From assembly GCF_001194135.2 (NCBI RefSeq), contig NC_068994.1:38325134-38389133 (forward strand): a stretch of DNA of 64,000 bases, in the 5' to 3' direction. A program made the translations under genes and the position numbers. This DNA comes from Octopus bimaculoides (lineage: Eukaryota). The notes beneath the pieces were generated by a model. That model ran no database searches and was not told the DNA's origin. It saw only the letters and a list, made by a program, of their open reading frames with translations. Positions 1-64,000 of the stretch are shown one piece after another (within the stretch, counting starts at the first letter, position 1; each line of letters starts with the position of its first letter).

Positions 1-180
1 TTGCTTGACAACCGACGCTGGTGTGTTTACATCTCCGTAACTTAGCAGTTTGGCAAAAGAGACCGATAGAATAAGTACTAGGCTTCCAAAGAATAAGTCC
101 TGGGGTCGATTTGCTCGACTAAAGGTGGTGCTCCAGCATGGCCACAGTCAAATGACTGAAACAAGTAAAAGAGTAAAGAG
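1..180 (+). mobile_element. 3' part of an abundant SINE-like repeat; second copy at about 22408-22570 (minus)
   Basis: gctggtgtgttt..ccgtaactta..atagaataagtac..ggtcgatttg..ccagcatggccacagtcaaatgactgaaacaagtaaaagag; reverse-complement similarity at 22408-22570. Confidence 0.65.
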
Positions 181-189
181 TATAGGTAC

Positions 190-362
190 GGGCCCATTTT
201 CAAGAAGCACAACATTAGAGTCTTAGCTGTGCTCCCAACATTAAGAGCATCCTAGTTAGCACCCTTAAGTTACAGAAAGAGGCAGGATGTTCATGCAGGG
301 ACTGCAACAGATGCCTAGTGGAAGTCACTGCGAAACTAAAGGGGTAGTCTATGAAGCCTAAG
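190..362 (+). mobile_element. Penelope-like element remnant (start of GIY-YIG region)
   Basis: Frameshifted pieces SCAPNIKSIL, CSCRDCNRC and GSHCETKGVVYEA resemble the SYSCMPN.KS and C.C..C..G.C...VVY signature of Penelope-like elements. Confidence 0.45.
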
Positions 363-629
363 TACTAGCAAACCCTTGCAATACCACCAGTAGAAGCAGT
401 AGCAGCCGTAGACATGAGAACAGAACCAGCAACACTCTCTCCATTGCCACAGTTAACGTTAGTAACAATAGCAATAACAGTACCAGCAACAGCATTGGCA
501 GTTCCCCCAACAGCAACAACACTTAGAACAATAGCAGCAGCATCGACATCAGTGCTGAATGAAGAAGCTAGCGTTTTGACACTTAAAAATGACCACTGAT
601 AAGATTATTGGAACAAACGAGAAAGTTCT

Positions 630-666
<37 letters not shown>

Positions 667-1437
667 ATTTTAACAGTATTTTGTGGCATAGAAACTCATA
701 AATTTATTCTGTACGAATACTTTTTTCACCCTTAAATATTTATAATTGTCTATAAATTCATTAGTTACTATAATTTATTAGTTTCTTTTGCATATTCTTA
801 GTTTATGCATGTGTGTGCAAATATAGTATTGGTATGTCCCGTTTATGTTCATCAGAAATTAAATAATTAAGAAAATTGACATGTACGAATATTTATTTCC
901 CCCCACTGTATATATATCATCATTGTAATGACCACTTTTCCATACTTGCATTGGTTGGGCAGAATTTATTGAAGCAGTTCTTCCTGTCACCAACCCTATA
1001 GAAGACACAATGTAAAGGCTGGAAACCAGGCTTCTTATCCACGTAGTTACAACTTTAAACACACCTGAATTTATATTGAATTTTAGAAAAAAGACAAGTC
1101 AACATAAAAATACTCAAATTTGATATTATTTATTCATTTATAAGAATATACATTAACATACCTAAAACAAAATGAAAACAATGATAAAATAATAAACATA
1201 GTTTGAAATTTGGATGACATGAAATATACATCAAATATATCAATAAAAATACTGCATTTCTTAATCATCTTTTGTATATAGATGATTGTGGTTACATGTA
1301 TGTATATGCAAAATATATATATTGTTGTACTTTGAGAGGATAATGCTGCCAATGAAAATATGCACAGACTAGTAATTCACTTCTGTATTGTTACTTATTA
1401 AATGGTTTACCAAAATTTGTCACCACCAACTGTAGAC

Positions 1438-1690
1438 TTCATCATCATCATTTAATGTCTGCTTTCCATGCTAGCATGGGTTGGATGATTTGATTGAGGA
1501 CTGGTGAACCAGATGGCTGCACTAGTCTCCAATCTCATCTGACAGAGTTTCTACAGCTGGATGTCCTTCCTAATGCCAGCCAGTCCGATAGTGTAGTGGG
1601 TGCTTTTACGTGCCACTGGCACAAGGGCCAGTCAGGTGGTACTGGCAACGGCCAAACTCAAAATGGAGTCTTTTACATGCCACCTGCATT
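1438..1690 (-). mobile_element. RTE LINE 3' end or RTE-derived SINE fragment (further copies near 9770, 23425, 24492, 27704, 44880)
   Basis: catcatcatttaatgtc..tttccatgctagcatgggttgg..ctacagctggatg..ccttcctaatgcc matches the reverse complement of the LINE 3' end at 15000-15149. Confidence 0.75.
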
Positions 1691-4600
1691 TCTTTTTTAA
1701 TTTGTACATAAGTATGAGTGTAGATGCTGATGGCAGGGTTTGGTGTTTATGACAAAGAACAGAATTTGTTTATTTCTTAATTTTTGTTTTTGTAAATACA
1801 CACACATACCTTCCCCCATCCACCCTTACACACACACAACACACACACGTGTTGCTGCATATTATTTGGATAGTAAATTGTTCCTTGTAGCAAACTAACT
1901 TTCTATTACCATTATCCTTGTTATTGTGGTGATGGTGGTGTGAAGATGGCATTTATGTGTAAGTGTGTTGGCGGTGAAGGGGTTTGTTGTTACTCCACTC
2001 ATGGGAGAGGATAGGTTTCAAATTCTACTTCCAGTATGTGCACTGCTTCAGTGACTTGTCTATGCACTGGATATTGTGGATGGACAGTGAGAATTGAATG
2101 AATTTTCATTTAGATGTTTTTGATCCATTGTGTTTATGCAGGTATGTTGGTAGTCTCCTTTCATTGCCTTCTCACAAAGTTCTTCAAACCTTTCATCTAT
2201 ACTATAGACCATTTCTCCAATATAATTTGCAGCAGCACATTTTTATACACCTCATGCAATACACTACATTATTAGTTTTGCAGATTATCTGTGGGTTGGC
2301 TCTACATACCCTGCAGTTTTTGTTAGTAAAGCAGTTTTTCAAATAGATATGACCTACTAAATAATGGCTCGATATATTGACTTCCTTTTTATTACTTTGC
2401 ATCTAAGCTGTGTTTCATGCTCTGCTTTTATAAATTTATGGAATTATTCATTTCTGGGTGCAACATCTCTAAAATTACATCCTGAAATACCATGGGCCTA
2501 ATTCTATTACCTATTCCTTTCTAATTTGCTCTGCTGTATGGAACATATGTATATTTTATTCACATCATTGCTGAGCATAATTTCAATCATTTTCTTGGTT
2601 CTTTTGCATAGTCTGAGTCAATTCTATCAGTTATATCCAAAGAATTACATGTGTTGCATTAAAACTTGTATGTGCTATTGTACAAGCTTACTAAGGCCGT
2701 TTAATAGGAATGCTTATTTTTATGTTATCTAACATAATGGAGCTCTGGTGACCAAGATACTTTGCACAATGTGAATGTAAGATCTTTCTTTTGTTCATGT
2801 TTTCAAGCAATAGTTTAATATCCAGAATGTCTTTTATTGTGGATGCTGGATGGATAGTAAATAGTCACCTTGATGCTTTCGTGGATGAAGTTTGCTATAT
2901 GCTGAATGTTATCCATGAATATCCTTCTAGCAGAGGGTAACAAATATGGTTTGCGTCCTTTTACATATCAAAAGTACAATATTTCACTTAAAATTCTTTG
3001 CTCAGAAGTCTTATTCTATGTCATGAAGAGTTTGGCTACAACTGATGTGAAAGCATCATTCTCTTGAATAGGTAGTTTACTGCTGAATTATATTATATAC
3101 AAATCTTGAGTCATTTTTAAGCCAGTACCAACAACACATCATTACATTTCATATTTGATCAGGATTCACTGAGATTTGGATGGATTTACTCCATCCCTTA
3201 ATGTACATTAGAAAAGAGGTCTTTTTTTTATGGTTGAGATGTTAGTGGATGATCTACCTTATTTGGGTCAGGTAGAGTCAAATACTATTAGGTCATGTTT
3301 GTCCAAGTAATCATAATCATATTTGAATTTTAGGAGTCTTGTTGACATCACAAAATACCACATTGCTTTCACAAAGCCATGTACAGTAAAATCTCACTAT
3401 GGAAAAATCACCATCAGTAGATTGATAGATATAGAGATAATTCACCTACACTTTTTTGATAATGAATTCTGTAAGGTTGCAATAATCCATCTTGCTGAGG
3501 AGGTCTTCAAGGCATGCATTGCAATCACCTGGACATTGTTTTGTAAGTGTATAGTCATTATGAGGAAATATGACACCTCTGTGCTGGGCCAACATCTCCA
3601 GGAACTACAAGCTAAGGTTAGTGACCAGAGTTAAATTTATGACTGTTTCGAAGTCCATATAATGTGGTGGGAATATTGATGGTGGATGGGAAGTTGCTTG
3701 CAATTTGTCTTTCCAATCAGAGTTCATAAACCATTGGCAGAATGACCATCCTAAAGTATAACAATATCTATTTCAACACAGTTTCACATCACAAAATTTT
3801 GCAAATGCAGATATGAAAAAGACATGTATTTTCTTTTTTTATGTATAGAAATTATTCACACAAACACACACACACAATAGTTTGCATAGTGTATTTCATT
3901 TTTGTTAGACAGGAAAACAAAGTGTTTTGTATATGTTTATGATATAAATGTGTACAATGTAATGCATAAACATGTGTAGTAATAAAGATATAAAATTTAT
4001 ACCTATGAGTTTCATAAAAGCCAGCCTCATTTGGGCAAATGGAACTAATCAGTTGGAGAAAAGTAAATGAATGGTCTAAATTTTTTATTGATCCTTTTGT
4101 TTTGAAAACTCGAGTTTCATTCTCAGTGCATGTCAGGATATCTTCTTTAACACTTTAATATTTAAACTGGCTATAACTGGCTCAAATAGTCTATCTGTTT
4201 TATGTTCAAATTAACCAGATTTGGCTTCACATACCTATCCTACAATGTTATTCTAAAGATATACAATCACATCACCCACATTGCAAAGCTACAAGATATT
4301 GCATAACTACTTCAAAACAATGTGAATAAATAAGCATAACATTCAATAAAGTAATCTGAATGGGTTAATGCCTGAGTATGCAACACCAGTTTGATATAGG
4401 TTCAGATTCATTTTGTGTGACAATATGGATCTTTTCTATGAGGCATGGGTAACAGAAACTCAACCTCTTTTCCTTGTTCATTACTTTATATTTGTTTCCT
4501 CCATATCTCTATTTCTAAAATATATTTATAAATTTTAAGAATGCCAACTTTTAAATGCCTACTTGGTAAAGGTTATGTAGCTGATTTAGATATTATCAGT

Positions 4601-7600
4601 GACAATGTCACTGCGGCAGATGATACATTGAATTATAATTCATTTTCCTTCAAGGACATAGAATTATTCTTACTTGTTTGCTATATTTTGCTTGAATACA
4701 CCAGTGATGTTTACAACATTTTTCTTGAAGATGCTGAAGATGTCTGGTACACAGCTAAAACTTTACTTTCCTTCTACTAAACAACTAGTGCAAGTTGCAC
4801 TATTTATAAATTGGCAATAAAGACGGCATCCAGCCATAGAAACAAAGCTAAAATGACATTACAATCACCTATCTATAAAAGTTGTTGCTCTCAATGAAAA
4901 AAATTTCTCAGATCATGACAATCCATCTAACTCATGCCAGTATGGAAATCAGATGTAAAAATAATAACAATGATGATGAAGGAAAAGGCAGTTTCTTGCC
5001 TGACACATTTTCACATCAAGTCATAAGGCAGATTGCACATAAGGATATTTTCTCCATGGTATTCTTGCAGGGGACATTTGATCATCCTGACATATGAAGT
5101 ACTTTGAATAACACTTGAAATCATAAACTACAAAATCACCCAACAAATGCATTATTTACTTTTCAGCCACTGAAAGTACCTTCAACTAGAATATAGACGG
5201 GCTACATATGTAAATAAGGAATAAGTTTTACATCTCAATTACACATATAAATGTGTGTGCATGTGTTTTTAGTTCAGGGTTATGGTAGATATTACAAGAT
5301 AAAATATCAAATATGTAGTCAACAATTAGTTGATAAAACAGAACAGCTTTTCTGAAATTGTCACGGTTTTGTTTGCGAACATACAATATAGTTTATAAGG
5401 AATAAAAATAATGTAAAACCAATGTAATTTTGATTATAAATATTTATATTGATAAAATATTGTAAACTGTTATATAATATTCATTATAAATATTTAAATG
5501 CTTGTGAAAAATATTGTAAATTTATATAATTTGAATTGTAAATATTTAAATGCTTAGAAATAATAGGTTGGGGTTTTCTTTTCATATTTTTGTCCAATAA
5601 TCTTTTGTTAAGCAAAAATGGTAATTATAAAAACAATAGGCACAATATTCCAAAATGGAGGCAAATTGTAAAAAAACACATGAATGCATATTTTACATTT
5701 TTTTTAAAGCAGAAAGCTTTTGATCAAAAAGCCAGCATGAAGATAAAAATATGTGGGTTGAATTTCCTCTAAGCACTCACTCTTTATTTGATTTCAGTCT
5801 GTATTCTCAATCCAAAACTGCTTAAAAAATATAAACATACATTTTCACATTTACCTTTCAGTCTTAGTTTATCCACCATTAAATAGAAACAATTGAAGTT
5901 TTAACTTCATTTGTATTATATATTTGATACATTTGGTAAGTTAAGCATTGAATAGAATAAATAAAAAAAAGACTAAACATTCGTCAAAACATTCTGCATT
6001 CCAACTAGATCAATATATATATATTTATATAAGGCAGGTAAAAGTAAAAAAATATAAGATTCTTAAGATAGTATGGAAAATTTTCGTTTTGATTAGTTAA
6101 TAATGAAACAAGGATGGAAGACTAATAAGAGTTGTATGCTTAGATTTAAAAAAAAAAATATGGATAAAGGAAATGAAGATAGTCATAAAACAGTCATAAA
6201 TGCCACATCATGTCCAACTTGAAATTAACTCATGAATCAACATGAAGTTAGAGAAGACTAGTTCAAATAAAAGAAAGCACTCTTTATATATACTTTCAAA
6301 GTAATATAGGAGATAAATGAAAAAAGGGAATTCATGTGTGTGTGTGTGTTGGCGCAGTAAAATCTTAAGAATTTGAAAATCCCAAAATAGAATATGATGT
6401 GTGTAATTAATTGTTAAAGAGGTTAAGAATGCCAATGTTTGATTGTGTGAAGTTAAGGGATTTTACAAGCTCCATTCTCTGAGGCAAGTCTTTGAGTAAT
6501 GTCAAAGTTATGTGGAAGAGATAATGAGAACTGTATGAAATTTTGAATAATAACTGAATAAATATATTTGAATACTTGATGGTTTTAGCAATAAGAAGTT
6601 AAAAGCAAAAAAAAAAAAACAAAAAAAAAACGAGTTAAATGTCTGAAAGACTTCTACATATACACATGTGTGTGTTTGTGTGTATTATATATTAACACAT
6701 CAATTTATTATGGCATACTTGGTAGGTTAATATTAATTTATAAATCTAAAAAGAAGCAAAAAAAAAGTGTTTGTGTCATGTTTGTTTCTCTTTAAATTGT
6801 AGTTTTGAGAGAAATATTTTCAAGAATATAATTAGTTTAGACCAACAGCAAACGTTTTAAGGGCAATTGCCTTGCTAAAAGCAAGGTTAGTTTTGCTGGC
6901 TCCACACTCTTTTAATCACACTACTCTTTTGCCCCGTTTTGAGGCAGTGTTTTATGAGAGGATACCCTTTCTGGCACCAGCCCTTTTATTGACCTCTTGT
7001 AGTAGTAAGGATATGGTGTAGCTATTTTAAAACCGGGGTACATGCACTTTGGAATATTTTTTTCTTAATTCCAGAAGTATAAATGATATTATTTAGTTAA
7101 CACTGTCATCAATGGAAATGGTAATTGTAATACCTGTAAAGTTGAATCAGTTATATGGTTGTGATGGTTTGTACCAAATAGCAGACAACTGATAGATTAA
7201 AAATATTAAAAAAAAACAAATCAGAAAAATATTGAAAGACTATATTTAAAAACCTTTTATACAATATATTGAAATATATAACCTGAAACACGACATCATT
7301 TATAGACTTTTACCTCTCAGCAATAAAAGAGATAGAGGAAAGCTGTTAAGTAAGATAAAATGATAAATTTCATATTATATGCTACAATAAAATGAGAGTT
7401 ACTCATATAACTCCTGGTAACCTCTGCTTTAATTTAAGACTAATATCAACAGAGTAAAATATATGTTATTTTACATAGGGTAAGGCTCTATCTTTCATTG
7501 AAGTCATTATTCATTACAAAAACAGCATCATAAGAGAGACACAAGGCACTAGTGTAGATACAAGAGGTCTAATATAATAGACAATTGTTCCAATAATTTG

Positions 7601-8159
7601 CTGTGTTGTGTTGAAATCCTATGTGATAGACTTGAAATAATGGTAGAAGAAATATCTTGTCTTTCTGAATGTGAGGTATCACACTCTCTGGTGATTGCTA
7701 ATGATAACCACTTATCTAAAAAAAAACGTCTAAAATTATATCACCAAATTTTGCTAGCTTACAGCTATAGCAACATATTCCCTATTTTTTTCACACTCAG
7801 ATGATGGACAAGCACTCGTAGAAAAATACACTGAATTCAGGTAACTCTATGGATTCTGTTATACACCCGAAAGGCTTGGTTTCTTTTTCAAAACCAGAAA
7901 GTAGTTCAGTCTGAAAAGCTATATATAACATTATGTTTCATATAGTAGTGGAGCAGCTTCTACACACACCAGCTTTCTAGACCATATAAGAAATAAACAT
8001 TTGACTTGTTAGAAAAGATTCATTCACCAACAACTCATTACAACTACAACCCCAACAATATTCTGAATCTTCTCTTTGCCCTTTCTTTGACTACAACAAA
8101 TTTTGATCCTCTGACTTTCAATTTAAGATGAGAGTGAAAATTATGAGTTCATTATTACA

Positions 8160-8340
8160 TATCACATTCAGAGATCATCATTTATAATGTATAGAGAGTA
8201 TCATGAATAGCATTCATAGATCATCATGTATAACATACAGAGGGTATCATATGTAATGTACAGAGGGTATCACATATAGTGTAGAGAGATGATTGCATAT
8301 AACAAAGGAGTTATCACATATAATGTACAGAGATGAGCAT
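8160..8340. repeat. Degenerate minisatellite (tatcacatataatgtacagagrg-like unit)
   Basis: Several diverged copies of about 23-25 bp. Confidence 0.55.
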
Positions 8341-8649
8341 AAAAACGAATTTAACAAAGATCACTGTCAGGTCACAAACAACTTCTGATGATCCTTTACA
8401 TGAAACATCAACTACATGTAGTCACAGCCTGTTACTATTTTCAAGTCTATAATAGGGATTTGAACAGTACAGCAAATTAATGCAGTACTCACAAAAGTAA
8501 ATTCTGTTTACTCTGTAATAATTATTTACAGTTTGATGAGTTGAGTGAATGGGAGTTGACTGGTTTGGACTATGCAGTTCCAGGGAAGAGACACAAGTCA
8601 CCATTACTTTCTCAGTTCAAATATTTGTTACATAGTAAAAGACACAGAA

Positions 8650-9127
8650 AGCAGAGTCATCTTCAACAGCATTGAAGGTCCTTACCAGGAAAAGCAATGC
8701 ATGGAGCTCACTACAGACACAATCGCAGCATAGACAGATTAGCATTAGGCTACAAGACTTTCAGATACACATTTCCATAACATTGAGAGTAGCCGAATTG
8801 AAATACTTCACACAGCAAGTATAAATATACATGGCTGTATACTTAAGAAGCTGACTTTGAAATCATATGGTTTCAAGTACTGCCTTACTGGCATAGCACC
8901 TAGACACATGAAGACCCCTGGATAACTGCTCAGTGTGCTCATACATTCAGATGGCACTGAAGGTGAACTCTTCAGTTTGGTAAAGCATTTTGGTTACAGA
9001 TAGGCAAAAAGCATTGATACCACTTTGTTTGGTCATCTTCAGAGCAGAGTCATCTTCAACAGCATTGAAGGTCCTTACCAGGAAAAGCAATGCATGGAGC
9101 TCACTACAGACACAATCGCAGCATAGA
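8650..9127 (+). repeat. 85-bp identical direct repeat (8650-8734 and 9043-9127)
   Basis: agcagagtcatcttcaacagcattgaaggtccttaccaggaaaagcaatgcatggagctcactacagacacaatcgcagcataga occurs twice. Confidence 0.85.
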
Positions 9128-9549
9128 TTGTCAGATAAATTTATTCGTTTTTGCTTGATATTTTTTTTTCTTTGATTTACTTTGAGGTTTTCCATGTTAT
9201 CTGAACTAACACAAAAAATAGTTTTATCTATTTAAGCTACTTTTTTCTTTTTGTAGTTCTATTCTTCCTCTACACCTTTTTTTTTTATCATGTTTGACAT
9301 TTAAATAAATTTTCACCTGTTTTCAGACATACGGAATTGGAGTGCCAAGTAGGAAACAAAAATATTATCTGACAACAATTGTATGTTAATGTAAACTTAT
9401 TTGGTCATTTATATATGATCATGTGAATGTGTCATTTGGTCAATTATATATTGCATACAAATAAAAACATGTTATTTGGTCATTTAAATGATGTTAATGT
9501 AAACTCATTTAGTCATATGTCAATATAAACTTATATTGGTCATTTATAT

Positions 9550-10608
9550 ATTACTAGCAGAGGCACCCGGCATTGCTCGGGAATGAAATTGTTGCTTATA
9601 TACTTGAAGAAAAAAAGGCAAAATATGCTGTATAGAAATTTGAGGACATTCTGTAGATGGACTCTCAGATGAATGATGGCTGGGCGCCTCTCATGAATGG
9701 GGAAAATTGAAGATGTGCCAAAAAGCCTCATTGGTACTTGGAAACTTTTACGAAAATTAAAATGGGGATCGTTGCCAGTGCCCCTGGACTGGCTCTTGTG
9801 CGGGTGGCACATAAAATACACCATTTCGAGCGTGGCCGTTGCCAGTACCGCCTGACTGGCCTTCGTGCGGGTGACACGTAAAAGCACCCACTACACTCTC
9901 TGAGTGGTTGGCGTTAGGAAGGGNNNNNNNNNNNNNNNNNNNNNNNNNNNNNNNNNNNNNNNNNNNNNNNNNNNNNNNNNNNNNNNNNNNNNNNNNNNNN
10001 NNNNNNNNNNNNNNNNNNNNNNNNNNNNNNNNNNNNNNNNNNNNNNNNNNNNNNNNNNNNNNNNNNNNNNNNNNNNNNNNNNNNNNNNNNNNNNNNCATG
10101 TATACGTACATGCATAAATATACATACATCTTTGGATGTATGCATATGACAACACAGCCCTTGACTCACTCACACTGTCTCTTACAAACACGCATACACA
10201 CGTGTGTCTTTGTAAATATGTTTGTATACATTTATGTATGTATGTGTTTGTAAGAGACAGTGTGAGTGAGTCCAGGTGCTTGTGTATGTGTGTGAGACAG
10301 AGTGAGAGAGCGGTGTGTATGTAGTATTTACTCTCTCTCTCATACACACGAACACACAAAATAGAAAGTGAAGCTTTTTGCGGTTGTTATGTCAATACTG
10401 GAAGTTGACATTGAGGAACCTTTTTAAAGAAGTGAATCTTAAATATAAAGCAATATTATTTATTTTTAATTAAAAAAATCAAATGAAGAGCCTAAGATTT
10501 ATCCGAGGTCAAATTATTCATGCATTACAAGTATGGAAGCATTTGATGAAGTCGATTTCGCGTGAAAAGCGATTACACACACATCTCTGCTTTATATATA
10601 GTATAGAT
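9550..10608 (+). mobile_element. Helentron/HINE-like non-autonomous element carrying an RTE 3' fragment and CA/TG repeats
   Basis: 5' tactagcagaggcacccggcattgctcggg and 3' ctgctttatatatagtatagat termini, as recalled for this class; a similar 5' end (tactagctggacccacgg) at about 22164. Confidence 0.55.
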
Positions 10609-11924
10609 GTTAATGTAAACTTATTTGGTGATTTACATATGATATGCTAATGTAAACTTAATAATTTGCATACAACTCATATGTTGATATAAACTTGTTG
10701 TTTGCTTCAATACATAATGAAAATGTTTTAACTGCACGATATATGCTAATAATGTAGGGATATGTGTTTTTCTAACAAACATATCCTTCCACTACAAGTG
10801 AAAAGGAGTTTTCTCAATATACAGACATCTAACATGTCATAAAAGTGTTGTGTTCTTGAAAAAAAATCTTGCTTATAACGTGAAATTCCATAGTGCAACT
10901 ATATTTCTCATAAACTTTTCACGTTCATTGATTTCCATATAACATGAAAGTCAACAGAAAAATAGGTTTTGCATCACAGAATCCATTACAAGATTTTCAG
11001 ATACACATTTCCATAATACTGCGAGTACATGAATTGGAACACTTTGCACAATAGGTATAGACATACAAAGCTGTGTATAGTTAAGAAGTTCACTTTGAAA
11101 CTATGTGGTTTCATTCAAGTCCAGCCCCACAGCATGGCACCTTTGACAAATGTCTTCTACTATAACCCTGGGCCAACCTATGCCTTGTGAGTATGGCCAA
11201 AGTCTGATGACTAAAATCAATGAAAGAAAAGCTTAAGGAGCTCACCTATTTTTCCTTTCCTATTTATTTGTCAATAATAACATAGAGAGAGTCTATAGTG
11301 TGTGTATATTATATATATATATATACCATAGTAGCAGCTAGGCAATCAGCTGCTGTTATACACTGGTCACAATCCACTTCCAATTGTCTTGATTGTGCCA
11401 TTCTTTTCTATTTTTACCTAAACTGTTTGACAAAACCATGATACTGTGATATATATATATAGATAGATAGATAGAGAGTTGTTTCTATGTTCATTTATTT
11501 TGAAAGACATTTTTTCATTCTTAAAACTGGTTAGACTAATTTATATTACTGAGGCATTATCTTACTTAGGGGTACACTTCCTGTTACTAACCCCTACCTA
11601 TTTTACAAGTAACGAATCTCATAATCCACATTTGTTGGAAAGTACAGAGCAAGAAAATGATTTCTTGATTGCAAAATAACAACAAACTTCACTGCTAGTA
11701 GTTTAGTGTTTTTTTCTATATGAAGTACATAGGGTGTATATATTTGCATTGGCACACGCACGACATACTTCATACAATTTCCTTCCACTAAATTTGATCA
11801 CAAAGCACTGATCAGTCTAGAGCTATTATAGAAAACACTTTACCCATGGTAATACACAGTAGGGTTGAACTTAAAATCACATACTTGAAAAGTGAACTTC
11901 AAAACTTCACATCCATTCCTATAT

Positions 11925-12115
11925 ATATGTATGTATGTATAGACACACACACTGAATATATATTATATATACATATACACACTGTACGTATGTATGTGTA
12001 TGTATATACATATATACACTGTACCTGTGTGTGTGTATGTATATATGTATATATATACACAAATACTGTACGTATATGTGTGTACACACACACACACACA
12101 CACACATACAGTATG
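11925..12115. repeat. TA/TG/CA microsatellite block (similar tracts near 13360, 18175, 22135, 22600, 26220, 27675)
   Basis: Directly visible dinucleotide repeats. Confidence 0.9.
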
Positions 12116-12488
12116 TATGATTTACATATTTTTTTTCTACTTTCAGTCCAAGGACTATGGCTGTGCTGGAGCACCACCATTTACTTTGCTAGACTTTCAC
12201 TAAACCTCCTCTGATAGTGTTTGAAAATATTCTAAGAGACATTCTTTTCTACTCTAACTACAAGGCCCAAAATTTTGTGGGAGGGAGCCAGTCAATTAGA
12301 TCGACCCCAGTATGCAACTGGTACATTGTAGTCATATATAGCATAAGTCAAAACATCTACTAAAAGTCTAGTCATATCAAATACTATCCATACAAAAGAA
12401 AAGTTTCTTCACCAATGCTACCAATTTGTATGTTGGCCAGTTCAACTTCTGCCTTTCTCCATTTGAGTAGAGCAAATATTCTTCAGTG

Positions 12489-12563
12489 TTATTTCCTTTC
12501 ATTCTGATATAGAGTTAAATTGCCATGGTTTTCTATATTATCATACTTGGGAGTGGCACAAAT
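12489..12563 (-). CDS. Probable diverged P1 last coding exon (phase-0 reading ICATPKYDNIENHGNLTLYQNERK*)
   Basis: Acceptor ttttcag|atttgtgcc matches the ttttag|atctgtgcc start of exon 3 in paralogs. The same SINE sits 107 bp into the intron (106 bp in P2), followed by the same gtcacttct..aaattattccc motif. A residual RMKGNN (cf. RSRGDN) is in another frame. Confidence 0.45.
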   Translation of the reverse strand: MCATPKYDNIENHGNLTLYQNERK

Positions 12564-12639
12564 CTGAAAATAAAACAGTTTATCAAAAATGTTAATTTCT
12601 TACTTAAAGGTTAAAAGAATTTCAGTTATATATACAGGC

Positions 12640-12770
12640 AAATCTGTACAGTTAAGTTCTCACTTCAATCACATGGTTTTGGGTTCAGTCTCAATTAGTG
12701 GTACCTTGAGCAAATGTATTGCGCCAGGTCAACCACAATTTTGCATGTGGATTTTGTGAATGGAAACTCG
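12640..12770 (+). mobile_element. Second SINE family (cacatggtt..ggttcagtc..ggcacc ttgggcaa..ggaaact); copies also near 8850, 11075, 23150, 26860, 32600, 36040
   Basis: Recurrent motif seen at these positions on either strand. Confidence 0.6.
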
Positions 12771-13355
12771 TTCAATGTGTACATTCATTTTCAATTGTCA
12801 CTTCTGTCAACAAATTATTCCCTTGGTTTCCGCCTTCAAAGACATGTGAAATAAGTAATCCTTTACTTGAGAAAACACTCAAATCTTCTGAACTTCTTTA
12901 AAAAATCAACTTTATTCTTCAGCGTCATATACATTTGCAGTCTTCACACATACCTACTACATCTGATTCTTCTTATAACCAGCTTTCCTTTCAGCTCACT
13001 TGTGCTTCATAATTCATACACACTAACATTACACAGCATGTAGAATCTGCTTGCTGCATTTCTTTACTATTGACTGTTCTTATACATCAGCCATATATGA
13101 AATCTTTCTTCTCAGCCAGCCTACCTCTGATCTTTACATATATAGTATATTAAATATGGCTAAAAGAAATATGAACTCAATACATGCAATGAAGAGAATA
13201 TATTTTTCCTGGGAGAACTGAAGATATAATTTTTCACAATAAATGATTTGGTTGATCTCTGTAGATAATCAACAGATAGTTGAATGCCTCTATCCTGAGA
13301 GGAAACTAGTGAGTCACTATAAGGAATTATACCTTCAACACATACACTCTCTACC

Positions 13356-13404
<49 letters not shown>

Positions 13405-13427
13405 GTATTTATTTGTATAAGTGTGTA

Positions 13428-15149
13428 TGGAGAAAGCCTTTGACAGGGTCCCCGATCCGTTATCTGGTGGTCAATGAGGAAACTAGAGATAGATGAATGG
13501 TTAGTGAGAGCTGTACAGGGACTCTGTCAGTAAGGGTCGGCAACGAGTAGAGGTAGGAGTCCACCAAGGTTCAGTTCTCAGCCCCACTCCTATTTATCAT
13601 AGTCCTCCAGGCAATAACAAGGAATTCAAGCCAAGATGCCCCTGGGAGCTCCTCTATGCTGATGACTTTGCTCTAATTGCTGAGTCACTATCAGAACTAG
13701 AGGGGAAGTTTCAGGTGTGGAAGCAAGGATTAGAATCGAAGGGCTTTAGAGTCAACCTAGCTAAAACCAAATTCCTAATAACTAGAAAGGCAGACAAACC
13801 ACAAACCCCTTCAGGTAGATGGCCCTACTCAATCTGAAGAAAAATCATAGGTAGAAATTTTATAAGATGTACCCAGTGTAAGCTATGGACATATAAGAGG
13901 TACAGCAATATCAAAGGAAGGCTAACTAGGAAGATAGTTTTTGTTTGTGCCAGATGTTCAGGAGCAATAAACACTGAAAATGTACAGAGAACAACTTCTG
14001 TCACATTCCAGGGAGAAAAACTAGAAGTAGTTGATTCCATTACCTAGGTGACCAAGTTAGTAGCAGGGGTGGTAGCTCTGAAGGTGTAGCTGCTAGAATA
14101 AGAATAGCCTGGGCAAAGTTCAGAGAGCTCTTACCTCTGCTGGTGACAAAGGGCCTCTCACTCAGAGTAAAAGGCGGACTCTATGACACATGTGTACGAA
14201 CAGCCATGCTACATGGCAGTGAAACATGGGCCATGACTGCTGAGGACATGCGTAAGCTTGTAATGAATGAAACCAGTATGCTCCACTGGATGTGTAATGT
14301 CAGTGTGCATACTCAACAGAGTATAAGTGCCTTGAGAGAAAAGTTGGACCTAAGAAGCAAGAGAGACAATTGCGCTGGTATGGTCAAGTGGTACGAATGG
14401 AGGAGGATAGCTGTGTGTAAAAGTGTCACACCCTAGCAGTAGAGGGAAACTGTGGAAGAGGTAGACCTAGGAAGACCTGGGATGAGGTGGTAAAGCACGA
14501 CCTTCGAGCATTAGGCCTCACTGAGGCAATGACTAGTGACCAAGACCTTTGGAAATATGCTGTGCTTAAGAAGACCCGGGAAACCAAGTGAGACCATAAT
14601 CGCATCCAGTGGTGTAACCAGCCCACTTAGGCATACCTTTCTTTCATCGGACACTAAACTATGCTTGTAAAGAACTGTTGAGGCAAGTGAAATCGAAATC
14701 AAATTCAATGACAGTACCGCATGACTGGCATCTGTGCCAGTGGACCGCAAAGAGCACCATCTGAGCGTGATCGTCACCAGGGCCGCTGACTGCCCCCCCT
14801 CCACCCCCGTGCCGGTGGCATGTAAAAAGCACCACCTTACTGGCACTTGTGCCGGTGGTATGTGGAAAACAACATTTGAGCAAGGGCGTTGCCAGTGCCG
14901 CTGGAATGGCTCCTGTGCAGGTGATACGTAAAAACACCATTTGAGTGTGGCCATAACCAGTACCGCCTGACTGGCCCTCAAGCCGGTGGCATGTAAAAGC
15001 ACTCACTACACTCTCGAAGTGGTTGGCATTAGGAAGGGCATCCAGCTGTAAAAACTCTGCCAGATCAGATTGGAGCCTGGTGCAGCCAGTCAAACCGTCC
15101 AACCCATGCCAGCATTAAAAGTGGACATTAAACAATGATGGTGATGATG
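13428..15149 (+). mobile_element. Degenerate 5'-truncated RTE-clade LINE (RT, Cys-rich insert, C-terminal part, 3' UTR, gat-repeat tail)
   Basis: Fragments read GVHQGSVLSPLLFIIVLQAIT..WELLYADD.., then ..GLSLRVKG.LYD.CVRTAMLHGSETW; frameshifts and stops; 3' UTR ending aacccatgccagcat...gatgatg. Confidence 0.85.
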
Positions 15150-15691
15150 TGTGTATTTATACATACATGTATTTACATATATATAATTAAATTAAATCAA
15201 GTGTATAAAATTGTCTTAAAGGGATATTAGCATCTAAGTTCCCCAGTTTTATCCAGTGTATCAGTGAAAAACCAATGATGTTAGTTTTGCATTGATGGCT
15301 ATGGATATATTACCATTTCTGTAGGAGAAAAAGAAAACAGAGAAAGCGATATATAGACAATTTATTAGCATGTCTTTAATTTTGAGCTATATCAGACCCA
15401 TTGCACTGACAATTGTTTCTATGCCCAACCAATTTAATTTGAGAAATGAAATTAAATTCAATTTTCATATTGAATATCGTTAATTGGGCATTTCGTCAGG
15501 GGAAGAATTTAAAAGGAACTATATTCCAATGTGTTCTTTGACCCTTGTTAGACTCAGATATGTGTGTTTCAGCAACCAATGTATTTAAAACGGTTACTTG
15601 TGTATATGCAAATTAGTTAATACATTTGTTCACGTATACGTGTAATGTGTTGATAAACAAAAGTATCTGTTAGCTGAAATAATACTTTGAT

Positions 15692-18112
15692 ACATGCTTC
15701 ACCACCTCACCACATGTCTTCCTGGGTCTCCCTCTATCCCAGATTCCTTCCACTATTTGGGAATGGCACTTCCTCACACAGCTCTCCTCATCCATCCATA
15801 GTACATGACCATACCAATGCAAACGTCTTTCTTGCATGCCACATCCAATGCTTCTTATGTCCAACATTTCTCTCAGGGTGCTTATACTCTGTCGTGTGTG
15901 CACACTAACATTACACATCCAGCAGATCATGCTAGCTTCATTTCTTTCGAGCCTACACATGTCCTCCGCAGTCACAGCCCATGTTTCACTGCCGTGAAGC
16001 ATGGTAGTTTGCACACATGAATCATACAATTTACCTTTCACTCTGAGTGAGAGGAACTTTGTCACCAGTAAGGGTAGAAGCTTTCTGAATTTTGCCCAGA
16101 TTATTCTTATTCTAGTGGTAACACTCTCTGAGCATCCACCCCACTATGATAGCGGAAGCTATCAGTTACTTTTAGTTTCTCCCCCAGGCATGTGATAGAA
16201 TCTGTTTTCTGAGCATCTTTGGTGTTTATTGCCTCTGTGCATCTGCCGCACATGAAAGCTATCTTCCCGGTTAATCTTCTTTTGATGTTGCTGCACCTCT
16301 AGTGTCCATAACTTAGAAAGGGTACATCTTATGGAGTTTCTACCTACACCTTTTCTACAGATTGAGCAGGGCCACCTACATAAAGGGTGTGTGATGTGTT
16401 CGCCTTCCTACTCATTAGAACTTTGGTCTTTGCAACATTGACTCTAAGGCCCTTCGATTCTAAACCTTGCTTCCACAACTGAAATTTTTTCTGTAGTTCT
16501 GGTAGTGATTCTGCTATGAAAGCCAGGTCATCAGCATAGAAGAGCCCCCAGGGGCAACCTGTCTTGAATTCCTCTGTTATTGCCTGGAGAACTATGATGA
16601 ATAAGGGGGGCTGAGGGCTGATCCTTGGTAAACTCCTACTTCTACCCGATACTCATTGCCAACCCTAACCTTACTAACAGCATCTCTGTATAGGGCCTGT
16701 ACAGCCCTTATTGACCATTCGTCAATCCCCAGTTTCTGCATCACCCACCAGATAAAGGCTTTCTCCAAGTTCACAAAAGCCAAGTACAGGGTTTTATCTT
16801 TGGCTAAGTATTTCTCCTATAGTTGCCGTACCAAGAATATAGCCTCAGTGGTGCTTCTACCTGGCACAAAACCGAACTGCATCTCATCTAAGCAGATTCT
16901 CTCCCTAATTAGTTAGGCTGTGACCCTCTCCAGCAGTTTGATACCCCTGTAGTTATTTCTATCTAAAGCATCACCTTTACCCTTGTAGCAGTTGATTATG
17001 GTGCTGCTACGCCAGTCATTGGGTATGACTCCATCATGAACTACCTGGTTTACAATACAGGTGACTAGGTCATAGCCCACACCACCAGATGTTTTAAGCA
17101 TCTCAGCAGTGATTCCTAATGGGCTGGGGGCTTTTTCTGGCTTCATACTCTTAATTGCTTTATCTACCAGGGTACTGTCTATTCGGACAGCTGGTCCCAC
17201 TACTGGGTCAACATTTGGCAGGCTCTCCTCCTCCCAAACATTCTCGACGTTCAGCAGTCTTTTATAATGGCTTCTCCATGCCTCTTTCTTTTCTGAATCA
17301 TTAAATGCAGACACATTTCTCTCCTGTGACATCACAATTTTCTCACACACACTGTCTTGCAATCCAAAATACTTCAGTTCTTTGGTCCTCACGTCGCTGG
17401 ACATTGGCAAACTTTTTCTTTTCTGCCTTGCCCTTGGCTATGTATACCTGTCGCCCAGCCTCCCTTCTGGCTATCTGGTACAGTTCCCTGCTACCCCAAC
17501 CCTTCCAGGCTCTCCAGGCCTGTTTCTTTACTCTAATGGCTTTGTCTGCTGTATTATTCCACCACCACATTACTCTATGTCTGGAAAGGACTATGCACCA
17601 TTCGCATACTTGGTCTGTGGCACTCAGTAAGCTGTCCTGTAGGAATTTCCAGCTACCTTCTATGTTCGAGGTCTGTAGCTCCTCCTCCCTCTCATCAAAT
17701 TTCTTGATGAGGATGTCCCTAAATCCCTGACCATGTGAAGGGTGCTTTAGCTTCCAAACCCTTCTTTTCTGGATTGGTCTGCTTCTTGGCATCCTTCTGG
17801 CCTTGACGTAGGGTTGCTCTTAAATACAAAGACGTCCTGCTGTCTGGTGAGGATGAAATCAATCTGGCTAGCAGAGTCACCTGATTGGTAGGTTATCAGG
17901 TGGTTGTCTGGCTTCCTGTAGTTAGCGTTGCAGATTAAAAGGTTACTTGCATAACAGAACTCCAGTAGCCTAGTTCCCTCATCATTTCGAGAACCAATAT
18001 CATGGACCCTGTGCACACACCAGTGAAGATACCAAATTGCTGCCCAACATGCCCATTAAAATCTCCAGCCACAAAGATGAGGTCATTGCCACTCATCTTT
18101 GAGGTAGCCTGT
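15692..18112 (-). mobile_element. Degenerate RTE-clade LINE (APE endonuclease C-terminus through RT and C-terminal part)
   Basis: FVAGDFNGHVG motif (about 18040-18080), RNDEGTRLLEFC, YKGKGDALDRNNYRGIKLL, FVNLEKAF, GVYQGSALSP, LHGSETWAVT; many frameshifts. Confidence 0.88.
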
Positions 18113-18171
18113 TCTAATAAATTAATGTCTATATATCAATTTCTCCATTTTCTTTTTCTCATACAAAAATG

Positions 18172-18207
<36 letters not shown>

Positions 18208-18208
<1 letters not shown>

Positions 18209-18590
18209 CATCGTGGCATTCTGCCAGTTACAATGATGAGGGTTCCAGTTGATCCAACCAATAGAACAGCCTGCTCATGAAATTAACGTGCAAGTGGCTG
18301 AACACTCCACAGACACATGTACCCCTAACATAGTTCTCAGGGAGATTCAGTGTGACACAGAGTGTGACAAGGCTGGCCCTTCAAAATACAGGTAGAACAG
18401 AAACAGGAAGAAAGAGTGAGAGAAAGCTGTAGTGAAAGAGTACAGCAGGGTTCACCACCACCCCCTGCTGGAGCCTTGTGGAGCTTTAGGCGTTTTTGCT
18501 CAAGAAACACTCACAACACCCGGTCTGGGAATTGAAACCATGATCCAACAACCATGAGTCCGCTGCCCTAATAACTGCGCCATTGCACTT
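18208..18590 (-). mobile_element. tRNA-derived SINE, same core family as 23815-24125
   Basis: Reverse complement begins tggcgcagtta..ggtttcaattccc and contains the same gccagccttgtcacac..cagccacttgcacg core. Confidence 0.7.
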
Positions 18591-18963
18591 TCACATATAT
18601 ATACATATATATACATATATATATATATATGCACAAACACATATACACACTACTACTTTTTGTTTTATTTAAGCAAATTTAGAAAAATAAATTTTCTTCG
18701 ACTGTAATGCACACACATTTGTGGTGACACTCCAAATGAAAGAGATGTTTAACAGCATAAAATGAAGATCTCTCACTCGTAAAATGTAGTGTTTTTTTAA
18801 AGATATTAACACATTTTCTATCTAAAACTTTTATTACAAGTGTTTAGCTTGCAACTAAAATTGTAATAGAAACTAGTTGAAAATGTTAAGCACCAGGATC
18901 AAACTCAGTATTTTAACATTGCTTACTAAAATTCTTTGGAGAAAATTCTTTATTGAAACTTAC

Positions 18964-19104
18964 CTCATCATGTCCAGCACTACCGACACTCCAACCATGA
19001 CTACTATCTGTGTGCGAAGACAACGTTGACATTTCAGTGATTTCATCAGCATTGTTTAGTTCTCTGTAACTTAGAGACATGCTTTCTTCTCTTGGAATAA
19101 ACAT
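18964..19104 (-). CDS. P1 coding exon 2 (MFIPREESMS...DSSHGWSVGSAGHDE), 141 bp
   Basis: Acceptor tctag|ATG at 19104, donor GAG|gtaagt at 18964; homologous to the 148-151 bp exon in the other five paralogs but 10 nt shorter at its 3' end. Confidence 0.8.
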
Positions 19105-19409
19105 CTAGAAACATAAAATAGATACATTGTATGCCATAATATTTCATCATGGTATTATTGTCATTTATAATCTCTCATTTTGCTTTTAAGCTGAAATATT
19201 TTAGAAATCTTGTGAGTCAGTAAAGAAAATTAAAGAGTAATTTAGAATCTACATTTTTAAGAAAAGAATTAAGCAAATGGAAAAATAATTTTTCTTTTAT
19301 ATTCTGCAACACAGCTTCAAAGGTTCTTGGTTAATTACAGCCAGCTTTATTGTTAACACTGGAATGTTGAAAGGAGAAATATTTTGAAATTAAAAGAAAA
19401 TTATCTTAC

Positions 19410-21800
19410 CTGTTGATGATGTCTTAATGTTGGGTTATCCCATCTTTCACCTGGCATGGTTCTGTAGTGAATATCTTCTCTATCTACCATTGGTTGTTGA
19501 GATTTCTTCAGGTTTTTCTCTATTGTGTACTGAACTCCAGGAGGAACACAAGTAGGATCAAATGTGTATTTTGATTGGATGTTTAATGTAGGCGTAACTT
19601 TATGGTACATATCAACACTACTATTATAGTTGCTATCTGTCTGCTTCAGTCTATGAACTATACAGATTGTTATAGAGATCACTATAACAATTGATACTAT
19701 CACAGCTGCTATAACAATAACAATCATCACATTCAATTGGTGACCATTACTTGATTCTGTTGTTGTCTTTGAAGGGGTCTTAAAAAACTTTATTGTGTTG
19801 TTACTAACTGTTAGAGTCAAAGACAAAGTTGTTGTTGATGACAGGACTGGATTACCACTGTCTTTCACACCTAATTCCAGTTCATAGAATCCAGCATCAT
19901 TTTGGTAAAGTGAGCGAGAGAAAGATAAGACACCAGAGTGATGGTTCATTTGAAATAAGTGTTTCTCATTGCCTTTGAGTATTTCATATGTGAGGAAGGC
20001 ATTGTGTTGACTGTCTCTGTCAGAGGCCCTAACAACTGTGATATCATGGTCAGAGTTGGGATGGTAGTGGACATTAAGATTGAAAGGGTTAACATTAGGG
20101 AAACTGAAATAGGGAGCATTGTCATTTAAATCTATAACCTCAACAACAACATTTGCTGTGTTCTCCAGTGATGGTGTTCCTTTATCTTTTACTAAAACCT
20201 TAAACTCATACATGTTCTTTTCTTCTCTGTCTAGTGACTCAGTTGTGGAAATAAATCCCACATCAGATATCTGAAATGGTAGAATATATTTACCATTAGA
20301 TAACAAAGAATAGGTTAATTGTCCTCCATCTCCAATATCTGGGTCTGTAGCATTGACATATCCAACAGGGAAGTCTTTGTGTTCATTTTCATAGGTGAGA
20401 AACTTAAATGTGTCCTGACTAAACTGAGGCTGTACATCATTTATGTCAGTGACCATCATAGAAAACTGTTTCTCTACTGTCAATGGAGGTAAACCATTAT
20501 CTTGACATTTAATTGTGAAATCAAATCTCTTCTCACTCTCTCTATCTATTTCACTCTTGACAACAATTTTGTATGTCTTTAAAGACAATGAGATTAGCTG
20601 AAGATATCTGTTTTGTAAATGACAGGTCACGTGTCCATTTTCTCCACTGTCATTGTCAGTAACTTTGACATAAGCAACATTTTTGCCAATACGAATTGCT
20701 TCTGACATTCTACCCATGTTTCCAGTTGACTTAGAGAAAAGACAGACATCAATGTTTGGTGGATTATTAAGATGACTGACACCATTTACAAAAACAGTGA
20801 CAGCTGTTGACATTGAAGGATTACCATTATCTCTTGCTTCAATAAACAATTTATTGATTTTTCCAAATTCAAATCCTTCCTTTATAAATAATTCTCCAGA
20901 TGTATGATTTAAAATAAAGAATTTCTGATCTTTATCAGAGGTGTCAGGATTGAATCTATATAGAACTTGTCCATTATTTCCTTGATCTAAGTCTGTAGCA
21001 GTCAAACTTAGAATAGGTTTATATTTGCTTTGTGGTTCTGCTACTGTCACATTGTAGATATTCTGAGGAAATACAGGTGGATTATCATTTTTATCTCTCA
21101 CCAATATATGAATGTCTAAATGTGTTTGCATTGGTGGTGTTCCTCCATCTGTTGCTATTAATTGCAGTTGGTAATTTTCTTTCTTTTCTCTGTCTAGATT
21201 TTGAAGCAAAATCAATTCAATTTTACTTTTACTGTTTGAAGGTGTTGAGACTGACAACTTAAATGCTTTGTCAGTATCATTCCTTAGTTTATAAGAAATC
21301 TTTGAGTTCTGAATACTGACATCTTTATCAATCGCATTTGGAATGATTTCTTTTGTTCCTATCAATATATTTTCATCGTATTGCAAGTGGAATTCTTTCT
21401 CTGGAAATATGGGATAATTATCATTAACATCTTCTATCATAACTTTGATTTTTATTATCTTCATAAAAGAATGCTCATACCGAACTGCTATTTTCAATAT
21501 CCTGAAACATTCTTCATCATATTGACAAAGAGTTTCTGTATCCAATATGGCAGCTGTATACAGTTGTCCTCCAGGTGTAACATTGAATAACTGAACAGTT
21601 CCCTCAGTACTACCCTGGAGTACATTAAATGTTAGTTTGTTGCTATCATTGTGAGACTCTATATTATCCAATAAGTGTGTATCAGTGACAATATCTCCAA
21701 TATAGCTGTGTGTATCATTATTCTCTTTCACATGGTACATATGATCCACACACCAACAATTATTAGGCAGCAATAACAACAAGAGTAATATCTTATTCAT
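19410..21800 (-). CDS. PCDH: Protocadherin P1, large coding exon (signal peptide, EC1-EC6, TM, proximal cytoplasmic tail); the only gap-free copy
   Basis: ORF 19401-21836. Cadherin motifs DVNDNYP, LDRE, DKNDNPP, IDRE, DINDVQP, DLNDNAP; EC1 Cys loop LCQYDEEC; TM VMIVIVIAAVIVSIVIVISITICIV. Acceptor ttgcag| at 21814, ATG at 21800, donor CAG|gtaag at 19410 (phase 0). Symbol is family-level only. Confidence 0.95.
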
Positions 21801-22129
21801 TTTCTTGTGATTATCTGCAATATAAAAAAATTGCATTGAATATGATAAATAATGACAAATATATAAAAATACACTTCATATTAATTACTACTCAGTGGTT
21901 TTTAAATCAATTTCTAAACTTAATACTAGTAGTTATGTTTTAATGAAAGGCACACTTCTGAATATTAAAAGAATACATGAGGTCAGATGATAATGACTGT
22001 TGCTAACTGCAAGTATCTTGGAGCAGAAATATGTTGCTGAATTATATATATATACACTGCATTATACACAAAACGTCTTATGATCAGTCTTGTACTTTAA
22101 ATGATCAAAATTAACCCATTATTTCTGCC

Positions 22130-22165
<36 letters not shown>

Positions 22166-22593
22166 TAGCTGGACCCACGGAAGCTTCACGGAAAACAAAA
22201 AATGTAAGCATCTGTAAATTATGTGCTGGTGTCATGAGAAAGATTTCTATATTGTGACACAGAATACAGAAAGCAGCGTAAAACTGATAACTAAATAATC
22301 CAACCAAAATATCTCAGTTAGGCAAACAATTACTATTTAGCCTTAAAATACATCATACATATTCAATGGACTTTCTTGGTTTAGTGGTACAGAACATTCT
22401 TCTGGCATTCTTTTATTCTTTTACTTGTTTCATTCATTTGATTGTGGCCATGCTAGAGAAATTGACCCCTGAACTTATTCCCTGTAAGCCTGGTGCTTAT
22501 GCTATCAGTCTCTTCTGCTGAACAGCTAAGTTATGGGGACGCAAACACACCAACATCAGTTGCCAAGCAATGGTGGTGGGAGGAGAAACACAA

Positions 22594-22625
<32 letters not shown>

Positions 22626-23814
22626 TAAAGTACAGATGAGGTTATATAAACTTCAGAGGAATAAAAATATCCAAGATTAGAATGGTTAAATACCTTATTA
22701 TATAGGCAAAAACACACATATATATTGTTATTGTAAAAACCAAGAGAGATGGAGATAAGATTAACAAAAAATTTTTGCATGGGCATGTCTGCATTAACAT
22801 TATTGTTAGTTATATTAATTTATGACAATAACTATTTTTATAGCTGTATATATTTTTATATTATGTATTAATTTTAATGGTACACTGTATTTTCCCTGTT
22901 TGCTTATTCAACATTTCTATTATGTTTTCAGTATGTTATATATAAATTTCTTTGTACATTCTTCCTTGGTGATGTTCTGGCTTATAATAATTAACCAAAT
23001 GATTTAATTAAATTCAATTTGATTGATTTTATGCTATAAGTGAGGAATTGAAACAATTGTAGGTCTTGTCAATGTATTACTAAATTTTTATTAATCTTAT
23101 CTCCATCTTCTCTCTTGGTTTATTTATTTATTTATATATATATATGATGGGCTTCTTTCAGTTTCCATCAATGAAATCCATTCACGAGGCTTTGGTTGGC
23201 CTGAGGCTATAGAAGACACTCTTTAAAGTATAGAGATGAATGTTGTGTAGTTACCTATTGGCAACTTTTCTCTCCCACTCATTTTGTAGGGGGTGTTACC
23301 CATTTTTCTGGGCTCTTTTCACAGCTATACACCATTCAAAATTTGCATTAGTTTTTGTATGAAAGAAAATGGAAGGGAGTGGGGCTCATTTGTAGTTTGT
23401 AGAGGAAACATTAAATCCTCATCATCATCATCGTCGTTTAATGTCTGCTTTCCATGCTGGCATAGGTTGAACGAAGTCTTTGACTTAGGGCTGGCAAGCC
23501 AGAAGGCTGCACCAGGCTCTGTGCCTGAAAAATAAACATGGTCTTTTCTTCCAAACTAAAAGACATGCAGATTTATGAAAGATGGTGAATAAGTACTGGG
23601 GGTAGGAGAAAGATAGAATTAACAGTTGATCATTCTAGAACTCCCAGAATGAAAACACCTGAAAGACTTTCCCCTCTATTCATTACTAAATGTCTTTCCT
23701 TCTTCATTGTTAAAAGTAAAGAAGCTAGAAAAGATCAATCGTATTTCAGTTTAATTGTCATTTTAAATGCTTGAGGCTTTCCTTTCTCCTTTTCTCTACA
23801 GTTAAGAGAATGAA

Positions 23815-24125
23815 GGTGCGTGGCTCAGTGGTTCGGAGTATTTGGCCCATGATTGTAAAGTCATGAGTACGATTCCCAGGGGCATACTGTGTTCTTGAGT
23901 AAGGTACTGCACTTCACCTTACTGCAGTCCACTTAGCCGGCAAAAATGAGTTGTAACTGCAATTCAAAGGAGCCAGCCTTGTCACATTCTGTGTGAGGCT
24001 GAATCTCCCCGAGAACTACATTATGGTACGCATGTCTATGGAGTACTCAGCCACTTGCACATTAATTTTATGAGCAGACTGTTCTGTTGATCAGATAAAC
24101 AGGAACCTTGTTGTAACCAATGGAG
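23815..24125 (+). mobile_element. tRNA-derived SINE
   Basis: A-box-like tggctcagtgg, B-box-like gagtacgattcc, then core gccagccttgtcaca..gaatctccc.gagaactac..cagccacttgcac shared with 18208-18590. Confidence 0.7.
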
Positions 24126-24751
24126 GAAATGTTTCATATTGTATATGTGTTTAGTATAAGCAGTGAAAGCTAAGATGAAATAATTACTATTCCATCATGT
24201 AGTGACATCACCCTCAATTCATGCTCATAAAAATCCAAATTTTTTGTAAAATTTCTTGAAGTGACTTGCATCACAGTAAATATATAATCTGGTAGTTTTG
24301 TCTAAAGGGTATTACATCACAAGTCAAAACACTGTCAGTAATCTCATTGTCATGCTAAACACATAGTAAATTTATTGTGACACTGAAAATATTAAATGCT
24401 TAGGAATGTTAAGGATAAGCAAAAGTGAAACTAAATAAAAACAGCAAACTTTAGTTGGTTACAATAAGTTACTTAAACCAAAACCTCTCTCATCATCATC
24501 ATTTAATGTCCGTTTTCCATGCTGGCATGGGTTGGAGAGTGTGACTCAAAACTGGTAAACTAAGGAGCTGTACAAGGTTCCAATCGGATTTGGCATGACT
24601 TCTACAGCTGGATGGCCCTGTTTTCTTAACCTATTGTAAACAATATTACTTTGATAATTAGCAATAGAAATGTATAATGAAATAACTGAGTATTTTATTA
24701 ACTTCAATGTAATAGTATTGAAGTTATTACATTGCCTCTGTTACTGATATT

Positions 24752-25068
24752 ATGGAGATGTACTTGCATAGCAAGTGACCTGATCTGAGATCGTGTGCTG
24801 GAACAAAAACAATTGCAGCGTGGAAGGTGTTTATAAGCCATTTAAAATAATACATAAAAGCCGTCAGATTCACTTCAACATTTAAATTTAATTTGTCAAA
24901 ATATTTTCGTCGCTTTGAGACCTCAACCTGTTAGCGCAATTTTGTCAGTGAACAGGTCGCAGTCTCAAAGCGACGAAAATATTTTGACAAATTAAATTTA
25001 AATGTTGAAGTGAATCTGGCTTTTGTGTGTTATTTTAAATGGCTTATAAACACCTTCCACGCTTCAAT
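24752..25068. mobile_element. Palindromic insertion flanked by a 13-bp direct repeat in P1 leader intron
   Basis: tgttactgatatt at 24739-24751 and 25069-25081; near-perfect inverted arms around an 18-nt loop near 24930-24950. Confidence 0.75.
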
Positions 25069-25161
25069 TGTTACTGATATTGTTTTATAAATATGTTGAC
25101 TAACAGAAATTATAAAATAATCAAATTATATTGAACAAAAATAATATAAATAAGTACTTAC

Positions 25162-25382
25162 CAACAGTTATCAGATGTTTATACAGTTGTCACAGTACTA
25201 TTTCAAAGTTCTTATTGTTCTAGCTGGACTTATGAAAAGTTTGGTATGTGATAGTGTTATGCAGTTCTATCAAGTTGGGTGTATAGTATGTGTGTAGTAG
25301 CCAATGACAAGCTATTATTCCAATGCAAGAAAACGGATGTGCAGCCTCCAGTTCTTGCAGTTATTGATGGGCTGACTCACAC
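25162..25382 (-). promoter_or_regulatory. P1 non-coding leader exon and conserved promoter core
   Basis: Donor ctgttg|gtaagt at 25162; plus-strand core gtagccaatgacaagct...aaacggatgt...gggctgactcac (25297-25382), shared with four other copies. TSS not determined. Confidence 0.7.
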
Positions 25383-26417
25383 ACTAGTTCACTTAACTCC
25401 ACACACTAACATACACAAGTGTATGAGTGTATAAGTAAAATGTACAAAATTAAATCACTGGAAATATTTGATGTTCAGAATACTAAGGTTGAGAAATAGA
25501 CTAGCATGGAAAATTATAATATTAAATATTTGTGAGATGCTGGATAAAAATTTAAAAAATCTTTTCAGCAAGTTTTGTATTAAAGAGTAATAGACAATTT
25601 CTAAAGCCACGCTTAATATGGTAAGCCTAAGATGTATTCCCATAAAAATAAATATGGAAATAAAATATGAATTAAAAATACAAATGTTTAGAATTTTTAT
25701 AAAGTTACATTTAGGAATTACGAAACAGTAGCTCTAAATAAACAGATATTAAAGTAAGAGTGACTCGTCTTTAAAATGAATATTCGTAAGAAATTCATAA
25801 AATTTGATCGTTAGTCACAATTTTTCCCTTTTCATTAAAGATATTCATGTTATATAGTATCGTAACGCTAAGTTTGTCAAGGTATTTAGTATAAAGATAA
25901 GACGTAGTCGAAATATAAATATTCATTAAGAATATTTCGAATTTAATTCCCTAAATAGCCGAAAATATATATTTAACGCTAATTTAAGTAAATTTTATTG
26001 AAAGTTTCGTGATTATTTACGTTATCAAAATTTATATATTGAAGAAATTGTTCAGAAAGTTTCGTCGTTAATATATATATATTTTTTTTTTAATGGAAGC
26101 AATATTCAAGGGAGGTAACTGTTAAAAACTGTTATACAAAGCAATCAGTAATAGAAATCAGGAATTATATTACTGAACGGGCTTATATCTCACACACATT
26201 CCAGAATTCGTAAAACACGAGAGTGTGTGTGTGTGTGTGTGTATATACATACACACACACACACACACACCTGTGTTTACAAATTCTAAAATATACGGCT
26301 CTTGTTTTCTGTCGAAGATAAATTTTCAGGAATATCATTCAATACTTCAAAATAATGGTAGTAACCGTTTCTTTAGGGTTTAAGTAATACCTTATTGATG
26401 ACAATAATATTTTAATG

Positions 26418-26764
26418 TTAATGTAATGGTGTGGTGTTGTTTGGTGTAGATAGAATAGGTACCTGAACTATTGAAGGTACCTTTGGTAGTGTTGTTACTT
26501 TAGGTACAGCTGGTAGAGGTGGTTTATTATTTGAAGTAAAGAGACTTGTCATTGGCATTGTAGATGGTTGTTCAGTTATATGAGATGTGGTACCAGTTAT
26601 ATTCAAAGGTATTTGGTCAGGATGACAGACTGTGTTAGTATCAACGTTTGGATGGTAAGTATATCCATGGCATCCATTGTTATTATCTCCCCTCGATCTA
26701 TCCAGTGAATGTGAAAGTTGTTTTCTCCTATTCCATTTATGTTCAATTTGGTAACGACACAGAT
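26418..26764 (-). CDS. P2 last coding exon (DLCRYQIEHKWNRRKQL...KPPLPAVPKVTTLPKVP...TTPLH*)
   Basis: Acceptor tctag|atctg; open in phase 1 through to TAA at 26418; continuous with listed ORF 26418-26606. Confidence 0.85.
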
Positions 26765-27094
26765 CTAGAAATATATAGATTTATAGGTTATCTGATGCAA
26801 TGTACTGTTAACAGAATGGAGAACATTACATTTTTCTAGCCATGAAAATAAAGAAGTTCCCTCTGCAACCACATGGTTTCAAATTCAGTCTCACTACTTC
26901 GTACCTTGGGCAAATTTGTTGAACAGATCAACTAAAATTTTACAAGCAGGTTTAGTGGACGGAAACTAAAAGAAGCTCGATCAGTCTGTGTTCATGAATG
27001 CACGTGCGCGTGTGTGCACGCGCATGTGCATTTATCTTCTATAGTCACTTCTATTGTCAATAAATTATTCCCCTGATCTGAGCCTTCAAAAACA

Positions 27095-27320
27095 TGTGTT
27101 TTCTGCACATTTTCAGTGTTTATTGCCCATGAGCATTTTCCACATACAAAATCTATCTTCCCATTTAGCTTTCCTTTGATATTGTTGCAACTCTTATGTA
27201 TCAATAGCTTACACCAGGTACATATGGAGTTTCTACCTGTGCCTTTTCTACAGATCGAGCAGGGTCATCTACCTGAAGGGATATGTGATTTGTCTGCCTT
27301 CCTACTTATTATGCAGAAAT
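27095..27320 (-). mobile_element. Short RTE LINE fragment (Cys-rich insert region) in P2 intron
   Basis: ORF 26992-27204 carries IKGKLNGKIDFVCGKCS..INTENVQ, similar to 13900-13990 and 16200-16330. Confidence 0.7.
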
Positions 27321-28300
27321 AATTTCTTTATGCAAAAGAATAGCCATTAAAGTATAATCATAAAAATATAATTATAATCAAGGGTGATGGAGGGACAGCG
27401 TCTGTATGCTAGAAATAGGCATCAAACAACTACAAACAACTAGTGGTTTGACATCTATTTCTAGCATAAAGGCGCTGTCCCTCTAGGGCCCCTGAGTTTT
27501 CATTATGTTTTTACAATTTTGCTTTAAATATTAATCTAACCCATATGGTTTTTTTTGTACACAAGCCACTGATGAATCATTAATTAATGCCTATATCCTA
27601 ATTATGCATTAAATTATAAATATATATCAGATTTAGGAACATTCAGCTAATGTAGTATCTATATATCTCTCTCTCAATATATATATATATATATATATAT
27701 ATATCATCATCATCATCGTTTAACGTCCGCTTTCCATGCTAGCATGGGTTGGATGATTTAACTGAGGACTGGTGAAACCAGATGGCTACACCAGGCTCCA
27801 NNNNNNNNNNCTACACCAGGCTCCACTCTGATTTGGCAGAGTTTCTACAGCTGGATGCCCTTCCTAACGCCAACCACATACATACATACATACAAAATAT
27901 ATATAAATACACAAACACACAGATTTATTATACACACACACAAAGTTTTTCTTTTGGAAATTTATATTTTTACTTTTTGACTCACATGCACAAACATTGG
28001 TAGTAACCCTCCAAATGAAAGAGACATTTTAAAAGCAAAAAACAAGAGGATCTTCAAACTCGCTGTAGTAAAGTTTAGTTCTTTTTTAAAGGCTTCCATC
28101 AACAAAATTATATTACAAGTGTTAGTTTAGCTTGAAACTATAATTGTAATAGAAACTAGCTGAAAATGTTACACACCAGGATCAAACTCAATATTTCAAC
28201 ATTGCTAATTAAACTTCTTATCTACTCAATCATGCCAGTGTCTTATTATAAACATTAGCAAACTCTAATAATTTGGAGAAAAACAATTATTCTAACTTAC

Positions 28301-28451
28301 CTGGCAGTACCTCATAATGTCCAGCACTACCGACACTCCAGCCATGACCACTGTCAGTGTGAGAGGACAACGTTGACATTTCACTGATTTCGTCGGTACT
28401 GTTTAGCTCTCTGTAACCAGGAGACATACTTTCTTCTCTTGGAATAAACAT
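28301..28451 (-). CDS. P2 coding exon 2 (MFIPREESMSPGYRELNSTDEISEMSTLSSHTDSGHGWSVGSAGHYEVLP), 151 bp
   Basis: Acceptor tctag|ATG; donor ccag|gtaagt, phase 1; hand-translated. Confidence 0.85.
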
Positions 28452-28753
28452 CTAGAAACATAAAATAGATACATTGTATGCCATTATATTTCATCATGGT
28501 ATTATTGCCATTTATAATCTCTCATTTTGCTTTTAAGCTGAAATATTCTAGAAATCCTCATGTGAGTCAGTAAAGAAAATTAAAGAGTAATTTAGAATCT
28601 ACATTTTTAAGAAAAGAATTAAGCAAATGGAAAAATAATTTTTCTTTTATATTCTGCAACACAGCTTCAAAGGTTCTTGGTTAATTACAGCCAGCTTTAT
28701 TGTTAACACTGGAATGTTGAAAGGAGAAATATTTTAAAAGAAAATTATCTTAC

Positions 28754-31234
28754 CTGTTGATGATGTCTTAATGTTGGGTTATCCCATCTTTCACCTGGCA
28801 TGGTTCTGTAGTGAATATCTTCTCTATCTACCATTGGTTGTTGAGATTTCTTCAGGTTTTTCTCTATTGTGTACTGAACTCCAGGAGGAACACAAGTAGG
28901 ATCAAATGTGTATTTTGATTGGATGTTTAATGTAGGCGTAACTTTATGGTACATATCAACACTATTATAGTTGCTATCTGTCTGCTTCAGTCTATGAACT
29001 ATACAGATTGTTATAGAGATCACTATAACAATTGATACTATCACAGCTNNNNNNNNNNNNNNNNNNNNNNNNNNNNNNNNNNNNNNNNNNNNNNNNNNNN
29101 NNNNNNNNNNNNNNNNNNNNNNNNNNNNNNNNNNNNNNNNNNNNNNNNNNNNNNNNNNNNNNNNNNNNNNNNNNNNNNNNNNNNNNNNNNNNNNNNNNNN
29201 NNNNNNNNNNNNNNNNNNNNNNNNNNNNNNNNNNNNNNNNNNNNNNNNNNNNNNNNNNNNNNNNNNNNNNNNNNNNNNNNNNNNNNNNNNNNNNNNNNNN
29301 NNNNNNNNNNNNNNNNNNNNNNNNNNNNNNNNNNNNNNNNNNNNNNNNNNNNNNNNNNNNNNNNNNNNNNNNNNNNNNNNNNNNNNNNTTTGAAATAAGT
29401 GTTTCTCATTACCTCTGAGTATTTCATATGTGAGGAAGGCATTGTGTTGACTGTCTCTGTCAGAGGCCCTAACAACTATGATATCATGGTCAGAGTGGGG
29501 ATGGTAGTGGACATTAAGACTGAAAGGGTTAACATTAGGGAAACTGAAATAGGGAGCATTATCATTTAAATCCATAACCTCAACAACAACATTTGCTGTG
29601 TTCTCCAGTGATGGTGTTCCTTTATCTTTTACTAAAACCTTAAACTCATACATGTTCTTTTCTTCTCTGTCTAGTGACTCAGTTGTGGAAATAAATCCCA
29701 CATCAGATATCTGAAATGGTAGAATATCTTTTCCATTCGTCAACAGAGAATAGGTTAATTGTCCTCCATCTCCAATATCTGGGTCTGTAGCATTGACTTG
29801 TCCAACCGGGAAGGCTTTGTGTTCATTTTCATAGGTGAGAAACTTAAATATGTCCTGACTAAACTGAGGTTGTACATCATTTATGTCAGTGACCTCTATA
29901 GAAAACTGTCTCTCTACTTTTAATGGAGGTAAACCATTATCTTGACATTTAATGGTGAAATTAAATCTCTTCTCACTCTCTCTATCTATTTCACTCTTTA
30001 CAACAATTCTGTATTTCTTTTCAGACATTGAGATTAACTGAAGGTATTTATTTTGTAAATGACATTTCACTTGTCCATTTACGCCATTGTCATTGTCAGT
30101 AACTTTAACATATGAGACAAAGCTGTGACGTTTTGCTGCTTCTGAAATTACAGCTGTGTTTCCAGTTGACTCTATAACAAATTTGACTTTGATTTTGGGA
30201 GGATTGTTAAGGTGACTGATTCCAGTTACAAGAACAGTAGCAGCTGAAGACCTAGGAGTGTTATCATTATCTCTGGCTTCAACAATTATTTTGTAGGATT
30301 TTCCAAACTGAAATTCTTTTGTAATAAAGACGTCTCCAGTTACTTCATCTAATTTAAAACATTGTTTAAAATTACTTGGTGTTTTAGCATTAAACACATA
30401 AGAAATTCTTCCATTTTCCCCTGCATCTAAGTCGGTAGCAAACAACCTTACAATAGGTTTGTTTATTTCCTGTGTATCGTTTATAGTGACATTGTAGATA
30501 TTCTCTGAGAATATAGGAGAGTTATCATTTTCATCCACCACCAATATTTTTAAATTCAATGATCCTTCCTTTGGTGGAGATCCACCATCTGTGGCAATTA
30601 ACTGAAGATAATAAATATCCTTTGTCTCTCGGTCCAAGTTTTCTTCTAAAATCAGTTGCAGAAAATCATTGCCATCTGTTTTATTAGAAACCAACAATTT
30701 GAAAGGAATATTTTCTTCTTTGAGTCGATAAAATAGTTTAGAATTTTGAATACTGATATCATTATCAATTGCATTTGGAATTATCTTTCTTCCTAAGGAT
30801 ACATTTTCGTCAAATTGCATATTAACATCCTTGCGAATAAACATCGGATAATTATCATTGACATCTTCTATTATAACTTTGATTTCTAATATCCTGATAA
30901 CAGAATGGCCATGTTGAATAGCTATTTCTAATATCCTGAAACATTCCACATTATAATGACATAGAGTTTCTGCATCCAATATGGCAGCTGTATATATTTG
31001 TCCTCCGGGTGTAACATTAAACAACTGAACACTTCCATCTGTATTACCCTGGAGTATTTTAAATTTCAGTATGTCGCTGTTATCTTGAGACTGCATATTA
31101 TCCAGTAAATGTGTATCACTGACAATATCTCCAATATAACTGTGTATATCATTGTTCTCTTTCACATGGTAGATATGATCTACACACTGGCAGCTGCCAG
31201 CCATCAACAACATCAACAATACCACGGACAACAT
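28754..31234 (-). CDS. PCDH: Protocadherin P2, large coding exon (gap in EC6)
   Basis: ORF 28745-31297 with six-EC architecture and TM; acceptor ttttcag| at 31339; likely ATG 31234 (an in-frame ATG also at 31297); donor CAG|gtaag at 28754. Confidence 0.93.
29049..29388. other. Assembly gap; others at about 9924-10096, 27801-27810, 39160-39169, 44424-44544, 46032-46262, 53699-54126, 55335-55715, 62124-62718
   Basis: N runs; four of nine fall in EC5-EC6 coding sequence of P2-P5. Confidence 0.98.
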
Positions 31235-31435
31235 GGTTATAGTCTTCAATTCTAGTTTCAACAGGAATATATATGGACAATGATGTAAAGAAAACATCTA
31301 TCAATTATTTCTTGCTTGGTGAAATTGCTTTGCTTTATCCTGAAAAACATATATATTTTATATCGGTAAGCGAGAGGAAATTATGAAAACTTACATCAGT
31401 GGTATAAAATATATCAGTTATACAATCATTTAGGC

Positions 31436-31684
31436 CAGGGGTTTTCAAACTTTTTGACTTGCGGACCCCTTTATATTTCAGGCTTTACCTTAAGGACCCC
31501 CTTATAAACGCTTATGAAATTGATACATAAATATTTGCTTAAAATAACATTTTTACATTTATTTATTTAACAGTATTTAACAAATAGGTTTATTGTCAAT
31601 TAAAAGATTTCAATTAAAAAACATATATAAAATCAAATTGCCCATAAAAAGTATTTGCTGCGGACCACAGTTTGAAAACCCCTG
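31436..31684. mobile_element. hAT-type MITE (249 bp) in P2 leader intron
   Basis: TIRs caggggttttcaaact / agtttgaaaacccctg; exact 8-bp TSD atttaggc at 31428-31435 and 31685-31692. Confidence 0.85.
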
Positions 31685-32556
31685 ATTTAGGCCAATATGT
31701 CTGTCTTTTCCCCTGTCTCCTACTCTTTGAAGCTATCTTCATAACCTTTGATTTCACCTTGTTATTTGATAAAAGTGTTACAAGCAGACATTTTCCTCAA
31801 GGACAACAAAGTTCAATTCTGGGGCAAAAAAATATGACAGTGCTCATCAGATTTTGCCATAATTTCTTTTGTGTTTCATCATCCCTGAAATCATGAGCAT
31901 CAGTATTTATAAAACACTACCTGGTTTAACACCCTTATCTGGCATGTCATTACTTTAAAAGGGGTTCCATCTACTAATGATACTAATTCTTCTAAACCAT
32001 CTTATTCCTTGAAGAAATCAGTTTTAGATGTCCAGGTTGGGCGCTAGTTTCATTAATATCATTAATCTGAGTGTGACAAAGGCCTATGAGAGGCAGGTTC
32101 AAGCAGCACATTCATCTGAATCCCAGAGACCCAAGGGGGAAAAAAAAAAAAAACAGTGACCATCTATTTGGAGCCCCACCCTAATAACCTTTGGTTGAAC
32201 AATTCGATTCTGATACTTTTTTTATTTAAAGCTCAGGAGTTATTTTATCCAACTCTTATGCCAAGCAGCAAAGTTACAGGGATGTAAACAAACTGTAGTG
32301 AGAAACAAATACACACATATGCATTATATATATATGTGTGTGTGTGTATATATAATCCAAGAGAGTTAGTGGTTGACGATTCAACCCACTAAGGGATAGT
32401 ATCTATCCAATATACTGCTGGGAAGGTACCCAATTATTGTTATACCAAATGCAATAAGTGGGTGCGGGTAAAAAGGGGTTATTTTACCCTAAATTTATAT
32501 AGCAATGAGAAAATGGAGGAGAATATACTGCATATTCTCTTCCATTTTCTCATTGC

Positions 32557-32590
<34 letters not shown>

Positions 32591-33395
32591 CGCACACACA
32601 TGCACATACATGGCGATTTTCTTTCAGTCTTTGTCAACCAAATCCACTCACAAGGCTTTGGTCACCCCAGTGCTATAGTAGAAGACACTTGCCTATAGTG
32701 CCACATAGTGGTACTAAACCAGGAACCATGTGGTTAGGAAGCAAACCTCTTACCCGTTGAACATTTTTGAATTTTGAAAAGACACAATCACCACCCATCC
32801 CGAGGTCATGAAGTGGTTTTGTTTGCTGCAACAGGCCAAGTTTCTCTTAGTAGCTTTGAGGAGGAACGGCAAAGGATATGATCATTATTCCAACTATCCC
32901 AGCAAGTAGCATAAAACAAAACAAAAAGAAAACATTACTTCACGTAATCTGAGTTATTGCCCTTGGATACTGACCTACAAGAAATAATACTATCAAAAAA
33001 AAAAAAAGTATGAAAATATTTTCTTCTCACATTCTAATTACTAATTAATAAATTATACCTAACGTTAATTTCTAATTAAACATTAATTATTCTATTCATA
33101 GATCAACTTTCCATAATTCTGAAATTGTTTGTAACAGTGAAAAATAATTTATTGAAATTATATCAGTTTCTACACTTGAAAAGCTTTGATGAATATTATC
33201 TTCATTCCAGATTAGATTTCTGGAAATCATGATGAGACAGTAATATCTGTGAAAAATTGAAGCAATAGTATGTAAATTGTATCACATCCTCTATCTAACA
33301 GAATGGAGAACTTGTGAATAAATAAACCCTATTTTTTTTAAATATATAAATATTTACACATCAAATTATCAAAATAACTTTTAGTAAGTACTTAC

Positions 33396-33628
33396 CAACA
33401 GTCATTTGTTGTTTATATAGTTGTTACTGTACTGTTTCAGTGTTATGATAACAAAGTTGTAGTAGTAGCAGAAGTTTAGCATGTGTTAGTGTTATACAGT
33501 TCTATCAAGTTGGTTGTGTAGTATGTAATGTGTGTTGTAGCCAATGACAAGCTGTCTATTATTCCTATGCAAGGAAACGGAAGTACAGCCTCCAGTTTTT
33601 TTGCAGTTAATGATGGGCTGACTCACAT
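33396..33628 (-). promoter_or_regulatory. P2 leader exon and conserved promoter core
   Basis: Donor ctgttg|gtaagt at 33396; core ccaatgacaagctgtc...gcaaggaaacggaagtacagcctccag...gggctgactcac at about 33537-33628. Confidence 0.7.
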
Positions 33629-34482
33629 ACAATATCACTTAGGCCCACATACACGTGTGTGTGTGTGTGTGTGTTAGTAGAGTGTACATAAATGAACAAG
33701 GAAGAAATATCTAAAATGGAAAGGGTAGGCAATAAATTCAGTATGGAAAATGTTATTTCTAAGTAATGATTATATAGTTTATAAACAATATAAAAAAATT
33801 CATATTAGCAAGTTTACTTATGATACTAAATTGGCATAATCTGCAAAAAAAAAAAAAAAAAATCTATAAAATGAATGTAAAATTATTCACTATGAACTGT
33901 TTACATTAATAATAATATGCCAGGTTATCTAAAGAAACTTTTTAGAAAATACGAAACTGTGGCTGTCAATAAACAAATGTCTCTTGAGTAAAGATTTGTA
34001 TGATTGAAAACTGACTTAGTAAAATAAACTCAAAGAGTAATATTTAGGAATCATCTAAATACAAAGCTGTCATTTTAAATCAAAAGTGTACATTTAATTT
34101 TGAATGCAGTGACAGTTTCAAAATAATCATTAATATTTAAAAATTTTAGCAAGAAATAAGTACATAGAAACAACTAAGAAAGTAAACTGCAAAAAACTAT
34201 TTCTTTGCCAGGAAACTATAACATGGATCTTTAATTTTAGTATTTTCATTGATATCTTAAAATCTGGTAAAATGTTTGGGAGAAACCTGTTTTGACTAAA
34301 TGTTAGATGAAATATCAATAAGTTTCTAAAAATTACTATTTATGATGCACAATGAATACAAGTTCCATTGTGGAAGGAAATACTCCCATAATATAAATAT
34401 TTTCCACTAATTTATCCCATTCAGTGAATTCATTGCCTGTATTGTGTAAATGGTAGCTTGGAATATTCTTGAAATTGTATAA

Positions 34483-34802
34483 TTAGTTGTTTCTTGAAGG
34501 TAAAGGTGGAATTACCTCAGGTATTGAAAGTATGTTTGGTAGTGTTGTTACTTTAGGTACAGTTCGAAGAGATGATTTACAATCTGAAGTAAACTGACTA
34601 GTTACTGGTATTTCATATAGTGGTTCAGTTTGGTTAGATGTAGTACCAATTATAGTCAAAGGTATTTGCTCAGGAAAACTGGAAGTGTTAATACCAATGT
34701 CTGGTTGATAAGGATAGCCATTGTTATTACCTCCACTTGATTTCTTACGAGTGTATGGCAGTAGATTTCTCTGTGTATGATCACTTTGATAACCGTATTT
34801 GT
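34483..34802 (-). CDS. P3 last coding exon (DKYGYQSDHTQRNL...VPKVTTLPN...LPSRNN*)
   Basis: Acceptor ttttcag|acaaa at 34802; ORF 34483-34842; homologous to the last exons of paralogs. Confidence 0.8.
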
Positions 34803-37800
34803 CTGAAAATGCATAGATATATGAAAAGGTACTTTGAAACAAACAAACTTTGTTTTTTTATGAATAAAACTATCCAATACTTATGTATTATTTATGTGTA
34901 CTTGTGTATTTCTCACCAGTATATTGACAAAGTAACTGTTGAAGTAGTATTGAATTGCATCCATATTTACGTCATACTTAGATTTTATTTTTCCGTTATG
35001 GTTAAGTTTGAGGAAAAATTTTGGTCGGACAATTTGCATGTAGTGGACTCTAATGTGATCAAAGAAACTTCCAAATAACCTACATACTCTTATGAAAAGA
35101 ATCACCTCATCCTTCCCTTTGTGCACAACATCTTGTACATTGAGGGTTTGCTCTGGTTACCCATCACTACTTTTTTATCTCCTCCTCAACTACTTCCACC
35201 CACCCCTATATACAATGTGGGGTGGGTTGGAGTAGAGGAGAAAGAGATAAAAAGATGTAATGTGGCATACCAGAGCAAACCTCCAAGGTACAAGAAGTTG
35301 TACACAATATGAGGCAGCCATGTATCTCCTCTACAGCAAGGTACCTGTGCTTATCACTATCATACGTTAGCCTTTCAACATCTAGTGTAAAGCCACTTTT
35401 CCCTCTCAAAAACTAGCCCACCCTCACTTAAAAGTTCAGCTTTTTTTTGTATTCCATTTTTCCTTGTTCTTTTTCTGTTCTGCAAGATATTTGGCACCCT
35501 CACTAGTACCAGTTGCATGAGAAAAAGCAACCAGAATGCACTGTATTGTGGTTGGTATTAGCAATGGCATATAGCCTTAGAAATCAACCCAAAGTATACT
35601 CTATAACTCAGCACAGCCTCACAGCTTACTGGATCTTGTCAATTTATCCAATTCATGCCATCACTGATGACAGACATGAAATGATGATGATAATGTTCAT
35701 GGCATAGTTTTAGAAAAGCACAATAAGTATTAATTTCTATGATCACATCAAATGTCCACTTTTCCATGCTTGCATAGTTCAAACAGAATTTGTTAATGCA
35801 GGTATTCTATAATTGGATGCCCTTCCTTTTGCTAACCTTCACTTGTTTCTAAGCAATGTGATATTTTCCCACGACTGGACAAGTTTTCATGGAAAATTGG
35901 AAATGTATGACAACACGTGTATAACAGTGACTCGTTAACATCTACTATGAGATGTCTGGACAAGGAGACACAAACAGACACACACACAAATATACATAAA
36001 TACATGCATGCGTGTGCATGCAGGCAGACATATATGCATGATGAACTTCTTTCAGTTTCCATCAACTATAATCCACTCACAAAGCTTTGGTCAGCTAAAA
36101 CATTTAGTCAAAGACACTTGCTCAATGAGACTAAGTGGCATTCTGGTTGGGAAGTAAGCCTGTTAACCACACAGCCATGCTTATGCCTTGTGCTTACAAT
36201 GGTTATATTAGTCCACAATGATGAGAAGTAAATGAGTGAAAACCTCGGATGCCTCTTATAACTGAATATCACAGTTTACCAACATCATCCAACTAACAAA
36301 CTCTGAAAAGGTGTTTGACAGTGAATTTTATGCTAGTTGGAACCTCAAATAATCCCAACCAACATAAGCATGCAAAATACATGCAACAGTATTAGCTTAA
36401 TGATATCACAAGCTAGATAAATACAAAACATTTAGTGGACAGGTGTTGCACAGATACATAAATAGAATAGTAATGGAATAATATTATATAAATTACTCCG
36501 GTTATGAATTATAAATCTTATATTTCTGACTTCTGAATTCCCTTTCAACTCTCAGCTCATATATTCTGGTTTTGAAGGACCCTTTAAGCTTTTGTGTGGA
36601 TTACTAGGGTTTAATAGTATTGGAGACTGAATTGCAGCAATAATAACTGAAGATGATGATTTATTTGAAATATTACTACAAGGTAATGATCACATGGTCA
36701 ATCAATCATCTACAAAATGGAACAGCTAGTGATAGTGACCTATTGATAACATTATCAGGATTAGCAGATGAGTTTGGTGAAAGATGTTTAGCAGTTATTC
36801 ACTTGATGTTTACAGATAGTTTCCATGTTTAGATTTAATGCAGTTTCTGGACGTATGAATCAGCGACCAAATATTTGTGAGAAATCTCATTACATTGTTT
36901 TTGAAAATTAACTATTTGGTTAAACATTTGAAGAAAGTTTACAGCTATTTTTGCCAAATAATTTTTCCACAGAAAATCATGTATCAGAGCATTATAGCAT
37001 TTGAAAATAACCCTAAGCAAATATTAATCAAACTTTCCATTTGATTGACTGTAGCCTTTTAAAACTGATTTTTTAAAAAATGATGGTTTGCATAGTTTTC
37101 TGCTGCACTATTGAATTTTGAAATGAAGGAAGGAATTTCAACTTCCTTGTAGACAAGACAGTGTAACAAGTTAAATCTGGCTCATAGTCTGATACCATTG
37201 TCACTGGAATATCACACCAACAGACAGTGGAAAATGAACATTTCCTCAGGTTCCTACTGTAATGTAATGTTACATAAACAGACTTCAAAGTAGTGCCGAG
37301 TCAAATGTATTCAACAAATATCCAGTATTTTGTGTGCATACTCAATCCATATGTAACTTATCCTGGAGCTGTGACTGAGTCAATAAAAGGGCTACCATTA
37401 AAGCTGATTCTAGTGCACACACTCCACAAGATCTGATAAATTCTTTAACATTTCTACCAAGATTAGTTTACCAAGCACAAGCCCTTCTTACTTCAGTGTT
37501 TATTGCACAACTATGTGTGTCATGAACTGAAGAAAGAAGTATTGCATGGTAACATTCAGAAATAAATAGAATGGCTTTACGTGGAATAAAATTATTCTCT
37601 ACAAAGTATTCAGATGAATGACTTAAACATTGTCATTGTAAGACATAATTTCAACCAAACTTTTCCAGCAGTGTGATTTTTAAGCAAACATAAAGAGTAA
37701 TCTTTAAATCTTTAAAATGATTTTTGATGTCTTAGTCTGAACTTTAGCATAAATGAATTCAATGTCACTTTCTGACAATGAAAAGCATTTGTAAAATATC

Positions 37801-37810
37801 TCAAACTTAC

Positions 37811-37958
37811 CAGGCATTTCCTCAAATTGTCCAACACTACTGACGCTCCAGCCATGGCCATTATCATTGCAAGCTGATAATGGTGACATATCACTGAATT
37901 GGTGGGTGCTGTTTAGTCCACTGTAACTTGGAGACATATTTTCTCTTGGAACAAACAT
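37811..37958 (-). CDS. P3 coding exon 2 (MFVPRENMSPSYSG...DNGHGWSVSSVGQFEEMP), 148 bp
   Basis: Acceptor tttcag|ATG; donor cctg|gtaagt, phase 1; part of ORF 37704-37976. Confidence 0.85.
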
Positions 37959-38374
37959 CTGAAAACACAAATCCATAATTAGGATATAGTAAAAAGGGTT
38001 GAAATATATGCGATATGTTATATATAACTAAAATAATTAATAATGGTTTTTGAATTATGTACACAGCTAGCAATTTTGTTGGGTCGGGGTGAAACTTGTT
38101 CATAATAACTATTTTTTATTTAACCAACCTCAGAGAGATAAAAGGCAAAGTTGGTCTTGCCAGGAGAAATACAACAAAGCATTTTCTCTAACTAGCCTCT
38201 GACACTAAACCCACCAACCTGATGAACACATAATTATAATCGATTAAAAATATTAATACAAAATGCACATTGTAGATAGAGCAGTTGAATTCTCATAGTA
38301 ACATGCAATCAAATGAAAACATGAGAAAAATCTTTATCTACATTTCAGAGAAAAAGATACTGAAAGCACCTCAC

Positions 38375-40739
38375 CAGTTGATGTCTTCTTAAAGTCAGAT
38401 CATCCCATCTACCACCTGATATAGCTGAGTAGAGAAAAATTTTTCTGTACACCATTTCTTCTTCAGATTTCTTCAGATCTTTCTCCATTGTGTTCTGAAC
38501 TTCAGGAGCAACACAAGTAGGATTGGACGTATATCTTGATTGCATATTTAATGTTAATGTAGGTGAAACGTTGTGGAACATAGCTCTACTATTATAGTTG
38601 CTATCTGTCTGCTTCAGTCTATGAACTATACAGATTGATATAGAGATCACAATAACAACTGATACTATCACAGCTGCTATAACAATAACAATCATCACAT
38701 TCAATTGGAGACCATTACTTGATTCTGTTGTTGTCTTTGAAGGGGTCTTAAACATCTTTGTGTTGTTACTAACTGTTAGAGTCAAAGACAATGTTGTTGT
38801 TGATGAGAAAACTGGATTCCCACTGTCTTTCACACCTAATTCCAGTTCATAGAATCCAGCATCATTTTGGTAAAGTGAGCGAGCGAAAGATAAGACACCA
38901 GAGTGATGGTTCATTTGAAATAAGTGTTTCTCATTACCTCTGAGTATTTCATATGTGAGGAAGGCATTGTGTTGACTGTCTCTGTCAGAGGCCCTAACAA
39001 CTGTGATATCATGGTCAGAGTGGGGATGGTAGTGGACATTAAGACTGAAAGGGTTAACATTAGGGAAACTGAAATAGGGAGCATTATCATTTAAATCCAT
39101 AACCTCAACAACAACATTTGCTGTGTTCTCCAGTGATGGTGTTCCTTTATCTTTTACTANNNNNNNNNNGTGACTCAGTTGTGGAAATAAATCCCACATC
39201 AGATATCTGAAATGGTAGAATATATTTACCATTAGATAACAAAGAATAGGTTAATTGTCCTCCATCTCCAATATCTGGGTCTGTAGCATTGACATATCCA
39301 ACAGGGAAGTCTTTGTGTTCATTTTCATAGGTGAGAAACTTAAATATGTCCTGAGTAAACTGAGGTTGTACGTCATTTATATCAGTAACCAGCATAGAAG
39401 ATTCTTTCTCCACTGTCAATGGAGGTAAACCATTATCTTGACATTTAATGGTGAAATTAAAGCTCTTCTCACTCTCTCTATCTATTTCACTCTTGACAAC
39501 AACTTTGTATTTCTTTTCAGAAATTGAGATTAGCTGAAGGTATTTATTTTGTAAATGACACTTCACTTGTCCATTTTCTCCACTGTCATTGTCAATAACT
39601 TCGACAAAAGCAACAAAGCTGTGAATTTGAATTGCTTCTGAAATGAGAACTGTGTTTCCAGTTGACTTGAAGAGAAATTTGACATCAATGTTTGGTGGAT
39701 TATTACGATGTGTGACACCATTTACCTGAACAATGGCTGTTGAGGACATAGGTGTATTACCACTATCTCTAGCTTCAACAAGCAATTTATAGAATTTTCC
39801 AAACTTGAATTCTTTCGTTATGTGCATTTCTCCTGTTATTCCATCTAAAGTAAAGCATTGCTTAACTTTATTTTGTGTTTTAGCACTAAAAGCATAAGAA
39901 ATTCTTCCATTTTCCCCTTCATCTATATCTGTTGCAGACAGTCTTACAATAGGCTTGTTCATTTGATGTGTGTCATTTACAGTTATATTATAAATATTCT
40001 GGATGAATACAGGGAAATTATCATTTTTATCTTCCACTAATATCTTTATATCTAGTACGCCTTCCTTTGGTGGTGTTCCTTCATCTTTGGCAATTAACTG
40101 AATTCTATAGATGTCTTTTATCTCACGATCTAAGTTACTTTCTAAATTTAGTTGTAATAAATTACTTCCATCTGTTTTATTAGAAACAAACAATTTGAAA
40201 GAAATACCTTCATACTCTACGAGTTGATAAGAGATTTTAGAATTCTGAATACTAACATCATTGTCAATTGCATTTGGAATTATTTCTTTTGTTCCAGCCA
40301 ATGCATTTTCGTCAAATTGTATTTGAAATTCATTAATTGGAAACAATGGATAATTGTCATTGACATCTTCTATCATAACTTTGATTTCTAATATCCTGAT
40401 GACAGAATGGCCATGTTGAATAGCTATTTCTAATATCCTGAAACATTCCACATTATAATGACATAGAGTTTCTGCATCCAATATGGCAGCTGTATATAGT
40501 TGTCCTCCCTGTGTAACATTAAATAACTGAACACTTCTATCAGTACCACCCTGGTGTATTTTAAATGTCAGTTTGTTGTTGTCATCCTTCGTCTGTATAT
40601 TATCCATTAAGTGTGTATCGGTGACAATATCTCCAATATAGCTGTGTGTATCATTATTCTCTTTCACATAGTACATATGATCCACACACCAGTAGCTGTT
40701 AGCCATCAGCACCACAATCAACAAAATCATTGACAGCAT
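38375..40739 (-). CDS. PCDH: Protocadherin P3, large coding exon (10-N placeholder gap in EC5)
   Basis: ORFs 39147-40805 and 38345-39232 join across the gap; paralogs show about 40 nt missing there. Acceptor ttacag| at 40841; ATG 40739; donor CTG|gtgag at 38375. Confidence 0.92.
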
Positions 40740-41902
40740 GACTACAGTCTTCAATAATGTTACCAAAAGGGATAGTAAGTGGATAACGATAATGAAATAT
40801 ATCAAACAAATGTTGCACCCTCAGTTTTCTTCTGTCACCTCCTGTAAGCATGTAAATTTATATTTCATTAAGCAAGAGAAAATTATAATATTTGCAGCAA
40901 TGATATAAATAGATTAATAATTCCATAAACATACTGATTTATATCAAAATCTCTGCATTATCTTTCATCTGTCTGTCTCAATGCATTTTCATCAATATTA
41001 TGTACTCTTTCACATATAACAATATTGTGTAATACTAGAAATATTAAGTAAATGCGTTTTATCATGAGTTAAATCTTTTTGCATTAGATTCTTCTACTCT
41101 TCAACAATTTTTGAACCATAATAATCTACAGGTCTGATATTATTAAACAGATGAGGAAAAAAATTTACATATGCAGGACTCATTTATTTCAAGTTGCCAC
41201 CCATGAAAGTGGAAACTATACTCAAATTAATTCAACACATGTGATATATACTTGAAGTTTTGAGCTGTAAATGAAAACTGTACAGTGCATGTGAATTTAC
41301 TAAATGGAGATCATATTGTTAAGTAGATCATCTTGAGTGAAATTCAAGACAGTCACAACTTTTAAATAATATACTTATAAATGCCTTGCTGTTGACTGCA
41401 AAGCTTTTGTAGTTTGAATAATTATGAATTTGGCTTTTTAACAATCTGCTGAAAATGTACTGTAGAAATCTTTAAATTATGTAGCCACAAAATTACCAAA
41501 TTAAAAATGAAAACACAGTTATTTAAACTACATGGTTTGAATTACTGCCCTTCGATACCACCCAAGTGAAAAGAAAAAATATTTGTGATAAACTTCTAAG
41601 TCTTTGTAATTATCATATATTCATTCTAGTCACTTACAATTAACACTTTGATTGCAGTTAAAATTATTTTCTAATCAAAGATTAACCCTCTCACACAGAT
41701 TCAAACTTTCATTAATTCTAGAATTCTCTGGAACACTAAAATGATAGATTCTAAAATTTAGTGCAATTATACCTTCTCTATTATTTACTATTCTTGATAG
41801 TACAATTTACATTCCATGTACGACTTCTGGAAATCATTATGAAATACAAATATTAGAAAATAACTATTTTTAAATCTCACGAGAGATATTCAGCAATAAT
41901 AC

Positions 41903-42250
41903 TTTGGAGTAAAGGTTGTTTACCAACATAACATGGCGGTCCTGGTTTAGGACAAATGTTGCTGTAATTTAGCCCCAGGAGACATTGTCTCCAGCTGGCT
42001 ATACGACACAATCTGTGTCCTTACATTTTTCGAACAAGGGAATCTAGCACCCCCACTCAGCTCAAAACAATATCTGTGTATCGTGATTTTCGGGTTATTT
42101 TCCTTCACCAGCACAGCTGAAGCAAAATGTAAGGACACAGATCATGTTGTTTAGCTAGCTGGAGACAATTTCTCCTGGGGTTAAATTACGGCAACATTCA
42201 TCCTAAACCAGGACAGCTGTGTTATGTTGGCAAACAGCCTTTACTCCAAA
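41903..42250. mobile_element. Foldback/MITE with long imperfect TIRs (about 125 bp) in P3 leader intron
   Basis: tttggagtaaagg..ggacaaatgttgc..ccccaggagacattgtctccagct..tgtgtccttacatttt, mirrored at about 42124-42250. Confidence 0.75.
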
Positions 42251-42402
42251 TGCAAATATGTTTGAAAAATTCTAATGATAGTAAGTAAACTATTGTATTA
42301 CATCATTCCCTATGTAACAACAGATTTAACTTGTGAATAAATAAACCATTTTAGAAATATACAAACGTTTACACATCAGAATAACTTTCAATAAATACTT
42401 AC

Positions 42403-42648
42403 CATGAGTTGTTTGTTGTTTGTACTGGTGTTACTGCACTATTTGTGTGTTCTGGTTACAAAGTTGTAGTAGCAGCAGCAGCAGTCCTGAATAGGTTGGT
42501 ATGTGATAGTACTATATAGTCCTATGAAGTTGGTTGTTAGTACGTCATGTTTGTTGTAACCAATGACAAGCTGTCTATTTTTCCCATGCAAGGAAATGGA
42601 AATACAGCCTCTAGTTCTTGCAGTTAATAATGGTCTGACTCACAGACT
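42403..42648 (-). promoter_or_regulatory. P3 leader exon and conserved promoter core
   Basis: Donor ctcatg|gtaagt at 42403; core ccaatgacaagctgtc...gcaaggaaatggaaatacagcct...ggtctgactcacagact at about 42556-42648. Confidence 0.68.
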
Positions 42649-43655
42649 AGTTCACTTTCTGTACATGCACATACATGTGTGTGTGTGTGTGTTAGAAGAA
42701 TGTACACAAATGAATAAGGAAGAAAAGTTTAATATTCGGAATGGAGAGGATAGGCAATAAATTCAATATGGAAAATATCATTTCTCAATAATTATACCAT
42801 ATTTAAAAAAAAAAAATCTGAGAAAACTGGCTTTAAAGACTAAGATGTTACCCAATCTAAATCATTCTTTTTTTTTTTATAAAATGAGTATAGAATATAT
42901 TCCTTTAAAAATAAAGTACATACGTAGTTTAAAGCAATAATATAAAATAGCTACAAAATTATGTCAAGAAACTTTTGGAAAATATGCAACAGTGGTTATC
43001 AATATGGGAATGTGGGAAACCCACTATTGCTCTTTTGAAATTAAAACTGCAATTTAATAGATTTTGTCAGAATAAACAATAATAACGAAGAATTTCCTAA
43101 TGAAAAGAACTAACTGGTACAAGTGCTAACTATTGCAGTCGAATATGGATTAAATCTCTGATTTCAAGAAAAACATTAACATTTAGTATTCAGGGAAAAT
43201 GTTGAGTGAGAATATACAATATTGCAAGAATACGAGTGTAAGATTTGAGAAAATTACAATTCAAGCAGTAGATATAGAGAAACATTAGAATATTGGACAA
43301 AATGTCTGCATAATTTAGTCAAGATTATTTCACACTGAGTTCGGATTGCAATGAGGTTATCTTTAACATAACATTGGTAGAAAAGATGAAATGCAAAATA
43401 CAGATGAAAAAATATAGTTGACTTAACCTCTAGCAGACAATGGTAGGGGAAACAATTCTAGAGTAAATGCAGAGTGCTAAAGGTTAATGTTCCTTTAAGA
43501 CTATAACAGGAGATGAAGAAAATTAAATCTAATAGTCACACATCATCGATAAACGTTCGATTGTGAGGAAAAAGAACACTGCTATAACATTTTCCATAAA
43601 GTGAAGTTATTGCCTATGTTATGTAATAATGATTTATGTTCTTGAAATTATGCTG

Positions 43656-43981
43656 TTAGATGTTTGTTTCAGATTGAGAAGGTACCTGAAGTATTGAAGG
43701 TACCTTTGGTAGAGTTGTTACTTTAGGTACAGCTGGTAGAGGTGGTTTACAGTCTGAAGAAAAGTCACTTGTCATTGGTACAGTAGATGGTTGTTCACTT
43801 ACGTCAGATGTAGTACCAGTTACTGTAAAAGGTATTTGGTCATGATCACAGGAAGTGTTAATATCAACGTTAGGCTGGTAATGATATCCATTGTGATTAT
43901 CTCCGCTTGATCTGTTGAATGTGTTTGAAAAATTGGGATTTCTCCTATTCCATGTACGGTCATATTGATAGCGGCACAGAT
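43656..43981 (-). CDS. P4 last coding exon (DLCRYQYDRTWNRRNP...KPPLPAVPKVTTLPKVP...SETNI*)
   Basis: Acceptor tctag|atctg at 43981; ORF 43656-44018. Confidence 0.85.
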
Positions 43982-44339
43982 CTAGAAATATCCAGATGTG
44001 GATGAAGTTAAAACGCAAAAAGAAAAAACAATAACCCTTACATTTGTTTTATACAAAAAAATAATTAAACATTTATGTAGTACTTGTACTGCTAATCAAA
44101 GCATTGATATAATAACATACCATGAAGAAAGAATTACACTCCTGCAAATACCATATTAAGATTTTTTCCTGGTTATAGTCAGATTCAGGAAAAAATTTTG
44201 GGAGTAAGATCAATTTGCAATAGACTGATGGAACTTTTCAGATAAAAGCCTTGATGACAAAGGACAGAGATATTAAAACATTGCTGAAATCAAGAAGACC
44301 ACCACAACACAATTGATATCCTAAAACAAGACTACCACA

Positions 44340-44830
44340 TAAAAAGCATTTGTGCTGGTCCCACGTAAAAAGCACTGGTGCTGGGGGCCACGTAAAAAGC
44401 ACTTGGTACCACGTAAAAAGCACNNNNNNNNNNNNNNNNNNNNNNNNNNNNNNNNNNNNNNNNNNNNNNNNNNNNNNNNNNNNNNNNNNNNNNNNNNNNN
44501 NNNNNNNNNNNNNNNNNNNNNNNNNNNNNNNNNNNNNNNNNNNNNGCTGGTGCCCTGTAAAAAGCACTGGTGCTGGGGCCACGTAAAAAGCATTGGTGCT
44601 GAGGCCACTTAAAAAGCACTGGTGCTGGGGCCACGTAAAAAGCACTGGTGCTGGGGCCACGTAAAAAGCACTGGTGATGGGGACACGTAAAAAGCACTGG
44701 TGATGGGGACACGTAAAAAGCACTAGTGCTGGGACCACGTAAAAAGCACTGGTGATGGGGCCACTTAAAAAAAAATTGGTGCCAGTACCATGTAAATATC
44801 CCCAGTACTAGTGCCATGTAAATAGCACCT
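44340..44830 (+). repeat. Minisatellite, about 26-bp unit ggtgctggggccacgtaaaaagcact, interrupted by an N gap
   Basis: Consecutive near-identical units without unique spacers; grades into RTE 3' UTR sequence at 44880-45035. Confidence 0.9.
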
Positions 44831-45207
44831 GTGCTGGTGCCACAAAAAAAAGTACCTGTGCAAGTGTCATGTAAAAGTACCAATGCTACTACCATATAAA
44901 AAGTACCCAGCACACACTTTAAAGTGGATAGCATTAGAAAGGGCAGCCAGCCATAGAAACCAAACCGAAACACATGACTGGCCACTGGTGCAGTTCTCCA
45001 GCTCTAGCCAAACCATCCAACCCATGCCAGCATGGAAAACGTATGTATGTATAATCTGAAGCATGCTACAATGAAAAAAAGTGAACATAAAACAGACTGA
45101 AAGATATATACAAAGTTTTACATTATCATAAACACCTCGTTACATTTCAATACTCAATTCAAATACTTCTTGCTTTTGAAGAAATTTTGGAGATTTTTTT
45201 TACTGAC

Positions 45208-45358
45208 CTGGCAGTTCCTCATAATGTCCAGCACTACCGACACTCCAACCATGACCACTATCAGAGTGAGATGACAATGTTGACATTTCACTGAATTGGT
45301 CAGTATAGTTTAGTTCTCTATATCCTGGAGAGATGCTTTCTTCTCTTGGAATAAACAT
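45208..45358 (-). CDS. P4 coding exon 2 (MFIPREESISPGYRELNYTDQFSEMSTLSSHSDSGHGWSVGSAGHYEELP), 151 bp
   Basis: Acceptor ttccag|ATG; donor ccag|gtcagt, phase 1; hand-translated. Confidence 0.85.
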
Positions 45359-45568
45359 CTGGAAAAATTTATTACATAGTGCAGTATACAGTTACAATAA
45401 TAAGAAAGATTCTAATAATCTATGGTGTTTCATGTTTTGTAATAGAATATTTTAAGATATGAAATTATGAAGAACATTCTGAAATACTTATTTCTTCAAG
45501 ATAAACTATACACAAAAGCAGAATTTTCCCCAAAAGATTTCCAAACACATGAAAATTAATGAACTCAC

Positions 45569-47792
45569 CTGTTGTTTTCTTGAAGTTAGATCATCCCATC
45601 TATCAGCTGACATAGTTCTGCAGTGAATATCTTTCCTGTCTTCTATTGGTTGTTGAGATTTCTTCAGATTTCTCTCCAATGTGTTCTGAACTTTAGGATG
45701 AACACATGTGGGATCAAAAATATATTTTGATTGTATATTTAATGTAGGTGTAACCTTGTGGTACATATCAACACTACTATTATAGTTGCTATCTGTTCGC
45801 TTCAAACCATGAACTATACAGATTGATATAGAGATCACTATAACAACTGATAGGATCACAGCTGCTATAACAATAACAGTCATCACATTCAATTGGAGAC
45901 CATTACTTGATTCTGTTGTTGTCTTTGAAGGGGTCTTAAATATCTTTGATGTGTTGTTACTAACTGTTAGAGTCAAAGACAACATTGTTGTTGATGACAG
46001 AACTGGATTACCACTATCTTTCACACTTAGTNNNNNNNNNNNNNNNNNNNNNNNNNNNNNNNNNNNNNNNNNNNNNNNNNNNNNNNNNNNNNNNNNNNNN
46101 NNNNNNNNNNNNNNNNNNNNNNNNNNNNNNNNNNNNNNNNNNNNNNNNNNNNNNNNNNNNNNNNNNNNNNNNNNNNNNNNNNNNNNNNNNNNNNNNNNNN
46201 NNNNNNNNNNNNNNNNNNNNNNNNNNNNNNNNNNNNNNNNNNNNNNNNNNNNNNNNNNNNNNTATCTGAAATGGTAGAATATCTTTTCCATTAGATAATA
46301 GAGAATAGGTTAATTGTCCTCCATCTCCAATATCTGGGTCTGTAGCATTGACATATCCAACAGGGAAGTCTTTGTGTTCATTTTCATAGGTGAGAAACTT
46401 AAATGTGTCCTGACTAAACTGAGGCTGTACATCATTTATGTCAGTGACCATCATAGAAAACTGTTTCTCTACTTTCAATGGAGGTAAACCATTATCTTGA
46501 CATTTAATTGTGAAATCAAATCTCTTCTCACTCTCTCTATCTATTTCACTCTTGACAACAATTTTGTATTTCTTTACAGACAATGAGATTAGCTGAAGAT
46601 ATCTGTTTTGTAAATGACACTTCACTTGTCCATTTACTCCACCGTCATTGTCAGTAACTTTGACATATGCAATAAAGTTGTGAATTTGAGTTCCTTCTGA
46701 AATGACTGCTGTGTTTCCAGTCAACTTTAAAATGAATTTGACATCAATGTCTGGTGGATTATTAAGAAGACTGACACCGTTTACAAGAACAGTGGCTGTT
46801 GAGGACCTTGGTGGATTACCATTATCTCTAGCTTCAACAAACAATTTATATATCCTTCCGAACTGAAATTCTTTCTTCAGAAACAAATATCCAGTTACTT
46901 CATCTAATCTGAAAAATTGTACAGCATATTTTGATATGATGGCATTGAAAAAATAAGATATTAATCCATTTTCTCCTTCATCTAAATCTGTAGCTGACAG
47001 CTTTGCAATAGGTTTGTTTAACTGGTGTGTGTCATTTACAGTGACATTAATAGTATTTTGGGAGAACACAGGGAAATTATCATTAATATCTTTAATAATT
47101 ATTTTTATGTGAAGTACACCTTCCTTTACAGGTGATCCTTTATCTCTGGCAATTAACTGAATATTATACATGTCTTTTGTCTCACGATCTAAGACATTTT
47201 CTAGATTTAGTTGCAATAAATCAGAGCCATCCAAATTTTTAGAAACAAACAATTTAAAAGGAATATCTAAATCTTTGATCTGATAAGTGATTCTGGAATT
47301 CTTAATACTGACATCATTATCAATGGCATTTGGAATTATATATTTGGTTCCTATTAAATCATTTTCATCAAATTTTAAATGAAATTCCTTCTTTGGAAAC
47401 TTAGGATAATTATCATTGACATCATCTATTACAACTTTGATTTCTATTATCTTGAGAAAGGAATGGTCATGTTGAACTGCTATTTCCAATATTCTGAAAC
47501 ATTCCACATTATATTGGCATAGAATCTCTGCATCCAATATAGCAGCAGTGTACAGTTGTCCTCCAGGTGTAACATTAAATAACTGAACAGCTCCATCAAT
47601 ACTACCTTGTAGTACATTAAATGTCAGTTTGTTACTTTTATCCTGAGACTGTATATTATGCAGTAACTGTGTATCAGTGACAATATCTCCAATGTAGCTG
47701 TGTATATCCTTGTTCTCCTTCACATGGTAGATGTGATCCACACACCAGCAGTTGTCAGCCATCAACAATACCAACAAAACTATATATAACAT
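45569..47792 (-). CDS. PCDH: Protocadherin P4, large coding exon (gap over EC5-EC6)
   Basis: ORFs 46014-47807 and 45506-46291 flank the gap; acceptor ttttcag| at 47880; ATG 47792; donor CAG|gtgag at 45569. Confidence 0.92.
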
Positions 47793-50044
47793 GGCTACAG
47801 TCTCCAAGGTAATATATATATGTAATGTTGATGGAAACTATCAAAGAATTGTGACTTCTTGAATTTTCTTCTGTTGTCTCCTGAAAACATGTAAAGACGT
47901 ATAAACTTATTATGCATAAGAAAGGATGTAGTAATCAAGAAAATGCATATAATTTCCAACTGAAAGTAATGAGATATTGTATGATAGAATTACAAATTAT
48001 GCCAAGTTGTCAAGGTGACAGAATCATTAGCACACCAGACAAAATAATTAGCAGCATTTTGTCCATCTTTACATTCCAAATTCAAATTCTTCCATAGTCA
48101 ACTTTGCCTTTCATCCTTTCAGGATTGATAAAATGCCCATTGAACAGTACAGCTGATGTAATTGATTTACACCTTCCTCTATAATTGTTGACCTTGTGCC
48201 TAAATTTGAAATCAAATTACAAGTCATGCCAAAGACTCTACATATCATTGCATTCTCTCTCTCAATATGCATTTCCATCAACATATAGTGTGAACTCTTT
48301 CAACCAGTAGTTTAATACAATAGAATTTTATGATATTTCCCTTCCACACAAATAAGTTGTTTTTGGTGTGTAAAACTATTACATAAATGGTCTTGTCTCT
48401 TATTCTGTAACAACTATTTCTTAAAATTTCATCATTTCAGGAACAACTTCATCACTAAAACAAATGAAGGTAAGATATTTATATATGTTTGACTGGCTTA
48501 CATCTGTTAAATTATCTTAGATTCTTATTAAGTAAGCTTTAAAAAAAGTCTACACTGACACTTAAAGAACCCTTTTCAAATATCTGTCAAAACTCCCTCC
48601 AGCTACAAACTGCCATAATATTTAAAAAGAAGACACATTGGAAAATATGTATATCAAAGTACAGTATAACACACAAAAAATAAAAATGTAATCATCATGG
48701 CCAAAACTGCCTTTCATCATTGATTTGTTCAATCAGAAACAACTTGGGATTAAAAGGCAGTTGTGACTCAAAGTATAATTAGCCTTTCCACTGAAATGAT
48801 ATTTCTAGAAATTCTCTGCAATTAATCTGATGGTACATGTATCTTTTCAAAATACTCTCATAAATATTTTATGATTAGCATTAAGTTTTGCAGTCTGAAG
48901 AACAACCAGCTGAGGTTTTTAGCAATCTGCTATAGAGAGAAGACCATAATCGTTGCTCTAACAGGCTAAAAGCTCAATATGCAACAGGGGTTGTATACTA
49001 GTGCCATACTTTACGAGTTTCACAACACTATTTATGCCAGGATAGCACAAAAGTATCTTCTACTAAAATATCTGTTACTAAACGTACTTATTCTATGCCA
49101 CAAGGCTATGAGTCAAGTCACAACAATGAAGCTGCAACCTTTACAGTTAGACATTATTGATAATTTTTTAGATGTGATTCATAAACTTTTACTGAGATGA
49201 AAATTGAATAAATATTTTAACATTTTCTTCCATTACTAAAATGGACTCAACTCATTTAGACTTGCTTTTCTGATTCATGTTAAACCAACACACTGGATGG
49301 TTGAGATCAAGGATGTGATTTGGTTAAACACACCACATGAATCTTTTTATCATACACTTGTTTCAGTTATTAGACAGTGGCCATGCTGGGGCACTAGCCT
49401 GATAATATATTCTCTATTTACAACCTTAGTACTCCCCAATCGTTTTATTCCAAAAGTTATTAAATTACAGAACATTTAGAATGAGTCTCTGTTTCATAGA
49501 TATTATTAGTTTTTAAGACTCATACTTACTGAGTTACATTTGGAAAAAAAATTTGAAAAATAAACACAACAAAATGAGTTATTCCCCTTTAATATTGACC
49601 TAAAAAAAAAAAGAGAGAACAAGCAATAATTGCCAAAATAGCCTGAGCTGAAGAGATAATTTCCTTCATTACATCTACCTTCTAATTACAGATATTTAAC
49701 CATTCTGTTATATTTAACACCATTCTCTCATTAACATTAGCCATTCCAATCATAGTAAAACCTCCAGTAATTCCAGAATTTACAGCAAGAGTAAAATTAC
49801 AAATTTTAAAACTTAGTGAAATTATAGCTTTCCTAAAATTTACTATTCAAGATAGTCTTTGAGAAATACCATTTATATTCCAGATCTGATATATGGAAAT
49901 CGTGATGAGGTACAAATATCTGAATAGAATAACATTCTATTATTACATCCTGTATGTACCAATAGAATGAACTTGTGAATAAATAAAACAGTTTAAAAAC
50001 ATACAAACGTTTACACAACAGAATAATTTCTAATAAGTACTTAC

Positions 50045-50287
50045 CAACAGTTTCAGCTGTTTATATAGCTGTTGCTATGCTGTTTCAGTGTTTTGGCAAC
50101 AAAGTTATATTAGTAGCAGAAGTTTTGAGTAGTTTGGTATGTGATAGTGTTATGTAGTTCTATGAAGTTGGCTGTGTAGTATGTAATGTGTGTTGTAGCC
50201 AATGACAAGCTGTCTTTTATTCTAATGCAAGGAAACGGAAGTACAGCCTCCAGTTCTTGCAGTTAATGATGGGCTGACTCACAGACT
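50045..50287 (-). promoter_or_regulatory. P4 leader exon and conserved promoter core
   Basis: Donor ctgttg|gtaagt at 50045; core at about 50195-50287. Confidence 0.7.
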
Positions 50288-51339
50288 GATTTACTTAAGC
50301 CACACACACTTACATATATATGTGTATGTGTGTTAGTACTTTCATAAATGAATAAAGAAGAAATGTCTAATGATTAGAATGAAGGGGACAGGCAATAAAT
50401 TCAGTATGGAAAACATTTCTAAATAATGATGATATATACGAGTAAAATTATGGTAAATATGTATAATATTTGTAACTTTATCATACAAATAGTACATAAC
50501 TTTAAAAAAGTTATGATGAAAGCAAAGTAAAATTGATTAGTATAAAAATTATGTTAATATAATAAAACTCCAGTGACATCACAGAGAAAAACTTTTTAGA
50601 AAATACGAAACTATGGCTATCAATAAACTAATAGTTGTTAGCTGGAAATCCGTATAGCAGAACATTAAAGGGAATGCAGAATGGGATAATGCGCATAAAG
50701 AATGATACTTGAAAGTTGCATAATCTCATTGGTGCATTTGTAAAATTAAATCAGCAGACTTCATTTTCAATTTGATAGATTTTCTCAGAATTAATAATGA
50801 TATCCAAGAGTTTCATAAAGAACAGAAGAATAAGGAGTCTACTAACAGATATAACTGGTACAAGCTATTGCAGTAAAATAAACTCTAAATCTCAGATATT
50901 GTGACAAGACAGTAACAGTTAGGATTATTCGAAAATGTAAATTTATAGCATTATAAAATACAAATTAAAAGCTTCATGAGATTTACTATTTAAGAAATGG
51001 TTTAGCAAAGATATTAGAATGTTGAATAAAATGTTGCTGTATTTAGTTACAAACTATTATGTACTGTGCCAAAATTTCTATAAGGTTAACTTTATTTTAT
51101 CAATTCCAAATGAGATTAAATACAAGCCAAGCAATTGGGCTGATTTAATGTTCTATTAAATCTAAAAACAGAAACTGAAAACTAACAGAAACTAATGAAT
51201 GAAACATTATCAATCAGTGTTTTACTATGACAAGAAATATTGCTGTATCATTAATATTTTCTATTAATGTATTCCTTACTGGAAATGTATTGCCTGTCTT
51301 GAGTAAATAATGCTTTGTTATATTCCTGAAGTTAGACTA

Positions 51340-51665
51340 CTAAATGTTTGTTGCAGATAGAGGAGGAGGAGGTACCTGGGATGATGAAGGTACCTTTGGT
51401 AGTGTTGTTATTTTGGGTACAGCTGGCAGAGATGGTTTACAGTCTGAAGTAAACTGACTTTTCACTGGTACTGTAGAATGTTGTTCAGTTATGTTAGATG
51501 TAGTCCCAGTAATAGTCAAAGGTGTTTGGTCAATCGAACAGGAAGTGTTATCAACATTGGGTCGATAGTGATATCCATATTCGTTATCTCCCCTTGATCT
51601 GTTGAGTGTATTTTGAAGTTGATTTCTTCTATTCCATGTATGGTCACTTTGATAACGACACAGAT
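51340..51665 (-). CDS. P5 last coding exon (DLCRYQSDHTWNRRNQL...LPAVPKITTLPKVP...SATNI*)
   Basis: Acceptor ttttag|atctg at 51665; ORF 51340-51810. Confidence 0.85.
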
Positions 51666-52049
51666 CTAAAAGTATCAAGATTTTACATAAATATACTTTG
51701 GAATCAACGATTAGCCTCATTAACATTTCTTTCATGCATAAAATTATTCTACATCTGTGTAGATTTGTTTGAAAGTTCGCCTCAATTTCTCTGTAAACCA
51801 GTGTTATCAATAAATTATCAAGCTGTTGATTAAAAATTCAAAGATAGAAGTAGTTGTTTTAGCCTAATTTAGGGGTACTGATTTCAGATTCAAAACCAGC
51901 TTTCACTCATCACCTTTAGTTTTTTAGATATACATTATTATGATTTTGCGACAATTCACATAACTATATATATATGACCAATTTTTATTTTGCTTTCCAG
52001 ATTTTTGTGATACATATCTCTGCAAAGGCTTCAGACACTTCAGAACACT

Positions 52050-52800
52050 GAGAATGCATCAACAAGACAAATTCATTCTGCTACGTATGTGGGGATTTCA
52101 TGACAGTTGCACAGCACAAATCAATTACTTTCATTATTTTGACTGTAAAATTGGAGATCAAAACAAATCCTGGGTCCCACACATCTGTTGTAAACCCTGC
52201 TACAATGGACTAACTGCATGGTTTAATGGCAAGAAAGCAGCCTTCAACTTTGCAGTCCTGATGGTCTGGAGAGAGAGCTATAAAGCCATGCAGATGATTG
52301 TCATTTTTGTCTAACAAATATAACAGGTTTCAATATTTCTTCTAGAAAAAAGATCAAATATCCCAACCTTCCCTCAGCTGTGAGACCTGATCCCCATTCA
52401 GATGATCTACCTGTCCCTACGACCCCAGCAAATAAGGATCTTCTTCCTTCATCAGATGAAGAAATGTCTTCAGGGGAAGATTCTGAAAAGTCAATCTCTT
52501 CTGAGCAATCTATTCAGAAGCATGTGGCAATGAACCCCACTGGATCACACAGGAAAACCTGAATGAGCTTGCCCGTGATTTTTATCTATCCTGGCTTAAG
52601 CAGTAGAACCTGGTCAAGGGAGATTTATGGGTCACCAGTTTCAGGACACGGAACCAGGACTTTGCTTCATTCTTCAACATGGAAAACAGGTTGTTCTACT
52701 GCATAATTGTCTCTGGGTTGTTCACCTTCCTTGGTTTCTCACACAATCCCTCAGACTGGTGTCTTTCTATAGACTCTTCCAAGCAAAGTCTGAAGGCTGA
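52050..52800 (+). mobile_element. Chapaev3-like (CMC) transposase remnant in P5 intron
   Basis: Pieces read C.NKTNSFCYVCG, CKIGDQNKSWVPHICCKPC, MVWRE, YPNLPSAVRP.PHSDDLPVP, HNPSDW...IDSSKQSLKA; frameshifted. Family assignment is from motif recall. Confidence 0.65.
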
Positions 52801-53131
52801 TTTCTAATAGAACTTTTTATATAATCAATATCTTATATATTCTATGTTAGAAATGAACAATAACTGTTAATTACATTGTAGTCCCATACTTTTGGTGGAA
52901 TGAAAGCTCCCTTCCTTGAAAAGCAATAAAGGATTAGCAACAGAAAGAGTTTCTGAGTGTATGCATTGCCTTAATATTCTACTCATCTGACTCATGCTAG
53001 GATAACAAAAATGAACATAAGATGAATGAACAAACTAAATTAAATATATGTAATTCTCTTTCATTAGTAAATATAATATTTAATTTACAAGTTTCTTACA
53101 TCAGAAGAAATGTTTGGTATTTTTAACTTAC

Positions 53132-53279
53132 CTGGCAGTTCCTCATAGTGTCCAGCACTACCGACACTCCAGCCATGACCACTATCAGTGTGAGATAATG
53201 TTGACATCTCACTGAGTTGATCGGTATTGTTTAGCTCTCTGTAACCTGGAGACATACTTTCCTCTCTTGGAATAAAGAT
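53132..53279 (-). CDS. P5 coding exon 2 (IFIPREESMSPGYRELNNTDQLSEMSTLSHTDSGHGWSVGSAGHYEELP), 148 bp
   Basis: Acceptor ttttag|atc; donor ccag|gtaagt, phase 1; one-codon deletion keeps frame; hand-translated. Confidence 0.85.
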
Positions 53280-53614
53280 CTAAAAATATAAATCCAGTGG
53301 TTCATTATAATGTTCTGGACATTTAGAAATCAAAATATAATTCAGAAATTTAAACAGTTTTAAGAAACCTTCAGTTGGGAGGTTAATTTATAAAATTTGG
53401 TACAAGTCATCCGTTAGAAAGTTGAGCTCTTAAAAAAGACACAAAACATCTGTCAGAATACTGATGCAATTCATAGAATAGTTTACATTCTTTGTCTCCA
53501 TGATATCTACAACACCACCATCTCTTAACACATATCTATGACTTGAGTTTGTAAAATTTAGACAAGCTTACAATAGTAAGAAAGATATATATATATTAAG
53601 TGATTTAGTTAGCC

Positions 53615-54245
53615 GGCACTATCATGCTATTAGCTGCCAGAAGTGAAAGTGCTCACTGCTAGTGAAGTATCTGTCTGTCTGCCTGTCTGCCTGCATGCNN
53701 NNNNNNNNNNNNNNNNNNNNNNNNNNNNNNNNNNNNNNNNNNNNNNNNNNNNNNNNNNNNNNNNNNNNNNNNNNNNNNNNNNNNNNNNNNNNNNNNNNNN
53801 NNNNNNNNNNNNNNNNNNNNNNNNNNNNNNNNNNNNNNNNNNNNNNNNNNNNNNNNNNNNNNNNNNNNNNNNNNNNNNNNNNNNNNNNNNNNNNNNNNNN
53901 NNNNNNNNNNNNNNNNNNNNNNNNNNNNNNNNNNNNNNNNNNNNNNNNNNNNNNNNNNNNNNNNNNNNNNNNNNNNNNNNNNNNNNNNNNNNNNNNNNNN
54001 NNNNNNNNNNNNNNNNNNNNNNNNNNNNNNNNNNNNNNNNNNNNNNNNNNNNNNNNNNNNNNNNNNNNNNNNNNNNNNNNNNNNNNNNNNNNNNNNNNNN
54101 NNNNNNNNNNNNNNNNNNNNNNNNNNNTATTAGCTGTCAGTAGCCAAAGAATCGACAGGCCAGCAACAGGCATGCAGGTAGACAGACAGATACTTCACTA
54201 GCAGTGAGCACTTTCACTTCTGACAGCTAATAGCATGATAGTGCC
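53615..54245. mobile_element. TIR element spanning an N gap in P5 intron
   Basis: ggcactatcatgctattagctg.cagaagtgaaagtgctcactgctagtgaagtatctgtctgtct and its reverse complement at about 54176-54245; flanks agttagcc / atttagcc (possible 8-bp TSD, 1 mismatch). Confidence 0.7.
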
Positions 54246-54837
54246 ATTTAGCCAAGTAAACTGAGCACAGGAACAATAATGAACAGAGTATGTAATTCAA
54301 TATGAAAACTGCATCTGAGTTCTGTAAGAACTATCAAATTGTATTTGATAGTTCACCAATATTATACAACCAAAATACAAAAAATTATTTACAGATAAAA
54401 ATAGCAAACATGTTTTATTTACATCTATTGTTTACTGCACTTGTGTTTATATAATAATACTAGTAGAGATTAACAATTATTTCAAATAGTGTAAATATAA
54501 TATTTCTCCAACCATAAAGATTGTGAAAGTCAATAAATATTTGTTGCTTCTCAATTTCATTTGCAGCACTCATATGGCGCTTTGCTACAAAAAATGAACT
54601 GAAAAGAGTCAGAAAATAGATGCAGAGAAGATACAGGTACAATAGGGGGAACAATTTAAATGTAAAATAGTGTGATTTGTATATAAAGAAAACAATTTTT
54701 AAATATTTTCTTAAGATGATTTCTCTGAAATATATATATACAAAGCAGTTATACTTCATGCAGGAACATATAAATAGATAAAACATGCAAGAACAACTCT
54801 TTTTCTTTGATTTTCCAAATAAATATAAGCAACTCAC

Positions 54838-57385
54838 CTGTTGAGGTCTTTTAAAGGTCAGATCATTCCATCTATCAGCTGACATATTCCTGCAGTGAAT
54901 ATCTTCTCTGTCTACCTTTGGTAGTTGAGATTTCTTCACATTTCTCTCCATTGTGTAGTGAATTCCAGGAGGAACACAAGTAGGATCAAATATATATTTT
55001 GATTGGATGTTTAATGTAGGTGTAACCTTGTGGTACATATCAACACTACTATCATAGTTGCTATCTGTCTGCTTCAGTCTATGAACTATACAGATTGATA
55101 TAGAGATCACTATAACAACTGATACTATCACAGCTGCTATAACAATAACAATCATCACATTCAATTGGAGACCATTACTTGATTCTGTTGTTGTCTTTGA
55201 AGGGGTCTTAAATATCTTTGATGTGTTGTTACTAACTGTTAGAGTCAAAGACAAAGTTGTTGTTGATGACAGAACTGGACGGCCACTGTCTTTCACACCT
55301 AATTCCAGTTCATAGAATCCGGCATCGTTTTGGTNNNNNNNNNNNNNNNNNNNNNNNNNNNNNNNNNNNNNNNNNNNNNNNNNNNNNNNNNNNNNNNNNN
55401 NNNNNNNNNNNNNNNNNNNNNNNNNNNNNNNNNNNNNNNNNNNNNNNNNNNNNNNNNNNNNNNNNNNNNNNNNNNNNNNNNNNNNNNNNNNNNNNNNNNN
55501 NNNNNNNNNNNNNNNNNNNNNNNNNNNNNNNNNNNNNNNNNNNNNNNNNNNNNNNNNNNNNNNNNNNNNNNNNNNNNNNNNNNNNNNNNNNNNNNNNNNN
55601 NNNNNNNNNNNNNNNNNNNNNNNNNNNNNNNNNNNNNNNNNNNNNNNNNNNNNNNNNNNNNNNNNNNNNNNNNNNNNNNNNNNNNNNNNNNNNNNNNNNN
55701 NNNNNNNNNNNNNNNAAATCCATAACCTCAACAACAACATTTGCTGTGTTCTCCAGTGATGGTGTTCCTTTATCTTTTACTAAAACCTTAAACTCAAACA
55801 TGTTCTTTTCTTCCCTGTCTAGTGACTTAGTTGTGGAAATAAATCCCACATCAGATATCTGAAATGGTAGAATATCTTTTCCATTAGATAATAGAGAATA
55901 GGTTAATTGTCCTCCATCTCCAATATCTGGGTCTGTAGCATCAACATATCCCACAGGGAAGTCTTTGTGTTCATTTTCATAGGTGAGGAACTTATATATG
56001 TCTTGACTAAACTGAGGTTGTACATCGTTTATGTCAGTAACCAACATTGAAAATTGTCTCTCTACTTTCAATGGAGGTAAACCATTATCTTGACATTTAA
56101 TGGTGAAATTAAATCTCTTCTCACTCTCTCTATCTATTTCACTCTTGACAACAACTTTGTATTTCTTTTCAGACTCTGAGATTAGCTGAAGATATCTATT
56201 TTGTAAACGACACTTCACTTGTCCATTTTCTCCATTGTCATTGTCAATAATTTCGACAAAAGCAACAAAGCTGTGAATTTGAATTGCCTCTGAAATGAGA
56301 ACTGTGTTTTCAGTTGACTTTAAGAGAAATTTGACATCAATGTTTGGTGGATTATTACGATGTGTGACACCATTTACCTGAACAATGGCTGTTGAGGACA
56401 TAGGTGTATTACCACTATCTCTGGCTTCAACAGTTATTCTATACATTTTTCCAAATTGAAATTCATTCGTTATAAACATTTCTCCTGTTGTCTTATATAA
56501 TTTAAAACACTGTTTGATTTTATTTGGGGTTTTAGCACTAAAAATGTATGAAATTTTTCCATTTACCCCTTCATCTAAATCAGTAGCCAACAACCTCAGA
56601 ACAGGTTTGTGTATCTGATGTGTGTCATTTATTGTCACATTGTAGATATTTTGGGAAAATACAGGGGAATTATCATTTTTATCCTCCACTAATATTTTTA
56701 TATCCAGTATACCTTCTTTTGGTGGAGATCCCCCATCTGTGGCAATCAATTGAAGATTATAAATGCTTTTAGTCTCACGATCTAAGTTACTTTCTAGAAT
56801 TATCTGTAATACACTAGATTCATCTGATCTCTTCAAAATGAACAATTTGAACGGAATATGTAAATCTCTTAGCTGATATTTGATTTTTGAGTTCTGAATA
56901 CTGACATCATTATCAATGGCATTTGGAAGTATTTCTCTTGTTCCTGTCAATACGTTTTCATAGAGTTGCAGGTGAAATTCATTAACTGGAAAGAAGGGAT
57001 AATTGTCATTGATGTCTTCTATTATAACTTTGATTTTTAATATCTTGATAAAAGAATGACTATGTTGAACTGCTATTTCCAATATCCTAAAACATTCCAC
57101 ATTATATTGGCACAGAATTTCTGCATCCAGTACGGCTGTTGTAATTAGGTGTCCTTCAGGTGTAACATTGAATAACTGAATACTTCCATCAGTACCACCC
57201 CGGATAACATTAAATGTAACTTTGTTGCTATCATCCTGAGTCTGTATATCATCCAGTAAGTGTGTATCAGTGACAATATTTCCAATAAAACTGTGTATGT
57301 CAATGTTCTCTTTCACATGGTAGATATGATCCACACACCAGCAACTGTCAGCTGTCAACAGTACCAACAAAACTATGAATAACAT
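54838..57385 (-). CDS. PCDH: Protocadherin P5, large coding exon (gap in EC6)
   Basis: ORFs 55310-57400 and 54460-55740 flank the gap; tandem acceptors at about 57484 and 57492; ATG 57385; donor CAG|gtgag at 54838. Confidence 0.92.
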
Positions 57386-59720
57386 GGCTTCAGTCCTCAA
57401 TTCTGTTGCAAGGATATGAATGTATAATGTTGACGGAATCTATCAAAAAATTGAGACTTCTTCAATATATTCTTCTGTTTTCTCCTGTAAACCTGTAAAA
57501 CATGTAAACTTATTATGCATAAGAAAGGATGTAGTAATTAAGAAAACTCATATAATTTGTAAAATTATAAATTATGGCAAGGTGGCAGAATCATTAGCAC
57601 ACTAGACAGAATTATTGGCAGCATTTTGTTCATCTTTACATTCCAAATTCAAATTCTTCCATAGTTAACATTGACTTTCATCCTTTTGGTGCTTATAAAC
57701 AAAGCAGCCATTGAACAGTATGGTCAATGTAATTTATTTACCCCTTCCACCAAACCTGCTGGCCTTGTGCCAAAATTTCAAGTCAAATTACAAGTTATGC
57801 CAAAGACTCTACAAATCATTCTAATCTTTCTCTTGGCATGCATTTCCAGCAACATATAGTATAAACACTTTCCACCAGTAGTTTCAGGAACCTACTTTAT
57901 CATTAAAACAAATGAAGGAAAGATATTTACATAAGGTCAACTGGCCTAGAATTTTATGATACTATTTTCCTCCTACACAAACAAGTTATGTTTTGATATC
58001 TAAAAATATTACATCACATGTCTGATCTCTTATTTGGCAAAATATCTTAAATTTTCATCATTTTAGAAACCTAATTTATCACTTCAGCAATCGAAAAGAT
58101 ATATACATAAATTTCACTTGTCTACATCCCTTAAATCATTTAATTTTCTCATTAGGTAAAATAAAAAATAGCATCTACACTGACACTCAAAGACCCCCTT
58201 TACAAATATTTGTTGAAACTGCTTTTTCACAAACTGTCATAATATTTAAAAAGGGAACACATTGGATGATATATATCAAAGTCCACAAAGAAACGGAAAA
58301 CTCCATAAAAAAAAAAAAAAAAAGAGATATGGTTATTATGGTTAGAACTGCCTTTGATCATAGATCTGTTCAATCAGAAACAATTTGGAAATAAAAGGCA
58401 GCTGTGACTCATGTAACGTATGATTAGCTTTTCCACTGAAATCATATTTCTATAAATTATCCATAATTAGTCTGATTAATTAATGATGAATGCATTTTCC
58501 AGAAATGCATTTATAGATACATTATGGTCAGCAGTAACTTTTGTAGTCTGAAGATATCCAGTTGAGCTTTTCAGCAATTTGTTGTAGATAGAAAAATCAT
58601 AACTTTTGCTCTAACATGCTAAAAACCTCATATGCAATAGGGATTCATTTTCCATTTTTCTTACTCTATACTAATGCCATACTTAACAAGTTTCACAACA
58701 CTAGTTGTGCCAGGATATTGCGAAAATATCTTTCTGATTATTCTACTACTAAGAATATTTATAGTAGGCCAGAAGGATATGCCTCAAGCTACTACAATGA
58801 AGTTGCAGCCTTTACATTTAGACACAATTCATAAGTTTTTAGACATGGTTCATAAACTATTGTTGAGATGGAAATTTTAAAAATTATTTATAGTGTGTTC
58901 TTCCATTTCTCAACTCATTTCAACTTGTTTTTTTTTTGTTTGTTTTTTTTTTTTTTGCTTCATTTTAAAACTAACCACTGTATGATGGATTAAGGATGCC
59001 ATTTGCTTTAACATCATGACCTGGATCTTTCTATCTTTTATCCATTTAAGTCATAGTTCTGAGGCCATACTAAGGTACCACCTTGGTACTTCTAATGGGT
59101 TTGCACTTTTACAAAATTAATTTTAATTCTAGACTTTTACTATTGGTTTCTGTTTCAGATATCGATCGTTTTTCAGATTCATAGTTACTGAGTTACATTC
59201 TGTGATTAGCTTAACTGCAAAAAAAAGCTTCTGAGAAACCGAAAATACTAACAGAACCCTATCTAAATGAGTTGTTCCCCTTTGCTCATGACCTACAAAA
59301 AGTATCAAAACAAAACATTTGCTTAACAGTCTAAGCTGAAAACATAATTTTCTTCATCACATCTCCCTTCTAACTACAAATATTTAACCACTCTGTTATA
59401 TTTAACATCATTCTCCCATTAAACATTAGCCATTCTAATCATAGTCAAACCGCCAGTAATTCCAGAATTTGCAGCAAGAGTAAAATTACAAATTTCAAAA
59501 ATTTAGTGAAACTTTCCTGAAATTTACTATTCTAGATTGTCTTTAAGAAATACGTTTATATCATGACATGGTACAAATATCTGCGAAAAATTCTAACATT
59601 AAGTAAACTTATTCTATTATTACATCCTGTATGTAATAATAGAATGAACTTGTGAATAAATAAAACATTTTAAAACATACAAACGTTTACACATCAGAAT
59701 AAGTTTTAAAAAGAACTTAC

Positions 59721-59957
59721 CAACAGTTGTCAGTTGTTTATGTAGCTGTTGCTGTGCTATTTCAATGTTCTGGCAACAAAGTTATATTAGCAGTAGAAGT
59801 TCTGAGCAGTTTGGTATGTGATAGTGTTCTATGAAGTTGGTTGTATAGTATGTAATGTGTGTTGTAGCCAATGACAAGCTGTCTTTTATTCTAATGCAAG
59901 GAAACGGAAGTACAGCCTCCAGTTCTTGCAGTTAATGATGGGCTGACTCACAGACTG
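59721..59957 (-). promoter_or_regulatory. P5 leader exon and conserved promoter core
   Basis: Donor ctgttg|gtaagt at 59721; core at about 59864-59957, nearly identical to the P4 copy. Confidence 0.7.
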
Positions 59958-60823
59958 GTTTATTTAAGCCACACACACTTACATATATATGTGTATGTGT
60001 GTTAGTACATAATTGAATAAGGAAGAAATGTCTAATGATTAGAATGAAGAGGACAGGCAATAAATTCAGTATGGAAAATATAATTTCTAAATAATGATAA
60101 TATGAGTAAAATTATGGGAAATATGTATAACTTTAGTAACTTTATCAAAAAAATTGCACATAGCTTTAAAAAAGTCAAGATGAAACCAAAGTAAAATAAA
60201 TTTGTATTAAAAAAAAATACATGTTTGCAAATATTAATATAAGACACCAATGGAATGACAGAGATAATCTTTTTATAAAATACGAAACTATGGCTATCAA
60301 TAAACTTATTAATGTTTAGTGGAACTGTGTAAAGTACAACATTGAAGAAAAGCAGAATGAGATACTAAGCATGAAGAATGATATTTAAGTAACGCATAAC
60401 CACTATTGTAATAAAATATACTGTACATTTCAGATATTGTAACAGGGTAGTAATATGTACGAGTTTGGGATAATTAAAATTAGCATAAGCTTCTTGAGAT
60501 TTACTATTTCAGAAATGTTAGAACGCTGAATAAAACGTTTGACATATTTAGTGACAAGCTACTATGCACTGTGCTAAAATTGCTACGAGGTTAATGAGAA
60601 TGAATATAAACAAAATAATTGGGTTGACTTACTGCAAATTAAAATCTAAAAATAGAAGCTGAAAACTAACAGAAACTAATGAATGAAACATTATTGGTGC
60701 ATGTTCTACTATAAGATGAAATATTGTTATATTATTGATATTTTCTAGTTATGTATTCCTTACTGAAAATGTATTGCCTGTCTTGAGAAGATAATGTTTT
60801 GTTATGTTCTTGAAATTATGCTA

Positions 60824-61134
60824 TTAGACGTTTGTTGCAGATAGAGGAGGAGGAGGTACCTGGGGTGATGAAGGTACCTTTGGTAGTGTTGTTATTTTGG
60901 GTACAGCTGGCAGAGATGGTTTACAGTCTGAAGTAAACTGACTTTTCACTGGTACTGTAGAATGTTGTGCAGTCCCAGTTATAGATAAAGGTATTTGGTC
61001 ATTTGAGAAGGAAGTGTTATCGATGTTAGGTTGATGGTGATATCCATATTTATTATCTCCCCTTGATCTGTTGAGTGTATTTTGAAGTTGATTTCTCCTA
61101 TTCCATGTATGGTCACTTTCATAACGGCACAGAT
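60824..61134 (-). CDS. P6 last coding exon (DLCRYESDHTWNRRNQL...SATNV*)
   Basis: Acceptor ttttag|atctg at 61134; ORF 60824-61204. Confidence 0.85.
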
Positions 61135-61722
61135 CTAAAAATTTTGAGATTTTATATAAATTCATTTTGCAATGAAAAATTAGACTTTTTAAAATTTCTT
61201 TCATGCATGTAATTATTCTACATCTGTGTAGGTTTCCTCAAAACTTTGAATTTCTAATCGACAACTTAATAATTTATTGATAATGAAGAATATAATTAAT
61301 TACAGATGTTTCTCATATTAACATTTACATTCTTGATTATGGAGCAGTCATGAGAAGGAATTTTGGAATAAGAATATATGTGAATAAATTTTAATAGAAC
61401 TTTATATACAATCAATATCTTAACCCCCATTTCTGAAAGTGTTACAGATGGACAATACTCATTAATTTGTTGTTAAATCAGTCCTTTTTATTTGGAGACT
61501 GGTAGAATAAAAGCTCCATTCTTTGAAAAGCAACGGATGGATTAGTTACAGAAAGAGCCTTTATGTGTAAAGCATTGCCATAATATTCTACTCATCCGAT
61601 TTATGCTAACATAAGAAAAATGAACAAACTAAATTAAATATATGTATTACAATCTCATTAGGAAATATATTTAATTTAAATGTTTCTTATATCTGAAGAA
61701 ATGCTTGGTATTTTAAACTTAC

Positions 61723-61873
61723 CTGACAGTTCCTCATAGTGTCCAGCACTACCGACACTCCAACCATGACCACTATCAGTGTAAGATGACAATGTTGACA
61801 TCTCACTGAATTGGTCAGGATTGTTTAGTTCTCTGTAACCTGGAGACATACTTTCTTCTCGGGGAATAAACAT
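61723..61873 (-). CDS. P6 coding exon 2 (MFIPREESMSPGYRELNNPDQFSEMSTLSSYTDSGHGWSVGSAGHYEELS), 151 bp
   Basis: ORF 61676-61873; acceptor ttatag|ATG; donor tcag|gtaagt, phase 1. Confidence 0.85.
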
Positions 61874-63222
61874 CTATAAATATAAATCCAATGGATCATC
61901 ATGATGTTCTGGACATTCAAATGAAGAAAAACATTTCAAAAATTTAGACAATTTTAAGGAACCTTCATTTTGGATGTTAATTTCTAATCTTTCTGTACTC
62001 TAAAATCTAAACTTTCTGAAATCTACAAATCAATTGCTAGAAAGTTGACCTCAAAACATCAGTAAGAATATTGGAAGCAATTTTCAGTATATCTTATTTA
62101 CTCTATCTCCAGGATATCTATATNNNNNNNNNNNNNNNNNNNNNNNNNNNNNNNNNNNNNNNNNNNNNNNNNNNNNNNNNNNNNNNNNNNNNNNNNNNNN
62201 NNNNNNNNNNNNNNNNNNNNNNNNNNNNNNNNNNNNNNNNNNNNNNNNNNNNNNNNNNNNNNNNNNNNNNNNNNNNNNNNNNNNNNNNNNNNNNNNNNNN
62301 NNNNNNNNNNNNNNNNNNNNNNNNNNNNNNNNNNNNNNNNNNNNNNNNNNNNNNNNNNNNNNNNNNNNNNNNNNNNNNNNNNNNNNNNNNNNNNNNNNNN
62401 NNNNNNNNNNNNNNNNNNNNNNNNNNNNNNNNNNNNNNNNNNNNNNNNNNNNNNNNNNNNNNNNNNNNNNNNNNNNNNNNNNNNNNNNNNNNNNNNNNNN
62501 NNNNNNNNNNNNNNNNNNNNNNNNNNNNNNNNNNNNNNNNNNNNNNNNNNNNNNNNNNNNNNNNNNNNNNNNNNNNNNNNNNNNNNNNNNNNNNNNNNNN
62601 NNNNNNNNNNNNNNNNNNNNNNNNNNNNNNNNNNNNNNNNNNNNNNNNNNNNNNNNNNNNNNNNNNNNNNNNNNNNNNNNNNNNNNNNNNNNNNNNNNNN
62701 NNNNNNNNNNNNNNNNNNCCTCCAACCATAAAGATTTGTTACTTCTTAATTTCTTATGCAGCATTCACATGATGTTTTTCTAGGAATACCCAAAATTGAA
62801 AAGAATGCAAGAATACATTTGGAAAAGATAGATGAACGATAAGGAGAATGATTTAAATGTAAAATAGTGAGAGTGGTCATCATCATCTTTTAATATCAGC
62901 TCTCCATGCTCACATTGGATGGACAGTATGACAGGGGTTAGCTTGCTTGAGAGCTGTCCATGCTCCATCTCTCAATTTTTGCATAGTGTCTATGAAGGGA
63001 CGCCCATCCTAACATCAATCATGGCACCCAACATGGGAACTTTTATGTGGATCCTCTATAGGCAATCTTACATGGCACCTGCAAAGGTGTATTTACATGG
63101 AACTAAAATGATTGCTCTGAAATATGTATAAAGTATTTATATTTCATGCAAGAACACAAAAACAAATGAGACATACAACTATAGTTTCTTCCTTGATATT
63201 TGAAAAAATATAAGCAATTTAC

Positions 63223-64000
63223 CTGTTGAGGTCTGTTTAAAGTAAAATCATTCCACCTCTCATTTGGTATGGTTCTGCAGTGAATATCTTCCATGTCAAC
63301 CTTTGATTGTTGAGATGGCTTCAGTTTTCTGGACATTGTGTAATGAACTCCAGGCGGAACACAGGTAGGATCAAACATATATTTTGATTGGATGTTTAAT
63401 GTAGGTGTAACCTTGTGGTACATTTCAACACTACTATCATAGTTGCTATCTGTCTGCTTCAGTCTATGAACTATACAGATTGATATAGAGATCACTATAA
63501 CAACTGATACTATCACAGCTGCTATAACAATAACAATCATCACATTCAATTGGAGACCATTACTTGATTCTGTTGTTGTCTTTGAAGGGGTCTTAAATAT
63601 CTTTGTGTTGTTACTGACTGTTAGAGTCAAAGACAAAGTTGTTGTTGATGACAGAACTGGACTACCACTGTCTTTCACACCTAATTCCAGTTCATGGAAT
63701 CCAGCATCATTTTGGTAAAGTGAGCGAGAGAAAGATAAGACACCAGAGTGATGGTTCATTTGAAATAAGTGTTTTTCATTACCTCTGAGTATTTCATATG
63801 TGAGGAAGGCATTGTGTTGACTGTCTCTGTCAGAGGCCCTAACAACTGTGATATCATGGTCAGAGTTGGGATGGTAGTGGACATTAAGACTGAAAGGGTT
63901 AACATTAGGGAAACTGAAATAAGGAGCATTATCATTTAAATCCATAACCTCAACAACAACATTTGCTGTGTTCTCCAGTGATGGTGTTCCTTTATCTTTT
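63223..64000 (-). CDS. PCDH: Protocadherin P6, 3' part of large exon (end of EC5, EC6, TM, proximal tail); 5' part outside window
   Basis: ORF 63103-63945 (DLNDNAP...TM...RPQQ); donor CAG|gtaaat at 63223. Confidence 0.9.

Follow-up and report, generated by a model that had tools for sequence, protein, structure and literature searches.

The 64-kb window, by which we mean the whole stretch of DNA analysed, contains a tandem array of six-EC protocadherin (Pcdh) genes, present in six copies that are all encoded on the minus strand. W1 (19401..21836, minus strand) is a complete first exon, whose 811-aa ORF encodes a signal peptide, EC1-EC6, a transmembrane (TM) helix and the start of the cytoplasmic tail. 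Four paralogous first exons lie on the same strand: W2 (28745..31297), which has an assembly gap inside it (N run 29049-29388), W3 (38345..40805), which appears as two overlapping ORFs in the ORF list because of a 10-N gap at 39160-39169, W4 (45506..47807; N run 46032-46262) and W5 (54460..57400; N run 55335-55715). W6 (63103..63945, minus strand) is the 3' part of the first exon of a sixth paralog and comprises the EC5-6 linker, EC6 and TM; its EC3-EC4 region lies past the window end, and the readable set is W1-W5. These five are recent duplicates and thus are not independent observations.

Pfam analysis of W1 revealed the Cadherin family (E=5.9e-67, 5 stretches), and EC1 gave a sub-threshold match to Cadherin_2 (E=1.5e-7; no stretch passes alone). 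The protein has six cadherin repeats and one TM, with five inter-repeat linkers readable in the sequence; the AlphaFold model contains six blocks of beta-sandwich fold plus a helix (residues 701-733). Named protocadherins of Octopus and Argonauta share 66-78% identity with W1, and W4 corresponds to Octopus bimaculoides UniRef A0A0L8FTE7 (P0018), with identity in every motif segment compared. Downstream cytoplasmic exons, private to each gene, were found for W2-W6, and for W1 only the second exon among them falls within the window. The window genes are therefore whole multi-exon genes arranged head to tail, without shared constant exons, and belong to the expanded octopod Pcdh family; the same arrangement has been described for cephalopod Pcdhs (PMC9068888). 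The window itself is a gap-rich draft with nine N runs, and a Pfam search of its inter-genic ORFs gave no matches.

Linkers between cadherin repeats hold three Ca2+ that are coordinated by acidic motifs, as the preliminary description of this DNA had correctly assumed. The junction between EC3 and EC4 departs from this pattern. Positions 20740-20900 encode approximately residues 313-366 of W1, in which the junction (20649..20873, minus strand) carries FEFG (20862-20873) at the DRE site, GVSHLNNPP (20757-20783) at the DxNDNxP site and TDND (20649-20660) as the retained DXD motif of EC4. The EC3 base motif XEX of W1, NVTVAEP (21033..21053, minus strand), has its Glu, and in the EC4 XDX-top motif CQDNG (20493..20507, minus strand) Asp446, a site-3 ligand, is kept. 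The corresponding minus-strand junctions are located at 30089..30313 in W2 (FQFG 30302-30313, GISHLNNPP 30197-30223, TDND 30089-30100, CQDNG 29933-29947), 39585..39809 in W3 (FKFG 39798-39809, GVTHRNNPP 39693-39719, IDND 39585-39596, CQDNG 39429-39443), 46644..46868 in W4 (FQFG 46857-46868, GVSLLNNPP 46752-46778, TDND 46644-46655, CQDNG 46488-46502) and 56237..56461 in W5 (FQFG 56450-56461, GVTHRNNPP 56345-56371, IDND 56237-56248, CQDNG 56081-56095).

All five readable paralogs have F[EQK]FG in place of LDRE and G[VI][ST][HL][LR]NNPP in place of DxNDNxP, and all five keep TDND or IDND together with CQDNG in EC4. Both features had been noted in the preliminary description, and each was found again at the same sequences, the loss with three alignment methods. 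The earlier reading had overlooked the XEX position of EC3, where W1 alone has Glu and W2-W5 have Asp. With the three EC3-side motifs missing in 5/5 paralogs, EC3-EC4 is not a canonical three-Ca2+ linker. The other linkers in the window are canonical: D[VI]NDN at EC1-2, D[KEI]NDN at EC2-3, DINDV at EC4-5 and DLNDN at EC5-6.

The register at this junction was checked by phmmer against PcdhgB4 (6e6b), by a MAFFT alignment of 120 homologs and by hmmalign to the family profile. In the phmmer alignment to the solved PcdhgB4 structure, FEFG is opposite LDFE and GVSHLNN opposite VLDENDN. The window subfamily has a two-residue deletion immediately after the DRE site, so that the alignment of F-x-F-G with L-D-R-E could shift by as many as two residues; none of the registers restores a conserved acidic pair at this site.

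We then considered approximately 172 Pcdhs of Octopus bimaculoides, O. vulgaris, O. sinensis and Argonauta (125 sequences, 43 units obtained with a divergent member as seed and four 50%-identity cluster representatives), among which the best 120 homologs represent about 52-73 distinct paralog groups. The central Asp of DxNDN at EC3-4 is replaced by Asn without exception in this sample, this fourth position being Asn in 125/125 sequences. The first position is Asn, Ser or Thr in 121/125, and the XEX position is Glu in only 5/125; apart from W1-W5, octopod Pcdhs mostly have Asn, Ser or His there. Linker residue 5 and the Pro after it are kept. The usual octopod linker is N-Q-Q-N-N-(A/P)-P, and the window subfamily has S-H-L-N-N-P-P with F-x-F-G at the DRE site, where octopod paralogs are very diverse (Pro, Ser, Lys, Thr and others). 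The same EC3-4 pattern was observed in the 43 further units and in the four cluster representatives. On the EC4 side, DXD and XDX are 97-100% Asp in the 125 sequences (Asp394 100%, Asp396 97-100%, Asp446 100%), and Gly398, Asn400 and Gly401 of the GxNG loop are 91-100% kept. Around the joint, Asn357 and Pro360 do not vary at all; Asn358, Asp363 and Phe366 are octopod-specific residues conserved at 84-100%, and Lys329 is another octopod-specific conserved residue.

In the 125 sequences, canonical residues are very rare at the five EC3-side positions of EC3-4. At the ten ligand positions of the other four linkers the canonical residue is present in mostly 96-100%; lower values are confined to the fifth DxNDN position and to the DRE Asp of EC2-3 and EC4-5, which is Asn in about 10%. 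The motif loss at EC3-4 is far beyond chance, and the earlier statement that the remaining linkers are canonical or nearly so holds both in the window and in this larger set. A small clade formed by P0017, P0019 and P0021 has TDDN in EC4 and a five-residue deletion, and may be an exception to DXD/XDX retention.

Outside octopods, a milder state was observed. The EC3-4 linker of bivalve and gastropod Pcdhs is D-x-[HG]-N-N-P-P in 64/64 units: the fourth Asp is replaced by Asn in 64/64, the Asn at position 3 and the DRE Asp are found in 0/64, and the XEX Glu and the first Asp are kept, often along with the DRE Glu. As judged from these residues, this is probably a two-Ca2+ state. Vertebrate clustered Pcdh units are canonical at all ten EC3-4 positions (38/38), as are those of lungfish, coelacanth and ray, and human PCDH1 binds three Ca2+ at EC3-4 (PMC6769022). 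Searches seeded with W1 returned Octopus and Argonauta only, and a divergent octopod seed returned octopods again; a bivalve-seeded search returned bivalve, gastropod and vertebrate sequences, and its remaining matches were all closer to bivalves or gastropods than to octopods. An exhaustive search of representatives, ranked by summed score, supplied the vertebrate controls and one bivalve seed, its best 150 being mostly giant multi-EC cadherins and fused vertebrate Pcdh models. The taxon survey covers octopods among the cephalopods, bivalves and gastropods among the other molluscs, and vertebrates. A metagenome scan detected relatives only at 21-40% identity (best segment); the third linker is canonical in all long single-exon matches among these Pcdh-like genes (L001-L015 and others), which weakly favours a mollusc-specific change.

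The possibility that the trait is specific to the window cluster was rejected by its presence in every octopod Pcdh sampled. A survey had been proposed on the basis of five paralogs, to which the trait proved not to be confined. Generality among all protocadherins, which the preliminary description had set against its own reading, was found in part: the degeneration is general to the mollusc Pcdhs sampled (about 172 octopod sequences and, more mildly, 64 units from bivalves and gastropods), but the vertebrate clustered units do not share it.

At the octopod EC3-4 linker, sites 1 and 2 have lost their ligands: the Glu of XEX, both acidic residues of DRE, and residues 1 and 4 of DxNDN. In typical octopod sequences, apart from the acidic XEX residue of W1-W5, their replacements are uncharged. 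The site-3 ligands that EC4 contributes from its top, namely the DXD pair, GxNG loop and XDX Asp, are kept. By analogy with EC5-6 of PCDH15, we consider it fairly likely that octopod EC3-EC4 is a conserved, partially calcium-free linker that would bind one Ca2+ at site 3, an occupancy predicted from the motifs, and would act as a flexible hinge. A single ion at site 3 would leave flexibility independent of Ca2+, so that the linker may form a Ca2+-independent hinge between an EC1-EC3 module and an EC4-EC6 stalk. The trait is old and common to every octopod Pcdh sampled, and it probably marks a hinge of a known kind, as in PCDH15 EC5-6, rather than a quirk of five genes. In terms of conservation, the invariant Asn357 and Pro360 together with the octopod-specific Asp363, Phe366 and Lys329 show that the joint has been remodelled under selection and has not decayed. 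The taxon survey suggests a stepwise origin: from the canonical state seen in vertebrates, the DRE Asp and the third DxNDN residue would have been lost and the central Asp replaced by Asn, as in bivalves and gastropods, and the XEX Glu and the first Asp would have been lost later in octopods. The window subfamily, which is older than the Octopus-Argonauta split, would then have diverged further.

Several observations count against the hinge. The third linker residue, which is a canonical site-3 ligand, differs as well: most octopods have Gln or His there, and the window subfamily has Leu. In addition, the AlphaFold arrangement of EC3-EC6 is crystal-like with no obvious break, although these models ignore ions and were read with no canonical-linker control. 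Conservation of N-N-x-P, Asp363 and Phe366 could equally mean a rigid protein-mediated interface.

Such an interface, in which side-chain packing and hydrogen or salt bridges fill the lost sites and hold one fixed orientation, straight or kinked, is possible in our view, if rather doubtful. Proposed participants are the Asn/Gln-rich linker, F-x-F, Leu356, Lys329 or Lys326, Asp363 and Phe366, and the model systems would be Drosophila N-cadherin EC2-3 and PCDH15 EC9-10. It would explain the invariant and octopod-specific residues at the joint and the hydrophobic residues that replace charged ligands in the window subfamily, and there are documented examples of Ca-free linkers that are bent in a fixed way and bury an interface of ~390 A2 (PMC5120219). 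The crystal-like AlphaFold arrangement of EC3-6 also fits this reading. On the other hand, the known rigid Ca-free linkers lack all five motifs, but here DXD and XDX are retained, which argues for Ca2+ still bound at site 3. Variation at the DRE site among octopod paralogs would also be odd for a packed interface.

Structure prediction by AlphaFold2, which had been suggested as a check, bears on this question only in part. The whole-protein model (pTM 0.48) differs by ~50 A from EC1-4, EC1-5 and EC1-6 crystals, and its EC3-6 portion by 6-8 A from extended crystal EC3-6 fragments. It folds back N-terminal of EC3, close to a canonical linker; we treated this fold-back as an artefact or as intermolecular contacts satisfied within one chain, and took from the model, as regards EC3-4, only the absence of a predicted sharp kink. 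The EC3-4 model has a pLDDT of 88.8 but a pTM of 0.54, read without a canonical-linker control, and the five models, which span 73.8-88.8, disagree, which speaks against one fixed orientation. It lies 4.0-6.4 A from straight, Ca-bound EC3-4 pairs (TMq 0.53-0.73) and 7.7-7.9 A from two Pcdha7 chains. These figures are compatible with an ill-defined orientation. EC3-EC4 is predicted to be roughly in line, with no sharp kink of about 80-90 degrees, but confidence in domain orientation is low and the models cannot settle the matter. Of the kink that had been proposed at EC3-EC4, the loss of the EC3-side motifs on which it was based stands; the retention of the EC4-side DXD, GxNG and XDX is the pattern of a flexible one-Ca2+ linker, not of the fixed kinks known from Ca-free linkers.

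Cephalopod extracellular calcium is high, at ~10 mM, and it could be argued that Asn/Gln carbonyls, together with acidic residues (DXD, XDX, Asp363 and the Glu or Asp found now and then at the DRE site), are sufficient for binding two or three Ca2+, so that mechanics and dimer geometry are vertebrate-like. The replacements of D by N and of N by Q are nearly isosteric (N-Q-Q-N-N versus D-x-N-D-N), the AlphaFold models are roughly extended, and site 2 may survive in bivalves, where these acidic residues (XEX Glu, first Asp and, in many cases, DRE Glu) remain. Such a functionally canonical linker is nonetheless improbable in octopods, where sites 1 and 2 are short of four to five negative charges and where the window subfamily has Ser, His and Leu in the linker and Gly at the DRE Glu, residues unable to coordinate Ca2+ in the manner of Asp or Asn. 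Less severe losses in PCDH15 linkers already reduce binding to two ions or one, at affinities of 45 to >100 uM (PMC7547225). Decay, by pseudogenization, mis-assembly or misalignment, is effectively refuted: the nine N runs and the interruption of four of the five paralogous ORFs might suggest it, but W1 is uninterrupted, the breaks in the other paralogs fall at N runs, annotated proteins of four species with chromosome-scale assemblies carry the same residues, no other motif is damaged, the altered linker is itself highly conserved, and the three alignment methods agree on the register.

If the one-Ca2+ hinge is correct, it predicts one Ca2+ rather than three at EC3-4 and Ca-independent flexibility there. 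Cephalopod protocadherins are the standard example of a neuronal recognition family that expanded convergently, and in the literature searched we found no mention of their calcium sites. The EC3-4 linker would be a concrete structural difference from vertebrate Pcdhs, conserved within the lineage and placed in the middle of the presumed recognition region. Variability among paralogs is highest in EC2 and EC3, intermediate in EC1 and EC4, and low in the conserved EC5 and EC6, which suggests, if anything, that EC1-4 remains the recognition region. In vertebrates the EC3-EC4 linker sits within the antiparallel EC1-EC4 trans dimer; the altered dimer geometry put forward earlier for the octopus proteins would be a hypothetical consequence of the hinge. 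It is conceivable, although we regard it as unlikely, that molluscs put a calcium-poor hinge inside the region that forms this rigid dimer, octopods being the extreme case, and that the cephalopod Pcdh code uses a different recognition architecture. An EC1-EC3 recognition module might then be carried on a flexible EC4-EC6 stalk, or the dimer might rigidify the hinge only on a correct match, and the Ca2+ dependence of recognition would also differ. The suggested graded series of three Ca2+ in vertebrates, about two in bivalves and about one in octopods would offer a natural experiment on linker calcium, mechanics and recognition. Caution is advisable, as octopus Pcdh dimers should not be homology-modelled directly on vertebrate EC1-4 structures. 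Even if the hinge has no effect on binding, the linker is useful as a family signature: the replacement of the fourth residue, Asp, by Asn would mark mollusc Pcdhs, and N-x-x-N-N-x-P-x-I-D octopod Pcdhs.

Calcium-deficient linkers in PCDH15 and Drosophila N-cadherin do bend or flex, as had been stated earlier (PMC5120219, PMC7547225). However, precedents with a fixed kink of ~90 degrees do not fit: the octopod pattern resembles PCDH15 EC5-6 and not the Ca-free EC9-10. PCDH15 EC9-10 is Ca-free and L-shaped with a fixed bend (PMC5120219), and Drosophila N-cadherin EC2-3 (PDB 3UBH, 3UBG) is a Ca2+-free bent linker (cited in PMC5120219). These share with octopods the loss, conserved across species, of acidic ligands in the N-terminal repeat and the linker. 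Octopod EC4 keeps DXD, GxNG and XDX, and AlphaFold predicts no sharp bend; in the Ca-free linkers DXD and XDX are missing from the following repeat as well (AIN and DSL in PCDH15 EC10), Ca2+ is absent, and special structural elements go with a fixed L or V shape. Octopod EC3-4, in which not all five motifs are gone, thus does not show the motif loss of a fully Ca2+-free bent linker.

Vertebrate clustered and delta Pcdhs, which are six- or seven-EC homologs, have their EC3-4 (6e6b, 5szl, 5iu9, 6vg4, 6bx7) at the homologous position with 27-33% identity and have a similar variability profile, EC2 and EC3 being most variable. They differ in that their ligands are canonical and PCDH1 holds three Ca2+, whereas molluscs have Asn at the fourth position and further losses. 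The bivalve and gastropod state resembles PCDH15 EC2-3 and EC3-4, two-Ca2+ linkers with sites 2 and 3 occupied, lower affinity and more flexibility (PMC7547225), in which the DRE Asp is also missing, DXNDN is altered, and XEX and the first Asp are kept. The substitutions are NYE and DGDDL in PCDH15 versus L-x-Y-E and D-x-H/G-N-N in molluscs, the latter known from sequence.

The closest known counterpart of the octopod linker is PCDH15 EC5-6, in which XEX has become YTD, DRE has become IVG and DXNDN has become PPNNQ, with DXD and XDX kept (PMC7547225). Its crystals contain a single Ca2+ at site 3 and display three different inter-repeat orientations (Choudhary et al. 2020, PMC7547225). Comparison of octopus EC3-4 with PCDH15 by phmmer gave this EC5-6 pair as the best stretch (5w1d residues 112-323, 6bxu residues 6-217). 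Both linkers have a modified XEX, no DRE and a degenerate DXNDN that still contains NN (PPNNQ versus NQQNN or SHLNN), and both keep DXD and XDX of the next repeat; loss of the site 1/2 ligands and retention of the site-3 ligands, the two marks of an EC5-6-type linker, are thus found at octopod EC3-4. On the other hand, PCDH15, a tip-link cadherin of 11 ECs, bears mechanical load, and its EC5-6 is a single linker in one protein, studied in crystals, whereas the octopus linker, read here from sequence, belongs to a six-EC neuronal Pcdh, within the EC1-4 part presumed to mediate recognition, and is a fixed feature of a family of >100 paralogs.

Six protocadherin (Pcdh) gene copies, all on the minus strand, appear in the ORF listing of the window; their first exons are referred to as W1–W6. 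W1 (19401-21836) is an uninterrupted ORF of 811 aa with Pfam Cadherin in five stretches, a sub-threshold Cadherin_2 match in the first extracellular cadherin repeat (EC1), five readable linkers and a transmembrane helix. Its closest database matches are protocadherins of Octopus vulgaris, O. sinensis, O. bimaculoides and Argonauta hians (66–78% identity), and identity falls to about 50% against the remaining octopod family. Breaks in the ORFs of W2 (28745-31297), W3 (38345-40805), W4 (45506-47807) and W5 (54460-57400) coincide only with assembly N runs, and W6 (63103-63945) is truncated by the window end. The window has nine N runs, as in a gap-rich draft assembly. W4 corresponds to the O. bimaculoides UniRef entry A0A0L8FTE7, identical across every segment compared, including the last exon.

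Short downstream exons ('MFVPREESMSPGYRE...' and 'DLCRYQ...PPLPAVPKVTTLPKVPS'), which correspond to the C-terminal ends of annotated Octopus Pcdhs, are private to each gene, confirming that whole genes were duplicated and that they share no constant exons. Cytoplasmic exon 2 was located at 18964-19104, 28302-28451, 37797-37961, 45209-45361, 53133-53279 and 61727-61873, and exon 3 at 26421-26765, 34486-34803, 43662-44000, 51394-51672 and 60878-61135 (all minus). No third exon of W1 was found in the window. Its expected place (about 14500-17800, minus) holds ORFs at 15670-16065, 16913-17410 and 17343-17792; the ORFs of this region had no significant Pfam match and contain RRLHWYGHV and GRPRKT motifs, which we take to be typical of LINE-type retroelements. 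The intergenic regions 9757-12214 and 44238-44985 consist of low-complexity, microsatellite-like sequence (TH, YV and CV codon runs in translation) and short repeated ORFs.

In W1–W5, the LDRE and DxNDNxP motifs expected at the EC3-EC4 linker are replaced by FEFG (20862-20873, minus) and GVSHLNNPP (20757-20783, minus) in W1, FQFG and GISHLNNPP in W2, FKFG and GVTHRNNPP in W3, FQFG and GVSLLNNPP in W4, and FQFG and GVTHRNNPP in W5. EC4 keeps TDND or IDND and CQDNG in all five. The preliminary description, which had placed these changes at 20740-20900 (W1 residues about 313–366) and had called the remaining linkers canonical or nearly so, agrees with our motif reading of W1–W5 and the octopod alignment. 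In addition, the XEX Glu of EC3 is Asp in W2–W5 and Glu in W1 only. Phmmer, MAFFT and a family HMM agreed on the register; in phmmer alignment with solved PcdhgB4, FEFG pairs with LDFE and GVSHLNN with VLDENDN. A two-residue deletion just past the DRE site leaves the F-x-F-G register uncertain by up to two residues, and no register restores a conserved acidic pair.

We then read ten canonical ligand positions per linker in 125 octopod sequences, comprising the five window paralogs and the first 120 database matches (roughly 52–73 distinct paralog groups). The EC1-2, EC2-3, EC4-5 and EC5-6 linkers are mostly 96–100% canonical. Exceptions are the fifth DxNDN residue, whose contact with Ca2+ is made by the backbone, and, in EC2-3 and EC4-5, the DRE Asp, replaced by Asn in about 10% of the sequences. 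At EC3-4, the XEX Glu is present in 5 sequences, the DRE site is variable and mostly uncharged, and DxNDN residue 1 is Asn, Ser or Thr in 121; residue 3 is Gln, His or Leu, residue 4 is Asn in all 125, and the EC4 DXD and XDX positions are 97–100% Asp. The usual octopod linker reads V-N-V-I-N-Q-Q-N-N-(A/P)-P-x-I-D, and that of the window's subfamily (22 sequences, from both Octopus and Argonauta) G-V-S-H-L-N-N-P-P. The same EC3-4 pattern was found in 4 more 50%-identity cluster representatives and 43 units from a divergent-seed search, and no canonical EC3-4 linker occurred among the octopod sequences examined (125 + 4 + 43).

One small octopod clade (P0017, P0019 and P0021, from Octopus sinensis and Argonauta hians) has 'TDDN' in EC4 and lacks the GxNG loop owing to a deletion of five residues; Ca2+ site 3 may therefore be lost as well, which would give a fully Ca-free EC3-4. 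The EC4-5 linker (W1 residues 464–470, about 20427-20447) is DxNDV in 119 of the 125 octopod Pcdhs, its fifth residue being Asn in vertebrates and mostly Asn in bivalves and gastropods (His in a fifth of units), and the EC1-2 linker is DxNDH in 62 of 103 general octopod Pcdhs. Backbone atoms make the Ca2+ contact at each of these positions, so this Val and His are probably neutral lineage signatures.

Outside octopods, fused models of clustered Pcdh genes from vertebrates (lungfish, coelacanth, manta ray, bonefish, teleosts, birds and mammals) have a canonical EC3-4, with all ten positions retained in 38 of 38 clustered units, so that the degeneration is not general to all protocadherins. Human delta1 PCDH1 binds three Ca2+ at EC3-4 (PMC6769022). 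The third linker is also canonical in all the long Pcdh-like single-exon genes read from metagenome contigs. A protein of the bivalve Tegillarca had an intermediate-looking EC3-4, and a search seeded with it gave 64 bivalve and gastropod units: 24 named Pcdhs (Mizuhopecten, Ylistrum, Pecten, Saccostrea, Crassostrea, Mytilus, Pinctada, Solemya, Sinanodonta, Mya, Mercenaria, Haliotis and Patella) and 40 close relatives. These keep the XEX Glu (63/64), the first linker Asp (64/64) and the EC4 motifs (second DXD Asp to Asn in one unit), and have canonical linkers at EC2-3 and EC4-5. The DRE Asp is absent from all 64, linker position 4 is always Asn, and position 3 is never Asn but Gly, His, Thr or Ser. 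The Tegillarca granosa unit read (P0260) has six linkers and thus seven EC repeats, delta1-like, compared with six repeats in the octopod family; some relatives are annotated PCDHD1 or 'protocadherin delta 1', and the aberrant linker is the third in both the bivalve and the octopod proteins. By motif content, the EC3-4 degeneration is a graded series from vertebrates (canonical) through bivalves and gastropods (partly degenerate) and octopods (strongly degenerate) to the window's subfamily (yet more divergent), the cephalopods sampled being Octopus and Argonauta. The loss first described in five paralogs is not confined to them: it occurs in every octopod Pcdh sampled and, in milder form, in the bivalve and gastropod units.

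Mean pairwise identity among the window paralogs is 0.74 in EC1, 0.62 in EC2, 0.60 in EC3, 0.77 in EC4, 0.93 in EC5 and 0.90 in EC6; along W1–W5 it climbs steeply from about residue 400 (mid-EC4) on. The high EC5 and EC6 values relative to EC2 and EC3 are consistent with a membrane-proximal half that is homogenised or strongly constrained and a diversified EC1-4. This profile is similar in outline to that of vertebrate clustered Pcdhs, so recognition may still lie in EC1-4, which would then contain the putative hinge; binding might tolerate, exploit or rigidify it. Specificity of the vertebrate proteins resides in an antiparallel EC1-4 interface (bioRxiv 10.1101/493106).

The preliminary description had also proposed a possible kink at EC3-EC4 and, with it, a trans-dimer geometry that may differ from the vertebrate one. 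The AlphaFold model of whole W1 (m76d11698270e; pLDDT 74.9, pTM 0.48) superposes on crystal EC3-6 fragments at 6–8 Å and on EC1-4, EC1-5 and EC1-6 fragments at about 50 Å (TMt about 0.43), so it leaves the extended shape N-terminal of EC3 and not at EC3-4. It folds back close to the canonical EC2-3 linker; such a fold-back would pair EC2 with EC3 and EC1 with EC4, the contacts of the vertebrate antiparallel trans-dimer, and may be an artefact or reflect intermolecular couplings met within one chain. A model of EC3-EC4 only reached pLDDT 88.8 (73.8–88.8 over five models) with a pTM of just 0.54, and superposed on Ca-bound vertebrate EC3-4 pairs mostly at 4.0–6.4 Å and on two Pcdha7 chains at 7.7–7.9 Å, with TMq 0.53–0.73 overall. 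The predicted pair is roughly in line but not of canonical geometry, and its orientation is ill-defined. As the predictor takes no account of ions and the fragment was modelled without a canonical control, all that the models count against is a sharp kink predicted with confidence.

The joint is not in decay: Asn357 and Pro360 are invariant in octopod Pcdhs, and flanking residues are conserved. Asn358 is 84–100% conserved, and Asn351, Asp363 (85–91%) and Phe366 (90–95%) are octopod-specific. Lys329 is conserved too, but bivalves and gastropods have it as well; this position is Lys or Arg across molluscs and Glu in 74% of vertebrate units, and position 363 is Asn, Thr or Lys in bivalves and Ser or Thr in vertebrates. 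Residues 329, 351, 363 and 366 (about 20739-20852 in W1) might supply a compensating salt bridge or a new ligand. This conservation at and beside the linker is the chief argument for a rigid Ca-independent interface, which we nevertheless consider rather unlikely.

In cadherin linkers, sites 1 and 2 draw their ligands from the XEX Glu, both DRE acids (Asp and Glu), DxNDN residues 1 and 4 and the second DXD Asp, and site 3 from DxNDN residue 3, the backbone of residue 5, the DXD pair, the XDX Asp and the GxN loop. In octopod EC3-4, all charged site 1 and 2 ligands from EC3 or the linker are gone, and all site 3 ligands from EC4 are present. Of the Ca-deficient precedents for bending, PCDH15 EC9-10 (L-shaped, fully Ca-free) and DN-cadherin EC2-3 (V-shaped) have lost all five motifs (PMC5120219), unlike octopod EC3-4; the preliminary description, which had named Drosophila N-cadherin and PCDH15 as precedents, was right about the motif loss. 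Exactly the same pattern of loss and retention is found in PCDH15 EC5-6, where XEX, DRE and DXNDN became YTD, IVG and PPNNQ and DXD and XDX are kept; its crystals contain one Ca2+, at site 3, in three different EC5/EC6 orientations, and the authors concluded that flexibility lasts even at high Ca2+ (PMC7547225). The EC5-6 pair is also the PCDH15 stretch best matched by octopus EC3-4 in phmmer. Given this shared pattern of loss and retention, octopod EC3-4 is probably, though by no means certainly, a partial linker that would hold one Ca2+ and work as a hinge, both ion count and flexibility being read across from PCDH15. The octopus Pcdh literature, as far as covered by full-text searches and targeted reading, makes no mention of calcium-site loss. 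Partial Ca-free linkers are already known; what is new is a lineage-wide case in a prominent family.

Follow-up and report, generated by a model that had tools for sequence, protein, structure and literature searches.

The window, meaning the whole 64,000-nucleotide stretch of DNA analyzed here, contains protocadherin (Pcdh) genes P1 to P6, and every Pcdh gene and Pcdh open reading frame in it lies on the minus strand. The coding exons that we located are the following.

19410..21814, minus strand: P1 main coding exon, without assembly gap; exon end ...HHQQ/GT
28751..31201, minus strand: P2 main coding exon, containing the gap 29049-29388
38378..40748, minus strand: P3 main coding exon, containing the gap 39160-39169
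45569..47801, minus strand: P4 main coding exon, containing the gap 46032-46262
54835..57394, minus strand: P5 main coding exon, containing the gap 55335-55715
63220..64000, minus strand: P6 main coding exon, truncated by the window end; the P6 upstream region lies outside the window
28302..28451, minus strand: gene-specific exon 2 of P2, MFVPREESMSPGY...
Exon 2 equivalents: P1 18964-19104; P3 37812-37961; P4 45209-45361; P5 53133-53279; P6 61727-61873
26421..26765, minus strand: gene-specific exon 3 of P2, with the tail DLCRYQ...
Exon 3 equivalents: P3 34486-34803; P4 43671-43982; P5 51394-51672; P6 60878-61135

In P1, the ATG at 21800 (MNKILL...), which is likely the true start, follows 14 nt after an acceptor (...ttgcag/). 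On either side of the gaps within the P2 to P5 exons, the sequence is colinear with a homologous protein, with order and strand preserved; continuity of the reading frame cannot be asserted there, because the gap lengths as stated disagree with the count of missing residues. Exon 3 of P1 was looked for in the window and not found. The conserved segments of ~400 bp between units, which we had considered as non-coding DNA, are coding and correspond to exons 2 and 3 of the individual genes. We found no shared constant exons, every unit carrying its own exons 2 and 3, which agrees with the account of cephalopod Pcdh genes in PMC9068888. The window protein is at best 75-78% identical to proteins of O. 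vulgaris, O. sinensis, and O. bimaculoides. As a separate observation, the 3' halves of the Pcdh coding exons are strongly homogenized within species.

Five sense-oriented copies of a block of ~94 bp lie 1.8-3.6 kb 5' of the Pcdh coding exons, one for each of the five genes whose upstream DNA falls inside the window (P1 to P5).

25292..25381, minus strand: core block P1, 90 bp, with a 4-bp deletion in the GACA spacer
33532..33627, minus strand: core block P2, 96 bp
42551..42644, minus strand: core block P3, 94 bp
50190..50283, minus strand: core block P4, 94 bp
59859..59952, minus strand: core block P5, 94 bp

The sequence-only reading had described a block of ~90 bp in five copies, and our core edges fall within ~5 bp of its coordinates. 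It gave a plus-strand consensus; the block is real, but that strand is the antisense of the minus-strand Pcdh genes, and in gene orientation every block in the window lies upstream of its own coding exon. A 22-mer taken from the block matched the window exactly five times with 3 mismatches or fewer (positions 25358, 33604, 42621, 50260, and 59929, all on the plus strand), and the same search returned 0 matches in 100 dinucleotide-preserving shuffles. Mean column identity across the 177 columns of the five-copy alignment was 87%. No assembly gap lies in or adjoins a module, the closest being at 27801, 2.4 kb from copy 1. AATAAA signals, together with a drop in the identity of P4 to P5, point to a 3' end of the upstream gene ~800 bp before the module.

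Conservation of the core block

The core is held above the synonymous-site level across octopod genera. The clusters orthologous to this one in O. bimaculoides, O. vulgaris, and Argonauta hians likewise have one module per gene; the cluster, of ~14 paralogues, is located at 6.93-7.06 Mb of OX597827.1 in O. vulgaris (proteins CAI9732423-CAI9732436) and near 38.42 Mb of CM046614.1 in O. bimaculoides. Taking these together with the window, exactly one module belongs to each of the 13 main exons with sampled upstream DNA (13/13, and 5/5 in the window), and with three modules at locus edges there are 16 copies in all, which are not independent samples. Their nhmmer E values range from 4e-42 to 6e-33, and no other strong nhmmer match was found in the ~450 kb of octopod DNA sampled. 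The Argonauta copies have fixed differences in common, which indicates lineage-specific duplication or concerted evolution.

Pairwise identity between Octopus and Argonauta is 0.85 in the core, 0.55 in the rest of the leader described below, 0.33 in the upstream 150 bp, and 0.45 in the intron, while four-fold degenerate sites of the adjoining main exon are 0.70-0.74 identical (~72%). The consensus cores of the two genera agree at 87 of 94 positions (P = 7e-7 against the synonymous-site rate). Inside the window, the corresponding values are 0.90 for the core, 0.72 for the rest of the leader, 0.67 for the upstream 150 bp, and 0.67 for the first 100 bp of the intron. In P4 and P5, the youngest paralogue pair, alignment windows over 50267-50178 (90 bp) are 100% identical, against 76.5% over the full alignment of 4.6 kb, most of it intron 1. 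The earlier view that the block is more alike than the DNA adjoining it thus holds both across the window paralogues (0.90 against 0.67-0.72) and in this youngest pair. Over one whole inter-exon interval, nothing but the module and leader was conserved between species among the unique non-coding DNA. Two identity peaks in intron 1 of P4 and P5 (48013-48217 and 49342-49396) were rejected as conserved elements, being dispersed repeats.

The module had been proposed to precede every protocadherin, and this did not hold: it is confined to a single tandem subfamily apart from diverged relatives, which were found at two further loci and not detected at three others. The relatives comprise three copies, all sense, two at locus L007 (before a Pcdh main exon or at the edge of the locus) and one at L010, where the downstream gene lies beyond the sampled DNA. 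No module was detected at the Pcdh loci L004, L008, and L009, each of which has a single gene with far-away terminal exons; L004 is rich in gaps.

Putative leader exon and motif content

Each core is followed by a putative non-coding leader exon, whose body, as listed here, extends from the end of the core to the final base of the exon.

25162..25291, minus strand: putative leader exon body P1; donor GT at 25161-25160
33396..33531, minus strand: putative leader exon body P2; donor after 33396
42403..42550, minus strand: putative leader exon body P3; donor after 42403
50045..50189, minus strand: putative leader exon body P4; donor after 50045
59721..59858, minus strand: putative leader exon body P5; donor after 59721

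The splice donor TTG/GTAAGT lies 130-148 bp past the block and is invariant in 16/16 copies, the last leader-exon bases in the window being 25162 (P1), 33396 (P2), 42403 (P3), 50045 (P4), and 59721 (P5). Intron 1 is 1.65-3.4 kb long, in line with the earlier placement of a leader-exon donor 3' of the block and 1.6-3.4 kb before the coding exon. Before every ATG, at a distance of 7-45 nt, stands an acceptor consisting of a pyrimidine tract and AG, mostly CAG. Between the CCAAT box and the donor the base composition is strand-asymmetric (A.41, C.25, G.09), and this stretch holds 8 ATG where 21.5-36.7 are expected, next to 77 CAT; this is the pattern that a sense-strand 5'UTR avoiding upstream start codons would leave. 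Donor, acceptor, and sense-strand ATG depletion were thus all found, as predicted for a spliced non-coding 5' leader. The core consensus itself contains no ATG. Two other candidate signals, a TATAAA-like run that precedes the donor by ~20 nt and a TATATAT run 5' of the core, were rejected, as neither is conserved or sensibly placed.

Transcript look-ups returned little. An exact look-up of the window protein for transcript evidence gave no match, and a search for homologues of the N-terminal 220 aa brought up only three NCBI proteins, with 0 transcript contigs; the cluster members of the closest homologues all come from genome annotations. A Logan contig (L005) considered as a leader transcript was rejected, being an unrelated GC-rich Pcdh mRNA without similarity to the leader. 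In O. sinensis, a homologous module at another Pcdh locus contains, after an acceptor, the final two codons of the upstream gene as annotated, and this copy may be transcribed, possibly by read-through.

Read in gene orientation, the block contains five sites, whose factor assignments are consensus matches made by eye.

Site 1: TGAGTCA(GC), AP-1 or CNC/Maf type
Site 2: CATCATTAACTG, homeodomain- or Myb-like
Site 3: AACTGGAGGCTGT, a conserved sub-block without a named factor class
Site 4: ACTTCCGTTTCC, tandem TTCC, ETS-like, carrying the only CpG of the block
Site 5: TTGTCATTGGCTAC, CCAAT box with NF-Y-type flanks

The factor names follow consensus sequences, which we take to indicate candidate binding only. 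ATTGG is present in 16/16 copies and the full NF-Y-type flank TCATTGGCTAC in 13/16; on the plus strand the box reads TAGCCAATGA, and the NF-Y consensus is YRRCCAATSR, so the CCAAT pentamer occurs with matching NF-Y flanks. TTCCGTTTCC is found in 13/16 copies, and so is TGAGTCA in 13/16. The P1 core has both GGAA cores of the ETS-like site altered, and the P3 core has lost the CpG of that site (CCG to CCA) and carries an altered CCAAT flank (GGTTAC). Genes whose copies have lost sites (P1; L001:20441) still have intact open reading frames, a point against the promoter reading given below. The sequence-only reading had named a CCAAT box, an AP-1 site TGACTCA, and an ETS-like site altered in P1 and P3, all of which we recovered, and it was right that the region has no CpG-island character: CpG observed/expected, taken over 100 bp on each side of the block centers, is 0.13-0.26, next to 0.25 for the whole window. 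Its TALE-like pair did not survive comparison, the distal half being deleted in P1 and absent from 4/4 Argonauta copies. There is no conserved TATA box, a TATA-like run ~45 nt upstream of the core being present in some copies only.

Candidate explanations for the block

We propose, with a probability of about 0.7, that the block is the proximal promoter, together with the 5' leader exon, of one tandem Pcdh subfamily, and that it was duplicated with the genes and kept under purifying selection. The block would lie directly upstream of a short non-coding leader exon, or overlap its start, and the leader would be spliced over an intron of 1.7-3.4 kb onto the large coding exon. Tandem duplication would have copied the whole unit, comprising the promoter, leader exon, main exon, and the gene's own exons 2 and 3. 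Purifying selection would have kept the block nearly constant because it is, as we propose, a fixed array of transcription-factor sites, and all paralogues of the subfamily would receive one common transcriptional input. In promoters of the NF-Y type, the CCAAT box precedes the transcription start site by ~60-100 bp. The distance from the CCAAT box to the leader donor is 127-165 nt (144-162 nt in the five window copies), and a start 60-100 bp past the box would therefore predict a leader of ~45-100 nt; part of the core could be transcribed, inside the leader. We infer from sequence features that the element acts as DNA, in the manner of a promoter, rather than as RNA, and the start-site location and the bound factors are predicted on the same basis. 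The block resembles NF-Y-dependent, TATA-less proximal promoters in its invariant CCAAT pentamer, in having ETS-like and TGAGTCA sites within ~80 bp, and in its place upstream of a 5'UTR exon. It is unlike an ordinary promoter of this type in its conservation between genera (87/94), which is unusually high.

A role at the RNA level is unlikely, although several features speak for it. Here the block would be the 5' part of a transcribed leader that affects the translation, stability, or localization of Pcdh mRNAs; the promoter would lie in or upstream of an alternating purine-pyrimidine tract, and start sites would be found upstream of TGTGAGTCA. The lack of ATG in the core consensus, the annotated exon carried by the homologous O. 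sinensis module, and the TATA-like run that some copies have ~45 nt before the core are all consistent with such a role. However, the TATA-like run is not conserved, and we found no sign of conserved RNA structure: 0 of 15 predicted pairs are compensatory, the consensus fold is -8.25 kcal/mol, and Rfam matches in the window number 0. The sub-blocks, including the CCAAT box with its NF-Y-type flanks, look like classic double-stranded DNA sites, and conservation falls off strongly in the rest of the leader (0.55 against 0.85) despite the equal constraint expected at the RNA level.

The block could have no function, its identity being a residue of recent tandem duplication, or of gene conversion homogenizing the paralogues, given that the genes are tandem duplicates, that the 3' halves of their coding exons are homogenized within species, and that gene conversion has been proposed for cephalopod Pcdh arrays (PMC9068888). 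This is very improbable and largely refuted, since the core is 0.85-0.93 identical between genera against 0.72 at synonymous sites and the flanks of the same age have decayed. The window copies are also no more alike among themselves (0.90) than they are to the O. bimaculoides copies (0.91), and we therefore see no sign of local homogenization. Dispersed repeats do occur in these introns, and the block could have been a piece of some interspersed repeat or transposon lying near these genes by accident; we regard this as having almost no chance of being correct. All 16 strong and 3 diverged copies are in sense orientation, the 16 and the two at L007 either precede a Pcdh main exon or sit at the edge of a locus, and no copy was found elsewhere in the ~450 kb sampled, whereas true repeats of the same intron match many places on both strands.

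Comparison with the vertebrate element and significance

The vertebrate conserved sequence element (CSE) is a near-identical short element found before each tandem Pcdh unit (alpha, beta, and gamma) and kept across distant species, with a CGCT core and the CTCF recognition sequence CCASYAGRKGGCRSY. The octopus block is alike in that a near-identical element, more conserved than its surroundings, stands before each tandem unit and has been kept across distant species; such an element precedes every unit of the cluster within this subfamily only, one part of the Pcdh repertoire. The two differ in other respects. The vertebrate CSE lies ~200 bp upstream of the variable exon, whereas in the octopus a putative leader exon and an intron separate the block from the ATG, at a distance of 1.8-3.6 kb. 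The block has no sequence similarity to the CTCF/CGCT element: neither CGCT nor AGCG occurs in the core, and no CTCF consensus (2 mismatches or fewer) was found within 600 bp of the 16 modules, the best core match having 5/15 mismatches. Matches at this threshold do occur in the window (18457, 32697, and 47745), with 0 at modules. Vertebrate variable exons are spliced to constant exons, whereas each octopus gene is a complete unit, duplicated together with 3' exons of its own, and vertebrate promoters are CpG-rich and silenced by methylation, whereas the octopus block has one CpG in its core and no CpG island.

Of the original proposal, the shared promoter module stood, given that it is found one-to-one with genes, lies 5' of a conserved donor, and is conserved beyond its neighbors and synonymous sites, and the promoter reading is the best explanation of the block; the analogy with the vertebrate CSE stood in position only, without a CTCF consensus, CGCT, or shared constant exons.

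A functional counterpart of the CSE would be compatible with a promoter. The block would then be a common docking platform, and the promoters would compete for a shared distal enhancer in a stochastic or exclusive choice. We think this improbable. One identical module per tandem paralogue is what it would predict; the single conserved CpG, in the ACTTCCG of the ETS-like site and in CpG-depleted surroundings, could permit a methylation lock; and single-cell data report ~19 PCDHs per cell, of which some are ubiquitous and others specific to a cell type (PMC9712504). Against it stand the lack of a CTCF consensus within 600 bp of the 16 copies and of CGCT, the lack of a CpG island and of shared constant exons (PMC9068888), and the lack of a candidate shared enhancer or inverted module copy in the sampled DNA, and plain co-regulation explains identical promoters equally well. 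In its most specific form, which we consider a long shot, the module would be a CTCF-independent invertebrate counterpart of the CSE: an NF-Y/ETS/bZIP platform switched or locked in each neuron, for example by CpG methylation, with promoters competing for a shared activator and each neuron expressing a subset of the array. If so, the module relatives at L007 and L010 would make a CTCF-independent choice platform general to part of the octopod Pcdh repertoire.

As a promoter, the block also recalls those of other large tandem receptor families, such as olfactory receptor promoters (O/E and homeodomain sites) and the alternative promoters of chelicerate Dscam arrays, in which paralogues of a cell-surface diversity family have a common promoter grammar inherited through duplication. 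Those systems have short degenerate motifs in common, whereas the octopus Pcdh genes have a contiguous block of ~94 bp that is nearly base-for-base the same. If the block is merely a shared promoter, it would be an ordinary outcome of tandem duplication, though an unusually well conserved one.

The cephalopod Pcdh set comprises ~170 genes and expanded independently. A search of the literature (octopus, squid, and Amphioctopus genomes; octopus single-cell atlases) found no Pcdh promoter analysis. Transgenic cephalopods are now being reported, and a 94-bp element with named candidate sites offers a concrete handle on the regulation of cephalopod Pcdh genes.

Copies of the block and anatomy of the units

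A 22-mer of the block, searched with up to 3 mismatches, matched the window exactly five times, always on the plus strand (25358, 33604, 42621, 50260 and 59929), and 0 times across 100 dinucleotide-preserving shuffles. The protocadherin (Pcdh) ORFs of the window lie on the minus strand, so that the plus-strand consensus proposed in the sequence-only reading is the antisense of the genes; read in gene orientation, each block is upstream of a coding exon. The proposal that a shared block precedes each gene of the window was confirmed and strengthened, the 5 copies here being among 16 across octopod clusters. The five regions aligned with a mean column identity of 87% over 177 columns, and no assembly gaps were found in or adjoining these five modules (core copies).

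Core (~94 bp), end of the putative non-coding leader exon and approximate position of the alternating purine-pyrimidine tract just 5' of the core for the tandem genes P1 to P5
P1: core 25381-25292, minus strand; last leader-exon base 25162; tract ~25400-25440, minus strand
P2: core 33627-33532, minus strand; last leader-exon base 33396; tract 33640-33680, minus strand
P3: core 42644-42551, minus strand; last leader-exon base 42403; tract 42655-42700, minus strand
P4: core 50283-50190, minus strand; last leader-exon base 50045; tract 50300-50336, minus strand
P5: core 59952-59859, minus strand; last leader-exon base 59721; tract 59970-60005, minus strand

In the five-way alignment, read in gene orientation, ~150 bp of moderate conservation and the alternating tract come ahead of the core, which is followed by a leader remainder of 130-148 bp that is more weakly conserved and ends at an invariant donor, TTG|GTAAGT, past which conservation drops. 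Intron 1 is 1.65-3.4 kb long, and a pyrimidine tract with an AG acceptor (mostly CAG) lies 7-45 nt before the ATG in all genes examined from the window and three other species. Given this acceptor position, the mechanical ORF start of P1 (21836) is intronic, inside the pyrimidine tract, and the true start is likely the ATG at 21800 (MNKILLLL...), 14 nt past ...ttgcag|.

Homologous proteins have 860-964 aa compared to 811 aa for the P1 ORF, and tblastn assigned the extra C-terminal residues to another pair of exons past each main exon. These exons 2 and 3 explain two other conserved "non-coding" segments of the window self-comparison, and each unit is thus a complete gene, in which a leader exon and a main exon are followed by exons 2 and 3 of its own. 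No constant exons common to several units were found, as published for cephalopod Pcdh genes (PMC9068888). The gaps within the main exons of P2-P5 have flanks colinear with the homologous protein, and since nominal gap lengths do not equal the number of missing residues, we make no claim of frame continuity across them. From the aligned end of exon 3 in the gene upstream, it is a further 860-1110 bp to each module. The P4 unit has AATAAA signals at 51149 and 51096, where P4/P5 identity falls, and these put the 3' end of the upstream gene ~800 bp ahead of the module.

P1 was the only gene without a detectable exon 3, with no further Pcdh gene beyond it, so its side may be the array edge or an insertion that displaced its 3' end. 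Just downstream of it lies an inverted pair of retrotransposon fragments (13457-14497 and 15695-16758; 75% identical; GC 0.44), with reverse-transcriptase-like ORFs at 14143-14436, 15670-16065 and 16913-17792. A tandem repeat array with a period of ~26 bp (44335-44907) flanks the assembly gap 44424-44545, between P4 exons 2 and 3. The 3' half of the main exon (EC5-EC6-TM) is far more alike among paralogues than the 5' half: 19406-20190 and 63219-64000 are 92% identical, and 29389-29630 and 63759-64000 are 98% identical, compared to 78-82% for the 5' parts. A stretch of >200 aa (DINDVQPQF...TLTVSN) is identical in 6/7 O. vulgaris and O. sinensis paralogues retrieved, the seventh differing at one residue. 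This likeness looks like gene-conversion homogenisation, which in vertebrate clustered Pcdhs is known for EC6 and the cytoplasmic portion.

Conservation and content of the core

In the window, the core has a mean pairwise identity of 0.90 and the leader remainder one of 0.72; the 150 bp upstream and the first 100 bp of the intron each reach 0.67. P4 and P5 are the youngest pair and are alignable over nearly the whole unit, which controls for duplication age: their 4.6-kb alignment, mostly intron 1, is 76.5% identical, whereas windows spanning 50267-50178 are 100% identical. The suggestion that the block outlasts its neighbours therefore held at controlled duplication age. Short interspersed repeats occur in P4 intron 1 (48013-48217 and 49342-49396), with many matches on both strands at unrelated octopod loci.

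By protein, the nearest matches are octopod protocadherins (75-78% to O. vulgaris, O. sinensis and O. bimaculoides; 66-68% to Argonauta hians), and we compared orthologous tandem clusters from O. vulgaris (L001, L006), O. bimaculoides (L002) and A. hians (L003). The module occurred once per main exon with sampled upstream DNA, in sense orientation and 0.7-3.3 kb upstream, with one exception at 7.7 kb. That degenerate O. vulgaris copy (L001:20363-20600), in which TGAGTCA and the CpG of the ETS-like site are gone, may be a promoter in decay or one that has been re-wired. A profile search returned 16 strong copies (E 4e-42 to 6e-33) and no further strong matches in the sampled DNA.

Between Octopus and Argonauta, identity was 0.85 in the core and 0.99 at the donor, compared to 0.55 in the leader remainder, 0.45 in the intron, 0.33 in the upstream 150 bp and 0.70-0.74 at four-fold degenerate sites of the adjacent main exon. 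Comparing the lineage consensus cores gave 7/94 differences (P = 7e-7 against the synonymous rate). Over a complete inter-exon interval, module and leader were the only unique non-coding DNA conserved between species; other intronic identity peaks were rejected as conserved elements, since their many matches on both strands mark them as repeats. Core identity between the window and the O. bimaculoides cluster (L002) was 0.91; within-species identity (0.90) not being above between-species identity, the conservation can be accounted for without gene conversion, which by itself would fail to explain why the core is conserved between genera.

In gene orientation the core consensus reads TGTGAGTCAGCCCATCATTAACTGC AAG AACTGGAGGCTGTACTTCCGTTTCCTT GCATTGGAATAATAGA CAGCTTGTCATTGGCTACAACAC. 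Three sub-blocks of 23-27 bp each are identical between the Octopus and Argonauta consensus, and all 7 fixed differences fall in the two spacers. ATTGG is present in 16/16 copies; TCATTGGCTAC, a CCAAT box with NF-Y-type flanks, TTCCGTTTCC, which holds tandem ETS-like cores and the only CpG, and TGAGTCA are each present in 13/16, and TAACTG in 12/16. The factor names (NF-Y, ETS) are putative, given by likeness to consensus sequences. The ETS-like site is altered in P1, which lacks both GGAA cores, and in P3, which lacks the CpG, as had been proposed. The proposed TALE-like pair fared worse, its distal half (GACAGC) being missing from all Argonauta copies and the pair being disrupted in P1; TTGCAT occurs in 0 Argonauta copies. 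Most of the 16 copies, Argonauta included, carry the alternating (CA/TA/TG)n tract 15-60 nt ahead of the core; its median longest run is 18 versus 6 in random 80-nt windows (95th percentile 13), and it could be a Z-DNA former or nucleosome excluder that is part of the promoter.

Relatives at other protocadherin loci and possible read-through

The broader claim, that the module precedes every protocadherin, did not survive sampling of other loci. At L007 (O. vulgaris; gene 47% identical in protein), two relatives precede two main exons by 3.3 and 4.9 kb; they share CTTC[CT]GTTTCC, GGGAAC and TCATTGG[CT]TGCAGCAGATATTACATAC and have leaders of similar length that end ATAG|GTGAGT. One relative at L010 (O. 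sinensis; E = 2e-27 with a broader profile) also keeps TGACTCA and ATTAACT, with CAGCTTGTCATTGGCT unchanged. Four other Pcdh genes had no detectable module in the 10 kb upstream (L004, which is heavily gapped, L008, L009 and the gene of annotated protein P0017 in L010). With diverged relatives at two loci and none at these four genes, the promoter architecture is older than this subfamily without being universal among the loci sampled.

The last two codons of P0017, the annotated upstream gene, lie inside the L010 module after an acceptor (L010:49394-49403), so this copy may be transcribed by read-through. The last exon of P0001 (L001:20624-20666) lies ~30 nt past the next gene's leader donor, and P0007 combines exon 3 of one gene with exons 2 and 3 of the following gene. 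These three isoforms running into the next gene are consistent with read-through transcripts reported in octopus PCDH arrays (PMC9712504). Some non-tandem Pcdh genes (L004, L008, L009, L010) have annotated ranges of 39-97 kb, a normal 2.4-kb main exon and tiny terminal exons far downstream, which may reflect real long introns or annotation artefacts.

Probable promoter, putative leader exon and the vertebrate comparison

We consider the block to be a proximal promoter with a non-coding leader exon, duplicated together with its gene and maintained by strong purifying selection, a reading to which we give a probability of about 0.7. The segment from CCAAT box to donor is strand-asymmetric (A.41, C.25, G.09, T.25) and contains 8 ATG versus 21.5 (mononucleotide model) to 36.7 (first-order Markov model) expected, with 77 CAT, the reverse complement; flanking upstream and intronic DNA showed no ATG depletion. 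This is the signature of a sense-strand 5'UTR avoiding upstream start codons; it argues for the leader exon and for a start site at or upstream of this segment. The core itself could lie entirely upstream of the start site or overlap it, and we regard it as unlikely that the core is part of the 5'UTR. At the RNA level, no Rfam family matched in the window, and the consensus fold of 13 copies was weak (-8.25 kcal/mol), with no compensatory pairs.

The block had also been likened to the CTCF-bound conserved sequence element (CSE) of vertebrate clustered Pcdh promoters. As in vertebrates, the octopod array has one identical element per tandem unit, and this positional part of the analogy stands; the likeness stops short of sequence, bound factor and gene architecture. 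None of the 16 copies has a CTCF consensus (up to 2 mismatches) within 600 bp; in the core itself the best match has 5/15 mismatches, the CGCT core is absent from the block, and the genes lack constant exons. Around the blocks, CpG observed/expected was 0.13-0.26, no different from the 0.25 of the whole window, in keeping with the proposed lack of CpG-island character. CpG depletion is strong throughout the Pcdh array, promoters included (observed/expected 0.25 at 34% GC). Enhancer competition or stochastic promoter choice is compatible with these data, which lend it no specific support, and the testable defining features of the vertebrate CSE system were not found here. Published octopus single-cell data give ~19 PCDHs per cell, of which some are ubiquitous and others specific to a cell type (PMC9712504).

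Collectively, the sequence comparisons suggest that the block is most likely an unusually well conserved shared promoter of a tandem gene family. In the literature covered here, which takes in papers on octopus Pcdhs and on squid, octopus and Amphioctopus genomes, two atlases of single cells and one 3D-genome study, we found no description of such an element for cephalopod Pcdh genes. The block offers a precise handle on the regulation of cephalopod protocadherins.

Follow-up and report, generated by a model that had tools for sequence, protein, structure and literature searches.

The protocadherin genes of cephalopods and of vertebrates expanded independently, and a comparative question is whether both expansions followed the same rules of evolution. 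The 64-kb stretch of DNA analysed here (the window) is part of the protocadherin tandem array of Octopus bimaculoides. A first-pass annotation had described one of its genes, P3, as carrying a patchwork ectodomain whose pieces recur in neighbouring paralogues, and the locus raises the question of whether this patchwork is genuine, how it arose and whether it bears on the domains that set recognition specificity. We find that the patchwork is genuine and that P3 has, besides the two pieces described, a third patch in common with P1. The reading that we favour, with a probability of roughly 0.87, is that old paralogues in a three-exon, minus-strand array have been exchanging sequence by interlocus gene conversion, and that P3 is a mosaic with patches shared with P2, P5 and P1.

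Genes and exons of the array

Six protocadherin genes of three exons each lie in tandem in the window, with a repeat unit of about 9 kb and all units on the minus strand. By their sequence they are protocadherins, a single TM segment coming after the tandem cadherin repeats and their Ca-binding linkers. Pfam Cadherin was matched in five stretches (E=6e-67), with an N-terminal Cadherin_2 match besides. Exon 1 of P1 (19401-21836) is the sole gap-free copy and served as the coordinate reference for the comparison of paralogues; in its 811-aa ORF the linker motifs stand at aa 136, 248, 354, 464 and 569 and the TM segment at aa 703. Exon 1 of P3 (38345-40739, from the ORF list and with Pfam Cadherin matches; 10-N gap at 39160-39169) encodes a signal peptide, EC1-EC6, a TM segment and the proximal cytoplasmic tail; this interval is bounded by the ATG and the stop of the ORF, and the real splice donor lies slightly upstream of 38345. 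The remaining first exons are those of P2 (28745-31297, gap 29049-29388), P4 (45506-47807, gap 46032-46262), P5 (54460-57400, gap 55335-55715) and P6 (63103-64000, 3' part only, the gene exceeding the window).

Each of P2 to P6 has its own diverged exons 2 and 3, which follow exon 1 at a distance of a few kb and lie at 28302-28451 and 26439-26765 in P2, 45209-45358 and 43659-43982 in P4, 53121-53279 and 51343-51672 in P5, and 61727-61873 and 60827-61135 in P6, all on the minus strand. In P1, exon 2 was found and exon 3 was not located. The O. bimaculoides entry UniRef A0A0L8FTE7 represents P4: its sequence is identical to the P4 ORF, and its C-terminal exons match the window at 100%. The layout known from vertebrates, in which variable first exons share one constant set, was not found here, in agreement with PMC9068888. 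A Pfam scan of the two ORFs at 16913-17410 and 14511-15002 gave no match.

On both sides of each intragenic gap the sequence is collinear with the intact P1 exon and the frame is kept; by this collinearity the 10-N gap in P3 stands for 39 nt (13 codons). Frameshifts appear at the gaps because gap lengths are merely estimated, and on these grounds we rejected their reading as marks of pseudogenes.

Tracts shared between paralogues

Five O. bimaculoides, seven O. vulgaris and eight O. sinensis copies were compared, the P5 orthologue of the latter two species lying outside the four loci covered; Ve and Vf denote the O. vulgaris orthologues of P3 and P2, respectively. Runs of concordant polymorphic sites were evaluated by a GENECONV-type permutation of polymorphic sites (5000 permutations), and typical maxima in other pairs were 7-10 consecutive sites. 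Direct base comparison reproduced both mismatch counts of the first-pass annotation, namely one mismatch in 117 bp between P3 40382-40498 and P2 30880-30996, and three in 170 bp between P3 39601-39770 and P5 56253-56422. The surrounding sequence is more divergent, as had been stated, the flanks and the EC1-EC3 background being 60-87% identical, and both P3 tracts do lie in one gap-free stretch (39170-44423).

The P2-like tract can be extended in P3 to 40375-40498 (minus strand; maximally 40357-40508) and in P2 to 30873-30996 (minus strand; maximally 30855-31006), with one mismatch in 124 bp, three in 152 bp at maximal extent and an identical core of 97 bp. It covers the C-terminal third of EC1 and ends at the EC1-EC2 linker DVNDNYP. 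P2 and P3 agree here at 33 consecutive polymorphic sites (global p<=0.0002), and their pS is 0.07 within the tract versus 0.28-0.47 in the flanks. When O. vulgaris copies are included, the tree of this segment groups P2 with P3 (bootstrap 98%), and the divergence of the two tract copies is smaller than that of orthologues (3/151 versus 17/150, p=0.001). Informative sites of P3 within the tract are Vf-type in 14 cases and Ve-type in 4, versus 9:47 in the adjacent EC2; counted as Ve:Vf, the flanks of the tract in P3 are clear on the 3' side (47:9) and weak on the 5' side (19:14). Directly 3' of the tract P3 is again nearly identical to its orthologue Ve, and P2 is Vf-like both in the tract and on each side of it. 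We infer from these site patterns that P2 was the donor of this EC1 exchange and P3 the recipient.

The P5-like tract extends over 39557-39770 in P3 and 56209-56422 in P5 (both minus strand), with five mismatches in 214 bp and an identical core of 101 bp. It takes in the last ~27 residues of EC3, passes through a degenerate EC3-EC4 linker and reaches ~44 residues into EC4; its 3' edge grades into a zone in which all paralogues are 90-98% alike. P3 and P5 agree at 44 consecutive polymorphic sites (global p<=0.0002), their pS being 0.04-0.05 within the tract versus 0.51 upstream. The tree of the segment groups P3 with P5 (bootstrap 100%) and joins Ve to both (97%); again the divergence lies below that of orthologues (5/187 versus 20/187, p=0.003). 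The O. vulgaris and O. sinensis orthologues of P5, which would polarise this exchange, lie upstream of Vd and Sf, outside the compared loci.

A third patch of P3, at the end of EC4 and in EC5 (39099-39345, minus strand), is identical to P1 20134-20409 on either side of the 10-N gap. It has no mismatch over 176 bp and 61 bp, and the 66 bp beyond contain 11, so that its upstream boundary is sharp; it adjoins a gap, and its pairwise p is 0.001 and its global p 0.12. Two further tracts do not involve P3. At the EC4/EC5 junction of P4 (46302-46473, minus strand), 172 bp are identical to P1 20307-20478, with 26 concordant polymorphic sites (global p=0.001). The cytoplasmic tail and most of intron 1 of P1 (19165-19710, minus strand) match P2 at about 28510-29048, the two being three short indels apart in a gapped alignment, and this identity ends at the P2 gap. 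Since the tails of P1 and P2 are each 91-92% identical to Vf, the orthologue of P2, P2 is the likely donor of this tract.

Probable conversion and its alternatives

The annotation had attributed the tracts to segmental gene conversion between paralogues, and the attribution is borne out by runs beyond chance, by a pair-specific drop in pS and by conflict between trees. In EC2 the trees group P3 with Ve and P2 with Vf (100% each), and in the EC3 body P5 with Ve (100%); per-segment trees, for which the annotation had set congruence as its refuting outcome, are incongruent at 98-100% bootstrap. The tracts are best read as products of interlocus gene conversion that postdates the divergence from O. 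vulgaris. Under this reading, paralogues older than the split would still exchange sequence by ectopic conversion: the end of P3 EC1 (about 124-152 bp) would have been overwritten from P2, the EC3/EC4 junction (~214 bp) would have come to be common to P3 and P5, the EC4/EC5 region (at least 237 bp) would have become identical to P1, and all these exchanges of P3 would be younger than the species split. The mechanism may have been break repair that was misaligned onto a neighbouring paralogue as template and resolved without crossover, probably seeded in conserved cadherin motifs; every paralogue conserves the blocks in which the tracts end (LYTAAILDAE, DVNDNYP, VEARDxG, DNDSGENG).

Purifying selection or convergent protein sequence could mimic such tracts without any exchange, and the P2-like tract does occupy the stretch of EC1 that has diverged least, with 82-91% identity among all copies. 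The identity, however, covers synonymous sites, although the counts of synonymous differences within the tracts are small (1-2), and is confined to a single pair; other pairs keep pS of 0.2-0.45 in the same columns, and the tract pairs themselves reach 0.28-0.5 in the flanks. As the synonymous drop is pair-specific, as the identity of P1 and P2 continues through intron 1 and as the trees are incongruent, we rejected selective constraint, to which we attach next to no probability. Another rival is an artefact of assembly. The source is a short-read scaffold of O. bimaculoides with nine N-gaps in 64 kb, four of them inside homogenised gene parts, and reads of P2 and P5 might have been written into P3 by contig building, gap closure or polishing; the tract lengths (100-200 bp) are near read length. 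The P3 haplotype is known from one assembly, a second copy not having been retrieved from the protein collection, in which no match to P3 was closer than 83% and no short fragment turned up; as a 169-aa query gave 17 candidates and a 372-aa query length-matched ones only, this outcome does not count as evidence against a second copy. Against this, the copies of the two tracts are distinct, with 1-3 and 3-5 mismatches of which some are seen in P3 alone, and Ve-like, P3-specific sequence adjoins the P2-like tract; to either side each gene resembles its own orthologue, if weakly so 5' of the tract in P3, which speaks against swapped flanks. The two P3 tracts share a gap-free stretch, the P2 copy (within 29389-39159) and the P5 copy (within 55716-62123) each lie in a gap-free stretch of their own, and where several hundred bp are identical between paralogues the assembler left gaps rather than bridging them. 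Tracts of the same kind, moreover, occur in gap-free assemblies of O. vulgaris and O. sinensis. A mis-assembly of P3 is therefore unlikely, and we would give it only a slight chance.

A more serious alternative to a simple short conversion concerns the P5-like tract, which might be what survives of a larger event between the lineages of P3 and P5, an exchange or a chimeric duplication that spanned at least 550 bp (the greater part of EC3 and the beginning of EC4), after which the EC3 body of P3 was replaced from an unsampled paralogue or Ve was converted. Ve resembles P3 in EC2 and the tail but P5 in the EC3 body; in the trees it joins P3 for EC2 (100%), P5 for the EC3 body (100%) and the two together for the tract (97%). 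At the 5' boundary of the tract P5 stays collinear with Ve while P3 breaks off; the 5' flank of P3 is unlike every sampled copy, and its 3' flank merges into the homogenised zone. In the EC3 body, pS is at paralogue level between P3 and Ve (0.57) versus orthologue level between P5 and Ve (0.22). Two events rather than one are required, however, and no donor for the EC3 body of P3 was present among the 20 genomic copies of the three species and 120 database proteins, where its best match was Ve at 77% nt and 74% aa identity. We regard this larger exchange as possible, though less probable than not.

Domain gradient and recognition specificity

Interlocus conversion of this kind would have had a graded outcome, with EC5-EC6-TM homogenised, EC1, EC4 and the tail patched at times, and EC2 and most of EC3 left paralogue-specific. 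Mean pS is 0.56 in EC2, 0.45 in EC3, 0.10 in EC5 and 0.07 in EC6, and the per-domain gradient is alike in O. bimaculoides, O. vulgaris and O. sinensis. In every copy EC5-EC6-TM has been homogenised; orthology is retained in EC2 and the greater part of EC3, and occasional patches are seen in EC1, EC4 and the cytoplasmic tail. Species-fixed differences common to all paralogues were found in EC5-TM only, trans-species polymorphisms in EC1-EC4 and the tail only. The tracts in the gap-free assemblies of the other two species are significant; one of them, between the O. vulgaris copies Va and Vg, occupies the same spot in EC1 as the P2-like tract of P3 (global p=0.004).

In vertebrate clustered protocadherins, according to the account of Noonan et al. 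(2004, Genome Res) given in PMC4978886, synonymous divergence reaches its minimum in EC5/EC6 and its maximum in EC2/EC3. The octopus array resembles these clusters in its tandem, large protocadherin ectodomain exons and in domain-graded conversion; it differs in that its genes are whole units that carry their own C-terminal exons, whereas vertebrate variable exons are spliced to shared constant exons (PMC9068888), in the independence of its expansion, and in that short patches in EC1 and across EC3/EC4 could be resolved using an outgroup. Because the octopus gradient mirrors that of vertebrates, with EC5-EC6-TM evolving in concert and EC2-EC3 protected, it supports a shared, convergent logic in which a common cis or membrane-proximal module may be combined with private recognition modules. 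The P3 case is real but expected: conversion is well known in the vertebrate family and was already suspected in octopus, and specialists will find it unsurprising since gene conversion in the family has already been proposed. The passages on octopus protocadherins in the sources at hand (Albertin 2015 via PMC6339937; PMC9068888) treat the same family and species in general, tree-based terms, and we found in them no tract-level, per-domain or donor/recipient analysis. The array offers resolved tracts that are dated relative to the species split, one of them with an identifiable donor and recipient.

Delta-2 and clustered protocadherins form antiparallel trans dimers through EC1-EC4 (PDB 6VG4, 5SZN, 5K8R; PMC5001838). 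The annotation had held that EC1-EC4 set trans-binding specificity in vertebrates, which stands for EC2/EC3; EC1/EC4, by contrast, provide non-selective affinity, and aggregation persists in EC1/EC4 chimeras (PMC5001838). Patches in EC1 and EC4 therefore need not alter the code. The exchanges may, as the annotation proposed, assemble new identity codes from existing parts; as the tracts lie mostly in EC1 and EC4, while EC2 and most of EC3 are cleanly orthologous, an equally good reading is that conversion may survive where specificity stays undisturbed. That exchange of sub-domain cassettes is, beyond such tolerated conversion, a recurrent source of new homophilic specificities in octopus arrays seems doubtful to us. 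The cassettes would be the EC1 end, the EC3/EC4 junction and at times a nearly whole EC3, as in the triangle of P3, P5 and Ve; if true, the process would parallel that of vertebrate clusters by convergence but extend deeper into the recognition domains. P3, P5 and Ve are natural chimeras that could bear on which octopus EC domains set specificity. P3 EC1-EC4 matches the chains of the trans dimers of PCDH10 (6VG4), gamma-A9 (5SZN) and gamma-B3 (5K8R) over all four repeats at E=1e-45 to 6e-79, a likeness of sequence alone, and the six EC repeats and the TM segment are likewise shared.

The protocadherin array and its assembly gaps

The window (64% A+T, with nine N-gaps over 64 kb) carries on its minus strand six tandem protocadherin genes, P1 to P6, spaced about 9 kb apart, whose first exons lie at 19401-21836 (P1, the sole copy without a gap), 28745-31297 (P2), 38345-40805 (P3), 45506-47807 (P4), 54460-57400 (P5) and from 63103 to past the window end at 64000 (P6). 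Pfam returned five Cadherin stretches and a Cadherin_2 domain at the N-terminus, and linker motifs delimit six cadherin repeats (EC1-EC6), followed by a transmembrane (TM) segment and a short tail. Complete repeat units, including introns and spacers, are homologous at 70-80%. Because P2 to P6 each have their own exons 2 and 3 a few kb downstream, shared constant exons are absent, in agreement with what has been described for cephalopod protocadherins (PMC9068888). The only C-terminal exon assigned to P1 is exon 2 (18964-19104); exon 3, found within about 3.5 kb in the other copies, was not detectable in the 19 kb downstream (window 1-18960). As no additional protocadherin exon 1 was seen in that interval either, P1 may be the final gene of this sub-array and may be C-terminally truncated.

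Every intragenic gap falls in EC5-EC6, a region where the paralogues are near-identical, and at all four of them the sequence on both sides runs collinear with P1, whose exon is intact, at 27-30 of the 30 bases next to the gap. The 10-N gap of P3 conceals 39 nt, or 13 codons, and the reading frame seems to shift at the gaps of P3, P4 and P5 solely because written and missing gap lengths differ modulo 3. The DNA is that of Octopus bimaculoides. A gene model spliced across the P4 gap, UniRef entry A0A0L8FTE7 (P0005), has the same sequence as P4 and agrees with the window at 100% in its C-terminal exons.

A degenerate tandem repeat that translates as repetitive ORFs (FYVAPAPVLFTWPQHQCFLRGPSTSA...) occurs in the spacers (9757-10359, 14511-15002 and 44238-44985, the last around gap 44424-44545). 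A self-match of 44546-44829 with 44624-44907 points to a repeat unit of roughly 78 bp, and two assembly gaps lie inside such repeats. Judged by its sequence, a 165-aa ORF at 16913-17410 (-) may represent the N-terminal portion of a retroelement reverse transcriptase; it had no Pfam match.

Two probable exchange tracts in the P3 ectodomain

The first-pass annotation had described P3 as a patchwork sharing one tract with P2 and another with P5, and direct comparison reproduced its counts exactly: one mismatch to P2 in 117 bp and three to P5 in 170 bp, both within the gap-free stretch 39170-44423 and amid more divergent sequence (flank identity 60-87%). Measured in a P1-anchored alignment, tract 1, at the end of EC1 (P3 40375-40498, at most 40357-40508), has an identical core of 97 bp and differs from P2 at one position in 124 bp, or at most three in 152 bp; tract 2, at the EC3/EC4 junction (P3 39557-39770, P5 56209-56422), has an identical core of 101 bp and five mismatches in 214 bp. 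A GENECONV-type permutation of polymorphic sites found 33 consecutive concordant sites for P3-P2 and 44 for P3-P5 (global p<=0.0002), most other pairs having 7-10.

Between P3 and P2 the proportion of synonymous differences (pS, Nei-Gojobori) drops to 0.07 within tract 1, from 0.28 and 0.47 in its flanks; between P3 and P5 it drops to 0.04-0.05 within tract 2, from about 0.5 upstream. Constraint as the cause was ruled out, since the synonymous drop is confined to the pair concerned and to the tract; other pairs show pS of 0.2-0.45 in the same columns. The ends of both tracts coincide with conserved motifs present in every copy (LYTAAILDAE, DVNDNYP, VEARDxG and DNDSGENG), which would fit a heteroduplex anchored on local identity. 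At P3 39420-39440 (P1-nt 1367-1376), three private substitutions give EKESS, the other copies in all three species reading EKQFS.

For comparison we used four gap-free loci of the array, two from O. vulgaris (OX597827.1; L001 and L002, copies Va-Vg) and two from O. sinensis (CM016872.1; L003 and L004, copies Sa-Sh). The gene order Ve-Vf-Vg parallels P3-P2-P1, and in EC2 the partner of P3 is Ve (92% nt), that of P2 is Vf (91%) and those of P4 are Sf, Sg and Sh. Orthologues differ by pS of 0.13-0.22 and paralogues by 0.4-0.9, so the paralogues predate the species split. Segment trees including the O. vulgaris copies are incongruent: EC2 groups P3 with Ve and P2 with Vf (bootstrap 100% each), tract 1 groups P2 with P3 (98%), the EC3 body P5 with Ve (100%), and tract 2 P3 with P5 (100%) and these two with Ve (97%). 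Divergence in the tracts is lower than that of orthologues (p=0.001 for tract 1, p=0.003 for tract 2), which places the exchanges after the split. In O. sinensis the three P4-like copies, Sf, Sg and Sh, are consecutive, and two copies look degenerate: Sa (L003 987-3390) matches P1 in four pieces only, at 55-79% identity, and a frameshift interrupts Sg (L004 9965-12420).

Among the sites that distinguish Ve from Vf, P3 carries the Vf state at 14 and the Ve state at 4 in tract 1, against 9 and 47, respectively, in the adjoining EC2, and in the raw alignment it returns to near-identity with Ve directly after the DVNDNYP linker; these patterns identify P2 as the evident donor and P3 as the recipient, with about 12-15 EC1 residues of P3 altered. 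At the 5' boundary of tract 2, P5 is collinear with Ve across and P3 is not. Ve (L001 9605-12064), the syntenic P3 orthologue, is itself a mosaic with a P3-like EC2 and cytoplasmic tail and a P5-like EC3 body, and the EC3 body of P3 has no close relative among the sampled copies and proteins (pS to Ve 0.57). Possibly P5 patched P3 and Ve was converted separately in O. vulgaris; it is also possible that a larger segment of the P3 lineage passed to P5, the EC3 body of P3 being replaced later.

That the tracts are instead products of a mis-assembled P3 is very improbable, the small risk that we retain stemming from the fact that no independent P3 sequence was found among database proteins. The tract copies are not identical, differing at 1-5 bases, some private to P3; P3-specific sequence directly adjoins them; and beside tract 1 the genes retain the signatures of their own orthologues, P2 on both sides and P3 clearly on the 3' side and weakly on the 5' side (19 Ve-type to 14 Vf-type sites). 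Where identity is long, the assembler wrote gaps rather than joins. Moreover, the gap-free assemblies contain significant tracts of their own, Va-Vg at the same EC1 spot in O. vulgaris (global p=0.004) and Sb-Sd in O. sinensis. Conversion remains our preferred reading of both tracts.

Further patches and a domain gradient

Other identity patches occur in the array. P3 39099-39345 equals P1 both before and after the 10-N gap and begins abruptly at its upstream edge, and P4 46302-46473 is identical to P1. Over at least 545 bp, P1 19165-19710 and P2 28510-29048 differ by three short indels only; this identity spans the cytoplasmic tail and the greater part of intron 1, up to the P2 gap, which cuts it off. 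As both copies resemble Vf there, a recent conversion with P2 as donor to P1 is probable.

Mean pS among the paralogues in the window is 0.30 in EC1, 0.56 in EC2, 0.45 in EC3, 0.21 in EC4, 0.10 in EC5, 0.07 in EC6, 0.05 in TM and 0.27 in the tail, and the gap-free O. vulgaris and O. sinensis assemblies show the same gradient. All paralogues share 96-100% identity in EC5-EC6-TM (e.g. P1 19650-20420 and P3 38600-39345; also L001-L004). Six substitutions, all in EC5-TM, are fixed between O. bimaculoides and the other two species in every copy; trans-species polymorphisms number 69 in EC1, 296 in EC2-EC3, 41 in EC4 and 66 in the tail, with nearly none in EC5-TM, where between-species pS (0.04-0.08) is below that of orthologous EC2/EC3 (0.13-0.22). 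The membrane-proximal half evolves in concert across the array, the recognition domains remaining private. The domain pattern reported for vertebrate clustered protocadherins matches this gradient (PMC4978886).

Proposed exchange and the recognition interface

Gene conversion is established in vertebrate protocadherin clusters. For octopus protocadherins, earlier papers raise it as a general suggestion (PMC6339937, PMC9068888); the present analysis adds resolved tracts, the donor, the timing and the domain gradient.

P3 EC1-EC4 aligns with solved delta-2 and clustered protocadherins, which form antiparallel EC1-EC4 dimers. The premise that EC1-EC4 set trans-binding specificity in vertebrates stands for EC2/EC3 and not for EC1/EC4, which contribute non-selective affinity and whose chimeras retain aggregation (PMC5001838); a search of the literature turned up no binding measurements on cephalopod protocadherins. 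Since the surviving patches lie mainly in EC1 and EC4, the data fit conversion that persists where the code is left undisturbed no less well than conversion that makes new codes. The exchange of most of EC3 among P3, P5 and Ve is the single case that could alter specificity.
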